A stretch of DNA of 51,501 nt from a virus. Its lineage: Duplodnaviria; Caudoviricetes. Positions 1-51,501 of the stretch are shown piece by piece. The position numbers and the translations under genes are program-made. Below the pieces are notes generated by a model that had not been told where the DNA came from, ran no database searches, and saw only the letters and a list, made by a program, of their open reading frames with translations. How positions within the stretch are numbered: position 1 is the first letter of the stretch; each line of letters opens with the position of its first letter. The stretch lies in the IMG/VR virus record IMGVR_UViG_3300037501_000139, positions 1 through 51,501 of that record, one strand, 5' to 3'.

Positions 1-324
1 ATTTTGGGAATATTGAAATGGAAAAGGGGAACAGTGGTTGATCATATCAACGGCAACGGGTTAGATAATCGCAGAGAGAATTTAAGAATCTGCTCCCAAG
101 CTCTGAACTGTGCTAACGCCAAAAAAACCAAGGGAAAGACATCTCGTTTTAAAGGGGTGTTCTGGAACAGGCAAAGTAAAAAATGGTGTGCGCAAATCGG
201 AAATAAGAAAAGGAATCACATCATCGGATATTTTAATTCCGAAGCAAGGGCGGCACAGGCGTATAACCGAAAGGCAAAAGAGTTTTTCGGGGAATTTGCG
301 AGGCTAAATGTTACCCCTGTTTGA
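1..324 (+). CDS. HNH endonuclease with C-terminal AP2 domain (5' part missing; probably continues from the window end)
   Basis: VDHINGNGLDNRRENLRIC HNH motif followed by AP2-like TSRFKGVFWN...WCAQI...IGYFNSEARAAQAYN; frame open from base 1. Confidence 0.9.
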   Translation: MLGILKWKRGTVVDHINGNGLDNRRENLRICSQALNCANAKKTKGKTSRFKGVFWNRQSKKWCAQIGNKKRNHIIGYFNSEARAAQAYNRKAKEFFGEFARLNVTPV

Positions 325-1810
325 ACATCAAAAAAGGGCCGTTGATTTTTTTTCCCAGCGAGGCTTCGTTGGCGCTCTGTACGCCGACATGGGCACGGGC
401 AAGACGCGTACGGCGATTGAGTGTTTCCGGTGTGCACGCGAGCAGCATCCCGAGCTCAAGATGGTTGTAATCGCTCCGCTGTCGCTTCTGGAGGGGGCGT
501 GGGGGCCGGATATCCGGGCGTTCTCGACGTTTACCTACTATAACGCGCATGACCGGTTCCTACCGATGTCAACTATTGACGGCAAGGCGGGGTACCGCGA
601 AGATATATTGCTCATCAACTATGAAGCCATCATCCAGCCGAAGAACAAATACCTGCGGTATCATATCATGGGGAACATGATCGTGTTGGATGAGTCGTCG
701 CGCATGAAGTCGCCGACTACGCAGACCACAAAGATGCTGCTGTCGTTTGCTGAGCTGGCGCGGTTTAAGGTCATCATGTCTGGTACGCCTGCGCCGAACA
801 GCCCGATGGAATATTGGGCGCAGATGGAGTTTTTACAACCGGGGATATTCGGGGCGTTCGGGAAGTTCAGGAATACTTATTTCTACCTCTCACGGGGGAA
901 TCAGATAGTCATGGAGCAGGGGAAGATCAACCCTGCGTTCGTGACGCAGATGTTAAATCAGCGGCGAATAACAGCGGCAGAGGCGAACCTCCTGTTCCGC
1001 GGCATTGTTACGCGTCATCTAGTGGGGAAAATTTTCTCTGTGGGCGCTGAATACAAGATATCGGACGAATCTTTGGCGCAGCTCATGGAGAAAATTAAGC
1101 CGTTGGTGTTCTGGTGCAAAAAGGAAGATTGTCTTGACTTGCCGGATCAGGTGGATGAGGTGCGTATGGTCGAGATGTCTACGGCGCAGAAGAAACACTA
1201 CCGCGACATGGAGCGCGACCTCATTACGGAGATAAACAACACGGCAATCACGGCGCCGGTGGCGTTGACGAAGGCCATGAAACTGCGCGAGATCACGTCC
1301 GGATTTGCGATTGACAACACGGGATGCGAGGTACAAATAGAACCTACCACGCCCGCGAAGATTGCAGAGCTCGGTGAAGTTCTCGAAGACGCAGGCGCGC
1401 AGCAGGCGATCATCTGGGGGTGTTTCCGGTGGGATATCAGGCGCATCGTGGCGTTCCTTGAGGCAAAATACGGTCCTGGGTGTGCTGTGACGATGTTTTC
1501 CGAGACGAAGGATGCACAGGCGTCGATAGACGCGTTCAAGGACGGTACAGCGCGGTTCTTGGTGGCGAACCCGACCAGCGCAGCGCATGGGCTTAACCTG
1601 CAGCATTGCAGCCTACAGGTGTTCTACTCGCTTGATTACAGCTGGGAGAGGTATATACAGGCAAAGGGGAGGATCCATCGCGCTGGGCAGACCGAGAAGT
1701 GCACATATGTGCACCTGATTGCTCGGGGTTCGATTGATGTGGATATCCTCACGTGCCTGCGCGAAAAAGGCGACGTAAATCAGATAGCGTATCGATTAAC
1801 ACAAAAATGA
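308..1810 (+). CDS. SNF2-family DEAD-like helicase
   Basis: DMGTGKT (motif I), LDESS (II), SGTP (III), HGLNL (V), QAKGRIHRAGQ (VI). Confidence 0.93.
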   Translation: MLPLFEHQKRAVDFFSQRGFVGALYADMGTGKTRTAIECFRCAREQHPELKMVVIAPLSLLEGAWGPDIRAFSTFTYYNAHDRFLPMSTIDGKAGYREDILLINYEAIIQPKNKYLRYHIMGNMIVLDESSRMKSPTTQTTKMLLSFAELARFKVIMSGTPAPNSPMEYWAQMEFLQPGIFGAFGKFRNTYFYLSRGNQIVMEQGKINPAFVTQMLNQRRITAAEANLLFRGIVTRHLVGKIFSVGAEYKISDESLAQLMEKIKPLVFWCKKEDCLDLPDQVDEVRMVEMSTAQKKHYRDMERDLITEINNTAITAPVALTKAMKLREITSGFAIDNTGCEVQIEPTTPAKIAELGEVLEDAGAQQAIIWGCFRWDIRRIVAFLEAKYGPGCAVTMFSETKDAQASIDAFKDGTARFLVANPTSAAHGLNLQHCSLQVFYSLDYSWERYIQAKGRIHRAGQTEKCTYVHLIARGSIDVDILTCLREKGDVNQIAYRLTQK

Positions 1811-2115
1811 ACGAATCGCAGCTGACGGCGAAAGTTAAGAAGATGATCCGCCAGGAGTTCCCGGACGTTTGGTTCCAGAAGTTATCCGACCGGTTCACGT
1901 CCGGAATCCTCGATTTGCACCTGTGCTGTTGGGGTGTCTTCGTCGCGATGGAAGGTAAGACGCCGCAGAATAAGAAGCGCGATAAGCTGCAGGAGTTTAA
2001 TATCCTGCAGATCAGGCGCGCAGGCGGGATCGCGGGGATTTATCGTAACGTGGAAGACGCGCGGCAGATGATACTCGAGGCGCGTAAAAAAGCACTTGAC
2101 AGCGCTCGGGGTTGA
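1807..2115 (+). CDS. VRR-NUC (PD-(D/E)XK) nuclease
   Basis: MNESQL..., GILDL, EGKTP, GGIAGIYRNVEDA; ATGA overlap with the helicase stop; usual partner of phage SNF2 helicases. Confidence 0.8.
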   Translation: MNESQLTAKVKKMIRQEFPDVWFQKLSDRFTSGILDLHLCCWGVFVAMEGKTPQNKKRDKLQEFNILQIRRAGGIAGIYRNVEDARQMILEARKKALDSARG

Positions 2116-2123
2116 TGTATCAT
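2096..2123 (+). promoter_or_regulatory. Sigma70-like promoter for the replication operon
   Basis: TTGACA (2096-2101), 16 nt spacer, TATCAT (2118-2123). Confidence 0.55.
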
Positions 2124-2134
2124 AGGGTATAACT

Positions 2135-2267
2135 TTGGGAGAGTTGATATGGGCAGAAAGTATCCAGAACGCAGCGTCGGAAAAACTCCCGGCGCTCTTT
2201 TTTTTATCCGGTCTCGTGCCGCACTCTCCCAAGAGGTTATGCCCAGCGGCGCGGGGCCGGATTTTTT
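2135..2267 (+). promoter_or_regulatory. Structured leader / attenuator with two terminator-like hairpins (c4-antisense-like design)
   Basis: 8-bp stem 2173-2196 plus T8; 17-bp stem 2206-2222/2246-2262 plus T run; loop boxes ACTCTCCCAA and TGCCCA complementary to upstream TTGGGAGAGT (2135) and TGGGCA (2150). Confidence 0.6.
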
Positions 2268-2292
2268 GTGTTAGAGGGAGGAGGTGAGACAA

Positions 2293-2697
2293 ATGAGTGA
2301 GATAACCGAGCTCGACTTGGTCAAAAAGTTCCGCGACGCCAAGCTCGCAAAAGACGCCGCGGAGGCGGCGATGGAGCAGGCGCAGGCGGAGTACGACGCG
2401 ACTGAGTCTGAGTTGATTGAGCTCTTGGAAGCGAAGGGCGCGACGAAGACGGCCGAGTATGATGGCGTCGGACACGTGACTTTGCTCAAACCGCAGCTTT
2501 ACGCCTCGGTCAAGAAAGAAAATACGCCATTGCTCTTGACGTTCCTGCGCGAGATCGGCAGGGCTGAGATGATAAAGGAGGCGGTAAACTCCAAGACTCT
2601 ATCGAGCTTCGTAGCGGATCGCGTGAAGCAGGGAGAGGGAGTACCTGAATTCATCGGGTACTATTTGAAATCAAGCGCCAGATTTTATGGCAAATAA
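2293..2697 (+). CDS. Conserved phage replication-region protein (coiled-coil N-terminus)
   Basis: Strong GGAGG SD; ORF lies between the leader and the SSB-like gene. Confidence 0.6.
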   Translation: MSEITELDLVKKFRDAKLAKDAAEAAMEQAQAEYDATESELIELLEAKGATKTAEYDGVGHVTLLKPQLYASVKKENTPLLLTFLREIGRAEMIKEAVNSKTLSSFVADRVKQGEGVPEFIGYYLKSSARFYGK

Positions 2698-2708
2698 CGG
2701 AGGCTATC

Positions 2709-3470
2709 ATGGCTGATGATGTTAAGGATCTGGATGTAAAGAAGCAGCAGGCAGTGGGATTTGTCGCAGGGGCGCGCAAGGGGTTCGAGGAGCCGACCGA
2801 CAAGGAAGACTTGCTCATACCGCGCGCCACGCTGTTGCAGGCGCTCTCACCGGAGGTCGTTAAAGGGGCAAAGGATCCGGCTACGCAGCTGGACCTTAAG
2901 CCCGGGATGATCATCAATTCGCTCACCAAGGAGATCCTGCCAAGCGAGTTCATCCCGATATTCAAATTCACCAATTGGATCAGGTTCAATCCGCGCAATA
3001 CCAAGGACCCCGCATACGACGCCGCATACGGCCCGGGCGAGGTCATCTGGCGGACTAACGATCCGCTGGATCCGCGCGTCATCGAGGAGTCGAAGTTCGG
3101 CGCAGACGGCACACCGCCTCTGGCGACGAAGTTTTTGAGCTTCTTCTCGGTGTTCAAGGGCGTCGGAATGCCGGTGGTGGTTTCGTTCTCCAAGACGAGC
3201 TTCAAGGCGGGCAAGAGATTGCTCTCGCTGGCACAGTTCGCGGCAAAAGATAACCAGCCTCTGGATATGTTCGGGATGCGGTATGCGTTGTCGAGCGTTC
3301 AGGAAACAAACCCCGCAGGGCAGATGTACTTCGTGCTCGACGTGAAGCAGCTCGGATATACGGAGGGTGTCGAGCTCGCGCAGGCTGCGGCGACGTGGGA
3401 GCGGTTCCACGATAAGACGTTACAGGTGCATGAGGAAGCGCCTGCGGCGGAGGCCGCGGACGGGATATAA
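2709..3470 (+). CDS. Putative ssDNA-binding / recombination-associated protein
   Basis: EDLLIPRATLLQALSPEV motif typical of phage replication-module proteins; acidic C-terminus; upstream of the primase. Confidence 0.5.
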   Translation: MADDVKDLDVKKQQAVGFVAGARKGFEEPTDKEDLLIPRATLLQALSPEVVKGAKDPATQLDLKPGMIINSLTKEILPSEFIPIFKFTNWIRFNPRNTKDPAYDAAYGPGEVIWRTNDPLDPRVIEESKFGADGTPPLATKFLSFFSVFKGVGMPVVVSFSKTSFKAGKRLLSLAQFAAKDNQPLDMFGMRYALSSVQETNPAGQMYFVLDVKQLGYTEGVELAQAAATWERFHDKTLQVHEEAPAAEAADGI

Positions 3471-3547
3471 TCCTCAACCCGGCTTACGCGTTCCCGGGTG
3501 ATCAAGAACGCGTATTTCCTACCGTACATCTCTTTTGAGGAGAGAAG

Positions 3548-6049
3548 ATGACTTCAATATACGAATTTATTACAGAAAGCGGAAGGCTGTCCGACTCGCA
3601 CAGAGAAGAGCTGCGATCGAAGCGCGGGTTTACGGACGAAACAATCACGAAATGCAGATTTTTCTCCGGTGGGAAGTACCTGCTGGAGATAGAGCAGCGG
3701 ATCATCGCGGATCACGCGCGTGAGGAGCTTCTCGAGTCTGGTGTATGCGTAGCCTCGGGCAAGGGACTTACGATGTCTCCGGCGCTTTTGGATGATCGTA
3801 TTATTATCCCCTACCTCAATGCTGCAGGGCACGCGTACCTTATCCGGCCGCACAAGCTGGGCCTGTCCTCGGTCCCGGTTGAGATTTACTGTCCGCAGTG
3901 GGAGATGCGGGGAAATCTCATATTGACCGAGGGCGAGTTCAAAGCTGCGGCCGCGGCGCAGATAGGAATACCGGCAATCGCCATTCCGGGCATTAGCTCT
4001 TTCTCGAAGGATAACTTCGGACGGTTGGTTAAATTTCTGGGTGATCAGAAGGTGCGCGACGTCTGCATTATCTTCGATAACGAGGTCAAAGACGACCCGA
4101 AGTTCAAGAATTATAAGGAGAACCCGGCCGATCGGCACGACACGGCGTTCTACGCGTACCTAATGGCACGGCAGCTCGACAAGGAGGGCTTCCACGCGCA
4201 GATCGGGACGCTGCCGGACTCATGGCGCGTAAACGGCAAGGCCGACATCGATGGCGCATTGGCGATAGGCAAGACGCGCGAGGACTTGGGCGGGGTGGTC
4301 ATGTCATCGAAGGCAGCGAAGGAGTACGTTGCGGAGCTGCCGAAGGAGGCGCAGACGGTTATCCGGCGCAAGATGAGCTTGAAGTACTTCAAGTCGCACA
4401 TACGCAGGGAGTTTGGGAAGTACGTGGCCACGCGCCGGCGCGGCAAGACCGAGTGGGATGAGGAGATATCTAATTTCACGATCAAGGTCTTGGCCACACA
4501 CGAGACAGCGGAGGGGCTCATCCGCGAGGTACAGTTCATCAACGAGTTTGGCGATCACTCGCATTCGTGTTACGCCATCAAGGCCGAGGACATGGGTGGC
4601 GCGGAGGGGTTCAGACGGTTCTGTTTCGAGCATGGTAATTTCATCTGGCGCGGACAGCTCGATGACCTTCTCAACATTTGGGAAGGTCTTTTTCTTGAGG
4701 ACGACGGCAGGCATATCATTGAGCCGGATCATATTGGGTGGATTGAGTCGGAGGGGCTGTGGGTCTTCGGCAACGTGGCCGTGGATAAAGATGGCAAGGA
4801 GATGCGACCGGATAAGAACCACATCTTCTGGATGGAAAAGAAAGGAATCAAGCCAATTTCGATTGGCGTGACGACGGGTAAAGGCCAGATAGCGGAGGGG
4901 TTGCCGTATATATCTCTTCTGCCGTGTGACATCGTGGAGGTGCGCAAGCGGCTGGCGGACACGATCGGGGAAATAGAGGCTGTGAAATGCCTCGGGTGGG
5001 TGTCGGCCATACCTTACATGGAGGATATTTATGAAAAATACGGATGTTTTCCGTTTCTCTTTGTCACGGGGAGGACGGGGTCTGGCAAGACCACCGTGGC
5101 CGAGTGGGTCGATAACTTTTTCGGGATCGAGAATGCCGGGAAATCGATATCACAGACTACGGTTGTTGCTATCCAGCGCTCGTTGGGATACTATTCGAGT
5201 CTGCCGGTCTTCCTCGACGAGTTCAGGAATACAGCGGATATTGCTTTCAAGACCGGGTTTCTCCGTAATGTATATAACCGCCAATCCTCTGGGAAAGGGA
5301 TTAAGGCAAATTTTGGAATCCGCGAGGCGAAAGTGCGCGGGACGCTCATCATCGCGGGTGAGGAGACGCCGAACGACAACGCGATACTAAACCGCAGCAT
5401 ACTCGTTGAGGTCATTAAGAAGAACCGTGTTATGAACCATTACGACTGGTTCCAGAAGCACAAAGAGACGTTCTCGTGGCATATATTCAACCTGATCAAG
5501 CAGAAACCGGTGCAACGGGAGATGTTCATGCGGGTGGTGGCGGAGGCGCGGGATTACCTCACGAAGCATCAAGGTGTCGATGACCGCACCGCGGTCAACC
5601 ACGCGATACTGTGCGGTGGACATGCCATCACGTTTGGGGAGAAAGACCCGGCGTTCGTAGATTCGATTATCGCAGAGGCAAAAAAGACGAATACGGATTA
5701 CCAGCGGGATAACTTGATTCACACGTTCATATCGGACCTGCAGGTTATGGCGCACGCCGGCGGGTTAAAAGATAAGTATTGGGCCGTGGAAGATGGTCAG
5801 TTGTATATATATTTTGAGGGGCTGTATAATATATGGGCCGCAGACGCGCGCAGACGTGGGATAGATCCATTCAAGAGCTCTTCGGTGCGCGGATACTTGA
5901 GGGAGGAGCCGGGGTTCGTTGTTATGGGGAAAAAGATGCGTATCGGAGGTTTTCCGCGCAATTGCGTGGTATTTGACTATGACTCCTGCGGGGAAGGGTT
6001 GCAGGACCTCGTGGCCGCGGCGCAGGAGGCCGTTCCGGTTGAAGGATAA
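3548..6049 (+). CDS. Primase-helicase (TOPRIM/DUF3854-like plus P-loop ATPase)
   Basis: LTEGEFKA and IIFDNE...ADIDG TOPRIM motifs; Walker A GRTGSGKTT; Walker B VFLDE. Confidence 0.85.
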   Translation: MTSIYEFITESGRLSDSHREELRSKRGFTDETITKCRFFSGGKYLLEIEQRIIADHAREELLESGVCVASGKGLTMSPALLDDRIIIPYLNAAGHAYLIRPHKLGLSSVPVEIYCPQWEMRGNLILTEGEFKAAAAAQIGIPAIAIPGISSFSKDNFGRLVKFLGDQKVRDVCIIFDNEVKDDPKFKNYKENPADRHDTAFYAYLMARQLDKEGFHAQIGTLPDSWRVNGKADIDGALAIGKTREDLGGVVMSSKAAKEYVAELPKEAQTVIRRKMSLKYFKSHIRREFGKYVATRRRGKTEWDEEISNFTIKVLATHETAEGLIREVQFINEFGDHSHSCYAIKAEDMGGAEGFRRFCFEHGNFIWRGQLDDLLNIWEGLFLEDDGRHIIEPDHIGWIESEGLWVFGNVAVDKDGKEMRPDKNHIFWMEKKGIKPISIGVTTGKGQIAEGLPYISLLPCDIVEVRKRLADTIGEIEAVKCLGWVSAIPYMEDIYEKYGCFPFLFVTGRTGSGKTTVAEWVDNFFGIENAGKSISQTTVVAIQRSLGYYSSLPVFLDEFRNTADIAFKTGFLRNVYNRQSSGKGIKANFGIREAKVRGTLIIAGEETPNDNAILNRSILVEVIKKNRVMNHYDWFQKHKETFSWHIFNLIKQKPVQREMFMRVVAEARDYLTKHQGVDDRTAVNHAILCGGHAITFGEKDPAFVDSIIAEAKKTNTDYQRDNLIHTFISDLQVMAHAGGLKDKYWAVEDGQLYIYFEGLYNIWAADARRRGIDPFKSSSVRGYLREEPGFVVMGKKMRIGGFPRNCVVFDYDSCGEGLQDLVAAAQEAVPVEG

Positions 6050-6306
6050 AACGTTCTGGTTGTGTTCCGGTAGCACCGGAACACTTTACCGATTGATAGT
6101 GTTGGGGTTATGTAAAACGTTCCGGTGTTCCGGTAGTATGCAATGGTTTACGACAAGAATCGTGGTGGGGCGCCGATGTTACGATTCGATTGCGCGCAGA
6201 CTTACATGCGTAGGGGAGCCGGAACAACCGGAACACCGGAACAAGTGTTGTGCCGCACAGGGTTAGGCGTTCCGGTTTGAGAAGCGTTCCGGTCGCGAAC
6301 CGGAAC
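6032..6306. repeat. Cluster of about 12 GTTCCGGT/ACCGGAAC octamers; putative replication origin
   Basis: Forward copies at 6032, 6053 (1 mismatch), 6064, 6119, 6127, 6269, 6286; reverse copies at 6075, 6218 (1 mismatch), 6227, 6235, 6299; directly after the primase-helicase. Confidence 0.75.
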
Positions 6307-6321
6307 AGATTGGGAGGTGAA

Positions 6322-6612
6322 ATGTTTGAGGAGAAGGTAGCGGCGGTCGCGGAGCAGCAGTCATCATGCATGGATTTTATCGATTTATTCGTGAAATTTC
6401 GTGCGGACGTGGAAAAGTTCGCAGACATACGCACTCCAGAGGAGCGCATCCGGATGCGCAAGTTCGAGGCGCGCGTGGATGCCGCTTGGCTCGCACTGTT
6501 ACAAGAGGAGAGAGATTTAGTCGCGGAGAATCTGATACATAAAGGGCTGCTCCCCGCAGAGGTCAAAGATATCATGCGGGTTTTCCAAGCAAAGGTGGTG
6601 AGCATAAGATGA
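6322..6612 (+). CDS. Hypothetical protein
   Basis: GGAGG SD before ATG 6322; ATGA coupling to the ACP gene. Confidence 0.6.
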   Translation: MFEEKVAAVAEQQSSCMDFIDLFVKFRADVEKFADIRTPEERIRMRKFEARVDAAWLALLQEERDLVAENLIHKGLLPAEVKDIMRVFQAKVVSIR

Positions 6613-6848
6613 TTGCAGAACGCGTGCAGAAGATCGTGAGCGATTACCTCGGTTGTTCAGTCATGGACGTTAAGCTCGAGTCTGACTTGCGCGAGGATCT
6701 GGGGGCGGATTCCCTGGACTTGATTGAGCTTACCATGGCCATGGAGGAGGAGTTCGATATCGAGATCCCGGACGCCGATGCCGAGAAGATGAAGACCATG
6801 GGGGATGTCGTGTCGTATATTGAGGAGAAGAAAAATGCCAAAACTTAG
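6609..6848 (+). CDS. acpP: Acyl carrier protein
   Basis: DLGADSLDLIELTMAMEEEFDIEIPDADAEK: canonical ACP with an intact phosphopantetheine-attachment DSL serine. Confidence 0.95.
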   Translation: MIAERVQKIVSDYLGCSVMDVKLESDLREDLGADSLDLIELTMAMEEEFDIEIPDADAEKMKTMGDVVSYIEEKKNAKT

Positions 6849-7184
6849 CAAGGATCAGGTAGACTCAAAATAAAGAGTATGCGGTCAGAAGGACAGTCTG
6901 TCCGAGATATAGTAGATAGTTTTAAAGCGGGGGGCGTCGATATAACCCCGGCGCGGGTGTACGCCATGTGTCCCGGCCGCCACAAGAAACCCTCGCGCGC
7001 GGAAAAACCTCGGATGGAAGATATTAAAGAAGAGAATATCATCAAGGTCATAAGGGGTATGATCCATGATATCCATGACGGGTATCAGCAGATATTCAAA
7101 CACTTGCGACTCGAGTTGATTAAGTCCCGTGCGCAGGTACACAATATGATGCGCGGCGCCGGGATTAAGGTTGGCGATGAATAA
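6835..7184 (+). CDS. HTH-like DNA-binding protein, possibly frameshifted near the 5' end
   Basis: MPKLSKDQVD (ATG 6835) stops at TAA 6871-6873, but another frame continues KIKSMRSEGQSVRDIV...ARVY; an alternative intact start lies at 6879-6888. Confidence 0.5.
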
Positions 7185-7311
7185 ACTATTTCCCGTGGCA
7201 CTGATTGTACTCGACTTCGCGGCATGTGTGGTATACGCGTGCTGTGGGGATGTGCGCCGCGCGATTTACTGGGCTGCGGCAGGCGTGTTGACGTTAACGG
7301 TTACGTTCTAA
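7177..7311 (+). CDS. 44-aa two-TM membrane protein (not in the ORF track)
   Basis: MNKLFPVALIVLDFAACVVYACCGDVRRAIYWAAAGVLTLTVTF; exactly fills the gap between its neighbours. Confidence 0.7.
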   Translation: MNKLFPVALIVLDFAACVVYACCGDVRRAIYWAAAGVLTLTVTF

Positions 7312-7320
7312 GGAGGAAAG

Positions 7321-7590
7321 ATGATACAGCCACTTGGTTCAAATGTCGTTGTGAAGCGCATCATACAGGATTCAGTCGGCGGCATACATTTGCCGGATAA
7401 AGCAAACAAGAAGATCGAACTCATCGCGGTCGCCGTGGGCCCGGACGTCAAGACGATTCAGGTCAACGACTCCATCATCTGCATGCCGACAGATTGCATG
7501 TTTTTTGTCGGATGGTCTGGGGTGGACGAGGCGTTTGGGATCGTGCTTGAGGAAAAAATAAGGGGGAAAATATGTCCGACGTTAAGTTAA
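7321..7590 (+). CDS. GroES-like co-chaperonin
   Basis: IQPLGSNVVVKR, mobile-loop GGIHLPD, VAVGP; AGGAGG SD. Confidence 0.85.
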   Translation: MIQPLGSNVVVKRIIQDSVGGIHLPDKANKKIELIAVAVGPDVKTIQVNDSIICMPTDCMFFVGWSGVDEAFGIVLEEKIRGKICPTLS

Positions 7591-7796
7591 TGCGTGCCAA
7601 GGCGACAGGGTTTCGTGATTCCATCGACGAGTTGGTGTATTACCTCGCGTGTCTGGGGACACTCGGCGCGGCGTATGTGATCAGGATCATCATAACGACA
7701 GCGATACGCAAGGCAGGGTATCCGTCGGCCATGAATTACACAACGAGCTTTAGTGGAGGAAGCACCCGGGTCAATTGCCCGGCAACAAAGGAGTGA
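7572..7796 (+). CDS. Hypothetical membrane protein
   Basis: One hydrophobic segment; overlaps the upstream gene. Confidence 0.5.
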   Translation: MSDVKLMRAKATGFRDSIDELVYYLACLGTLGAAYVIRIIITTAIRKAGYPSAMNYTTSFSGGSTRVNCPATKE

Positions 7797-7799
7797 GGC

Positions 7800-8108
7800 A
7801 TGAGAGTATTTGTATTGACGGCGGCATTCGTTCTGGTGGGCGTATTCGCAGTACAGGCAAACGAGGTTCACAGGTCCTGTGAGCGGACAACCATTTCCAA
7901 CACCTACATCACCAACAACATGGAAACGGATGATCAGTACAGAAAGTTCAGGGCGTATGTGGGCGGGGATTTGAGGTTCTTGGAGTTGTCCGATAACATC
8001 GGGCTAGAAGCTCAATACAGATTTTCTCCGGAATGGGATAACGCAAAGGAAGAACACAGGGTAGGCCTTGTAGCAAAATTCGATATAACTGGCGGAGAAA
8101 AGAAATAG
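7800..8108 (+). CDS. Secreted protein with amphipathic beta-strands (small outer-membrane-protein-like)
   Basis: Signal peptide ending VQA; AYVGGDLRF, IGLEAQYRF, HRVGLVAKFDI. Confidence 0.5.
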   Translation: MRVFVLTAAFVLVGVFAVQANEVHRSCERTTISNTYITNNMETDDQYRKFRAYVGGDLRFLELSDNIGLEAQYRFSPEWDNAKEEHRVGLVAKFDITGGEKK

Positions 8109-8128
8109 TATTTACTTGCAGGCGTACC

Positions 8129-8249
8129 GTAGCATCGTTAAAATGGCTACACAGGGCGCAAATCGAGCACCGATACGTCGGGGGTAAAAGCTCGACACCC
8201 TAGCAAGCCGAGGCTGGGGACTAAAATTGGAATAGACGTCGTTGCTAGG
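8129..8249 (+). ncRNA. Candidate structured intergenic RNA 1
   Basis: Stems GTAGC/GCTAC, TCGAGC/GCTCGA, CCGA-TACG-TCGG (UNCG loop), CCTAGCAA/TTGCTAGG; no credible ORF; strand assumed from neighbours. Confidence 0.4.
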
Positions 8250-8298
8250 TAAAAGGGACTAACTAATCTCGCGGGGAGTGAAAGGGAGGGAGAAGGAG

Positions 8299-8559
8299 AT
8301 GCGGACAATCTGGAAATATGAATTTTCACCTACAGCAGATATCCAAGAATTTGAAATGCCAGGCGGAGCAATACCCTTGTGCGTAAATATGCAGGGAGAT
8401 AAAGTCTGTATGTGGTGTCAGGTTTTAACCACGAATCCAGTGGTGAAAAGAAAATTTTGCGTTGTAGGGACTGGGCATGAAAAACCAGAAGGATGCGGTG
8501 TGTATATTGGAAGCGTATTCCCACACCCATTTGTATGGCATATTTTTACCTATAAGTGA
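8299..8559 (+). CDS. Small conserved phage protein (MRTIWKY family)
   Basis: MRTIWKYEF...VGTGH...YIGSV...FVWHIF pattern common in phages. Confidence 0.7.
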   Translation: MRTIWKYEFSPTADIQEFEMPGGAIPLCVNMQGDKVCMWCQVLTTNPVVKRKFCVVGTGHEKPEGCGVYIGSVFPHPFVWHIFTYK

Positions 8560-8560
8560 A

Positions 8561-8677
8561 TCTCCCGTCCTCGACGTACGTGTATGGAAGTACAGTCACT
8601 ATACACCATAAGGTGCGTAGGCAAAAGCCGAGTGTGGCGCAGGACAAGCCAACTGCCGTGCGTCGGGGAGCGGGGGA
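8561..8677 (+). ncRNA. Candidate multibranched structured RNA 2
   Basis: 13-bp closing stem 8568-8580/8657-8669 (extendable) enclosing short hairpins TGTA/TACA, CACC/GGTG, GGC/GCC and TGGC/GCCA; strand assumed. Confidence 0.45.
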
Positions 8678-8694
8678 GTGAAAGGGAGGGGACG

Positions 8695-8838
8695 ATGGTA
8701 ACAGTCATAGCAAAATGTATCGGATGCGGAGATAAGAGGGAAATTAAAGCCGGAGAGATTCCAGTAGGTGAACAGCCAATGTGCCAGAAATGTTTTATGC
8801 CGATGATAGTTGAGAGCGCAAAAGCAGGGAGGGAGTAA
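8695..8838 (+). CDS. Small zinc-ribbon protein
   Basis: CIGC...CQKC; SD upstream of ATG 8695. Confidence 0.6.
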   Translation: MVTVIAKCIGCGDKREIKAGEIPVGEQPMCQKCFMPMIVESAKAGRE

Positions 8839-8840
8839 CT

Positions 8841-9011
8841 ATGCCGCACGATAAGGAAACGGTGTAGAGGTTGGGGAAGGTGTTGTATGAGAATTATACG
8901 GGTTTAAAGTGGCCTTCTTTGTTCATTGGGGAGTGGGAAGAAATGGCGAGAACCGTCCTCTCCTTCCTCATCGTCGTGGACGGGGAGCCACGGGTGAAGG
9001 AGAAGGTATGA
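8841..9011 (+). pseudogene. 56-codon ORF interrupted by an in-frame TAG at codon 9
   Basis: MPHDKETV*RLGKVLYENY...KEKV; good SD; ATGA coupling to the next gene; TAG at 8865-8867. Confidence 0.5.
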
Positions 9012-9139
9012 AAAAGCGCGATGAGATGATAGCGGAGGCAAAACTAGCGTGTATGAATTTAGACATCGAGGGTTTTCGAGAGGTTGCCGACTATTGTAAT
9101 GAAATGGCGGATAGCCTTGAGAGGGAAGCGGGGGAGTGA
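9008..9139 (+). CDS. Hypothetical protein
   Basis: Short ORF in a tightly packed series. Confidence 0.5.
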   Translation: MKKRDEMIAEAKLACMNLDIEGFREVADYCNEMADSLEREAGE

Positions 9140-9321
9140 AAGGGAGGATGGCGGGTATGCGTAGGCATAGCGATGCATTAAGTAGATCTTCATTGCAGAA
9201 AGTTAATCACAGTAAATATAACAAAGTTAATCAAACACAATTTCCCAAAGACGCTAGATTGGAATATGATATTTTTCCGTCTGGTTGGCGAAAGAAAGTG
9301 CGTAAGGAGGTCAAGCCATGA
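9136..9321 (+). CDS. Hypothetical basic protein
   Basis: Overlapping stop/start with neighbours; exact start uncertain. Confidence 0.45.
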   Translation: MKGRMAGMRRHSDALSRSSLQKVNHSKYNKVNQTQFPKDARLEYDIFPSGWRKKVRKEVKP

Positions 9322-9668
9322 CACAGCCGTTAAACTTCAAGAAGGCGAGGAAGTATCTGGATGATGGAAGATGTGGCTTAGAGTACATTACTACTAATGA
9401 TATTTTAAATATCCTCAACGCCCTCGAGTCCGCGCCGGAGGAGGATAAGTGTACCTGTGGAGTTACCGCTCCCGTGCTGGCAAGTGAGGATAAGACTGGT
9501 TTTAATTATTTGCAGACAGAAAATAGTGTTCTGCGAAAGAAGATAGCGGAGCTGGAGGAATGGAAGCGCAAGGTGACGGAGGAGGCGAAGGAGCTTGGAT
9601 TCTATACGGGTACGCGTCCTTCCGTTATTGATAAGTTTATTCACAAGCTCGCACGGGGGGAGATATGA
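9318..9668 (+). CDS. Hypothetical protein with coiled coil
   Basis: AGGAGG SD; ATGA coupling. Confidence 0.55.
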   Translation: MTQPLNFKKARKYLDDGRCGLEYITTNDILNILNALESAPEEDKCTCGVTAPVLASEDKTGFNYLQTENSVLRKKIAELEEWKRKVTEEAKELGFYTGTRPSVIDKFIHKLARGEI

Positions 9669-10255
9669 AAATCAGCAAAGAATGGCTCGAAGAGAAAAAT
9701 GCGTGTAGGAGTGGGGTAGATTGGTTTTGCGCGCAGAAAGAAACTGACGGCGTTGCGGTTGTTCAGAAACTTATACAAGAAAAAAAACAACAGTGGGCAA
9801 ACTGGCTTATCGTCAGGTTGATGACACATAAACAGCAGGTGCAATACGCCGTATATGCTGCAGAGCAAGTTATCGCTATTTTTGAGAAACGATACCCAGA
9901 CGATAACCGGCCAAGAAAAGCGATTGAGGCGGCAAAAGAGTGGATAGAAAACCCAAGCGAGGAGAATAAAACCGCCGCCGCCACCGCCGCCACCGCCGCC
10001 ACCGCCGCCTACGCTGACTCCGCTGCCTACGTCGCCACCGCCGCCTACGCCGCCTTCTCCGCTGCCTCCTCTGCCGCCGCCGATGCCGCCGCCGATGCCG
10101 CCGCCGACGCCGCCGCCTCCACTGCCTCTTCTGCCGCCGCCGACGCCGCAGCCGACGCCGCTGGGGGCACATATAGAAAAATTATACAATACGGGATAAA
10201 ATTGATAGAGAGGAGAAAAAGACATAAACCAACAACCTTGGCGCACCAACAATGA
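9665..10255 (+). CDS. Ala-rich phage protein (Imm5-like DDxRPRxAIE motif)
   Basis: FEKRYPDDNRPRKAIEAAK followed by a GCC-repeat-encoded Ala tract at about 9974-10162. Confidence 0.7.
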   Translation: MKISKEWLEEKNACRSGVDWFCAQKETDGVAVVQKLIQEKKQQWANWLIVRLMTHKQQVQYAVYAAEQVIAIFEKRYPDDNRPRKAIEAAKEWIENPSEENKTAAATAATAATAAYADSAAYVATAAYAAFSAASSAAADAAADAAADAAASTASSAAADAAADAAGGTYRKIIQYGIKLIERRKRHKPTTLAHQQ

Positions 10256-10346
10256 ATTATGCCCCAGAAATTAAAACAAGAGAACTTGAGCGGTATATAA
10301 GAATTGTGTGTGAAATTGTCGATAAGTTCGCATGGGAGGAGAAAAA

Positions 10347-10556
10347 ATGAAGACGCTCGAAGATTTTATCACAGCAGCACAGATCGCAGGATCGTACATG
10401 ATCACGCTCACCACATTAGAGGGCGGGAGGCTAAACCATAATCTACTGGTCAATAATTTTCCAAATGGAGATTGCTTGCATTCACATGTGGAGATCGAGA
10501 AACTTATTGTCGAGCATCTTAAAAACAAACAAGATTCATTTCCCCTACAAGGATGA
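10347..10556 (+). CDS. Hypothetical protein
   Basis: GGAGGAG SD before the MKTLEDF start. Confidence 0.55.
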   Translation: MKTLEDFITAAQIAGSYMITLTTLEGGRLNHNLLVNNFPNGDCLHSHVEIEKLIVEHLKNKQDSFPLQG

Positions 10557-10771
10557 TCGATTTTCGTGTTGTACGTGTAAGTGTGCCGCGGAGATTCATC
10601 TTGAGGTGCATAGAGAAACACACCTTCCTTGATGCGGAGGAGATACAGAAATTGTGCACAAAACGCGAGCAAATCGAGCGCGCGCAGGACCAGCTTGCGC
10701 ACGTGATATCTGTCGTCGAGAAGTGCTTGTTGAAGGGAGGTGCGGAAGTAGAGAGGGATTTGACGAGGTAG
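10553..10771 (+). CDS. Hypothetical protein
   Basis: ATGA coupling to the upstream gene. Confidence 0.45.
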   Translation: MIDFRVVRVSVPRRFILRCIEKHTFLDAEEIQKLCTKREQIERAQDQLAHVISVVEKCLLKGGAEVERDLTR

Positions 10772-10788
10772 CGGGTTGTCAATATACT
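10760..10788 (+). promoter_or_regulatory. Sigma70-like promoter with overlapping inverted repeat; probably leaderless transcript
   Basis: TTGACG-17nt-TATACT; TTGAC...GTCAA dyad (10760-10782); ATG begins 8 nt after the -10 with no SD. Confidence 0.6.
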
Positions 10789-10795
10789 TGTAGTA

Positions 10796-12067
10796 ATGAA
10801 CGCTACTGATATTAATATACAGTATGTCGATGTTTCAGAGTTGCGGCCCGCAGAGTATAATCCGCGTAAGGCGAGCGAGAAAGAATGTCGCGATCTGAAA
10901 GCATCGATACAGCAGTACGGACTGGTGGATCCGATCATTGTGAATTCGGCCGCCGAGAGACAAGGAATTGTCATCGGAGGCCATTTTCGTTTACGGATGG
11001 CTGTGGAGCTTGGGTTCACGAAGGTCCCGGTGGTTTATCTCAATATCCCTGATTTGAAGCGCGAGCAGGAGCTGAACCTGCGGCTTAACAAAAACTCTGG
11101 CCAGTGGGATTATGACCTGCTGGCGAATTTCGATGAGGAGCTGCTTGCGGGCGCGGGGTTTTCGTCGGATGAAATGCAGCGGATATTCGATGTCGATGCA
11201 CAGGAGGATGGGTTCGATGCGCAGGAGGAGTATAATTCGATAACGGAAGCGCAGACGAAGCCCGGGGATTTGTATCAGATGGGAGCGCACCGTCTTCTGT
11301 GCGGTGATTCAACGATGATCGATCATGTGCAGCTCGTCATGAATGGCGAGATGGCGAACCTTGTGTTCACGGATCTGCCGTATAATGTGGACTATAAGTA
11401 CGCAAAGTACGAGGCGATACACAAGGCGCGTAAACGCAAGTTCATGGATGGGGGAAGGATATTCAACGACAATAAGACGCCGGAACAGTTCTACCATTTC
11501 CTGCTGGATGTGTTCACTAACGTGTACACGGTGTCGACGAAGGATATGGCCATATACGTGTGCCATGCGACGAAGACGCAGGATGAGTTCTTCGATGCGT
11601 TCAGGGGAGCGGGTTTTCACTTCTCGCAGACAATCATATGGTTGAAAGAACGGCTTATCCTCGCGCTCGGGCAGGATTACCACCAGTGTTATGAGCCGAT
11701 AATGTTCGGGTGGAAGAAGGGTGAGAATCATTACCGTAACCGGCAGATTTCAAAAGAGACCGAGGTATGGAATCTCTCGCGCATAGACTTCGAGGAACAG
11801 TTGGATTTGTGGTACATCGCGCGCGATAAGTCTTCAGAGTACGAGCATCCTACCCAGAAACCGGTGCGGTTGCCGGAACGAGCGATAAAGAAGAACTGCC
11901 CCGTGGGTGGTTTACTCTTCGAGCCGTTCGGCGGATCAGGGTCAACGATGATGGCAGCACAGCAGCTCGGGCGCCGGTGCAATTCGATAGAGCTCGATCC
12001 GAAGTATTGCGACGTAATTGTGCGTAGGTGGGAGAGGTATACCGGTGAGAAGGCGGTGAGGACTTGA
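10796..12067 (+). CDS. ParB-like domain fused to N4/N6 DNA methyltransferase (beta-class motif order)
   Basis: LRPAEYNPRK...GGHFRL ParB-like part; HRLLCGDST, FTDLPYN, HPTQKP, EPFGGSGST, ELDPKYCD. Confidence 0.92.
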   Translation: MNATDINIQYVDVSELRPAEYNPRKASEKECRDLKASIQQYGLVDPIIVNSAAERQGIVIGGHFRLRMAVELGFTKVPVVYLNIPDLKREQELNLRLNKNSGQWDYDLLANFDEELLAGAGFSSDEMQRIFDVDAQEDGFDAQEEYNSITEAQTKPGDLYQMGAHRLLCGDSTMIDHVQLVMNGEMANLVFTDLPYNVDYKYAKYEAIHKARKRKFMDGGRIFNDNKTPEQFYHFLLDVFTNVYTVSTKDMAIYVCHATKTQDEFFDAFRGAGFHFSQTIIWLKERLILALGQDYHQCYEPIMFGWKKGENHYRNRQISKETEVWNLSRIDFEEQLDLWYIARDKSSEYEHPTQKPVRLPERAIKKNCPVGGLLFEPFGGSGSTMMAAQQLGRRCNSIELDPKYCDVIVRRWERYTGEKAVRT

Positions 12068-12501
12068 TGGAATTGATGCCAGTTGTGCTTAAAAATGGGT
12101 ATTCGGAACTGGGGAAGAAGCGATATCGGCAGTTGCGCGCAATATTCAAGAGCCTAAAAATGGGGAGTGCGATTTCTCTCGCGTGCAAGGCAGCAAACAT
12201 GACACCACAGTGGTTGTGGTCATTGAGGGTAAAAAATCCAAGGCTTAACCATATTATTAAAGAATTTATTAATAGTCGTGTGCAGTTCGCCGAGGATCAG
12301 CTCTTCAAGAATGTTCTCGCGGGGAATCAGAGGGCTATAGAGTTTTATCTTTGCAACAAGTTTCCACTTGATTGGCATAATATATCTGATATAAAAAATA
12401 TAATAATGATGCAGGCACAATTGAAGAAGGAGGACTCATCGTCCGTTGAACGCTTCAAGGAGGCGCCGAGGTTCATATTCACGGCGGCTAAGGATGGATG
12501 A
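12067..12501 (+). CDS. Putative terminase small subunit
   Basis: HTH-like segment plus GNQRAIEFYLCNK; directly upstream of the large subunit. Confidence 0.65.
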   Translation: MELMPVVLKNGYSELGKKRYRQLRAIFKSLKMGSAISLACKAANMTPQWLWSLRVKNPRLNHIIKEFINSRVQFAEDQLFKNVLAGNQRAIEFYLCNKFPLDWHNISDIKNIIMMQAQLKKEDSSSVERFKEAPRFIFTAAKDG

Positions 12502-13742
12502 TAATACCAGAGTGCAAGGTGTACATGCCGGAGAAAGTGCAGCACGTGATGGCAAAGCCGTCACGGTACAAGGTCCTGCATGGCGGCCGCGGAAGCGCGA
12601 AGAGTTACTCCTTTGCGGATGCGTTAGTTACGAAGACGGCACACTTTCCGCTGCGCGTATTATGTACGCGCGAGAAGCAGAACTCAATACGGGATTCGGT
12701 GCATCGGTTATTGACAGACAGAATCAACGCGCATCGACTGGACGATTTATTCACTATCCATCGGGAGAGCATTTACTCTCAGGCGGGCGCGGAGTTCATA
12801 TTCAAGGGGTTGCATCAGAACATTTCGGACATAAAGTCCACAGAGGGGATAGACATATGCTGGGTAGAGGAAGCAGAGAAGGTCAGCGAGGATTCATGGA
12901 CGATTCTTATTCCTACCATCCGCAAGGAAGGGTCGGAGATCTGGGTCAGCTTCAACCCGGAGGACGAGCGGAGCTCGACGTACCAGCGGTTTGTTGTGCA
13001 TACGCCGCCGGACTGCAGGATCGCGGAGGTCAATTACTATGACAACGATTACTTTCCTGATGTGTTGCGCCGCGAGATGGAGTATGACAAAGCTATCGAC
13101 TTTGAGAAGTATGAGCATGTGTGGCTGGGCAAGATTAAGGCTTACGCGCAGGATTGTATCTTTAAGCGCGTGCGCGTGGAGGATTTCGAGACGCCTGTTG
13201 GTCCTGATCCCACGGTGCCGGACATTCAGTTTCTCTTTGGTGCGGACTTCGGGTTCTCTGTGGATCCTACGTGCCTTATACGGATGTTTATCAAAGATCG
13301 TAAGTTGTGGATTGACTATGAGGCGTACGGTCATGGCGTGGATATCAATGACCTGCACCAGTTTTTCGCTACAGTGCCGGAGTCTAACAAATGGAAGATC
13401 ATCGCGGACTCAGAACGGCCGGATACCATTAGTTTCCTTGCGCAGCCGCATCGCGGGCGCGATGGCGCGTGGTATGAGGGATATAATATTGTTGGAGCCG
13501 AAAAAGGCCCGGGGTCAGTCGAGGATGGCATTGAGTTCCTCAACAGTTTTGAGGAGATTGTTATCCATCCTCGATGTAAGGGCGCGATCGATAATTTCCG
13601 CAACGACAGGTGGAAGCGCGATAAGGTTACAAACGAGATACTGCCGATTCCCTTGGGGAAGAATAACCACGCTACCGATGCGTGCAGGTATGCATTGGAG
13701 CCGTACATGAAGAGGCACGTCACGATATTCGACGTGTTTTAG
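12498..13742 (+). CDS. terL: Terminase large subunit, PBSX family
   Basis: HGGRGSAKS, WVEEAE, SFNP, GADFGFSVDP, NHATDACRY. Confidence 0.95.
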   Translation: MIIPECKVYMPEKVQHVMAKPSRYKVLHGGRGSAKSYSFADALVTKTAHFPLRVLCTREKQNSIRDSVHRLLTDRINAHRLDDLFTIHRESIYSQAGAEFIFKGLHQNISDIKSTEGIDICWVEEAEKVSEDSWTILIPTIRKEGSEIWVSFNPEDERSSTYQRFVVHTPPDCRIAEVNYYDNDYFPDVLRREMEYDKAIDFEKYEHVWLGKIKAYAQDCIFKRVRVEDFETPVGPDPTVPDIQFLFGADFGFSVDPTCLIRMFIKDRKLWIDYEAYGHGVDINDLHQFFATVPESNKWKIIADSERPDTISFLAQPHRGRDGAWYEGYNIVGAEKGPGSVEDGIEFLNSFEEIVIHPRCKGAIDNFRNDRWKRDKVTNEILPIPLGKNNHATDACRYALEPYMKRHVTIFDVF

Positions 13743-13755
13743 GAGGGGTGATGCT

Positions 13756-14004
13756 ATGTTATTGGAGATGGGCACAAAGATCGGGAAGGCAAGGTATGGG
13801 AGACGTGACAATAAACTCTTTGAGATTTCGATATTAGAGGGAGATTACTCAGACAACATCGACAAGAGACTTTGGGCGGCAGGATTCCGCAACGTTGGGA
13901 CGGGTGGCGGGTCTTATGAGTATGAAATAGAAGCCAAAACAAAGGAAGAAGTGCGTGACAAGTTGAAGAGAATTGGCGTTAAAGCCGACTTATTTACCAT
14001 ATGA
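13756..14004 (+). CDS. Hypothetical protein between terL and portal
   Basis: SD present; ATGA coupling to the portal gene. Confidence 0.55.
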   Translation: MLLEMGTKIGKARYGRRDNKLFEISILEGDYSDNIDKRLWAAGFRNVGTGGGSYEYEIEAKTKEEVRDKLKRIGVKADLFTI

Positions 14005-15386
14005 AAATCTTCGGTCTCAACATTACCCGCGACAATGCCCGCCGGTTACCTGCTCGCGTCGAGAACGACACGCCGGCGAATTCGGTCCTCGCGGGAATAT
14101 TCGACGGCACGTCGTCCGGCGGCGATCCGCTGTCGCAGCCGTTCAACCTGGGGTATTCCAACGCCTACAATCCGCTCTCGCTCAACCGTATTCTGCTGTC
14201 TTACACCTACATGACGCACGGCATCATCCAGACGATGATTGACCAGCCGGTGGAGGACGCGTTCCGTGGCGGCGTGATTATTAAGTCAGACGAGCTCGAT
14301 GTTGATGATATCAACCTCCTGCAGAAGGTCATGGAGGAGTGCAAGGATATCAAGGTCGTTAAAGACGTCATGCGGTGGGCGAAGTTATTCGGCGGCGCCG
14401 GGCTCATCATCAATACTAATCAGAACCCCGAGAAGGAACTCAACCGAGACATTATTAGCGACCGTGACCCGATGTCGTTCATTGCGGCTGACAGGTGGGA
14501 GTTGACGCTTAATTACATCCTCGAAGATGAGGTTGAGTGTCCGTATAATTACTACGGCCAACGGCTGCACAAGTCGCGCGTCATTAAGATTCTGGGTAAG
14601 GAAGCGCCATCGTTCATTCGCCGCCGGTTACAGGGGTGGGGCATGTCGGAGGTGGAGCGCGTTATCCGGCCGATCACGCAGTACATCAAAGAGGACGATC
14701 TGATCTACCAGCTGCTGGATGAGGCGAAGATTGACGTGTACAAGATTGAAGGGTACAACGCATCGCTCTTGTCCGCGGCCGGTAACCAGAAGATTCGCAA
14801 TAGGTTCAATTTCGCCAACATCGCGAAGAACTACCATTCAGCGCTGGTTCTTGACAAAAACGACGAGTACGAACAGAAGCAGATTACATTCTCCGGCCTC
14901 GCGGAGATGATGAAGCAGATTCAGATGGGCGTGGCGGCTGCGGTGCGCATGCCGATAACGAAGTTGTTCGGCGTATCAGCTGCTGGGTTCAATTCTGGTG
15001 AGGACGATATCGAGAACTACAACGCTGGTGTTGAGTCGGAGGTACGCGCGAAAGCGAAAGAAATCTTGCAGCAGATAATCCCTCTGCGGTGCCAGCAGGT
15101 GTTCGGGTTCGTGCCAGACGATTTGTCGATCACGTTCAAGCCGCTGCGCATATTGAGCGCGGTGGATGAGGAAAACGTTAAGAGCGCGAAGTTTAACCGC
15201 GTGTCGGCGCTCTACGCGCAGGGGATGTTCGATGGGCAGGAGTATGATCAGGAGCTGCGAGCGCATGAGCTGATCACCACAGAGACTAAGGTCGGCAAAG
15301 GTCTGCGCGAGCCGGAGGTCCCACAGGGGTCGCTCGATATAGATATTCCGCAAAAGGTGACGAAGAAGATGACGTCAGATAAATGA
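14001..15386 (+). CDS. Portal protein (DUF1073 type)
   Basis: WAKLFGGAG, LHKSRVI, GWGMS, MPITKLFGVSAAGFNSGEDDIENY; position after terL. Confidence 0.88.
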   Translation: MKIFGLNITRDNARRLPARVENDTPANSVLAGIFDGTSSGGDPLSQPFNLGYSNAYNPLSLNRILLSYTYMTHGIIQTMIDQPVEDAFRGGVIIKSDELDVDDINLLQKVMEECKDIKVVKDVMRWAKLFGGAGLIINTNQNPEKELNRDIISDRDPMSFIAADRWELTLNYILEDEVECPYNYYGQRLHKSRVIKILGKEAPSFIRRRLQGWGMSEVERVIRPITQYIKEDDLIYQLLDEAKIDVYKIEGYNASLLSAAGNQKIRNRFNFANIAKNYHSALVLDKNDEYEQKQITFSGLAEMMKQIQMGVAAAVRMPITKLFGVSAAGFNSGEDDIENYNAGVESEVRAKAKEILQQIIPLRCQQVFGFVPDDLSITFKPLRILSAVDEENVKSAKFNRVSALYAQGMFDGQEYDQELRAHELITTETKVGKGLREPEVPQGSLDIDIPQKVTKKMTSDK

Positions 15387-16375
15387 AGACACTGCGACCG
15401 ATTCATGATTACGATAAGTATCATCAGCACATTCTGCAGGTGCTGGAGTTCGAGTTGTACTTCGACTTATTCCGTCCGCTGTTCGATATTCTCGGGTATA
15501 AGCTCGGCAAAGAAAATGAGCCGGTAGGATCCACAGAGGTTCGGTTCGGATCGCGGTGGAACAAGGTGGGCAGCGCAGTCGAGCAGGCGTTGTCTGCGGG
15601 CAAGATATCGTATGTCGATGGGTACGTGTATGGAGCGTTTAATGCGGTGATTGCGCGTGAGTTACGGTCCTTAGGCGCTTCATTCGATGCCAAGAAGAAA
15701 GCATACAAGCTGTCCTTGAGCGACATGCCGGTTGAGCTGCGCACGGCTGCAGCGCGGGGCCGCATGCGGTTAGAGGAGCAGGCGCGGGCGCTGGCGGCGA
15801 AGATAGACGAGGCATCGCAGCGGAGCTTAACGGTCGACCTCGGAAAGTACGTCAAGAACGTCACTGGGAGTTTGGAGGAGCAGTTTGTGCGCACGGTCAA
15901 GCCGAGCTTAGAGGTGCCGATGGACATGTCGCCGGGCCTCAAGAACCAGATCGAGGAAGATTACATCAACAACGTCAATCTCTACATCTCGGGATGGCGC
16001 GATGAGCAGATCGAGCGGCTGCGGTGGGCGGTGCAGGAGAATGTAAAAGAAGGATTCCGCGCGGATAAGATGGCGCGCGTGCTCGAGGCGGAGTATGGTG
16101 TAACACGAAAGCGCGCGCGGTTCATTGCGCGGCAGGAAACAAGCCTGCTGGTTTCGCGATACCGACAGTTGCGGTACACAGAGGCGGGCCTTAATGAGTA
16201 CATATGGTCGACGTCAGGCGATGAACGTGTGAGGCAGGATCATAAGGATTTAAACAAGCGGCGGTTCTCGTGGGATTCGCCGCCGGTCGTGGATAAGGCA
16301 ACGGGCCGCAGGGAACATCCGGGCTGCGATTTTGGATGTAGATGCATAGCAATTCCCGTCATGAGGACAGGGTAA
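15383..16375 (+). CDS. Head morphogenesis protein (SPP1 gp7 / Mu F family)
   Basis: RARFIARQET, YIWSTSGDERVR..H, HPGCDFGCRC. Confidence 0.9.
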   Translation: MKTLRPIHDYDKYHQHILQVLEFELYFDLFRPLFDILGYKLGKENEPVGSTEVRFGSRWNKVGSAVEQALSAGKISYVDGYVYGAFNAVIARELRSLGASFDAKKKAYKLSLSDMPVELRTAAARGRMRLEEQARALAAKIDEASQRSLTVDLGKYVKNVTGSLEEQFVRTVKPSLEVPMDMSPGLKNQIEEDYINNVNLYISGWRDEQIERLRWAVQENVKEGFRADKMARVLEAEYGVTRKRARFIARQETSLLVSRYRQLRYTEAGLNEYIWSTSGDERVRQDHKDLNKRRFSWDSPPVVDKATGRREHPGCDFGCRCIAIPVMRTG

Positions 16376-16479
16376 TGTTCGGATATATCTATAAAACAAC
16401 TCACATCGGCGATAAGAGAATTTATATCGGTCAGCGCCGAGGAGATTTGAGGGGAGCAAGGAGTAGCCCATGGACGTAA
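16375..16479 (+). pseudogene. Truncated GIY-YIG endonuclease remnant
   Basis: MFGYIYKTTHIGDKRIYIGQ, then stop after 34 aa. Confidence 0.7.
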
Positions 16480-17777
16480 TATTACGAGCGAAGTCAAATC
16501 AGGTGCGGGTGGAGAATCGACACGATACGAGCACAAAGCGGGGTTGGTGCCCATCGTGCGAAAGACAAGTCACCGCGGTGCGGAAGATGGGTCCCGGTGG
16601 CGACGAGCCCGGGTGGTATTGTGCGGAGTGTGGAGCTTCTGTCAGGCCAGGATTAGACAACGAAAAGACATGGCCCGCATCGTACACCTGCAATTTCCTC
16701 GAGGCGGGGATCGTGTCGTACGAGGACGTGGGCGCTGGCGTCGCGCTTCTCCAAAAGGAAACCATCGACACCATGCTCAACAGCTTCATCGGGAAGCCGG
16801 TGCTCATTGAGCATAAAAATGTCAGCCCGCAGAATTTCAAGAATGAGGCCGTGGGGTACGTTACGGCCGCGCGGTTCAACGAGAAGACCGGCTGGTTCGA
16901 CTGCGATTTCATCTTGATCAACGATAAGGCCAAGAAACTCGTTGAGGATGGGTATTCGGTGTCGTGCTCGTTCGACGTCAAGAATACGAAAGGTGGCGGG
17001 GAGTGGCATGCGATTCGTTACGATGAGGAGATTACGGAGGGTGAGTTTCAGCACCTCGCGTTGGTGACGTCGCCGAGGTACGAGGACTGCCGGATCATGG
17101 TTAACAGCAAAGAAGCACAAATCAAAAAAGGAGAGAAGATGAGCAAACAAAACGGATTAGACACGATGTCGCCTTTGCAAAGGGATAAGTACCTCGAGGC
17201 GCTTTCTGACTCCGGGTTGCAGGAGCTGGTCGACAACGCCGAGGAATCGGAGGAGACAAAGAAGCTGGCTGCACAGCATCAGGCGATGCGCAGGCAGCAG
17301 AAAGAGGAGGCACTCTTGGAAGGAAAATCCACACAGGATAAGAACAAGAAGAACGAGGTCATCAAGGCCGAGGAAGCGTTCGTCGTGATGAACGAGAAAG
17401 AGGTATCTATCGCGGACATCATCAAACAGAACGGCGAGCTCACCGAGGCAAACAACGCGCTCAACACGAAGGTCACCGAGCTTACCAAGCGGGTCAACGA
17501 CCTGCAGGAGATGGTGGATCCGAAGCTCAAGAACGCCAAGCCCTGCGAGAAATGCGGTGAGGTGCATGAGGGCGAGTGCAGGCCGAAAGAGAATGAAACG
17601 ATCGGCGCGAAGCCGGGCGAGGGGGAACCGAAGAAGGACAACGAGAAGAAGGACGCGAAGTATTTTGTGCGCCTCAATTCGATAAAAGAGAAGGCCGAAG
17701 ACGTTAAAGTCGCGATGGTCGATACATTGAGCAACAAGATCGACAGGGGCGCGTCCCGGTACGGGTCGGCAAAATAG
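16470..17777 (+). CDS. Prohead protease/scaffold (DUF2213-like) with N-terminal Zn ribbon
   Basis: SFIGKPVLIEH, YSVSCSF, QHLALVTSPRY; charged coiled-coil C-terminus; CPSC...CAEC. Confidence 0.8.
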   Translation: MDVILRAKSNQVRVENRHDTSTKRGWCPSCERQVTAVRKMGPGGDEPGWYCAECGASVRPGLDNEKTWPASYTCNFLEAGIVSYEDVGAGVALLQKETIDTMLNSFIGKPVLIEHKNVSPQNFKNEAVGYVTAARFNEKTGWFDCDFILINDKAKKLVEDGYSVSCSFDVKNTKGGGEWHAIRYDEEITEGEFQHLALVTSPRYEDCRIMVNSKEAQIKKGEKMSKQNGLDTMSPLQRDKYLEALSDSGLQELVDNAEESEETKKLAAQHQAMRRQQKEEALLEGKSTQDKNKKNEVIKAEEAFVVMNEKEVSIADIIKQNGELTEANNALNTKVTELTKRVNDLQEMVDPKLKNAKPCEKCGEVHEGECRPKENETIGAKPGEGEPKKDNEKKDAKYFVRLNSIKEKAEDVKVAMVDTLSNKIDRGASRYGSAK

Positions 17778-17804
17778 TCTCAATAAAAAAGGGAGGGAAC
17801 AGAA

Positions 17805-18344
17805 ATGACTCAGCCTACACAAACGTTAAACCAGTTCGGACAGAAGCCCCTCAAGGGAACAGTCGCGGCCATACCTACGCCGACCACGTTGTCGGTGCAG
17901 GTGTCCCCGAGTTCCTCGGAGACGATTTACGCCGGTGACATGGTCAGGTTGGTCGGGGGAACGTCGCCGACGATACTCGTTGACCTGTGCACCGTCGTGA
18001 GCGATCAGATGATCGGGTTCGTTATCCGTAACCCGAAGAAAGCGAGCTACGTCGCAGGCGACGCACTCGAGATCGCGATGGAGAACAGCGTTATTCTGCT
18101 CGAGGCATACGGCACCATCAACCGCGGCAACAAGGTTGAGTGGTATCCGACGGGCAAGCAGGTTAAGCAGAACGCCGGTGTTAATTCGGCCGTGGGTACG
18201 GCTCTGGACGTCGCAGCGGCTACGGGTGATCTCATCCGGGTCCTGCTGGCGACAACCGATGCGTACAGCTCAAGCTCATCCAGCTGCTCATCGAGTTCAT
18301 CCAGCTGCAGGTCGAGTTCTTCATCCAGCAGCGCAGGAGCGTAA
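17805..18344 (+). CDS. Capsid decoration/cement protein with a C-terminal poly-Ser tail
   Basis: Synteny between scaffold and major capsid; ends SSSSSSCSSSSSSCRSSSSSSSAGA. Confidence 0.7.
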   Translation: MTQPTQTLNQFGQKPLKGTVAAIPTPTTLSVQVSPSSSETIYAGDMVRLVGGTSPTILVDLCTVVSDQMIGFVIRNPKKASYVAGDALEIAMENSVILLEAYGTINRGNKVEWYPTGKQVKQNAGVNSAVGTALDVAAATGDLIRVLLATTDAYSSSSSSCSSSSSSCRSSSSSSSAGA

Positions 18345-18380
18345 CACAGGAGTAACAGCGTAAACATAAGCGGGGCGCGC

Positions 18381-19454
18381 ATGCTTAAATCACGCGTATT
18401 CAAAAAGGAGACTCTTACCATGGAGACAGTTCAGGAGTTCTTGAAGACAAGGTTCAACAGCCGCAGCCTGCGCGGGCAGACGATGATGAACGCGACGGGC
18501 GATATCGATACCTCGAGTCTGGGATACCAGATCGCGCTCGATACGCTCACGTTCATCAAGAAGCAGATCACCGAGCAGAAGTTCTATCAGGTGGCTCCGG
18601 CGGATTACGTTCCCATTTCGGTCGGGGACGGAGCGTTCAGTCAGAATATCCTCACGAATACGACGATCAACGCGTCTGCTGACTTCGAAGAGGGCATCAT
18701 CAATCAGGGTTCGGCAAACGACAGGCTCGCGACGGCGGACGTCGGGGTGTCGTCAAAGACCATGAAGGTTGCCAATTGGGCCAAGGCGATCGGGTATTCG
18801 ATCTTCGAGATCGAGCAGGCGCTGCAGGCGAACAATTGGGACATCATCGAGTCTAAGCACCGCGCGCGCAAGCAGAATTGGGATCTCGGGATCCAGAAGA
18901 TGGCGTTTCTGGGTTCGATAGGGAATCCCACGGCGTTCCCGGGGCTGCTGACGCAGTCGATCGTGAATTCCGACACCACGACCCTCACCGGCCAGATCAG
19001 CGCATTGAGCGCTGCGGACTTCGCGACATTCATCGCGACGATTCTCGCGGCGTATCAATCGAACTGTGCGTATACAGCGTTTCCGACGCACTTCGTCATC
19101 GCGCAGGATGACTACGTCGCGCTCGCGACACCGGTGTCATCTACGTATCCGGTGGTCACGAAGATGACCTACCTCAAGGATGCGTTCGAGAAGATCGTCC
19201 CGGGCGGCGTCAAGATTCTGCCGTCTGCGTACGCGATCGGCTCATCCGCGGTGGGCAGCACCATCGGTCATCATCGGTATGCGATGTACCGATACGATGC
19301 CGAGAGCATCCGGATGGACATCCCGGTGGACTATACCGTGACCCAGCCGAATACGCTCAACAACTTCCAGTTCCAAGATGCTGCATACGGGCAGTTCACG
19401 GGAGTTGGCGTGTATCGCGCGCTCGAGTTGTTGTATTTCGATCTCGCATCTTAA
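18381..19454 (+). CDS. Major capsid protein (DUF2184-like, HK97 fold)
   Basis: IGYSIFEIEQA, IQKMAFLG..PGLL, GQFTGVGVYR; size and synteny; exact start uncertain. Confidence 0.85.
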   Translation: MLKSRVFKKETLTMETVQEFLKTRFNSRSLRGQTMMNATGDIDTSSLGYQIALDTLTFIKKQITEQKFYQVAPADYVPISVGDGAFSQNILTNTTINASADFEEGIINQGSANDRLATADVGVSSKTMKVANWAKAIGYSIFEIEQALQANNWDIIESKHRARKQNWDLGIQKMAFLGSIGNPTAFPGLLTQSIVNSDTTTLTGQISALSAADFATFIATILAAYQSNCAYTAFPTHFVIAQDDYVALATPVSSTYPVVTKMTYLKDAFEKIVPGGVKILPSAYAIGSSAVGSTIGHHRYAMYRYDAESIRMDIPVDYTVTQPNTLNNFQFQDAAYGQFTGVGVYRALELLYFDLAS

Positions 19455-19467
19455 CGAGACCCTTATC

Positions 19468-19497
19468 CGCGGGGCCGGGTAGAGTCCCGGTCCCGCG
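19468..19497 (+). promoter_or_regulatory. GC-rich hairpin after the major capsid gene (mRNA-stabilising or terminator-like, no U tract)
   Basis: 12-bp stem CGCGGGGCCGGG/CCCGGTCCCGCG with a 6-nt loop. Confidence 0.5.
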
Positions 19498-19521
19498 AGG
19501 TGAGGAGAGGGAGAGAGCCAG

Positions 19522-19677
19522 TTGAAGGTATACATTAATGGGAAGGATGGAGAGCCGAGAAGGCTTGTTGAAGTCGAGCTGGTAAAAGAGAACCAGTCAA
19601 CCATTTTCGTAAGATTACCGGATGGCAATGTTATCTCTCGGAAAAAGAAGAGAGACTTGCCCGAGGAGAAAGGTTAA
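19522..19677 (+). CDS. 51-aa hypothetical protein (TTG start, not in the ORF track)
   Basis: MKVYINGKDGEPRRLVEVELVKENQSTIFVRLPDGNVISRKKKRDLPEEKG; purine-rich SD region. Confidence 0.55.
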   Translation: MKVYINGKDGEPRRLVEVELVKENQSTIFVRLPDGNVISRKKKRDLPEEKG

Positions 19678-19678
19678 G

Positions 19679-19879
19679 ATGGAGATATACAACAAAGGCA
19701 GCCGCGATATCATCATCGCGCGCAAGGATGTCATTTCGGGGATCCCGGAGACGATGGACAAAGAGCGCGCGCATATCACGCCGGACATGGTGTGTGAGGT
19801 GAGCGACGCGACAGGAGAGGATTTAATCCGTCGGTATCCGAAGGAGATATTCCGGTGGGGGAAACAACCGGCCGCATAA
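19679..19879 (+). CDS. Hypothetical head-region protein
   Basis: MEIYNKGS start; synteny. Confidence 0.55.
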   Translation: MEIYNKGSRDIIIARKDVISGIPETMDKERAHITPDMVCEVSDATGEDLIRRYPKEIFRWGKQPAA

Positions 19880-19892
19880 CGAGGTATGAGAG

Positions 19893-20345
19893 ATGTCTTG
19901 GAGTTTACCGACAGTGTCGGATTTCAAGGCATACTTCGCCCGGGACTTCAATTTTGCGACGGTTCAAAATGAGCCCCTGAACGACGAGTATGTCCTCGAT
20001 TCCGATATAACGAAAGCCATCACAGAGGCATCCATCAATTTCAATTCGGAGTTGTATGGAGAGGATGCCCTTGTGACAGCGGTGTTCATGTACTTGGTCG
20101 CGTTTCATCTGGTTGTCAATATCCAGAACTCGGCCAAGGGTATTGCTTCGCAGTCGAAGTTCCCTATCAGCGCCTCGTCAGTCGGAGGCGTATCAGTCAA
20201 TTTCCAGATCCCTACAAGATTTACGGACGACGCGTATATATGCCAGTTCACACAGAACGGGTACGGGATGAAGTACCTCTCGTTGGCTCTGCCGTATCTG
20301 GTGGGTAACGTTACGCTCATCGAGGGGACAACGACATGGCAATGA
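19893..20345 (+). CDS. Head-tail adaptor (DUF4054-like)
   Basis: FKAYFARDF, YLVAFHL, SASSVGGVSV, FTQNGYGMKY. Confidence 0.8.
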   Translation: MSWSLPTVSDFKAYFARDFNFATVQNEPLNDEYVLDSDITKAITEASINFNSELYGEDALVTAVFMYLVAFHLVVNIQNSAKGIASQSKFPISASSVGGVSVNFQIPTRFTDDAYICQFTQNGYGMKYLSLALPYLVGNVTLIEGTTTWQ

Positions 20346-20884
20346 AGATTACCCGCATCCCGGGCGGGGTTATAAAGATGGATCTCGAGAAACTGACTAT
20401 GATCGAGAGAGCGTTGAAGAGTAACTTCATCACCGAGGTTGGTGTGTTGGGGAATAAGACTAGCCGTTCGACTGCGGGTGCGGTGATGAAGGCTGGTGGG
20501 CACAAAAAAACGAAGCAGCCGGCTGATATGACGAACGCGGAGATCGGGCTGGTGCATGAGAAAGGATCGTTGTCGCGCAACATTCCGCGCAGATCGTTTC
20601 TGCTCATGCCGCTGATACAAAAGGGCCCGGCGCTTATGCGCGTGCGGCATACGTTGTGGAACAAGTTCCTCGCGGGTGATCAGTCGAAGGGCAGCTTGCG
20701 CGCGGCGTATCGCGACCTCGGTATATTCGCGGAGAACATTGTGCAGAAAGCCTTTGCATCGGGTGGGTTCGGGAAATGGCCGAAGCTCGCGCCGCAGACA
20801 ATACGGCGCAAGAAGTCGTCAGGGATATTGATTGACACGGCGCAGTTGCGCAGGTCGATAGATTCTCGGGTGGTTGAGAGATGA
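20336..20884 (+). CDS. Neck / virion morphogenesis protein
   Basis: AEIGLVHEKG, IPRRSFL, LAPQTIRRK...LIDTAQLRRSI. Confidence 0.8.
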   Translation: MAMKITRIPGGVIKMDLEKLTMIERALKSNFITEVGVLGNKTSRSTAGAVMKAGGHKKTKQPADMTNAEIGLVHEKGSLSRNIPRRSFLLMPLIQKGPALMRVRHTLWNKFLAGDQSKGSLRAAYRDLGIFAENIVQKAFASGGFGKWPKLAPQTIRRKKSSGILIDTAQLRRSIDSRVVER

Positions 20885-21291
20885 TGCCGGATAAGCCAAA
20901 GATTTCAAGCGCAAAGGATCGCAAGATGAGTATGGTCCCTACAGGATTGCCGGACGTATCAGGGGCAGTACAGTCGTTCTTGCAGCCAGCGGTTATCGGA
21001 GTCGTTACCAAGAAGCAGGTGTCAGGGTACACGCAGGAGGATGTTGAGTGGATATACACTCAGGCGGTCAGACAGGCGTTTACGGCGCAGCAGCTGCTCA
21101 TCCGGCCGGAAGGCGAGCGCTCGTGGAAGTGGTTCACGCTGCACACGCTGCCGGAGGTATGTCTGCACACGGATGACCTCATTATCATCCATAACGTCCG
21201 GATGCGGATCATGGAGGTGCTCGGGTATGGCGAGTACGGGTTTAACGAGTACCATGCGATAGAAGATTACGTCACGAGGGTTGAGGAATGA
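20881..21291 (+). CDS. Putative head-closure protein
   Basis: QLLIRPEGERSW motif; synteny. Confidence 0.6.
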   Translation: MMPDKPKISSAKDRKMSMVPTGLPDVSGAVQSFLQPAVIGVVTKKQVSGYTQEDVEWIYTQAVRQAFTAQQLLIRPEGERSWKWFTLHTLPEVCLHTDDLIIIHNVRMRIMEVLGYGEYGFNEYHAIEDYVTRVEE

Positions 21292-21872
21292 GCATTGCAG
21301 TTGATCATCATGCGGGTACGATATTCGAGGTCATTCGACAGATACTCATACATGCAATGGATCTCGATGAAGAGCGCGTCAACATCGCGAGGCAGAAATT
21401 CAAGATTCCGCCGGATGAACATTTGTTCATTGTCATAGATTGTTTACCTGCGCGCACCATTAGCAGCCGCGCGCGGTATGAGATAAACCCGGCGAGTGGG
21501 GATTATGAGGAGATTCAGGATTTGAACCAGTACGACCCGATAACGATCGGCGTGTTCTCACAGAACCTCGAGGCGCTGCAACGTAAGGAAGAAGTCGTGA
21601 TGGCATTGTCGTCACACTACGCGCAGCAGATGCAGGAGAAGCACAGCTTTAAAATATTCCGTAATGCGCCGGTTGAAGACATGACAGCGCTCGAGGGTGC
21701 GGCGATGTTGTATCGATACGACATTCCGGTGGTGTTGCACACGTGGATTCATAAAGTTACGAAGGTAGATTTCTTTGATGCATTTTCAACGAAGGTCAGT
21801 GTTAATGATGGGCTGCCGTTAATGACAGAGGAATTCGATCAGCCGTTATCAAGCAGTTCGAGTGCAGCATAA
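21288..21872 (+). CDS. Putative tail terminator / neck protein, ending SSSSSAA
   Basis: Position directly before the sheath gene. Confidence 0.6.
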   Translation: MSIAVDHHAGTIFEVIRQILIHAMDLDEERVNIARQKFKIPPDEHLFIVIDCLPARTISSRARYEINPASGDYEEIQDLNQYDPITIGVFSQNLEALQRKEEVVMALSSHYAQQMQEKHSFKIFRNAPVEDMTALEGAAMLYRYDIPVVLHTWIHKVTKVDFFDAFSTKVSVNDGLPLMTEEFDQPLSSSSSAA

Positions 21873-21884
21873 AAGGAGGAACGC

Positions 21885-23003
21885 ATGTTAGAGCTTACGA
21901 ACGTAATTAATATCTCGGTGACCGAGTCCCCGATCGGGTTAGGGGAGTATAACGTCAACAACGTTGCGTTGTTCACGTCAGATGCGTTTTTGTCGAATCC
22001 CGACGGTGATGATTATCGTGTTTACGTTTCTGCTGCGGCCGTGGGTGACGATTTCGGAACGGGGACGGAGACGTATGATCAGGCGGTGGCGTTGTTCAGC
22101 CAGAACCCGAATATCCTCGCAGGCGGAGGAAATCTGATCATTTTTCCGTTCTCGGGAGGAGAGACTCTCGAGGAAGCGATCGCGCGGACGAAAGACATGA
22201 TCTTCTACTGCGGCATCATTTCGACGTCTTACGGGTCGAATGCAACGTGGGAAGATCTCGCAGACGCCGTGCAGGCGTATGGGAACAAGATCCTGTTCCT
22301 TCCGTCAAATACCGCCGGGGATATCGCGGGGGTATTCACAAATATCAAAGACGCGATCTGCTCACGCACCCGGTGTCTGTATTATTCCACGAGCGCGCTC
22401 GATGCCCGGCTCTTCGCTGCGGCGTATGCGGGGAGAAGCATGTCGGTCAATTTCGATGGGTCGAATACCTGCATTACCATGAACCTCAAACAGTTGGCCA
22501 CGATCACGCCGGACGACGGCGTTTCGCAGAACGTATGGGCGGCCATGGAGGAAGCAGGCGTCGACGGGTACGTCAGCTACGCTGGCGTTCCGGCGGTCGT
22601 GTCGAACGGGGCGAACAGGTATTTCGATGAGGTGTTCAATCTTGTCTGGTTCGTCAGCGACTTGAAGGTCGCGGGGTTCAACGCTCTGGCGCGGGTATCG
22701 AACAAGATTCCGCAGACCGAGCCGGGCATGAGCCTGCTCAAGAACGCGTACCGGCAGGTGTGCGAGGCCGCGGTCAATAACGCTTATGTAGCGCCGGGAC
22801 AGTGGACGTCGCCGGAGTGGTTCGGGAAACAGGACGAGATGAACAACAACATCCTCGAGAGGGGATATTATATCTACAGCCAGCCGGTCAACTTGCAGTC
22901 AGCGGCTGACCGAGCGGATCGTAAGGCGCCCCTCATCCAGATAGCCGTAAAAGAGGCAGGGGCTATCCATTCGAGCAACGTGCTCGTGAATATCAACCAA
23001 TAA
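21885..23003 (+). CDS. Tail sheath protein (DUF3383-like, compact)
   Basis: NVINISV, LFSQNP, ITMNLKQL, KIPQTEPG, QSAADRADRKAP, GAIHS. Confidence 0.88.
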   Translation: MLELTNVINISVTESPIGLGEYNVNNVALFTSDAFLSNPDGDDYRVYVSAAAVGDDFGTGTETYDQAVALFSQNPNILAGGGNLIIFPFSGGETLEEAIARTKDMIFYCGIISTSYGSNATWEDLADAVQAYGNKILFLPSNTAGDIAGVFTNIKDAICSRTRCLYYSTSALDARLFAAAYAGRSMSVNFDGSNTCITMNLKQLATITPDDGVSQNVWAAMEEAGVDGYVSYAGVPAVVSNGANRYFDEVFNLVWFVSDLKVAGFNALARVSNKIPQTEPGMSLLKNAYRQVCEAAVNNAYVAPGQWTSPEWFGKQDEMNNNILERGYYIYSQPVNLQSAADRADRKAPLIQIAVKEAGAIHSSNVLVNINQ

Positions 23004-23013
23004 GGGAGGGGAC

Positions 23014-23469
23014 ATGACTACCAGTTTAACGGGGAAAGATACCATCAAGATAAACGGCAGGATCCTCAACGATTTCGCGGATGGGGATTGTGCGGTCCTG
23101 ACTTTCCCGAACGACATATCTGTTGTCAAGACGGGGAAGGGTGGAAATTCGATATACGCGTTCAAGTATGACGGGAACGTGTGTGAAGTCGCATTGCGCA
23201 TCTTGCGCGGCAGCGCTGACGACAAGTTCCTGAACAATCTGCTCGCGCTGCTCAAGAATGATCCGGCAGCGTTCACGCTGATGCAAGGCGAATTCACAAA
23301 GAATATCGGAGACGGAGCAGGTGGGATTACCACGGACACGTATATCATGTCCGGTGGGACATTCAAGAAACAGACCGAGGTGAAAGAGAACGCCGAAGGC
23401 GATGTCGAGCAGGCAGTGGCGATTTATTCGCTTATATTCTCTAACGCGCCGCGGGCCATAGGAGGATAG
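23014..23469 (+). CDS. Tail tube protein
   Basis: Follows the sheath; DFADGD, LRGSADDKFL. Confidence 0.75.
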   Translation: MTTSLTGKDTIKINGRILNDFADGDCAVLTFPNDISVVKTGKGGNSIYAFKYDGNVCEVALRILRGSADDKFLNNLLALLKNDPAAFTLMQGEFTKNIGDGAGGITTDTYIMSGGTFKKQTEVKENAEGDVEQAVAIYSLIFSNAPRAIGG

Positions 23470-23470
23470 G

Positions 23471-23902
23471 ATGAAGAAGACCCTTGATAGCGGGGCGACG
23501 CTGGAGGTTACTTTATCGCCGTTTGAGGTGGGACACCGGTTGTTGAAGGCCGTCGTGCGCGAGATTGAGATGGTCAACGTGGAGTTCGGTGTCCGGGGAA
23601 AGAGCTTCAAAGATATATTCGAGGATATCGGCGACGAGGCCGTAAACACGATCAAGAACATGGCCGCGCGGCTGGTATCCTCGGATGCCGTTGAGGAGAT
23701 ATTGTGGCTGTGTATGGAGCGCGCGACGTATAACGGTATCAAGATCAATCGCGATACGTTCGAAGACGAGCGGGCGAGGGGAGATTACCTGATAGTAGCC
23801 AAGGAGGTGCTATGGTTTAACCTCGCCCCTTTTTTGAAAAATCTCGCTTCTATGTTTCCGGCGTTGGTGGGAAAGACTACAACGAGCCAAAAGTCAAAAT
23901 AG
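23471..23902 (+). CDS. Tail assembly chaperone
   Basis: Between tube and tape measure; slippery heptamers near the 3' end. Confidence 0.75.
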   Translation: MKKTLDSGATLEVTLSPFEVGHRLLKAVVREIEMVNVEFGVRGKSFKDIFEDIGDEAVNTIKNMAARLVSSDAVEEILWLCMERATYNGIKINRDTFEDERARGDYLIVAKEVLWFNLAPFLKNLASMFPALVGKTTTSQKSK

Positions 23903-24066
23903 AAGAGGATGAAGCGATCATGGTTGCGTTGAGGTTATCGAAGGCAGGATATGGGAGACCGGATGAGGTTCTCAAGATGCGGACGGACTTGGTGATGGCG
24001 GCGGTGCATTATGAGATATTCCTAAAAGAGTACGAGCGCGCGTTCTGGGAGATGAATAAGAAATGA
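23826..24066 (+). CDS. -1 frameshift extension of the tail assembly chaperone (G-T type)
   Basis: In-phase C CCT TTT (23827), T TTT TTG (23830) and G GGA AAG (23869); -1 frame open to TGA 24064-24066, overlapping the tape measure ATG. Confidence 0.7.
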
Positions 24067-25166
24067 AAATCGGAGAGATGTTCGTACAACTTGGGTTCAG
24101 GGCGGATCAGACAAAGCTCAAGGATTTCATATCGGCCGTTGGAGAGCTCAACATGCAGTCCGTGATGTCGACGCTCGGGATCAAGGGCATGTACGACACT
24201 ATCTGGCGCATCATGGACGTGGCACATGAGACGGCCCTCGGCGTACACGCGTTCGGAGCAGAGACGGGGTTGTCAACGAAGAAGATGCAGCAGTGGTCGT
24301 ATTTTGCCGAGGAGATGGGCGTCAAGAGTGGAGAGGTTGAACAGTCACTGCGCACGCTGCAGAGCCATCTGGCAGGACTCAAGATGGGGACGGACACTTC
24401 CCTATTGGCTCCGTTTGCGATACTCAATCAGATTGGCGCGGGGATAACGGGAGAAGAGGATCCGTTTGAGCTGCTCGAGAAAACCGGCCGCGCGCTCAAA
24501 AACCTCGCGCCGGAATACCGGAGGATGGTTGTCGAGCAGATGGGATTGAGCAGCTCGATGCTCATGGTGTTGGATAAGCTCGACAGCGAGGAGTGGAAAA
24601 ATCAAGTTTACGTTACGCGCGAGCAGACCGAAGCGCTCATGCAGTATCACAAGATAATGACGCGGCTCGGTGTTACGTTCAAGATGTTGATGGTGGATAT
24701 CAGTCGGTTCCTGATACCGATAGTCAGTGGATGGATGAAGATCGGGCAGGCGGTGACGGAGGCAATACGCGCGCATCAGATTTTGCTGCCGATTATTATC
24801 GCAGTGGCAACGTGGATACTCATGGCAACGGGAGCATTGGCGCCGTGGGCCGTGATGTTGAGCGCGATTGTACTCGCGGTTGGATTGATCGCTGATAACT
24901 GGGAGCGTGTTGCCGATGCTATCAAAAAAGCAGGCGACGCTATAAATCCGCTCAAGCCAATGAGCCCGGGTGGAATGTTCAATCCTCTCGGCGGGCTTGG
25001 GATACCGGCGCTTGGGTTGTTGGGTGGCGGAAACAAGAATACGACGAACACATTCAATTTCAAGATTTTCTCTAACGATCCAGAAGAGGCCGCACGCAAG
25101 ACGAAGGAAACATTGCGGCAGGCGGTAGGCGATGCTGATTCACAATCACCTCTTGGGGATAATTAA
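24063..25166 (+). CDS. Tape measure protein (short, 367 aa)
   Basis: MKIGEMFVQLGF start, ETGLSTKKMQQW, hydrophobic C-terminal helices; synteny. Confidence 0.8.
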   Translation: MKIGEMFVQLGFRADQTKLKDFISAVGELNMQSVMSTLGIKGMYDTIWRIMDVAHETALGVHAFGAETGLSTKKMQQWSYFAEEMGVKSGEVEQSLRTLQSHLAGLKMGTDTSLLAPFAILNQIGAGITGEEDPFELLEKTGRALKNLAPEYRRMVVEQMGLSSSMLMVLDKLDSEEWKNQVYVTREQTEALMQYHKIMTRLGVTFKMLMVDISRFLIPIVSGWMKIGQAVTEAIRAHQILLPIIIAVATWILMATGALAPWAVMLSAIVLAVGLIADNWERVADAIKKAGDAINPLKPMSPGGMFNPLGGLGIPALGLLGGGNKNTTNTFNFKIFSNDPEEAARKTKETLRQAVGDADSQSPLGDN

Positions 25167-26005
25167 TGGATACCATAAATAAGAGCGGAAGCCGGAATCC
25201 GATAACGAACGCAGTCAACCTTGTCAAGACTACGGTCGACAAGTATATCGTCAGGCCCATGGGTGGGCGCGGATCTACGGGTATCAACGGGTTCGTGTTT
25301 GATATAGTCGATGAAGAGTCGATGTATCTGGATTCCGAGATTACTGACCATTACGTCGAGAACAATTATGCTATTCAGGATCACATAGCTCGGCGGCCGG
25401 AGAGGTTCGTATTGCGCGGGTTCGTGGGAGAGTTGACGGATATATTCCCGAATACGTTTTTGGGTGTGTTGACGGGGATACAGAGCCTCGCGTCGATAGG
25501 GGGGTTCCTGCCGGAGTTCTCGGCACAGGCGACACAGGAGTATGCGAAGATTGCGGCGAAGGCGGCGAAGGTTGGGCAGGTAGTTAACCAAGCGCGCAAC
25601 ATTTACGACATGTTCTTCTCGAAGAGCACGACCGCAACGAAACAGCAGAACGCGTATAAATACTTTTATGACATGTGGCAGGCGCGGACGTTATGCAGCG
25701 TTGAAACTCCGTTCGGATTGATGGAGAACATGGCGATTGAGAGCTTACGGGCGATTCAGCACGGAGACACGAGATTCGTCAGCGACTTCTCGGTTACCTT
25801 CAAAATGATCAGAACAACGAATACTGTAACGGCGCAAAAGGTTTCCCTTGGCCGCGCAGCGGATATGGTATCAAAAGCGCAGAATAATGGAGTTGCTGCT
25901 GGACGCGATATTGGTGAGGCGATTGCCGGTGGGTTTAATGCAGACACGTTCAAGTTCGGTGGCGGGGCGCGCAACCCGAATGGCGGGGCGGGGGGGACAT
26001 TCTGA
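25166..26005 (+). CDS. Baseplate / tube-initiator protein
   Basis: SEITDHYVE..IQDHI..P motif; synteny. Confidence 0.7.
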   Translation: MDTINKSGSRNPITNAVNLVKTTVDKYIVRPMGGRGSTGINGFVFDIVDEESMYLDSEITDHYVENNYAIQDHIARRPERFVLRGFVGELTDIFPNTFLGVLTGIQSLASIGGFLPEFSAQATQEYAKIAAKAAKVGQVVNQARNIYDMFFSKSTTATKQQNAYKYFYDMWQARTLCSVETPFGLMENMAIESLRAIQHGDTRFVSDFSVTFKMIRTTNTVTAQKVSLGRAADMVSKAQNNGVAAGRDIGEAIAGGFNADTFKFGGGARNPNGGAGGTF

Positions 26006-26358
26006 TGCGGCTCATTGAATCCATTACCGATCAGCCAAATCAGTCGTTGACTCTCATGCTCGAAGACGGCACGAAGATCGCGATGACGCTTGTGTATAAG
26101 GAAAATCAGGCCGGGTGGTTTTATTCATTGTCCGGCGGCGGATTGACGGTCTACAACAGGCGCATGGTAGCGAGTCCGAATTTGCTGCGCGCGTTTCGTG
26201 ATATCATTACGTGGGGGGTCGCGTGTACGACGTCAGATGGGTATGAGCCGGTATTCATCAACGATTTTTCGGAGGGTCGGGCGAAGTTCTTTTTATTAAA
26301 CGCAGAAGATGTTGCGTCAGTTGAGACGCAAATACTTCCGGGGTTCGATGAGCGATAA
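26005..26358 (+). CDS. Small baseplate protein
   Basis: Synteny; PNQSL...GWF pattern. Confidence 0.6.
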   Translation: MRLIESITDQPNQSLTLMLEDGTKIAMTLVYKENQAGWFYSLSGGGLTVYNRRMVASPNLLRAFRDIITWGVACTTSDGYEPVFINDFSEGRAKFFLLNAEDVASVETQILPGFDER

Positions 26359-27229
26359 GTGGATAAGAAAATACAGCCTCGAGATTGAAGGGGCAGACGG
26401 GTTGATACACATTATCAGCGACAACCCTTATTTGTTGACGCTCGAGTTCTCGATTACGCGCAATGACCTCACGTCGGCGAATGATGGGAAATTCCGCATA
26501 TACAACTTGAGCCAAGAGACGCGCGACGCGATATTCAAGGACTACATCAAACCGTCGGTTTTTCGGTCAATCGTGTTGCGCGCGGGGTACGCGACGGAGC
26601 CGGTGCTTCCGATCATATTCAACGGTAACCTCAAAAGTGTACAATCGTACAGAGAAGAGGGGTCTGTCAATTTCATCACGGAGATCGATGCGTTTGATTT
26701 CAGCCATGTGATGACGAATTGCTATTCGAATTTCAACACATCCGATCAGCCGAACTGTACACGTAAATATGTCATTGAGCGGTTGGCGAAGGACCTTAAA
26801 TATAACGGTACACAGCTCCCCGTAGGAGCAATAAGCGCATTCGAGGGGGAGCATCCTCGCGGGCGCGCGGTTATCGGGAACACATGGGAAGAGTTACGCA
26901 AGCAGACGGAGAGCCATTGCTTCATTGATAATGGGAGCCTGTTTTGCCTCGAGGATGGGGATTGTGTCGCGGGGGGGATTGAAGAGCTTACGTCGGACAT
27001 CATGCTCGGGACTCCGCGCAGGTATGAGACGCAGTTGAAAGCGGAGCTATTGTTCGAACCGAGATTGGGTGTTGGGCAAAAGGTGGTTATAAACAGCACA
27101 TCGCAGTCGCGGTTCAACGGGGAATACAAGGTCACGGGGATCGCGCATCAGGGAGTCATATCGGATGCGGTGTCGGGAAAGTGCCGGACAATCGTGAGCA
27201 TCCTCTTGGGGAGTTATCAGACCATATGA
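26348..27229 (+). CDS. Baseplate hub protein
   Basis: RIYNLSQETR, LRAGY, IFNG, GEYKVTGIAHQG. Confidence 0.75.
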   Translation: MSDKWIRKYSLEIEGADGLIHIISDNPYLLTLEFSITRNDLTSANDGKFRIYNLSQETRDAIFKDYIKPSVFRSIVLRAGYATEPVLPIIFNGNLKSVQSYREEGSVNFITEIDAFDFSHVMTNCYSNFNTSDQPNCTRKYVIERLAKDLKYNGTQLPVGAISAFEGEHPRGRAVIGNTWEELRKQTESHCFIDNGSLFCLEDGDCVAGGIEELTSDIMLGTPRRYETQLKAELLFEPRLGVGQKVVINSTSQSRFNGEYKVTGIAHQGVISDAVSGKCRTIVSILLGSYQTI

Positions 27230-27984
27230 GAAACAGGGCCGAGATACCTGATCTGCGGGAATATTTAAACCGGCGCAAGGATGAGATCCTCGCGCAGATG
27301 AATTGCATATCAATCGGGACGGTTGAAAAGTTTTATCCCGAAACGCAGAAGGCGGACATATCTATAAATTTCAAACGCAAGGTCAACACCGAGCCGCAGG
27401 TTATTCTGGATTATCCCATGCTCATTAATTGTCCGGTTGTGGTCATGAATGGCGGCGGGGCGTATGTGTCGTATCCCATCGGTCCCGGGGACACGTGCCT
27501 CGTGCTGTTCTGCGACAGAGACATGGACAATTGGTTCGAGACGGGTGAGCCGATGACGCCGAATACGACGCGTGTGCATGACTTATCGGATGGTATCGCC
27601 ATTGTTGGGATTCGGTCAAAGAGGGATCCGATAGAGTATGACGGCGAGCGGCTCAAGATGTTTTTCGGGCAAGGGTACATTACGATTGACGATGCAGGTC
27701 AGATTATTATCAACAGCCCGAGCAAAGTGTTAATTGGGGCGCCGGTTGTTAGTGCGGCAGGGATATTGAGCGCGGATTTCAGTGCGACGACAGATGTTCT
27801 GGTGCGCGGAGAAGAGTTTACAATCGAGCTGCCGACGGATAGTGCGGTACCGTACAGTACCGAGGATATCCGCAGGGTGTGGGTTGTAACGGAGAAGGTT
27901 GGTGACGTTGTTACGATTGAGGAGCGAAGGTTGACGCTCTCGCGGCCGCCGACACCGTTGACGAGAGTGGTGATGGTAAAATGA
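27226..27984 (+). CDS. Baseplate central spike (Gp138-like)
   Basis: PIGPGDTCLVLFCDRDMDNW, RVHDLSDGIAIVG. Confidence 0.8.
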   Translation: MRNRAEIPDLREYLNRRKDEILAQMNCISIGTVEKFYPETQKADISINFKRKVNTEPQVILDYPMLINCPVVVMNGGGAYVSYPIGPGDTCLVLFCDRDMDNWFETGEPMTPNTTRVHDLSDGIAIVGIRSKRDPIEYDGERLKMFFGQGYITIDDAGQIIINSPSKVLIGAPVVSAAGILSADFSATTDVLVRGEEFTIELPTDSAVPYSTEDIRRVWVVTEKVGDVVTIEERRLTLSRPPTPLTRVVMVK

Positions 27985-28340
27985 TAACGCGCGCGTTGGA
28001 TGTTGATCACGACTGGACGTTTGGTATCGGGAAGAATAATTATTTGACAGAACAAAAGGCAATCGTGCAGGATATTAACACGCGGTTGCTTTCGTTTTTT
28101 AGGGACTGCTTCTTCGACATGGATGCCGGGATTGATTGGTTCCGGCTGCTGGGGACGAAATCCACAGAGCAGGAGATTATATTAAGCTGCAGAGGCGTCA
28201 TATTGCAGTCGTTCGGTGTCGTGCGCGTCAATAGCATATCGTCGTCGGTTTCGGGGAGAAGGATTTATCTCACGTATAACATAGATACCATTTACACGAC
28301 GCAGTTCTCGCAGGCGTTGGAGGTTATGCCACATGCCTAA
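27981..28340 (+). CDS. Baseplate wedge / sheath-initiator-like protein
   Basis: RALDVDHDWTFGIG, CFFDMDAGIDW. Confidence 0.75.
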   Translation: MITRALDVDHDWTFGIGKNNYLTEQKAIVQDINTRLLSFFRDCFFDMDAGIDWFRLLGTKSTEQEIILSCRGVILQSFGVVRVNSISSSVSGRRIYLTYNIDTIYTTQFSQALEVMPHA

Positions 28341-29631
28341 TCAGATTGATGGGTTCGGAATACAGGTACAGACGCTGGCAGAAATTCTGTCAGATATAAT
28401 TGACGGTACGGCAGATGCACCTGGGTTCAAGCAGATTTATGGAGACGATATCAACATCGAGTCGAACACGCCAGATGGGCAGATGATCAACATTTTTGCA
28501 TTGTCGAAGGCGGATATCCTCGACCTTATTGTTCAAGACTATAATTCCAAGGATCCCGATCAGGCGGTTGGCGTGGCGCTGGATGGGGTGTGTCAGCTGT
28601 GCGGGATATACCGGCAAGGGGGGACATACACTGAGGTTGCGGTCACGGTGACGACTGACCGGGCGTTGAATCTCAACGGTCAGGACACCTCGACACCGTT
28701 TACCATATCGGACAACATCGGAAATAAGTTTCAGCTTATCGCGTCGACTTCACTGATCGAGGGAGTGAATTATCTCAACTTCCGGGCTGTTGAGGTAGGA
28801 TTCATCCAGATATTGGCGAATACGCTCACGACCATGGTGGATCGCGTACTTGGCGTGTTAAGTGTCAATAACGCGACGATACCTTATCAGATCGGGCAGG
28901 ATCAGGAAACTGATGCGGTCCTGCGGTTAAGGAGGCAGGCGTCTACGGCTCTTCCGGCGCATGGATTCCTTGAGAGTCTGCAGGCAGGATTGACGTCGAT
29001 CGAGGGACTTGCGGAGGCGGTGGTTCTTGAAAACAACGAATCAACAGTCGATACAAACGGGGTACCGGGACATTCGATATGGGTCATCGTTGACGGGGGT
29101 TCTGACGCAGATGTCGCAGGAATGATTTACAAATACCGCAATGCTGGATGCGGCATGAAGGGTTCCGAGGTGGTTGACGTCACGCAGGTGGACGGTTCGA
29201 CGTTTACGGTGTACTTCGACCGCGCGGATTACGAGTATCTTTTCATCCGCATCGATGTCGAATCGCTGTCGGGTGCGGCTATCGATGAGGCCGCGTTAAC
29301 GGCAGCGCTGGCGGAGCATTACGCGCTGGGGATATACGATACCGCGGATATCACGAGCATTGTTGCTTTGGTACACGATATCAATCCGGATCTGCTGGTA
29401 ACATATGCGGGAGTCAAGATTGCTGGCGGGGCGTATGCGAACACCGTGACACCGTCATACCGGCAGAACAAGTTTGTCATTCTGGCCGAGAATATATCGG
29501 TCATATCGACAGGAGAGAGTTCATCCTCGAGCTGCAGGTCATCGAGCTCACGGAGTTCGAGCTCGTCATCAAGCAGCTGCAGATCATCGAGTTCCAGCTG
29601 CCGGTCAAGCAGCTCTTCATCGGCGGGATAA
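28333..29631 (+). CDS. Baseplate J-like wedge protein with a 35-aa C-terminal poly-Ser tail
   Basis: TPDGQMI, GVALD, ETDAVLRLRR, GVPGHSIWVIVDGG; ends ...CRSSSSSCRSSSSSSAG. Confidence 0.88.
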   Translation: MPNQIDGFGIQVQTLAEILSDIIDGTADAPGFKQIYGDDINIESNTPDGQMINIFALSKADILDLIVQDYNSKDPDQAVGVALDGVCQLCGIYRQGGTYTEVAVTVTTDRALNLNGQDTSTPFTISDNIGNKFQLIASTSLIEGVNYLNFRAVEVGFIQILANTLTTMVDRVLGVLSVNNATIPYQIGQDQETDAVLRLRRQASTALPAHGFLESLQAGLTSIEGLAEAVVLENNESTVDTNGVPGHSIWVIVDGGSDADVAGMIYKYRNAGCGMKGSEVVDVTQVDGSTFTVYFDRADYEYLFIRIDVESLSGAAIDEAALTAALAEHYALGIYDTADITSIVALVHDINPDLLVTYAGVKIAGGAYANTVTPSYRQNKFVILAENISVISTGESSSSSCRSSSSRSSSSSSSSCRSSSSSCRSSSSSSAG

Positions 29632-29632
29632 T

Positions 29633-30364
29633 ATGACACTTAAAGAAATCCTTGATTACTACGCGGGGTTGCTGATTGTTCAGTATCGGATAAAGCCAAA
29701 AGCGAGGGCAACGATTCGGCTGTTAACGAATCAGGCCGCATGCAACGGGCTGGTAGAGGCAGAGCGAACCTGCTTTGACCTCGATACGGCGCAGGGCGCG
29801 CAGCTGGATGTTCTGGGCCGCATCGTGGGTGTACCGCGCAATGTATATGGTTTGGATCTCGCGCATGAGTATTTCAGCTTCACGCGATATCTGACAAGCG
29901 AGGCGTCGGTGGGGTTCGGACGGTACAATGCGCAGCCGGAAGAGGAGCTATTCTATCGGTACAATAACTACGCGATTTACACGTTGACTGATTTCGAGAT
30001 GAGGACTATGATTTATCTCAAGATCATATTCAACAATAAATACTCGAGCTTCAAGCACCTCAAGGACGCAATATATGCGAAGTTCGGAAACGATATCGAT
30101 ATTGCGGAGTCGCCGCTGGGGATTGATACGAGCGGGTTCACATATTGGAATTTCACGAGGTATTCTGGGTCACCGGCCAGCACGGGGTGGGGGCGGTATT
30201 CTGATTCTCCGTTTACTGGCAATATGTACCGGTATGCGTTCTCGGGGCTCATGCAGATGACGTACCGCGTCAAATCGCAGTATGCGAATGCAATAGCTGC
30301 GGCGGTATTCCTGCACATAATTCCAAAACCCATGGGTGTCAGAGTTAACGTAGTTTATAACTAA
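29633..30364 (+). CDS. Baseplate wedge protein (DUF2612-like)
   Basis: LLIVQY..KPKA, FDLDTAQGAQLDVLGRIVG, PKPMGV. Confidence 0.82.
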   Translation: MTLKEILDYYAGLLIVQYRIKPKARATIRLLTNQAACNGLVEAERTCFDLDTAQGAQLDVLGRIVGVPRNVYGLDLAHEYFSFTRYLTSEASVGFGRYNAQPEEELFYRYNNYAIYTLTDFEMRTMIYLKIIFNNKYSSFKHLKDAIYAKFGNDIDIAESPLGIDTSGFTYWNFTRYSGSPASTGWGRYSDSPFTGNMYRYAFSGLMQMTYRVKSQYANAIAAAVFLHIIPKPMGVRVNVVYN

Positions 30365-30376
30365 AAGGAGCGCTAG

Positions 30377-31255
30377 ATGGCAAAATTGACGAGGGTAAAT
30401 CAGAAGTTATTCGGGGCAAACGGTCCTTCAGGAGATTTCGGTCAGTTCGGTTCGCTGGCGGCAGGAGCGGCTAATTATACCAAGGATCCGACAACGATAC
30501 AATCGCTGGCAGCGTTTTTGACTGGGTGGGCCGCTGCGACGCTTGCAAACAACCGTCCGGCGCTCGAGGATATGAACTCGTTGTTCCATCTGGTGTATTA
30601 CCAGCTGTGCTATATTTTGCAGCAAGGGATTGCGGAGTGGGATACAGCGACGACGTATTACACGGGGAGTTTGGTGAATTACGGCGGCATTATTTATAAA
30701 TCGCTGCAGGATGATAACCTCGCGCAGACGCCATCGTCGAGTCCGGTATATTGGGCAGAAGCATTTTTGGATCTTACCCGGGCGCAGACGATCACTGGGA
30801 TCAAGACTTTCACCGCGGCACCGATACTTCCCACGCCGACAACGGATTATCAGGGGGCGACGAAGAAGTACGTTGACGATAACAAAACCACGAACGCTTC
30901 TCTGTTGACATCAGGGACGTTACCGGCCGCGCGACTGAACACGTATGATTCAGGGTGGTTCGCGGTTTCTGCTCCGAATTCGTATATCAAAACACACGGG
31001 CTCGGGACAACGAAGGTGCTCGCGGATATCTGGGTTGCTGAAAACGCTGACGGATCGGGGTGGTGTTTCAATTCACATCGGGTCTGGATTTCAACAACGA
31101 CGAACGGAGCGGGTATGTATGTTTCAGCTTTGGCAGCGAACACCATCACGATTCAGGCCGGGCATGGATCATCATTGTCGTATGTGGCGGCTGGAATTAA
31201 TAATGAGATGTACGCGTCGGGGTACTGTCGCGTTATCATGTTGGCGCTCGCATAA
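30377..31255 (+). CDS. Tail fiber / fiber-anchor protein
   Basis: QKLFG, GQFGSL, PALEDMN, QQGIAEW, ATKKYVD; follows the baseplate genes. Confidence 0.75.
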   Translation: MAKLTRVNQKLFGANGPSGDFGQFGSLAAGAANYTKDPTTIQSLAAFLTGWAAATLANNRPALEDMNSLFHLVYYQLCYILQQGIAEWDTATTYYTGSLVNYGGIIYKSLQDDNLAQTPSSSPVYWAEAFLDLTRAQTITGIKTFTAAPILPTPTTDYQGATKKYVDDNKTTNASLLTSGTLPAARLNTYDSGWFAVSAPNSYIKTHGLGTTKVLADIWVAENADGSGWCFNSHRVWISTTTNGAGMYVSALAANTITIQAGHGSSLSYVAAGINNEMYASGYCRVIMLALA

Positions 31256-32238
31256 TGCGAATACTCATCACGGGCGCATGCGGGTTCATCGGTCACCATG
31301 TCGTTGAACATCTCCTAATCAACACGGACTGGGAGATCGTGGGCCTCGACAGACTCAGCTACGCTGCAAATGGTTTCGACCGGCTGCGTGATGCAATAGG
31401 ATATCCACATCCTCGGGTGCGTATATTCCCGTTAGATTTCACGCAGCCGTTTTCTGTTGGGATTATCAAAGAGATCGGTGAGGTAGACTACATTCTGCAC
31501 ATGGGTGCGGAGACGCATGTTGATAATTCAATAGCGGATCCGGAGTCGTTCGTCATGGCGAACGTGGTGGGGACGATGCGGGTCCTCGAGTACGCGCGCA
31601 AGGTGGGGATTAATAAGTTCGTTTATTTCAGCACAGATGAGGTGTTCGGTCCGGCAGCGACCGGAGAGGCGTTCAAGGAGTGGGATCGGTACAATTCAAC
31701 GAATCCGTACTCAGCCACCAAGGCCGGGGGCGAGGAGCTGTGCCTTGCGTATGCAAACACCTACCGGATCCCCATGGCGATTACGCATACTATGAACGCG
31801 TTTGGGGAGAGGCAGCATCCAGAGAAGTTCATCCCGATGATCATCAAGAAGGTGCTCGGCGGCGAGACGATATCCATTCATTCGGATCCTACGAAGACGC
31901 GGGCAGGGTCGCGATTCTACATTCACTGCCGGAACATCGCGTCGGCGATTCTGTTCATATTAGGGCATACCGGCGACATGCGCGATAAATACAATATCAC
32001 CGGAGAGCGCGAGGTTGACAACCTCGACATGGCGCGGTTTATCGCTCGCGTGATGGGGAAGGAGCTTAATTTTGAGATGGTGGATTTCCATTCCTCGCGC
32101 CCGGGGCATGACTTGAGGTACGCGCTTGACGGATCTAAACTCGCGCGCATAGGATGGAGCATCCCGAAGAATTTCGAGGAGAGTCTTACCAAGACTATCC
32201 GGTGGTATCTCGACAACCCGAAGTGGCTGGAGTGGTGA
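31255..32238 (+). CDS. rfbB: dTDP-glucose 4,6-dehydratase-like NAD-dependent enzyme
   Basis: ITGACGFIG, AETHVDNSI, STDEVFG, YSATK, RQHPEKFIP, RPGHDLRYALD. Confidence 0.9.
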   Translation: MRILITGACGFIGHHVVEHLLINTDWEIVGLDRLSYAANGFDRLRDAIGYPHPRVRIFPLDFTQPFSVGIIKEIGEVDYILHMGAETHVDNSIADPESFVMANVVGTMRVLEYARKVGINKFVYFSTDEVFGPAATGEAFKEWDRYNSTNPYSATKAGGEELCLAYANTYRIPMAITHTMNAFGERQHPEKFIPMIIKKVLGGETISIHSDPTKTRAGSRFYIHCRNIASAILFILGHTGDMRDKYNITGEREVDNLDMARFIARVMGKELNFEMVDFHSSRPGHDLRYALDGSKLARIGWSIPKNFEESLTKTIRWYLDNPKWLEW

Positions 32239-32239
32239 C

Positions 32240-33301
32240 ATGATTAAACTCTTTAAACCCTACATACCGGATGAGGCTTTCGAAGAGGTTTCGAAGGTCT
32301 TGTATTCTGGACAAATCGCGCAAGGTGCGATGGTTGAAAAGTTCGAACGCGATTTCGCTGCGGAGTTTGCGGTTGATTATCCGGTATCTACCAATTCGGG
32401 GACGGCGGCGCTGGAGCTGGCGTATGAGCTCTTAGACCTCGGGCCCGGGGATGAGGTTATCACTACGCCGCTTACGTGCGCGGCTACAAATTTGCCGCTG
32501 TTGCGCCGCGGAGTCAAGATTGTATGGGCCGATATCGATGAAAAGACATTATGCATCTGCCCCGTTTCCGTTCGCTCCCACATTACTGAAAAAACCCGGG
32601 CGATAGTCCAAGTACACTTGGGCGGGGTGGATGCCAATATTGGGCGCGTACACGTGCCGGTCGTATCAGACGCGTGTCAGGCGCTGGGGATATTTCGAGG
32701 GGATTATACCTGCTGCTCGTTTCAGGCGATTAAGCATATCACGACAGGCGACGGTGGAATGCTGATATGCCCGACAGAAGAGACATGCAAGGAGGCGAAG
32801 CTTCTGCGGTGGTTCGGTATCGATCGCGAGAGGGGCATTGAGGACACGTGGGCTTCGTACCGGACGCGCATGATGTGCTTCGATATCGAGGTCCCGGGGA
32901 CAAAGAAACACATGAACGACATCGCGGCCGCCATGGGGATTGCGGGTCTTAAGCATTACGGCGAGGTGTTGGATCACAGGAGGAAATGTTTCAACATTTA
33001 CAAGCGGATGGTTGCGGGGATGGATGGGATCCGCATCGTCGATGGAGTTGTGAATACCTGCTGGTTAGCGACGTTCATTGTTGAGCGCCGCGACGATTTC
33101 GCCAAGAAGATGTTTAACATGGGCATCGAGTGCAACGTGGTACAGGTTCGTAATGACGTTTACAGCATATTCGGAGGCAGACAATCCGATCTGCCGGTGA
33201 TGGATAGCGTGGAGCATAAATATCTGTCCTTACCGCTCGGCATGCATACCTCCGAGGAAGACATCGAATTCATTTGCGATGTAATTCGAGGTGGATGGTG
33301 A
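32240..33301 (+). CDS. DegT/DnrJ/EryC1/StrS PLP-dependent sugar aminotransferase
   Basis: NSGTAAL, GPGDEVIT, DACQALG, SFQAIKHITTGDGG with the catalytic Lys. Confidence 0.92.
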   Translation: MIKLFKPYIPDEAFEEVSKVLYSGQIAQGAMVEKFERDFAAEFAVDYPVSTNSGTAALELAYELLDLGPGDEVITTPLTCAATNLPLLRRGVKIVWADIDEKTLCICPVSVRSHITEKTRAIVQVHLGGVDANIGRVHVPVVSDACQALGIFRGDYTCCSFQAIKHITTGDGGMLICPTEETCKEAKLLRWFGIDRERGIEDTWASYRTRMMCFDIEVPGTKKHMNDIAAAMGIAGLKHYGEVLDHRRKCFNIYKRMVAGMDGIRIVDGVVNTCWLATFIVERRDDFAKKMFNMGIECNVVQVRNDVYSIFGGRQSDLPVMDSVEHKYLSLPLGMHTSEEDIEFICDVIRGGW

Positions 33302-33885
33302 AAATTGATAAAAGATGTTTACCGAAATCAGAAAATCATAGAAACAAAATAAGGGATACCTTAATGGGGCACGAGGTATCAGATGAGACAAAAAGAAAAA
33401 TAAGAATTTCATTAAAGGGCAGGACATCTTTATTGGTTGGGTATAAACATTCTGATCAGGCTAAGAAGAACATGAGCATTGCCCAAAAGGGGAGGTTAAT
33501 ATCTGCTGCGCAGAAAATTAAAATGAGCAGAGCACAAAGGGAAAGATTTCTCAAAACACCAAAAGAAAATAGACCGAATTGGGAAGGAGGGATTACTCCC
33601 TTTAGGAATCATATTCGAAAACTTTTCGAATATAGGCAATGGCGATCTGATGTTTTTACGCGTGATGATTTTACGCGTGATGATTTTACCTGTCAATCTT
33701 GTTATAAGCGCGGCGAGATTATAGAAGCCCATCACATTAAACCTCTCAGCAAAATAATTACAGACAACTGTATTTCATCTATACAGGAGGCTCTTTTGTG
33801 TGCCGAAATTTGGGACATTAATAATGGAGTGACACTTTGTAAGAAATGTCATGTTGATATTGGAAAGGAGAGCCGTGATCTATGA
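33295..33885 (+). CDS. NUMOD3-repeat HNH homing endonuclease
   Basis: HEVSDETKRKI, HSDQAKKNMS, PNWEGG, CQSC, EAHHIK, NNGVTLCKKCH; AT-rich. Confidence 0.88.
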   Translation: MVKIDKRCLPKSENHRNKIRDTLMGHEVSDETKRKIRISLKGRTSLLVGYKHSDQAKKNMSIAQKGRLISAAQKIKMSRAQRERFLKTPKENRPNWEGGITPFRNHIRKLFEYRQWRSDVFTRDDFTRDDFTCQSCYKRGEIIEAHHIKPLSKIITDNCISSIQEALLCAEIWDINNGVTLCKKCHVDIGKESRDL

Positions 33886-36626
33886 AATGTCCGGTCTGCA
33901 ACGTAGAAATTCCCCACCTCAATAAAGAGAAAGTTCCTTGCGGGCACCTGCTCGCAGTCAAGTCTGCACTCGACGATCATATCCATATCCACGGCGACAT
34001 CGATAATAAGAAAATGATGGAAGAGTTCATCGACATTACCCGGCAGGAGTGCAAGCTCGATGCGCAGAAGGTAGATGTGTTGAGCCGCAAGGAGTTCGTG
34101 TTTCATAATCGGCAGCGCATTGGCGACATGATCATGTTCACCTGCGCGATACGCGATTTCAAGGCTGCGTATCCGGATGCGCGCGTCAACGTGGTTTCGA
34201 CTGCGATGCATCTGTGGGACAATAATCCATATCTGGACAGAACGCTGCAGGCGACAGAGGAGAACACCGTCAAGATCGGGCCGGGTAAGCTCACGAATTC
34301 GAGCAACCGTATTGACTGGCATTTCGCGAACGCGTTCCGCGTGTCAATTGAGCAGGCGCTCAATATCCACATTCCGCAGGGTGAGTCGCGCGGGGACCTG
34401 TGGTTGACGGACGAGGAGTACAATGCGCCGAGGATTACGAAGGATCCGTACTGGATTATCATCGTTGGCGGGGAGAAAGGGTGGGGGTGTAAGATGTACC
34501 CCTTCGAGCGGTGGCAGGAGTTTGTCTCGATGAATCCGGACACGCTGTTCTACCAGCTCGGGAGTGCGGGGGATCAGCATCCGCGGCTGCAGGGGCCGAA
34601 CGTGGTGGACTACATCGGCAAGACCGAGGATCGCAACACTGGTGTGCGCGATCTCATCAAGCTATTCCTGAACGCAGAAGGATCGATCGGGCTGGTTTCG
34701 TTCCACATGCACATGTCGGGTGCGCTGTATAAACCGGCGATTGTGGTGGCGGGGGCGCGCGAACCGGTAAGTTTTACGCAGTATCCGGGGCACCGATACC
34801 TCGCGACCGATGGATGTCTGCCCTGCGCTGCGACGACTGCGTGCTGGCATTGTGCGATCGATACGTGTACGGACCTTGTTGATGGCAAGGAGAAGACTCC
34901 GCGGTGTGTAGACCTCATCACTCCTGCCGACCTTACCCGCGCGCTCGAGATGTATTATCGGGGGGGGAGATTGAAGAAAGGTGTGCCTTGCGCGAAGCCG
35001 AAATTGAAGAACATTGTGAAGGCTCCGGTTGCGATTCCTAAGGTGCCTTCAGTAGATGTTGCAAAGTACGGCATGACGTTCGGCGGCGGGTGTATCACGG
35101 AGCCGGACTGGGAGTTCATGCAACAGGTCATCCGGGATCACGGTGTGCGCAGGGTCCTTGAGTTCGGCACAGGGCTGTCAACGCTGCTCATGACTGACCT
35201 CGGAATCGATGTTGAAACGTACGAGACAATGCCGGGATGGGTCGACCGGATCCGCGCGATCAATCCAAAATCGAACATCAATCTATGGGACGGGGTCAAT
35301 CTCGACCTTGGGGACAAGCGGTACGACATGGTTTTTGTTGATGGTCCCGCTGGTGGCCGCAGCCGAGAGGCATCTACGCGCATCGCGGCGGAGCACGCTC
35401 CGGTGGTTCTGGTACATGACGCGGGCCGGGAGTGGGAGAAACTGTGGCAGGAGAAGTATCTGCATGGCAAGTTCTCCGGGCCTGGAAAAGGCGGCAGCCG
35501 GTGTCATCTATGGATTCGGGATGGCGGGGCGGTTAAAACAGAGCCGATTACTGGGGTTTGTTCCGTGGAAAAACGTCAAACGGAGGGGGAATCGGGTCAA
35601 GGGACATGCGCAGACGATCGTGGCACCACGAGGCCCGCAGGGGGCAAATCCGTCAAAATCGTGTCCACGGCGCGTGGGTGGGGCGGGTGCGCGCGGTCAG
35701 TAACTACGATTATGAAGTTCTTAACCGCTGCGGGACATAGGGTTGAGTTTATTCCTTTCCGCAACAAAGTTGCTTCCCGGGAATACGGTGAATTCCTGCG
35801 GCAGCATCCAGAGATCAGGGTGACCGAGACCTACGACACCGTGCGCGAGGCGTGTGACGTTCTGTTCGTGTACGCGGACGATTACGTCTGGGAGTTCGGT
35901 AAGCCGGAGGTGGCGGACATATTCTCCGGGCTGGGTGCCGAGCGCAAGGTCATGATGCTGAATTACCGCAGGGGAAGCGTCGGATCGATTCCGTGGACGC
36001 AGGGGTGGGACAAGTACATGTTCCTGAACAGTTCACAGGAGCAGGAGCTGCTCAAAATCCTTCCGGGGGTCAGGACGAAGGTCCTGCCGCCTTGCACGGA
36101 GTTGGAGGCCTTTCTTGCGGTGCAGCCGAAATATGACGGGATGTTGCATATTGTGCGGCACTCGTCACAGGGGGACACAAAGTTTGCATCATCGATAGCC
36201 GATGAGATTGACACGGTCCTGCACAGGGCCGGGGCCACGATCGACATGCTCCCCGGGCCGAGTTTCGTGCAGTCGCGGAATCGGTTCACCAAGCATCCGC
36301 GGACGGATAAACCGGAGGTGATCGCACAGTTCCTCGCGATGGGCAACATTTTCTGGTATTCGTTACCGGATGGGTACATGGACATGGGCCCGCGGGTGAT
36401 CCTTGAAGCGATGGCGGCCGGGCTGCCGGTTGTGGCGGATAACTGGGGCGGCGCTCCGGATCGCGTGACGTCGGATTGCGGGTGGATATGCGGTTCAAAG
36501 GACGAGATGGTCAAGGTCCTGTTGAACGTAGACATGACTGAACTTGAGTATAAAGGCATGGCCGCGCGCGCCCGGGCAATCGATGAATTCGTACCGCAGA
36601 GGTGGATTGATGAGGTGCTGTCATGA
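33882..36626 (+). CDS. Multidomain glycosyltransferase: GT9-like + SAM methyltransferase + GT4-like
   Basis: IGDMIMFTCAIR...HMHMSGAL (GT9-like); VLEFGTGLST...VFVDGP (MTase); GGCARS...ILEAMAAGLPVV (GT4-like). Confidence 0.82.
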   Translation: MKCPVCNVEIPHLNKEKVPCGHLLAVKSALDDHIHIHGDIDNKKMMEEFIDITRQECKLDAQKVDVLSRKEFVFHNRQRIGDMIMFTCAIRDFKAAYPDARVNVVSTAMHLWDNNPYLDRTLQATEENTVKIGPGKLTNSSNRIDWHFANAFRVSIEQALNIHIPQGESRGDLWLTDEEYNAPRITKDPYWIIIVGGEKGWGCKMYPFERWQEFVSMNPDTLFYQLGSAGDQHPRLQGPNVVDYIGKTEDRNTGVRDLIKLFLNAEGSIGLVSFHMHMSGALYKPAIVVAGAREPVSFTQYPGHRYLATDGCLPCAATTACWHCAIDTCTDLVDGKEKTPRCVDLITPADLTRALEMYYRGGRLKKGVPCAKPKLKNIVKAPVAIPKVPSVDVAKYGMTFGGGCITEPDWEFMQQVIRDHGVRRVLEFGTGLSTLLMTDLGIDVETYETMPGWVDRIRAINPKSNINLWDGVNLDLGDKRYDMVFVDGPAGGRSREASTRIAAEHAPVVLVHDAGREWEKLWQEKYLHGKFSGPGKGGSRCHLWIRDGGAVKTEPITGVCSVEKRQTEGESGQGTCADDRGTTRPAGGKSVKIVSTARGWGGCARSVTTIMKFLTAAGHRVEFIPFRNKVASREYGEFLRQHPEIRVTETYDTVREACDVLFVYADDYVWEFGKPEVADIFSGLGAERKVMMLNYRRGSVGSIPWTQGWDKYMFLNSSQEQELLKILPGVRTKVLPPCTELEAFLAVQPKYDGMLHIVRHSSQGDTKFASSIADEIDTVLHRAGATIDMLPGPSFVQSRNRFTKHPRTDKPEVIAQFLAMGNIFWYSLPDGYMDMGPRVILEAMAAGLPVVADNWGGAPDRVTSDCGWICGSKDEMVKVLLNVDMTELEYKGMAARARAIDEFVPQRWIDEVLS

Positions 36627-37219
36627 GGAGTTCATACGCGCAAAACAACCTCGGCGAGTTGATCAGGACGTATGTGCTCGGTACGCGGCCGAACAGGCAT
36701 ATCGTCGAGCTGGGCGTGTTGGATGGGTACAGCACACTCAACATCGCACAGGGACTCAAAGAGCTGCACGAGTTGTATGGGCAGTACAGCAAAGTCGATG
36801 CATACGACTTGTTTGACGATTACCAGTTCAAGCATGGGTCGCAGGCAGAGGTTGAGAAGATGATCGCGGAATTCGGATTGTCTGACTACGCGCAGGTGAT
36901 TAAAGGTGATGCGTGGAAGGTGGCGGATATTTACGCGAATAAATCCATCGAGTTCCTGCATGTCGATATCAGCAATACGGGGGAAACACTGCGGCGGGTT
37001 ATGGAGGTCTGGCATCCGAAGATGGCGGACAAAGGGATGTTGCTGTTCGAGGGCGGCAGCATGGAGAGGGACAACGTTGAGTGGATGGTCAGATACGGTA
37101 TGCCGTCTATCCGCGACGAGATCGCGCGAAACGAGACGTTGAACAGGTGCTACATTTACGGAGTGTACTTGCAGTTTCCGTCGATGTTGGCAGCCATGAG
37201 AAAGTGGTGGATTGACTAA
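36623..37219 (+). CDS. Class I SAM-dependent methyltransferase (Methyltransf_24-like)
   Basis: IVELGVLDGYST, AYDLF, FLHVDISN. Confidence 0.82.
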   Translation: MRSSYAQNNLGELIRTYVLGTRPNRHIVELGVLDGYSTLNIAQGLKELHELYGQYSKVDAYDLFDDYQFKHGSQAEVEKMIAEFGLSDYAQVIKGDAWKVADIYANKSIEFLHVDISNTGETLRRVMEVWHPKMADKGMLLFEGGSMERDNVEWMVRYGMPSIRDEIARNETLNRCYIYGVYLQFPSMLAAMRKWWID

Positions 37220-37830
37220 TGCATAAACCTTCGAAGGACACATACGATTTCATCGCGAAGTGGATCCATCCGGACATGCCGTTCTCTGTCAACGATTCGT
37301 GGCATCGCATGGGGTTTCTGGGCGTGTTCGGCGATTACGTGTTGAGCTGTACACAGGGCGACATCCTCGAGATCGGGGTCGGGGAGAGTTCGATTTATCT
37401 GTCGCAGCTGGCGCGTAAGCACAGCCGCAAGATTTATTATTGCGACATTGAGCATTCGAAGATCATCAACCCTCGCACGGTCCAGGGGTATCTCGAGGAG
37501 AGGTTAGGAGTGTTCGTCATGGATTCGTCGGACAACATGTTCGCGAATATACCCATTTCGCCGATAGCGCTGGCGTTCATCGACGGGTGGCATTCGTATG
37601 ATCAAGTGAAAAAAGATTTTTACAACACGCTGCGGCATCTGGTTAAAGACGGGTATATTTTGTTGCACGACACGTACCCGCCTAATTATGAGGAGTTTAT
37701 CGATGAAAATCACTGCGGCGATGTGTACCGATTTCGGCAGGAGTTGGAGGCTGATCCGGCTTTTGACACTCTTACGCTGGTCAAGGGCGCAGCGATGGGG
37801 GTCGGGCTGACAATTGTGAGGAAAAGATGA
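37219..37830 (+). CDS. Class I SAM-dependent methyltransferase (Methyltransf_24-like)
   Basis: ILEIGVGES, FIDGWHSYDQV..DF, GYILLHDT. Confidence 0.85.
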   Translation: MHKPSKDTYDFIAKWIHPDMPFSVNDSWHRMGFLGVFGDYVLSCTQGDILEIGVGESSIYLSQLARKHSRKIYYCDIEHSKIINPRTVQGYLEERLGVFVMDSSDNMFANIPISPIALAFIDGWHSYDQVKKDFYNTLRHLVKDGYILLHDTYPPNYEEFIDENHCGDVYRFRQELEADPAFDTLTLVKGAAMGVGLTIVRKR

Positions 37831-38888
37831 ACAAAGAACTGCGAGACCTTGATGCGCACTTGTCAGGGGTAGAGAAGTACGACTTCTCACGGATGGCGAG
37901 TTGCGCAGAGAATCGTGCCGGTGGGTACAGCTGGCCGGATATTTATTTCAATCAGAACGATAAACCGTTTCAGACAGATACGGCAATCATCGTGACGAGC
38001 TGGTCAGGTCAGCTGGGGTGGTTGAAGGCGACGCTTTCGGCGTACCGTAGGACAGGGTTCTACGTCATCCTCGCGTATGACAATCCGTTCTACGTCTGGC
38101 AGAACATCGATGATCCGGAACACTCGTTGAGGCTCATGCCGCGGCCGATACATCACTTGTTGGCGCACAGCGTGGTCATCAAGCACAAAACGTATGACGC
38201 TGACAAGCGCACGGGGTGGTTCTGGAATACGAAGTACGCGCAGGCGATCGTCAACGGATTTCCGAACATTAAATACGTCTACGCGACGAACGGGGATTGT
38301 GTCTGCGAGAAACCGGAAGGGTTCGAGGAGTTGAAGCGGATCCTCGGTGACGGTGATTTCATGTCGGGTCAGAGCGAGCCCGGGCGCACGATACATACGG
38401 CGTGTGTCTTGTACAAGATCGAGGCGTTCAACAAGATCATGGACTACATGTCGAGCCGCAACCAGTTCACGATCATTGGAGCACAGTCGCCGGAGTGCAT
38501 GCTGCGCGACGCGGTTAACGTGCTCAAGCTCAAGGAGACGTTTGCTCCGGTGCAGCCTATTCTGCCGGACGGGTCGACGGATTACTATTGTACGCGCGGT
38601 CTGCCTTCGACGTGGCGCGACGTTATCGGGTTCCGAAATCTGTATGCGGAGCAGGAGTACAGGGAAAACAACCGGCTGGATCCGTTGCCGGGGAAGTATT
38701 TCGATCCGTGGATGGACTGGTGTTATTTCAGGGATGACTGGCGGGGGACAATCTGCCGGTATTATCAGACAGGAGACAAGAGGTACTTAATGATGTGGTG
38801 GGATCGGGGTTCGGATACGGACACAGAGCGCCGGTATTACGAGCTCGACCATTACGGAAAGGAGCCGATCATCGATGGGAGTCACTAG
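37827..38888 (+). CDS. Putative GT-A-like transferase, paralog 1
   Basis: AIIVTSW...ILAYDN...KYVYATNGDC layout resembles the GT-A strand/acidic-motif arrangement; cluster context. Confidence 0.5.
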   Translation: MNKELRDLDAHLSGVEKYDFSRMASCAENRAGGYSWPDIYFNQNDKPFQTDTAIIVTSWSGQLGWLKATLSAYRRTGFYVILAYDNPFYVWQNIDDPEHSLRLMPRPIHHLLAHSVVIKHKTYDADKRTGWFWNTKYAQAIVNGFPNIKYVYATNGDCVCEKPEGFEELKRILGDGDFMSGQSEPGRTIHTACVLYKIEAFNKIMDYMSSRNQFTIIGAQSPECMLRDAVNVLKLKETFAPVQPILPDGSTDYYCTRGLPSTWRDVIGFRNLYAEQEYRENNRLDPLPGKYFDPWMDWCYFRDDWRGTICRYYQTGDKRYLMMWWDRGSDTDTERRYYELDHYGKEPIIDGSH

Positions 38889-39819
38889 AGAGGATCGTAT
38901 ACGCAGGGGGCGGTGGCTGGAAGTTCCGGACGCAGAGTGGGAGCAGCAGCTGGCGTCGGTTAATCAGGCGCTTGACGGGTATCTGGGAAACGACGCATGG
39001 GCGCCGAAGATCAAAAAGGATGTTCTCGTTCTATTGATTTCGCATCCGGCCGGGAGGTGCTACCTCACAGGATCCCTGCGGACGCACAAGGATCTCGGTT
39101 ACTGGATCGCGGTGGCGTACGACAATTATTTCGATCCGGCTTTGACGAAGTACGACTGGGATGGATTGATGCCGGCAAAGGATCAGATGGACATGATTGA
39201 CAGTTTCTTCATGGGGCATCATCAGACGTGGGGTGGCGTGTCGTACCCGTTCATGTGGCTCCTGCGCATTGCGGCCGGGTTCGGGCTAAACTTCAAATAT
39301 GTGTACTGCATCAACGGTGATTGCATCATCGAGAAACCGGAAGGGTTCCCGATGATGATCGAGACCCTCGGCGATGCGGACATCATGTCATCCGGTCCGG
39401 CGCTCGAGCGCGAGATCGGGACGGCGGGGTTGCTCATGCGGTCGCAAGCATTTTTCGGGATCGCCAAGCATATGGTCGACCACGTTGTACCATTTGAGGA
39501 ATACGAGAAATCGACGCAGGATTTCGGGAACACCGAGGGTCGGCTTGCGGTTGCGGTGCGGGATCTCGGGTTGAAGCAGGTTATCGTTGAGCCGGGGTAT
39601 AACGAACAGCTGCATATTCCGGGGCACGGGTTCTGGTGGAAGACGATAGGATTTCGACATATCCATGGAGAACACAATTACGCATATAGATATCATGCGA
39701 TACCACCCGAGTCGAAGTATTTTGACCCAAGGTTTATGGGTGACGAATATAATCAAATTCTGAGATATCACGAAACAAAAGATAAATCCATCCTCGAGGC
39801 ATGGTGGGAGAAAGGTTAA
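38875..39819 (+). CDS. Putative GT-A-like transferase, paralog 2
   Basis: Shares AYDN.F, KYVY..NGDC..EKPEGF, IGFR and KYFDP with the upstream gene. Confidence 0.5.
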   Translation: MGVTREDRIRRGRWLEVPDAEWEQQLASVNQALDGYLGNDAWAPKIKKDVLVLLISHPAGRCYLTGSLRTHKDLGYWIAVAYDNYFDPALTKYDWDGLMPAKDQMDMIDSFFMGHHQTWGGVSYPFMWLLRIAAGFGLNFKYVYCINGDCIIEKPEGFPMMIETLGDADIMSSGPALEREIGTAGLLMRSQAFFGIAKHMVDHVVPFEEYEKSTQDFGNTEGRLAVAVRDLGLKQVIVEPGYNEQLHIPGHGFWWKTIGFRHIHGEHNYAYRYHAIPPESKYFDPRFMGDEYNQILRYHETKDKSILEAWWEKG

Positions 39820-39820
39820 C

Positions 39821-42800
39821 ATGGCTCAATTCGGATATACGACGGTAGGGGCGAACGAGAACACAGCGCAGGGGTATTATATTCAAGGATGTTTGTTCGA
39901 TGGAGCCGCCGGTGTCGCGGAGTCGATCAGCATTTACCTGAAACAATCGGGCGCCTACACGCCGTATATCAAGTGTGCCATTTATGATGCGAGCTTGAAT
40001 AAAATCGCCGAGAGTGAGGAGTGGCAGCTCACAGCATCGTGGGACGGGTGGAAGACTTTCAACCTTACAACGAATCCGACGATTTCAGATCAGCAGTATT
40101 ATTTATGTGTATGGGGTTATGAGCCGTACATTTTCATGTACGACACCGGGGTGACGAACCAGCGTGGAAAAGTACAGTATACATACGGCGCGTGGCCAGA
40201 TCCGATATCTGGGTGGTCTGGGCTGTATAGTTACAAGATGTCGATGTACTGCACATACACAGAGAGCACCTCGACTCCAGATTATACGCAGGACGCGGAC
40301 TGTGATGCAGCATTCATATTCGCAGAGGGATCTGGTACCTCGGTTGCGGACGTTTCGGACAACGGCAACGAAGGAACGTTTGCGTCATCCGGGCATCCGG
40401 CATGGAGTGCGGATGTACCGAGTTTCGCGGGGCAGGGTGAAGCAGTAGGATCCGTTGAGTTCGATGGGTCAGACGTTGTCGACATGATTGATCTTGGAAC
40501 GCAGGAGATCGCGACGGAAAGCGAACCGTTGACGTTTGTCTGCTGGGCAAAGCTCGATACGCTGTTGGGAACAGCACAGTCAAGAGATAGGAGATTATTC
40601 TCGAGGTCAGTTGATGGCGAAGGTATTTGTTTATATTTTTCGGGTGACGATGGGGTGACTCCTGCGAACAACCGCGTGTATTTCGAGGTGCCGGGCGATA
40701 CGTATCTTCTGGCAAATATTGCTCCGGGGAGCGACCTTGCGATTAACACGTGGACACATTTCGCGGTGACGTGGGATGGGACGACGAGTTCGAGCGGAAT
40801 TAAAATTTATATAAACTCTGTTCTATATCCCAAGAACCACGGAGAAGAAGGATCGGGGCTGTGGGACAACGCGGGTTTACACACATTCATTGGGAATCTT
40901 GATGATGGTTCCGCGACGCTCGATGGCAAGATTACGCAGGTTGCGTTTTTCGATCGCGTGTTGAGCGCGGGAGAAATCGGAGATATTTTCAATTACGGGT
41001 TGCAGGGGCTGGAGCCGTCATACAGCTCAAGCTCATCTTGTTGTTCGTCTTCAAGCTCTTCCTGCCGGTCGAGTAGTTCATCGAGTATCTCATCATCTTC
41101 CAGCAGCTGGTCTTTTACCTCTTCGTCAAGTTCTTGTTCATCATCTTCATGTCGTTCAAGCAGCTCAAGTTCCTCCTGCCGTTCGTCAAGCAGCTCCTGC
41201 CGATCATCGTCATCGAGCTCATGCCGATCATCATCAAGCTCTTCGGCATACCCAGAGTCTGCGACGGGAACGGCATATTACGTTGACGCAGCGCGCCCCA
41301 ACGATTCCGGAGACGGGTTGTCATGGGCGACGGCGAAGAAATACATCCAGTCTGGCGTATCGGCAATGGGTGGCGGTGATCGGCTGTATATCAAAAACGG
41401 GACGTACACCAACGCGCAGGATTTCATCGACGGAGGGCTCTATTCATCGCAGTACGGAAACCTCAAGAACGGAACAGCGAGCCAGTACACGCGCATTTAC
41501 GCCGAGACCGATTTCGGCGTAACGATCAATATCCCAGCAGACAACGCTCGGCATCCGTGCGCGATATGGAACCGATCGTATGTCGAGATCCGCGGGATCC
41601 GGTTCATGGGTGGATCATCGCCGAAGGTTTACCTCGCGGGGACGACGAACCATTGTAAGATCATCCGGTGTTGCAACAACGGCGCCGGAGGGAATACTTC
41701 GCATTTCTTGTCGACGGGAACGTACAATCTGTTTGAGGAGTGCTACGCGTGGGGGTACGGCCGGTATCCGTTCGGGACGTTCGGTGCGGCGCAGTATAAC
41801 GTATTCCGAAGATGTCTTGTGCGGTGGGATGGGTCTAACACATCCGAACCGCAGGCATGTTTTGCAAATTATGACACAGATTCTGTCGCGTTCCAGAATT
41901 GTATCGCGATAAATGGGGAGGACAACAACGAGATGCCGGATACGACGTATGATGGCATCAAGGGATTCTTTACGCCGAACGGGTGTTCACATACGTATTT
42001 TGAAGGATGCATCGCTCTCGATTTCGAAGGGGCCGGGTATTGGCTCGAGGGGACGCCGATAGTCGATGTTAGCTTGAAGAACTGCATCGCGTGGGATGTG
42101 CATAAGGTCAGCTATACAGTGGGATATGCCGCATATCTTCTTTATTGCCGGTATGATGCAACGGGCGGTCCTGTGGTGGTTGACCATTGCACCTTTGGTG
42201 TCAGCGATCTCGGCGAGGGGATCACGGCATACGAGGCGCTGCCAAACCGGCAGATAAAGAATTCAATTATTTACGGTGTGTACTTGAATTCCGGATTCTA
42301 CGCAGTCACGGGCCCGTGGGCTTATGAGGATTATAACTGCTATTACAACAACACGGGAAACAGAAATTTCAACGGGACTCTTGGTTCGCATTCAAAGACG
42401 ACGATTAACCCGTTGACAAATTCGCTGCGGTACTTGCCGCGAATCGAGAGCGGATCATCACTTGATGGGCAGGCGTCAGACGGCGGGGATATCGGCGCTA
42501 CGGTGGTCAACAAGATTGGGCAGTCTGGCAAGCTCTGGGGCGAGTCGGGGTGGAATGTGGATACGGGGGAGAGTTTGTGGCCGTTCCCGAACGAGGCGCA
42601 GATTAAATCAGATATCTCATCGTATGACGACCGCGGGTTCTGCGCCGCGGGGGAGACGTTGACGCATTATATCTGGAATTATCTTGGCAACGGTGGGTTC
42701 CCGGGCACGAGTACGTCGTCATCGAGTTCATCGAGCTGCCGGTCATCATCAAGCAGCAGTTGTTCATCGAGCAGTTGCCGGTCGTCATCAAGCAGCTGCT

Positions 42801-43624
42801 GTTCATCGTCGAGTTCGTCATGGAGTTATACGTCGTCGTCTTCGAGCAGCCGGAGCTCGTCATCAAGCAGCTGCCGGTCATCCTCGTCGAGCTCCTGTCG
42901 GTCATCGAGCAGCTCATGTTCATCGAGCAGCTGCCGGTCGTCGTCGAGCAGCTGCCGGTCTTCCAGCAGTTCATCGAGCTCTTCTTGCCGATCATCGTCG
43001 TCCAGTTGCTCATCGTCTTCGAGCTCAATATCGAGCAAGTCGAGCTCATCCTCAAGCTGCCGGAGCTCAAGCTCGTCTTCCAGCTGCCGGTCATCCAGCA
43101 GTTCGTCGAGCACGAACCTGTCGAGCTCTTCGTCGTCATCCAGCTCTTGCCGGTCCTCGAGCAGCTCATCCAGCTCCTGCCGGTCGTCAAGCAGCTCATC
43201 GAGTTCGTACAGCGGATCCGTTAATTACAGCCGGGACGACGTTGTGGCGATCCCTGCCACAGACGCGGACCTGCCGACGCCGTTTACGGCGCAGAATTAT
43301 GTCGATGTGGCGGCAGTGGACAGCGTGTTCGTAACGCAGGACGCGATAGACCAGTATGCGATTAAGTTGTTCAAGAAGAAGTTCGCGTCCGTATCGGAGT
43401 TTCAGGCTACGTGGACGGGGAAATCTACCCGGGCGCCGTCGTTATCAGCGGTAAGTTTAAGCGCGTATAACCACACCACGGGCCTGTGGGTACAGCTGGC
43501 GGCGAATTCGACAGCAGGGGCGAACGTGCCGTTTACGTTGTCCGGATCCGTAGCTGTGGGGTATGCGGACTATTTCGACGCTGGCGGGTGGGTGTCATTC
43601 ATGGTGAGTCAGAGGGCGGTATGA
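39821..43624 (+). CDS. Large virion appendage protein: LamG-like + right-handed beta-helix + two poly-Ser tracts
   Basis: WTHFAVTWDG...FDRVLS (LamG); YYVD...GDGLSWATAK...GDRLYIKNGTY and repeated F..C.A (beta-helix); Ser tracts at about 41018-41245 and 42709-43213. Confidence 0.75.
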   Translation: MAQFGYTTVGANENTAQGYYIQGCLFDGAAGVAESISIYLKQSGAYTPYIKCAIYDASLNKIAESEEWQLTASWDGWKTFNLTTNPTISDQQYYLCVWGYEPYIFMYDTGVTNQRGKVQYTYGAWPDPISGWSGLYSYKMSMYCTYTESTSTPDYTQDADCDAAFIFAEGSGTSVADVSDNGNEGTFASSGHPAWSADVPSFAGQGEAVGSVEFDGSDVVDMIDLGTQEIATESEPLTFVCWAKLDTLLGTAQSRDRRLFSRSVDGEGICLYFSGDDGVTPANNRVYFEVPGDTYLLANIAPGSDLAINTWTHFAVTWDGTTSSSGIKIYINSVLYPKNHGEEGSGLWDNAGLHTFIGNLDDGSATLDGKITQVAFFDRVLSAGEIGDIFNYGLQGLEPSYSSSSSCCSSSSSSCRSSSSSSISSSSSSWSFTSSSSSCSSSSCRSSSSSSSCRSSSSSCRSSSSSSCRSSSSSSAYPESATGTAYYVDAARPNDSGDGLSWATAKKYIQSGVSAMGGGDRLYIKNGTYTNAQDFIDGGLYSSQYGNLKNGTASQYTRIYAETDFGVTINIPADNARHPCAIWNRSYVEIRGIRFMGGSSPKVYLAGTTNHCKIIRCCNNGAGGNTSHFLSTGTYNLFEECYAWGYGRYPFGTFGAAQYNVFRRCLVRWDGSNTSEPQACFANYDTDSVAFQNCIAINGEDNNEMPDTTYDGIKGFFTPNGCSHTYFEGCIALDFEGAGYWLEGTPIVDVSLKNCIAWDVHKVSYTVGYAAYLLYCRYDATGGPVVVDHCTFGVSDLGEGITAYEALPNRQIKNSIIYGVYLNSGFYAVTGPWAYEDYNCYYNNTGNRNFNGTLGSHSKTTINPLTNSLRYLPRIESGSSLDGQASDGGDIGATVVNKIGQSGKLWGESGWNVDTGESLWPFPNEAQIKSDISSYDDRGFCAAGETLTHYIWNYLGNGGFPGTSTSSSSSSSCRSSSSSSCSSSSCRSSSSSCCSSSSSSWSYTSSSSSSRSSSSSSCRSSSSSSCRSSSSSCSSSSCRSSSSSCRSSSSSSSSSCRSSSSSCSSSSSSISSKSSSSSSCRSSSSSSSCRSSSSSSSTNLSSSSSSSSSCRSSSSSSSSCRSSSSSSSSYSGSVNYSRDDVVAIPATDADLPTPFTAQNYVDVAAVDSVFVTQDAIDQYAIKLFKKKFASVSEFQATWTGKSTRAPSLSAVSLSAYNHTTGLWVQLAANSTAGANVPFTLSGSVAVGYADYFDAGGWVSFMVSQRAV

Positions 43625-44148
43625 TCATCACCTTAAGCACAGATTATTTCGTCGCATCCGGGCATACGCCGGTCGTCGCGACGTTGTCGACAGATTATTT
43701 CAGCGCAGACGTGTACGCGTCGTCATCGAGCTCGTGCAGGAGCTCCTCGTCATGTTCTTCGTCGTCCTCGTGTTGCAGCTCTTCCTGTTCGTCCTGCCGG
43801 TCATCTTCCTCATCCAGCTCCTGCAGAAGCTCGTCGTCATCATCATGCCGGTCAAGCAGCAGTTCATCGAGCTGTCGATCGTCGTCATCTTCATCGTCGA
43901 GGTCAATGTCCTCAAGCAGCTCGCGCAGCGTGTCGAGTTCGTCATCGAGCCGGAGCTTCAGCTCATCGTCATCGAGCAAATCATCTTCAAGCTCGTCATC
44001 GAGCTGTGTGTCAAGTTCATCGAGCTGCAGATCGAGTTCATTGAGTTCTTCATCATCGAGTTCTATGAGTTTTTCGAGCCTGACATTGTACGATACTAGG
44101 GATTCGTTTATAACTCCGGTAACGGTTTATAATTCATATTTACATTAG
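43621..44148 (+). CDS. Small protein made mostly of poly-Ser (about 120 of 175 aa)
   Basis: ATGA coupling; N-terminal TLSTDYF twice, then SSSSC(R)SSSS repeats. Confidence 0.65.
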   Translation: MIITLSTDYFVASGHTPVVATLSTDYFSADVYASSSSSCRSSSSCSSSSSCCSSSCSSCRSSSSSSSCRSSSSSSCRSSSSSSSCRSSSSSSSRSMSSSSSRSVSSSSSSRSFSSSSSSKSSSSSSSSCVSSSSSCRSSSLSSSSSSSMSFSSLTLYDTRDSFITPVTVYNSYLH

Positions 44149-44157
44149 GAGGACGGC

Positions 44158-46131
44158 ATGGCGGCGAATAGAACGAAAACGATAGAGTACATGCTCCCGA
44201 TGCTATCCACCGCAGCGACATATCTGGTTGAAGGTACGTCGTATAACGACAGCGCCGATACGACCATTTATATCCCCGAAACAACGAGCCGCACGTTTAA
44301 GTCGGTGTTCCTAGAGCTGGTTATACATGATGCGACGACAACGTATACCTACAATTTATCCGCGTGGGGAATACGCGGTTCTTGCGATGCCGGTTCTACG
44401 TGGACTTCGGCTACAGTAGCGTCTGGATATGCGACGAGCGGAGAAAACATGTCGCATGTTTTTGTCGTCGATATGACAGCCGAATTTGTAGCTCGGTTTT
44501 CAGGAGCGTCCGATACGTTTAGATACGGATTTTACATGGATTATTCCGGGGTATGCAACGTCGCGAATGTATCGGCTAAATTATATATCACGTATGAGTA
44601 CGATGATACCGCGCATGCAACAAGAGTTAAGACTGTCCGCATCCCGATAGAGTCATTGAACGGGAGGTTGTCGAATAGCGCGCAGGAAGTCAAGCAGGCA
44701 TCGACGGCAGCGAATCAGTTGCCCGCGTTATTACACGCTTCGACTCCGTTCTTGCCGGAGAATTCGGTAACAATTCGCCAGGCATTTTGTGAGTTGTGGA
44801 CAAAAACGACTCCGTCTGCTACCACAGATTCGCAGTTGTATTTAAAAGTTGATTCGGGAGGTTCGGAAACGACGTTCGGGCTAGTCGAGGATGGCGGGTC
44901 TTCTCCTATCACGATTAGGTATCTGTACAATGTAACTTCTACCGACTGGACATCGGCGCATGCCTTATATGCCCGCCACAACAATGCCAGCGAGAGCCAT
45001 TATCTGCATCTCGGCGGGTGGTTGACCGTAACGTACGAGTATAATCACACCAACTCATCCACGATACTCAACAGCGTCGTCTGGGGTATGGGAGATGCTG
45101 TGTTGAACGTGCGTACGTCAGGAGACGTGGACAAGGTTTCGCTCGAGCGGTGGATCGAGGAACCGGCAACGATTACATTAGTACAGAGCGGAGTTTTCGT
45201 TACGGCGGAAACGGGGACTACGTCAGGCACATTGAGTTTCGGTGTCGGTAGTCAAACGGTTACTGGATATACGCCGACGGCAGGCGCGACGGATGCGGGA
45301 TTCTTGTCCTTTATGCACAGAATAGATGCCGGTGGTCACCGTGGAGCTGGCGTAACTTTAGCCCGTGGGAAAAACACATTCACGTGTCAGTTCTACGCCA
45401 GCAATAACGACTATGTCGGAAACGTGTCGGCGTTGATGATTTTGAATTACACGTCCGGTAAACATGCGAATGGCGATGGGGTGCATAATCATTCGGTTTA
45501 CTGGGGGATGTATGCCAATAACGCGGCGGCTACCGCGAACGCTGTGTTGACTACGATAACGACGCCATCTATCCTGGAAAGCAATTATTACCTGCAATGC
45601 GTAGCTCCGGTTCTCTATTTCAGCGGTATACAAGGATCCGTTGTGTACTTTTTTGTGGAGTGCGAATTGCAGTCCGGTGAAGGCGAGGGGGCTATCGGCG
45701 CAGGCTGGTTTCCGTTTTATTCAGCTGTTAGCGTGAGCGGAAACGAGCGAAAGCCGAACATTTCTTTTACGTGTGGTGGAAAATTCTTCCGCAGGTATCC
45801 GAATACGCCGGATACGAAATATATGGAATTAGAAACGACGAGGTCGTGGAGATACTACGGGGTTACCGCTCAATTTGCTTTTGGGTTGTGGGTTACTTAT
45901 CATTCAATAACCTTTACCGTAAGCGGTACCGTTAGCGGATACACAGGAGATGGGTCAGGGCTGACGGTTAAGTTGTATAGAACGGACAACGGTGCATATC
46001 TGGGCAGCGCGACAACCGCGGCTGGCGGTGGATATACGTTTACTTGGTACGATAATACCATTGATGTTCTCGCTGAATGCAGGCAGGATGCGACGCACGT
46101 GGGACGCAGTGACAACGGAGTTGGTACGTAA
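44158..46131 (+). CDS. Beta-rich putative virion protein with an Ig-like C-terminus
   Basis: AGGAGG SD; two LYITYEYD/LTVTYEYN-like repeats; TVSGTVSG...TVKLYR...GGYTF. Confidence 0.6.
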   Translation: MAANRTKTIEYMLPMLSTAATYLVEGTSYNDSADTTIYIPETTSRTFKSVFLELVIHDATTTYTYNLSAWGIRGSCDAGSTWTSATVASGYATSGENMSHVFVVDMTAEFVARFSGASDTFRYGFYMDYSGVCNVANVSAKLYITYEYDDTAHATRVKTVRIPIESLNGRLSNSAQEVKQASTAANQLPALLHASTPFLPENSVTIRQAFCELWTKTTPSATTDSQLYLKVDSGGSETTFGLVEDGGSSPITIRYLYNVTSTDWTSAHALYARHNNASESHYLHLGGWLTVTYEYNHTNSSTILNSVVWGMGDAVLNVRTSGDVDKVSLERWIEEPATITLVQSGVFVTAETGTTSGTLSFGVGSQTVTGYTPTAGATDAGFLSFMHRIDAGGHRGAGVTLARGKNTFTCQFYASNNDYVGNVSALMILNYTSGKHANGDGVHNHSVYWGMYANNAAATANAVLTTITTPSILESNYYLQCVAPVLYFSGIQGSVVYFFVECELQSGEGEGAIGAGWFPFYSAVSVSGNERKPNISFTCGGKFFRRYPNTPDTKYMELETTRSWRYYGVTAQFAFGLWVTYHSITFTVSGTVSGYTGDGSGLTVKLYRTDNGAYLGSATTAAGGGYTFTWYDNTIDVLAECRQDATHVGRSDNGVGT

Positions 46132-48506
46132 TGGCGCATGACATAGTTTTACGTGATAACGGGTCGGGAGCGCTCGATATATCTTTCGGAGCCGCGTCGT
46201 CTTCATCGTCTTCGCGATCATCTTCATCGAGTTCTTGCCGGTCGTCGAGCAGCTCATCCTCGTATAAAACTCCTACCGACTATTCCCAAGACGCAGATTG
46301 TGTCGGGTGCTGGCCGACAGATGGGCTGACGAGCGGGTATGAGATACCTGACCTTTCTGGAAACGGGAATCCCATGGAGGTCGGTGATACCGAGGACACG
46401 GATTTCGTATGGGAAGACACCGGTGGCCCGTCAGGGATTACAAATTATCTTCATTTCCCGGCTGGAAGTAGCGGGTGGTACGGGGTATGGTCGAATGATT
46501 TTGATGGTACCCGGCCGTTTAGCTGGGTCGGCTGGGTGAAGTTTGACACGTGGGAAAACTGGTCGAATCCGTTCTACAAGGGTGATGAATGGTATTGCCA
46601 GTTATCGAATTCCGGCAATACGATTTATATGAAGGTACGTCGTGCCACGACGGATATGTATGTTTCAACATCGACGACGTTTTCTGCTGGAGTTTGGGTG
46701 CATATTGCGATAACCTACGATAATTCAGGCGATTCCGATGGGTTAATCGTATACAAGAATGGTTCGGCATGCAGCGTTTCATCTTCGAGTGATGGTAGCG
46801 GTGACCATGTAACTACGTCGGCAGGGGGACTCGGGGGAGAATCCGACATCGGTTCAGATGATGTGTATGTCGCGGAGATGGCGTATTTTGACAGAGTCCT
46901 GACGCCGACGGAGATAGCGGATATTTACGCAAACGGACTGGGGTATACGCGGACGTCGTCGAGTTCATCATCATCGTGCCGGTCGTCGTCTTCAAGCTGT
47001 TCAAGTAGAAGCTCTTCGTCATCATCAAGCATAAGCAGCAGTTCGTCAAGCTCTGTGTCCTCATCATCCTCGAGCTCCTGTCAATCGAGCTCTTCTTCGT
47101 GCAGCAGCCAGTCTTCATCATCGAGTTCTTCTTGCCGATCATCGAGTTCTTCCTGCTCATCGCGGTCGTCATCTTCGTCAAGCAGTATTTCGAGCTCATC
47201 GAGTTCATGCCGGTCGTCGAGTTCCAGCTGCTCTTCGTGGAGCTCTTCATCATCGAGCAGCATATCGTCATCTTCGTCGTCGTGTAGGAGTTCATCTTCT
47301 TCCTGTTCGTCGCAGTCGTCCTCGTCGTCGTGCAGTGTTTCTTCGTCCTCTTCGAGTTGCCGGTCTTCGAGCTCGTCGTGTTCTTCAAGAAGCAGCTCTT
47401 CCTCAAGCAGCGTTTCATCATCGTCGTCAAGCTGCCGGTCGAGTTCGTCCTCATGTTCGAGCCAGTCGTCTTCTTCTTCGTCGAGTATCAGCAGCAGCTC
47501 GTCGAGTTGCCGATCATCCAGCAGCAGCTGTTCGTCGCAGTCCTCATCGTCTTCCAGCAGCTGCCGGTCATCGTCTTCGAGCTGTTCCAGTTTATCGAGT
47601 TCATCTTCCAGCTCGTGCCGGTCGAGTTCATCGTCCTGCTCATCGCGGAGCTCATCATCGTCATCAAGTGTATCAAGCTCATCGTCATCATGCCAGTCGT
47701 CGAGCAGCTCCTGCTCTTCGCGGAGCTCATCCTCGTCAAGTAGCGTGTCATCATCGAGTTCGTCTTGCCAGTCATCATCGTCATCGTCGTCTTGCAGGAG
47801 TTCATCGTCGTCTTGTTCATCACGGAGTAGCTCTTCGTCATCGAGCGTTTCAAGCTCATCGAGTTCGTGCCGGTCGAGCAGCTCTTCCTGTTCGTCGCGG
47901 AGTTCGAGCTCATCGAGCATATCTTCATCGTCAAGCTCATGCAGGAGCTCATCATCGTCATCGAGCATTTCAAGCTCGTCTTCGAGTTGCAGGTCGTCGA
48001 GCAGCTCTTGCTCTTCGCGTTCAAGTTCATCGAGCTCATCATCGTCATCTATAGCATTCTCATCATCCAGCTCTTCATCCTGTTTGTCGTCGAGCTCTTC
48101 ATCCTGCCGGTCATCGTCAAGCTCATCGAGCGTGTCGAGCAGCTCATCGAGCAGTGTGTCGTCTTCATCTTCGAGCTGCCTGTCGTCAAGCTCATCGAGC
48201 AGTGCTTCTTCGTCGTCATCAAGCAGCAGGAGCTCATCGAGTTCATCAAGCAGCTGCCGAAGCTCATCGTCATCGAGCAGCGTATCGTCTTCATCGTCAA
48301 GCAGATCTTCACACAGTTCAAGTTCATCAAGCTCGTCGAGTTCTTTCGGATCGAGCTCGTCGAGCTCGTCATCGTCGAGCACCTATTTTTTATTTATAGA
48401 GGTATTTCGATCACGGATAAACCCGCAGATGCGCATGAAATCATTCATCTCGCCGGTTATACGCAGGGATTCGATCATCCCTGAATTGGAGGAGGCCCAT
48501 GCCTGA
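46131..48506 (+). CDS. LamG-like protein with a roughly 470-aa periodic poly-Ser/Cys tract
   Basis: WVHIAITYD...YFDRVLTPTEI; tract at about 46955-48380 with a 25-aa unit CRS5CS2(R/Q/W)S7(I/V)S6. Confidence 0.75.
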   Translation: MAHDIVLRDNGSGALDISFGAASSSSSSRSSSSSSCRSSSSSSSYKTPTDYSQDADCVGCWPTDGLTSGYEIPDLSGNGNPMEVGDTEDTDFVWEDTGGPSGITNYLHFPAGSSGWYGVWSNDFDGTRPFSWVGWVKFDTWENWSNPFYKGDEWYCQLSNSGNTIYMKVRRATTDMYVSTSTTFSAGVWVHIAITYDNSGDSDGLIVYKNGSACSVSSSSDGSGDHVTTSAGGLGGESDIGSDDVYVAEMAYFDRVLTPTEIADIYANGLGYTRTSSSSSSSCRSSSSSCSSRSSSSSSSISSSSSSSVSSSSSSSCQSSSSSCSSQSSSSSSSCRSSSSSCSSRSSSSSSSISSSSSSCRSSSSSCSSWSSSSSSSISSSSSSCRSSSSSCSSQSSSSSCSVSSSSSSCRSSSSSCSSRSSSSSSSVSSSSSSCRSSSSSCSSQSSSSSSSISSSSSSCRSSSSSCSSQSSSSSSSCRSSSSSCSSLSSSSSSSCRSSSSSCSSRSSSSSSSVSSSSSSCQSSSSSCSSRSSSSSSSVSSSSSSCQSSSSSSSCRSSSSSCSSRSSSSSSSVSSSSSSCRSSSSSCSSRSSSSSSISSSSSSCRSSSSSSSISSSSSSCRSSSSSCSSRSSSSSSSSSSIAFSSSSSSSCLSSSSSSCRSSSSSSSVSSSSSSSVSSSSSSCLSSSSSSSASSSSSSSRSSSSSSSSCRSSSSSSSVSSSSSSRSSHSSSSSSSSSSFGSSSSSSSSSSTYFLFIEVFRSRINPQMRMKSFISPVIRRDSIIPELEEAHA

Positions 48507-48855
48507 TTTTTGCAGGAATAATTACACCGAGAAGCATTATGTCGATGAGGTGGGTACGGCGATATATATCAATTGCGGGCAGGATGTTTCTGGCGCGGTT
48601 GATTGTTTCGTGTATATGAAACGACCGGACGGGTCAGTCGTCAAGCGGGCAGCGACGCCTGTGGTATTCGAGGGAAGTCTCAATTATGTGAGGATGGTCC
48701 TCGAGAGTGGAGACTTCAATCAGGCGGGCGATTATAGCTGTCAGGTATGGCTAACGCTCGGCACGTGGAATGGAGGAGGCAATGAGTTCATAATAACGGT
48801 AGATGAGCGGATGTCGAGCTCATCCAGCTCATCATCGAGCTCAAGCGGCGCATAG
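48499..48855 (+). CDS. Putative virion beta-sandwich protein ending in S11-GA
   Basis: MKRPDGS, DFNQAGDY pattern resembles BppU-like N-terminal domains. Confidence 0.55.
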   Translation: MPDFCRNNYTEKHYVDEVGTAIYINCGQDVSGAVDCFVYMKRPDGSVVKRAATPVVFEGSLNYVRMVLESGDFNQAGDYSCQVWLTLGTWNGGGNEFIITVDERMSSSSSSSSSSSGA

Positions 48856-48865
48856 AAAGGACTCC

Positions 48866-49168
48866 ATGGATAAGGGCATTATCACCATAATCGGGTTGCT
48901 GCTGACGAATGCAGGGTTTCTGTTCGGCATGTGGAAATATTTCGACGGGCGATTCAGTCGGGTATATGGACGGCTGGATGAGGTGAAAAACTTCGCAGAG
49001 TCAACATACGTCCGGCGCGATAATTGCGCAATCCTGCATAACTCAACGGCAGACAATCTCCGCGGGATGGAGATGCGGTTTGATGACCGGCTGGACAAGC
49101 TGGACGAAAAAATCGAGAACAATTTCAAGCTGGTCATGGACATGATCAGAGATTCCCGCGAAAAATGA
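48866..49168 (+). CDS. Single-TM coiled-coil protein of the lysis region
   Basis: N-terminal TM, YVRRD, RLDKLDEKI. Confidence 0.6.
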   Translation: MDKGIITIIGLLLTNAGFLFGMWKYFDGRFSRVYGRLDEVKNFAESTYVRRDNCAILHNSTADNLRGMEMRFDDRLDKLDEKIENNFKLVMDMIRDSREK

Positions 49169-49193
49169 CGCGGGATTAACAGGGGAGGAAAGC

Positions 49194-49448
49194 ATGGATC
49201 TGTATACAATCATCAGCGTTGTGGTCATCCCGCTTATCGTGGCAGGGCTGCGTAAGCTCAAGTTGCCTGCGAAGTGGGCGCCAGTGGCGGCGTTCGTCGT
49301 GGCAAGCGCGCTTGTGGCGCTGGGGCAGGTGTTCGGACTTGCTCTGGACATCAACACGATCGCGCAGGCGATCATCGTTGCCTTGGGCACGGCAGGCGTG
49401 TCGGTGCTCGGGTATGATGCGGTCAAGAAGTTAACGGAGAAAAAATGA
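49194..49448 (+). CDS. Holin
   Basis: 84 aa, three hydrophobic segments, GYDAVKK basic C-terminus; lysis region. Confidence 0.75.
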   Translation: MDLYTIISVVVIPLIVAGLRKLKLPAKWAPVAAFVVASALVALGQVFGLALDINTIAQAIIVALGTAGVSVLGYDAVKKLTEKK

Positions 49449-49681
49449 CGATACCCTACCTTACCCTCGCGAAGTGGGGAGGTGGGATCGTGGGCGGATT
49501 AGCTGCGGCGTGGATAATATACGCCGGGCTAATCCGGCCCACAACGAAACCGAACCCCACAACCACGAATCAAGCGGATGCGATTTACAATTATAACAAT
49601 GCGCCGCGCGTTTCGTTCGGGTGCGCGTATTGGAAGATAGACAGGAGGCCGGATGCAAATTGTACTGTTAGCGGTCAGTAG
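49445..49681 (+). CDS. Small membrane-anchored protein (spanin candidate)
   Basis: One TM followed by a polar tail; ATGA coupling to the holin. Confidence 0.4.
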   Translation: MTIPYLTLAKWGGGIVGGLAAAWIIYAGLIRPTTKPNPTTTNQADAIYNYNNAPRVSFGCAYWKIDRRPDANCTVSGQ

Positions 49682-50114
49682 CGTCATCTGCGCGGTCCTG
49701 TACCGCGCTGGTGGTATGAGCCGAGACGCAAGTGCCGAGCCGAAGTGGATCCCGGTGTGTATGCGCAGGAGCTGGGTGCGCGATTGGATCATTCCTGTTG
49801 TGATGTACGTTCCAGTGCTGATCAGTCCGTGCCATGCGATGATGATCATTCTGGCGATCGGGCTTACGGGGGCGGCGCTGACGACGTATTGGGATGAGGT
49901 GTTCGGGTACGACAACTTCTGGGCGCACGGGTTCGTTATTGGGTTGGCGGCGTACCCGCTGATCGTCTGTGGCGCGGATCCGTGGCGGCTGTTTATCCGG
50001 GCGCTGGCGCTGGGTTTATTGGTAGGTGGGTGGAGCGCGCTGATTAAAAAAGATTGGCTCGAGGAGATGGGGCGCGGGTTTCTCGTCGCTGTGAGTGTAG
50101 GAATTCTTTTATAA
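49653..50114 (+). CDS. Multi-pass membrane protein
   Basis: Several hydrophobic segments; LYRAGG, WVRDW, EEMGRG. Confidence 0.6.
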   Translation: MQIVLLAVSSVICAVLYRAGGMSRDASAEPKWIPVCMRRSWVRDWIIPVVMYVPVLISPCHAMMIILAIGLTGAALTTYWDEVFGYDNFWAHGFVIGLAAYPLIVCGADPWRLFIRALALGLLVGGWSALIKKDWLEEMGRGFLVAVSVGILL

Positions 50115-50122
50115 AAAAAGAC

Positions 50123-50151
50123 TTGACACGGTTTGGAGGGCAAGGTAATAT
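50123..50151 (+). promoter_or_regulatory. Sigma70-like promoter
   Basis: TTGACA-17nt-TAATAT preceded by an A tract. Confidence 0.65.
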
Positions 50152-50179
50152 GGGTATGTAGTTAAGAGGAGGCAAAAAG

Positions 50180-50330
50180 ATGCAAACCACCGGAAGGGTT
50201 CACGTGCGTTTTTCTTTTTATCAACTCAGTCCCATCTGTCGAACGCGGAATACGCACGGGCCTTCGGGCTTTGCTTCCGGCCGTTAGTAGGCAGGTGGGA
50301 CTTTTTATTTTAGGGAGGTTAGACGTGCGT
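50180..50330 (+). promoter_or_regulatory. Structured leader (35-codon leader ORF plus terminator-like stem enclosing antisense boxes)
   Basis: 13-bp stem 50228-50240/50290-50302 plus T run; enclosed ACGCACG and CTTCCGG complementary to 50203-50209 and 50190-50196; C(UUCG)G hairpin at 50260-50269. Confidence 0.6.
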
Positions 50331-51161
50331 AATAATCTTGGTCAGTTTATTGCGGGGCACACTACATCCGAAAATATGCGCAGAAAAATAAGAGGGGCTC
50401 TTTATGGGCGCTTTCGGGGGGACAAGAACCCCAATTGGAAGGGGGGAAGATGGAAAGACGAAAGGGGCTACATCCGCATACCAACGGTTCCGGGGAGTGA
50501 TGCTTATGTTTATGAACACCGTTTAATCATGGAAAGAATCATCGGCAGGAAACTTAAAAAACAGGAAATCGTTCACCATATTAATGGCGACAAGAGCGAT
50601 AACAAAAAAAGGAATTTATCCTTATTGCCTAATGAAAAATCTCATCGTTGTTTGCATGTAGCGTGGAATAAGGGTAAAAGGGGTACATATTCATTAAGGC
50701 ATTCTGGGCAATTCAAACAAGGAGGAATTCCTTGGAATAAGGGCTTACGGATAGCGCTTTGCATGGCGGCTTTTATAACCCTCGCGGGCATCATAAGCGT
50801 GAGCGTAGCTGGTGAGAACCTGCCGGGCCAACCTATCCGGCTGTCTGAACATTTCCTCGCGCAAGAGTTCCGCTGCCGTCATTGTGGTGAACTCAAGATC
50901 AATATGGAGCTCATCATCAAGCTCGAAGAGCTGCGCGCGGCGATCGGGGGCAAGCCGATCGTGGTGACGTCCGGATATCGCTGCCCTGAACACAACAGGA
51001 AGGTGGGCGGCGTGGCGGATTCGCAGCACCTCTATGGCAACGCTGCGGATATCTACGTCAACGGGATGTCGCCTCGCGCGCTGGCAGAGTACGCGCGCGG
51101 GGTGGGGTTCAGCTACGTCAAGGTGTACCGTGGGTGGATCCACGTAGACGTGAGGCAATAA
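50325..51161 (+). CDS. HNH endonuclease fused in frame to a peptidase M15 (zinc D-Ala-D-Ala carboxypeptidase-type) endolysin
   Basis: GTG start after GGGAGG; YEHRLIME...VHHINGDKSDN; hydrophobic linker; EFRCRHCG, TSGYRCPEHN..VGG...SQHLYGNAADI, WIHVDVR. Confidence 0.85.
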   Translation: MRNNLGQFIAGHTTSENMRRKIRGALYGRFRGDKNPNWKGGRWKDERGYIRIPTVPGSDAYVYEHRLIMERIIGRKLKKQEIVHHINGDKSDNKKRNLSLLPNEKSHRCLHVAWNKGKRGTYSLRHSGQFKQGGIPWNKGLRIALCMAAFITLAGIISVSVAGENLPGQPIRLSEHFLAQEFRCRHCGELKINMELIIKLEELRAAIGGKPIVVTSGYRCPEHNRKVGGVADSQHLYGNAADIYVNGMSPRALAEYARGVGFSYVKVYRGWIHVDVRQ

Positions 51162-51328
51162 TGGACGCGCCAATTGTTGTGAAGCTCGATCGTTTAGTTG
51201 AGATGGGGAAACTGCTCGAGGAGATGCGCACAACGCATGAGCACGACAGGTTCTGGGCGCTCGACAGGCGATTCGAAGAGCTCAAGATGCTATACAAATT
51301 GGAGGACGAGATCAATGCGACGAATTAA
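51161..51328 (+). CDS. Hypothetical protein
   Basis: TAATG coupling to the endolysin. Confidence 0.5.
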   Translation: MDAPIVVKLDRLVEMGKLLEEMRTTHEHDRFWALDRRFEELKMLYKLEDEINATN

Positions 51329-51501
51329 ATTATCCAATGGTCAATTTTCCGTGGTAGACAATGGAGACCTTCTAAATCTGATATATGATTCGACAAGGTA
51401 TCCCTATCGCAAATCCCGATTCGTAAAGTGGCATGCAAAAAAATCAACGAATACAACCTATGCCGTACGTCACGTGCGGGTTTCAAATGGGGCTTGGCAA
51501 A
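51315..51501 (+). CDS. N-terminal part of an HNH-AP2 endonuclease (runs off the window end)
   Basis: GGAGG SD; MRRIKLSNGQFSVVD...KWHAKK...YAVR matches the usual N-terminus of HNH-AP2 proteins. Confidence 0.7.
   Translation, partial: MRRIKLSNGQFSVVDNGDLLNLIYDSTRYPYRKSRFVKWHAKKSTNTTYAVRHVRVSNGAWQ

Follow-up and report, generated by a model that had tools for sequence, protein, structure and literature searches.

Virion glycosylation has reportedly been described by Freeman et al. (2023, Cell Host Microbe) in the mycobacteriophages Che8, Corndog and Myrna. SdgA and SdgB glycosylate Ser-Asp repeats, and Howard et al. (2004) is said to be the reference for the polyserine linkers of Saccharophagus and Cellvibrio carbohydrases. 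In the excerpt of PMC2386152 used here, these linkers are long and lie between folded domains. For the serine-rich repeat glycoproteins of Gram-positive bacteria, part of PMC6973325 describes priming by GtfA/GtfB in the cytoplasm and extension by further glycosyltransferases (GTs). The bacterial autotransporter heptosyltransferases (BAHT: TibC, AAH), as excerpted from PMC4358343, are cytoplasmic, have a heptosyltransferase-like GT-B fold and hyper-glycosylate serines rather than threonines of a repetitive surface protein. Their catalytic domain contains, close to its C-terminal end, an inserted metal finger with four Cys. Among giant viruses, PBCV-1 A064R combines two GTs and a methyltransferase in a single protein and Mimivirus fibrils contain 2-O-methyl-viosamine (both from sections of PMC9614988).

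We analysed a 51,501-nt stretch of DNA (the window) from an uncultured tailed phage; it encodes structural proteins with poly-Ser tracts and a cassette of putative sugar-modifying enzymes. We think it reasonably likely, from sequence comparison and structure models, that the tracts would be O-glycosylated in the cytoplasm to give a glycan brush on the virion, the whole forming a portable phage tagging module. Our literature searches found no description of a poly-Ser tag combined with a glycosylation cassette. The features concerned are as follows.

17805..18344, + strand, capsid cement/decoration protein (Pfam Phage_cement_2, E 1e-6)
21288..21872, + strand, neck/tail terminator (Pfam Phage_tail_terminator_9)
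28333..29631, + strand, baseplate wedge (J-like) protein (phrog_6, E 5.5e-37)
29633..30364, + strand, DUF2612 baseplate protein (Pfam DUF2612), untagged in this phage
30377..31255, + strand, tail fibre protein (PHROG tail fibre families)
31255..32238, + strand, RmlB-like NDP-hexose 4,6-dehydratase, dTDP-glucose-4,6-dehydratase-like (TIGR01181, E 1e-81, under the equivalog cut-off; Pfam Epimerase, GDP_Man_Dehyd)
32240..33301, + strand, DegT/DnrJ/EryC1 PLP sugar aminotransferase (Pfam, E 1.3e-67)
33274..33885, + strand, HNH/NUMOD3 homing endonuclease (Pfam and PHROGs), between DegT and the fusion enzyme
33882..36626, + strand, 914-aa fusion enzyme, GT9-like/methyltransferase/GT4 (model, fold and profile matches)
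36623..37219, + strand, MT1, Methyltransf_24 methyltransferase (Pfam, E 1.6e-14)
37219..37830, + strand, MT2, Methyltransf_24 methyltransferase (Pfam, E 1e-15)
37827..38888, + strand, 353-aa GT-A-fold glycosyltransferase (structure model and fold matches)
38875..39819, + strand, 314-aa GT-A-fold paralog (28% identity to the 353-aa protein, alignment A2)
39821..43624, + strand, 1267-aa appendage (Pfam Laminin_G_3 and tract positions)
43621..44148, + strand, 175-aa protein, mostly Ser tracts (aa 34-148; tract positions)
44158..46131, + strand, 657-aa protein between tagged genes, without Ser tracts, function unassigned
46131..48506, + strand, 791-aa LamG protein, 55% Ser (Pfam Laminin_G_3 at aa 122-263)
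48499..48855, + strand, 118-aa protein with C-terminus S11-GA-stop (tract position)

A preliminary description of this DNA had listed seven predicted virion proteins with Ser tracts, and all seven are present where it placed them. The window contains 106 runs of at least five Ser, confined to seven of its 56 ORFs, all in the late operon, whereas 0.010 such runs are expected from the background Ser frequency of 5.85% and 200 shuffles of the whole proteome gave a mean of 0.17 and a maximum of 2. Runs of at least four Ser occur in none of the 20 early/replication ORFs and in no cassette enzyme. Because all six Ser codons are in use, in proportions close to those outside the tracts (698 vs 964 codons), and Tandem Repeats Finder detects only short, imperfect arrays, the tracts are not DNA repeats. 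The non-Ser residues among the 834 tract positions are C 59, R 45, V 9, I 8, L 4, Q 3 and T 1; Thr is equally scarce (1 of 3880 residues) in 21 tagged ORFs of other loci.

Four of the seven proteins carry the tract as a C-terminal tail that links nothing. The cement protein consists of a conserved N-domain (aa 1-150) and a 22-aa Ser tail (aa 155-176, nt 18267-18332) followed by AGA-stop, the terminator ends in SSSSS-AA-stop (Ser nt 21849-21863), the J-like protein has a 35-aa S/C/R tail (aa 396-430, nt 29518-29622) and then AG-stop, and the fourth is the 118-aa protein. The 1267-aa protein comprises an N-domain with LamG (aa 232-386), poly-Ser (402-475), a beta-helix-like region (476-965), poly-Ser (966-1129) and a C-terminal domain; an ESM Atlas feature search links the beta-helix to beta-helix/pectate-lyase clusters at 0.96, which we take as a lead only. 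The tracts of the 791-aa protein lie at aa 23-44 and 276-750, and the 175-aa protein has no family match in Pfam or PHROGs. The 175-, 791-, 118- and 1267-aa products are predicted virion proteins by gene position and LamG/beta-helix domains only. Every tract is in frame with flanking folded domains or is followed by a stop within 2-3 codons. This placement, the excess of runs (106 vs 0.01 expected) and the use of six codons from two unconnected boxes show that the tracts are genuine and under selection for serine.

The tracts would be an artefact if they reflected a low-complexity assembly error or coding in another frame or strand (Leu/Ile/Gln/Glu-rich in +2, Asp/Glu/Leu-rich antisense). Within the tracts of this phage, four of the five other frames contain hardly any stops, the +2 frame has 5 of them where 39.3 +/- 4.7 are expected with Ser codons shuffled, and an antisense ORF of 433 aa spans 47081-48382. 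The openness of the +1 and -1 frames is uninformative, since poly-Ser coding cannot put stops there, and 3655 tract codons of other loci contain 380 (+2), 546 (-0) and 234 (-2) stops. The avoidance of T-AG is confined to some lineages, and here it accompanies an overall scarcity of TAG across the genome (T-AG codon junction ratio 0.47 outside tracts). The in-frame position between folded domains and the recurrence of tracts in 29 independent contigs (GC 37-60%) likewise make an artefact very improbable.

The cassette (31255-39819) is co-oriented and tightly packed within the late structural operon, after the tail fibre gene and ahead of the genes richest in Ser. Its DegT aminotransferase gives PseC-, LegC- and WecE-like matches, every one below equivalog cut-offs. 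The fusion enzyme, modelled with pLDDT 73, is composed of a GT9-like GT-B domain (aa 63-366; VIA matches 3tov, Z 19.6, and 1psw, Z 17.7), a class I methyltransferase (aa ~373-550; profile match to PDB 3ntv at positions 412-497, E 1.4e-5) and a GT4-type GT-B domain (aa 585-914; VIA match 6n1x, Z 25.1). For the GT9-like domain, no similarity to a protein of solved structure, TibC among them, can be detected at the sequence level; within this domain C315, C321, C324 and C329 are invariant and C342 is present in at least 90%. Pfam, NCBIfam and PDB sequence searches gave no match for the 353-aa protein, and its model (pLDDT 81) identifies it as GT-A by Foldseek (8zwp, E 4.8e-6; 187 matches at E<=0.001) and VIA (8snc, Z 14.2; 8zwp, Z 13.8; SpsA, Z 13.6). 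It shares 11 invariant columns, including Y84, D85, N155 and D157, with its 314-aa paralog. Fold or profile confirms four GT and three methyltransferase domains. The identities, co-orientation and packing that the preliminary description had given this run of enzymes hold up, but it had overlooked the HNH/NUMOD3 endonuclease, an insertion into the cassette that does not belong to the system and has no homolog in 13 cassette loci of IMG/VR.

We compared loci chosen by a fusion-enzyme homolog with cassette-free controls, scoring each for a poly-Ser ORF on the same strand. All 13 IMG/VR loci (50-63% identity, GC 38-60%) have such ORFs, as does the MAG contig bearing the sole fusion-enzyme match among GTDB species genomes. 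DegT is found in all 13, MT1 homologs in nine and MT2 homologs in five. With the metagenome scan included there are 60 fusion-enzyme loci, 49 of them non-redundant. A same-strand poly-Ser ORF is present in 23 of the 25 with enough flank (at least 4 kb upstream or at least 8 kb downstream of the fusion enzyme) and in 6 of the 24 shorter ones. Of the two long loci lacking one, L027 is viewed only to a point inside an enlarged cassette and L035 only on its upstream side, so that neither counts as a clear exception. By the same criterion the count is 0 of 87 for cassette-free control loci (1.14 Mb), and 0 of 80 terminase relatives have the fusion enzyme, DegT, MT1 or GT-A paralogs. The independent distribution of tails and GT cluster, against which the preliminary description had set its proposal, is therefore not what these counts give.

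Twelve of the 13 IMG/VR loci have no structural gene in common with the window. Grouping cassette loci by shared non-cassette genes yields about seven phage lineages without common structural genes, and the capsid proteins of cassette phages belong to different PHROGs (264, 334, 9953). In the gene order, one or more tagged proteins come first, followed by (dehydratase), DegT, the fusion enzyme, MT, the GT-A paralogs and a further tagged protein. This last gene frequently starts no more than 30 nt from the final GT-A gene. Judged from these sequences, tracts and cassette are inherited and transferred together. The S-C-R-S form emphasized in the preliminary description is present here, 'CR' interrupting Ser runs 41 times, but it does not define the tracts: other lineages have R alone, C plus R, or N/L. 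The C-R interruption is lineage-specific, whereas all lineages share runs of ~8 Ser in which Thr is nearly absent.

The tags are also portable, as had been proposed for core structural proteins. In the sister phage G001 the Ser tail is found not on the baseplate J homolog but on the adjacent DUF2612 protein, where it is 47 aa long; the BLASTP alignment of DUF2612 with L022:7247-7987 of G001 (E 1e-52) stops where that tail starts. The DUF2612 gene of our phage starts at 29633 and not at the overlapping TTG at 29474. Both cement paralogs of G001 are tagged, and six homologs of the neck terminator in relatives lack a Ser tail. In cassette-free relatives, the place of the cement tail is taken by a folded C-terminal domain (100-270 aa extra), or the homolog ends within 5 residues. 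The comparison shows that tags move between proteins. Each element of the earlier proposal that is accessible from sequence (co-occurrence, portability and enzyme identities) agreed with its prediction.

These data bear on the idea that the tracts serve, without modification, as flexible hydrophilic spacers or entropic bristles, with the cassette directed at LPS or capsule of the host envelope or at phage DNA and co-occurrence reflecting shared ecology or hitch-hiking. LPS is the classical target of GT9 and GT4 enzymes, the tracts joining domains of the 1267-aa protein are linker-like, and the excerpt of PMC2386152 reports no glycosylation for the poly-Ser linkers that separate domains of bacterial carbohydrases. 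Hitch-hiking is hard to invoke, however, for a fixed synteny and an association of 23/25 vs 0/87 across about seven unrelated lineages, and the four terminal tails are not linkers. Moreover, no cassette protein has a membrane segment (maximum KD19 hydropathy <=1.55), no base-hypermodification genes were detected in the rest of the genome, and the cassette lies inside the structural operon rather than in a moron or early position. We consider spacers improbable. Because tracts and cassette occur jointly across many unrelated phages, a sugar coat on the particle is probable.

Like the preliminary description, we infer O-glycosylation and a methylated amino-deoxy-sugar from co-occurrence and from family and fold assignments, and each step of the following scheme is read from family membership or fold. 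Late in infection, structural proteins would be made with codon-scrambled poly-Ser tracts, placed as C-terminal tails (cement, terminator, baseplate J, 118-aa protein) or as long tracts that lie between domains or at an end of the LamG and beta-helix appendages. Soluble cytoplasmic cassette enzymes would build O-linked glycans on tract serines. The dehydratase and aminotransferase would convert host NDP-glucose to NDP-4-amino-4,6-dideoxyhexose; no nucleotidyltransferase or N-acyltransferase is found within the window, which leaves a gap in the sugar pathway unless the host contributes. The GT9-like domain (heptosyltransferase-like fold) or the GT4 domain may start the glycan on Ser; elongation would fall to the remaining GT-B domain and both GT-A paralogs, and methylation of the sugars to the fused and two free-standing methyltransferases. 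The result would be a hydrophilic glycan brush on the capsid surface, on the neck, along the rim of the baseplate and on the distal appendages.

Tracts and cassette might instead be linked through other chemistry, the Ser tract priming or anchoring a long polysaccharide or phospho-glycan polymer, or only some tagged proteins serving as substrates. The same co-occurrence evidence applies, some cassettes hold many more enzymes (~10 kb of them in L027; in L011 an additional 3.8 kb separates the fusion enzyme from MT1), and Mimivirus fibrils carry polysaccharides of 25-100 kDa on a protein backbone, according to part of PMC9614988. We nevertheless regard this as unlikely, if a serious candidate, because family searches of the window found nothing resembling a polymerase, flippase or phosphotransferase and the set of four GT domains is small and soluble.

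The proposed O-glycan brush resembles the reported mycobacteriophage systems in that phage-encoded GTs would act on the phage's own particle, with glycans at the C-termini of structural subunits. The targets there are capsid and tail tube subunits of actinobacteriophages, whereas here they would be long homopolymers of Ser, carried by decoration, neck, baseplate and appendage proteins and served by a mobile, conserved cassette that would also tailor sugar nucleotides and that contains three methyltransferase domains. As in the excerpted accounts of serine-rich repeat systems, GT genes adjoin genes for Ser-rich surface proteins and include a cytoplasmic GT4-type GT-B enzyme; the GT4 domain superposes on GtfA (4pqg, Z 21.2), SdgB (7vfm, Z 23.1) and Gtf3 (3rhz, Z 19.8), although unrelated GT4 enzymes score no lower. 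Unlike those systems, this one has no accessory Sec system, GtfB partner or DUF1975, its acceptor is pure Ser runs rather than S-x repeats and its bearer is a virus particle. Poly-Ser between folded domains, as in the 1267-aa protein, is shared with the carbohydrases, which, as far as the excerpt describes them, are enzymes that bacteria secrete and that have neither a GT cassette dedicated to them nor terminal tails that link nothing.

The BAHT likeness covers fold, Cys place and Thr scarcity: the invariant cysteines (and C342) of the GT9-like domain lie at a place comparable to that of the metal finger in the excerpted description, and tracts almost free of Thr parallel its preference for Ser over Thr. 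The two show no detected similarity in sequence, the phage domain shares its polypeptide with a methyltransferase and GT4, and the acceptor is homopolymeric Ser rather than the beta-helix repeat described there. Giant viruses, in the sections available, differ in their eukaryotic hosts, in domain folds and order (GT-A, new GT, MTase vs GT9, MTase, GT4 here), in the N-linked glycans on the PBCV-1 capsid protein and in having no described poly-Ser acceptor. The same sections describe viruses that make and attach their own glycans, use a three-domain protein of two GTs and a sugar methyltransferase, and form a methylated 4-amino-4,6-dideoxyhexose via a dehydratase and an aminotransferase for a glycosylated surface layer, as this phage is predicted to do.

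The poly-Ser tracts are confined to proteins of the late operon. The window is, with its 51,501 bases, a complete virus record by itself, and every gene lies on the + strand in the following arrangement.

1-17.8 kb, + strand: replication and packaging genes (SNF2 helicase, Pam3 gp33/gp34-like, primase-like, ParB-N6/N4 DNA methylase, terminase, portal, Mu-F-like)
From 17.8 kb, + strand: late operon of an E217/Pam3-type myovirus (cement, major capsid, neck proteins, terminator, DUF3383 sheath, tube, chaperone, tape measure)
Downstream, + strand: rest of the late operon (Dit-like, plug, hub, PF18352 phage N-terminal-domain protein, W-like and J-like wedge, DUF2612, tail fibre)

A megablast search with the window returned zero matches, so that the phage has no close cultured relative, and the sole tblastn match of its capsid protein in the phage collection is Bdellovibrio phage phi1422 (43%). 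The early region also contains a GroES-like Cpn10 gene (7321-7590) and a gene fusing a ParB N-terminal domain to an N6/N4 DNA methylase (10796-12067); in L011, one of the loci compared with the window, a GroES-like gene (6845-7336) lies upstream of the sugar-enzyme cassette. There are three HNH-type elements in the 51.5 kb. The first ORF of the record (1-324) is HNH_3 plus AP2, and positions 51198-51500 group with these HNH observations. The endolysin ORF (50271-51161) combines HNH_3 (aa 81-123) with Peptidase_M15 (aa 210-293) and starts at TTG; either a fusion of a homing endonuclease to the lysin or a mis-joining of the two may account for this.

The preliminary description had placed Ser tracts on seven virion proteins, and the same seven emerged from our analysis of 56 ORFs: the cement, terminator and baseplate J-like proteins and proteins of 1267, 175, 791 and 118 aa. 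The capsid and tube proteins are untagged. The background Ser frequency predicts 0.010 runs of at least five Ser in the window, where 106 are present, and the maximum in whole-proteome shuffles (n=200) was 2. The tract DNA is no simple repeat: Tandem Repeats Finder detects short, imperfect arrays only, and the codons TCT, TCC, TCA, TCG, AGT and AGC are all used in proportions near those outside the tracts. Because no single change converts TCN to AGY, and the conversion must pass through another residue, this codon mixture shows selection for serine itself. Non-Ser residues make up 136 of the 834 in the tracts (among them C 59, R 45, V 9, I 8, L 4, Q 3, T 1), and the interrupter CR occurs 41 times. 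Four of the seven tracts form C-terminal tails that end alike, with two to three small residues before the stop (AGA, AA, AG, GA).

A homolog search with the 175-aa protein scored 8000 candidates and accepted none of them, presumably owing to composition filters. Short non-Ser peptides sharing R-D-S-(F/I)-I-x-P end the 175-aa and 791-aa proteins of the window. Several tagged proteins of other loci end in short W-x-D-R-x-E repeats, right after long Ser tracts and in three or four copies in L014:

L012, 18309-19091: W-x-D-R-x-E protein
L014, 10369-12858: W-x-D-R-x-E protein
L016, 18068-20428: W-x-D-R-x-E protein
L023, 17521-18399: W-x-D-R-x-E protein

Both kinds of ending may be anchoring or recognition peptides.

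Four of the five alternative frames of the window tracts are nearly stop-free, and these frames were examined because such openness could indicate an overlapping product. In the +1 and -1 frames stops are impossible in any poly-Ser coding. The +2 frame contains 5 stops, compared with 39.3 +/- 4.7 after shuffling of the Ser codons, and a T-ending Ser codon precedes AGY 3 times where ~31 are expected (window tracts, e.g. 46956-48380). Codon junctions of T followed by AG are scarce genome-wide (ratio 0.47 outside the tracts), and the avoidance within the tracts exceeds that; it recurs in L013, L016, L018 and L023 and is absent from L015, L017, L019 and L020/L021. The tagged ORFs of other phages (n=20, 3655 tract codons) contain 380 stops in the +2 frame, 546 in the -0 frame and 234 in the -2 frame. 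Frame openness is therefore not general across the other loci, and an alternative frame was rejected as the true product. In the long proteins the tracts run in frame into folded domains at either side. Serine is the product; that the tracts are an artefact, or that another reading frame is the meaningful one, is very improbable.

The enzymes that the preliminary description listed next to the tagged genes (dehydratase, DegT aminotransferase, GT9-MTase-GT4 fusion, two MTases and two GT-A paralogs) are correctly assigned by profile and fold. That list omitted a homing endonuclease, and the full cassette reads as follows.

31255-32238, + strand: dTDP-glucose-4,6-dehydratase-like protein (TIGR01181, E 1e-81, under the equivalog cut-off)
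32240-33301, + strand: DegT-family aminotransferase (Pfam E 1.3e-67; nearest equivalogs PseC, LegC and WecE, all under cut-off)
33274-33885, + strand: HNH/NUMOD3 homing endonuclease, between DegT and the fusion enzyme and overlapping the DegT 3' end
33882-36626, + strand: fusion enzyme of 914 aa with three domains (model from an 11-sequence alignment, pLDDT 73)
36623-37219 and 37219-37830, + strand: two Methyltransf_24 proteins
37827-38888 and 38875-39819, + strand: two GT-A-fold paralogs, 28% identical

The HNH/NUMOD3 gene has no counterpart in 13 related cassettes and is thus a recent insertion. Residues 63-366 of the fusion enzyme align structurally with GT9 3tov (Z 19.6, rmsd 3.9, 267 aligned) and heptosyltransferase II 1psw (Z 17.7, rmsd 3.8, 255 aligned), and heptosyltransferase II is also the only NCBIfam match of this GT9-like domain (E 0.0078). 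The middle part resembles O-methyltransferases by profile (3ntv, E 1.4e-5, positions 412-497), and residues 585-914 match GT4 enzymes (BshA 6n1x, Z 25.1; GtfA 4pqg, Z 21.2; SdgB, Z 21.8-23.1; Gtf3, Z 19.8). The GT-A paralogs have no family match in Pfam, NCBIfam or PDB sequences, the last including a search with the profile of their alignment. Their structural model (pLDDT 81) gives 187 Foldseek matches at E<=0.001, led by B3GalT5, B3GNT2, ColGalT1 and SpsA, with GT-A enzymes in all top rows; VIA comparisons score Z 11-14 across 165-210 residues, with PBCV-1 A064R domain 1 and Mimivirus R699 among the matches listed. Invariant Y84-D85 and N155-x-D157 are candidates for the DxD acidic motif. 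The four glycosyltransferase domains are encoded between the tail fibre and appendage genes.

The co-occurrence of tracts and cassette, which the preliminary description had proposed as a check, was borne out. A search of IMG/VR with the fusion enzyme returned 13 loci (50-63% identity, GC 38% to 60%), and in every one of these, long Ser tracts occur in one or more ORFs on the same strand; 12 of them have no detectable structural genes in common with the window. Among 185,579 GTDB species genomes there was a single match, a 67-kb MAG contig that combines this cassette with a Ser-rich protein of 912 aa. A scan of metagenome contigs contributed 46 loci, for 49 in all after duplicate removal. We scored a locus as having tracts when runs of five or more Ser in a + strand ORF together held 30 Ser or more, and as long when it extended at least 4 kb upstream or at least 8 kb downstream of the fusion enzyme. 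By this measure 23 of 25 long loci have tracts, as do 6 of 24 shorter ones, against none of 87 control loci on either strand (7 at cassette-free capsid relatives and 80 at terminase relatives, 1.14 Mb in total). Both exceptions are partial views: L027 ends within an enlarged cassette, and L035 covers the upstream side only. When the criterion was relaxed, 8-21 Ser were seen in 5 of the 80 terminase loci, on the strand opposite to the genes. The fusion enzyme, DegT, MT1 (the first methyltransferase) and the GT-A paralog are absent from all 80, three of which have a dehydratase-like match and one an MT2-like match.

The gene order is fixed: tagged protein(s), the dehydratase where present, DegT, fusion enzyme, methyltransferases, GT-A paralogs and a further tagged protein, whose gene often begins a few bases past the last GT-A gene (39819/39821 in the window). 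The cassette loci fall into about seven groups by common non-cassette genes, and their capsid proteins belong to different PHROGs. The tracts and a soluble cassette of glycosyltransferases, methyltransferases and sugar-tailoring enzymes thus co-occur, in synteny, across unrelated phages.

Two loci extend the range of the system. The 215-kb contig of L040 carries the same cassette and an ORF running off the end of the locus (17786-22864) with 949 Ser in runs of at least 5, which places the system also in a jumbo-sized phage or large element. In L027, ~10 kb of additional enzyme-sized ORFs (7667-17667) separate the fusion enzyme from the GT-A paralog, suggesting that glycan complexity varies between lineages.

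In other loci, 21 tagged ORFs with 3880 tract residues in total have a median Ser run of 8 and contain Thr once. The S-C-R-S form that the preliminary description gave for the longer tracts holds for the window and its sister phage G001 but is limited to certain lineages. Overall the interrupters are R (271) and C (127), followed by L, K, N and I; they are R only in L018, L020/L021 and L023, C and R separately in L012, and N and L in the MAG contig. Since interrupters differ among lineages, S-C-R-S is one dialect; what stays constant is short runs of pure Ser from which Thr, Pro, Ala and Gly are nearly excluded, though each is one mutation from Ser. The proteins tagged elsewhere include LamG proteins like the window's, a family of 180 residues whose gene immediately follows that of the capsid, and several proteins not assigned to a family. 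Two other acceptors were considered as the general chemistry and rejected: S-glycosylation of Cys, because L018, L020/L021, L023 and L024 are Cys-free and keep the cassette including the GT-A paralogs, and glycosylation of Arg, because L024 is almost Arg-free and likewise keeps it.

Tags move between neighbouring virion proteins. G001, whose capsid protein is 67% identical to that of the window, has the cassette and carries S-C-R-S tails on two cement paralogs and a DUF2612 baseplate protein; its J-like protein lacks a tail. The DUF2612 proteins of the two phages align end to end, and the G001 tail starts at the stop of the window protein. The G001 cement paralogs are in tandem (ORFs 1454-2074 and 2135-2656 of L010, reverse-complemented) and 47 and 38% identical to the window cement. 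No Ser tract was found in the more distant relatives L002-L008 (capsid 51-61%), and the fusion enzyme and DegT are absent from five of these (capsid 51-57%; two complete genomes). The preliminary description had suggested aligning cement homologs to see whether tails are restricted to cassette-bearing genomes. The cassette-free relatives keep the 150-residue N-domain and follow it with a folded domain of 100-270 residues, and in four terminase-relative loci the cement ends 5 residues past the N-domain; none of these has a Ser tail. The Ser tail therefore occupies the site where relatives display an outward domain.

We give about an even chance to a widespread, horizontally mobile glyco-tagging system in tailed phages, in which a graftable homopolymeric Ser tag is paired with a cassette built around the tri-functional enzyme that places methylated amino-deoxy-sugar glycans on the tags. 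The tag would consist of ~8-Ser runs with a single R, C, CR, N or L between them and could be grafted onto any outward-facing virion protein. The cassette would O-glycosylate the tracts while they are still in the cytoplasm, either ahead of particle assembly or in the course of it. The dehydratase and DegT are predicted to convert host NDP-glucose to an NDP-4-amino-4,6-dideoxyhexose; a dehydratase gene is present in just 4 of the 13 IMG/VR cassettes, and for the others the host presumably supplies this step. One GT-B domain would prime on Ser, in the glyco-tagging reading a Ser-directed domain of the tri-functional enzyme (GT9-like, methyltransferase, GT4) resembling the BAHT family, and the remaining glycosyltransferase domains would extend the glycan, with the three methyltransferase domains capping the sugars. 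A linked system whose chemistry differs, for example one in which Ser primes a polymer, would equally have tracts and cassette travel together; we think this rather unlikely.

It is unlikely, too, that the tracts are unmodified linkers and the cassette acts on the host envelope or DNA. In the 1267-aa protein poly-Ser does join folded modules (LamG, tract, beta-helix, tract, C-domain), whereas the four terminal tails, unlike polyserine linkers (PSL), join no two modules. These tails, the association of tracts with the cassette, the solubility of the enzymes and the lack of base-modification genes all argue against this reading. Hydropathy reveals no membrane-like hydrophobic segment in any cassette protein, and membrane-bound O-antigen modification was rejected on this ground. 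DNA hypermodification was rejected because the genes of the 1-17.8 kb region (SNF2 helicase, primase-like, ParB-N6/N4 methylase, packaging) include neither a hydroxymethylase nor anything related to one.

If the tracts are glycosylated as the glyco-tagging model proposes, many environmental phages produce a glycan brush of their own that covers capsid, neck, baseplate and fibres, and for this they need no more than a compact enzyme cassette and a peptide tag that is short and transferable. Such phages would have a mucin-like brush, a type of surface that to our knowledge has been described to date for cells and giant viruses only. This would bear on the colloidal stability of phages, their adhesion to matrices and their protection from enzymes, grazers or antibodies, and would explain a large class of low-complexity phage ORFs presently ignored in annotation. 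It would also provide a genetically encodable tag-enzyme pair for site-directed O-glycosylation in the bacterial cytoplasm.

Our literature search returned no description of poly-Ser tags on phage structural proteins, nor of the cassette. Phage virion glycosylation is described for mycobacteriophages (PMC12619734). The window shares with that type the location of glycosyltransferase genes within or beside the structural genes and, in four of its seven tracts, a C-terminal acceptor position on structural subunits, the glycan itself being predicted. In a comparison with SRRP and accessory Sec systems, SecA2/SecY2 and Asp proteins are absent among the 59 Pfam-scanned ORFs of the window, and although the GT4 fold is common to GtfA (4pqg, Z 21.2), the window has neither a DUF1975 match nor a GtfB-like partner. 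Both in the glycans of Mimivirus fibrils and in the BclA nap of Bacillus spores, the cap is a methylated 4-amino-4,6-dideoxyhexose. PBCV-1 A064R is a single chain that combines two glycosyltransferases with a methyltransferase (PMC9614988). Giant viruses thus offer a precedent for the enzyme logic, and the literature searched gave none from phages.

For the proposed priming, the BAHT family is the nearest mechanistic analogue. Its member TibC is described as a cytoplasmic enzyme of heptosyltransferase fold that modifies serines, not threonines, and has a four-Cys iron finger (C339, C342, C358, C370) near the end of the catalytic domain (PMC4358343). The window's GT9-like domain, as modelled, shares the GT-B heptosyltransferase-like fold of TibC and AAH. 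It has invariant C315, C321, C324 and C329, with C342 in at least 90% of sequences, and this Cys cluster lies close to the domain end in poorly modelled loops (309-344, low confidence). The profile of the GT9-like domain found no relative among all PDB sequences (best E 2.6, an unrelated protein), and TibC is not among the matches listed in the fold searches, which are filled by GT4 matches to residues 585-914. As no sequence similarity was found, the relation of the GT9-like domain to BAHT is one of resemblance, not membership. The near-absence of Thr from the tracts (1 of 834 residues in the window, 1 of 3880 in the other loci) is consistent with the serine specificity of this family.
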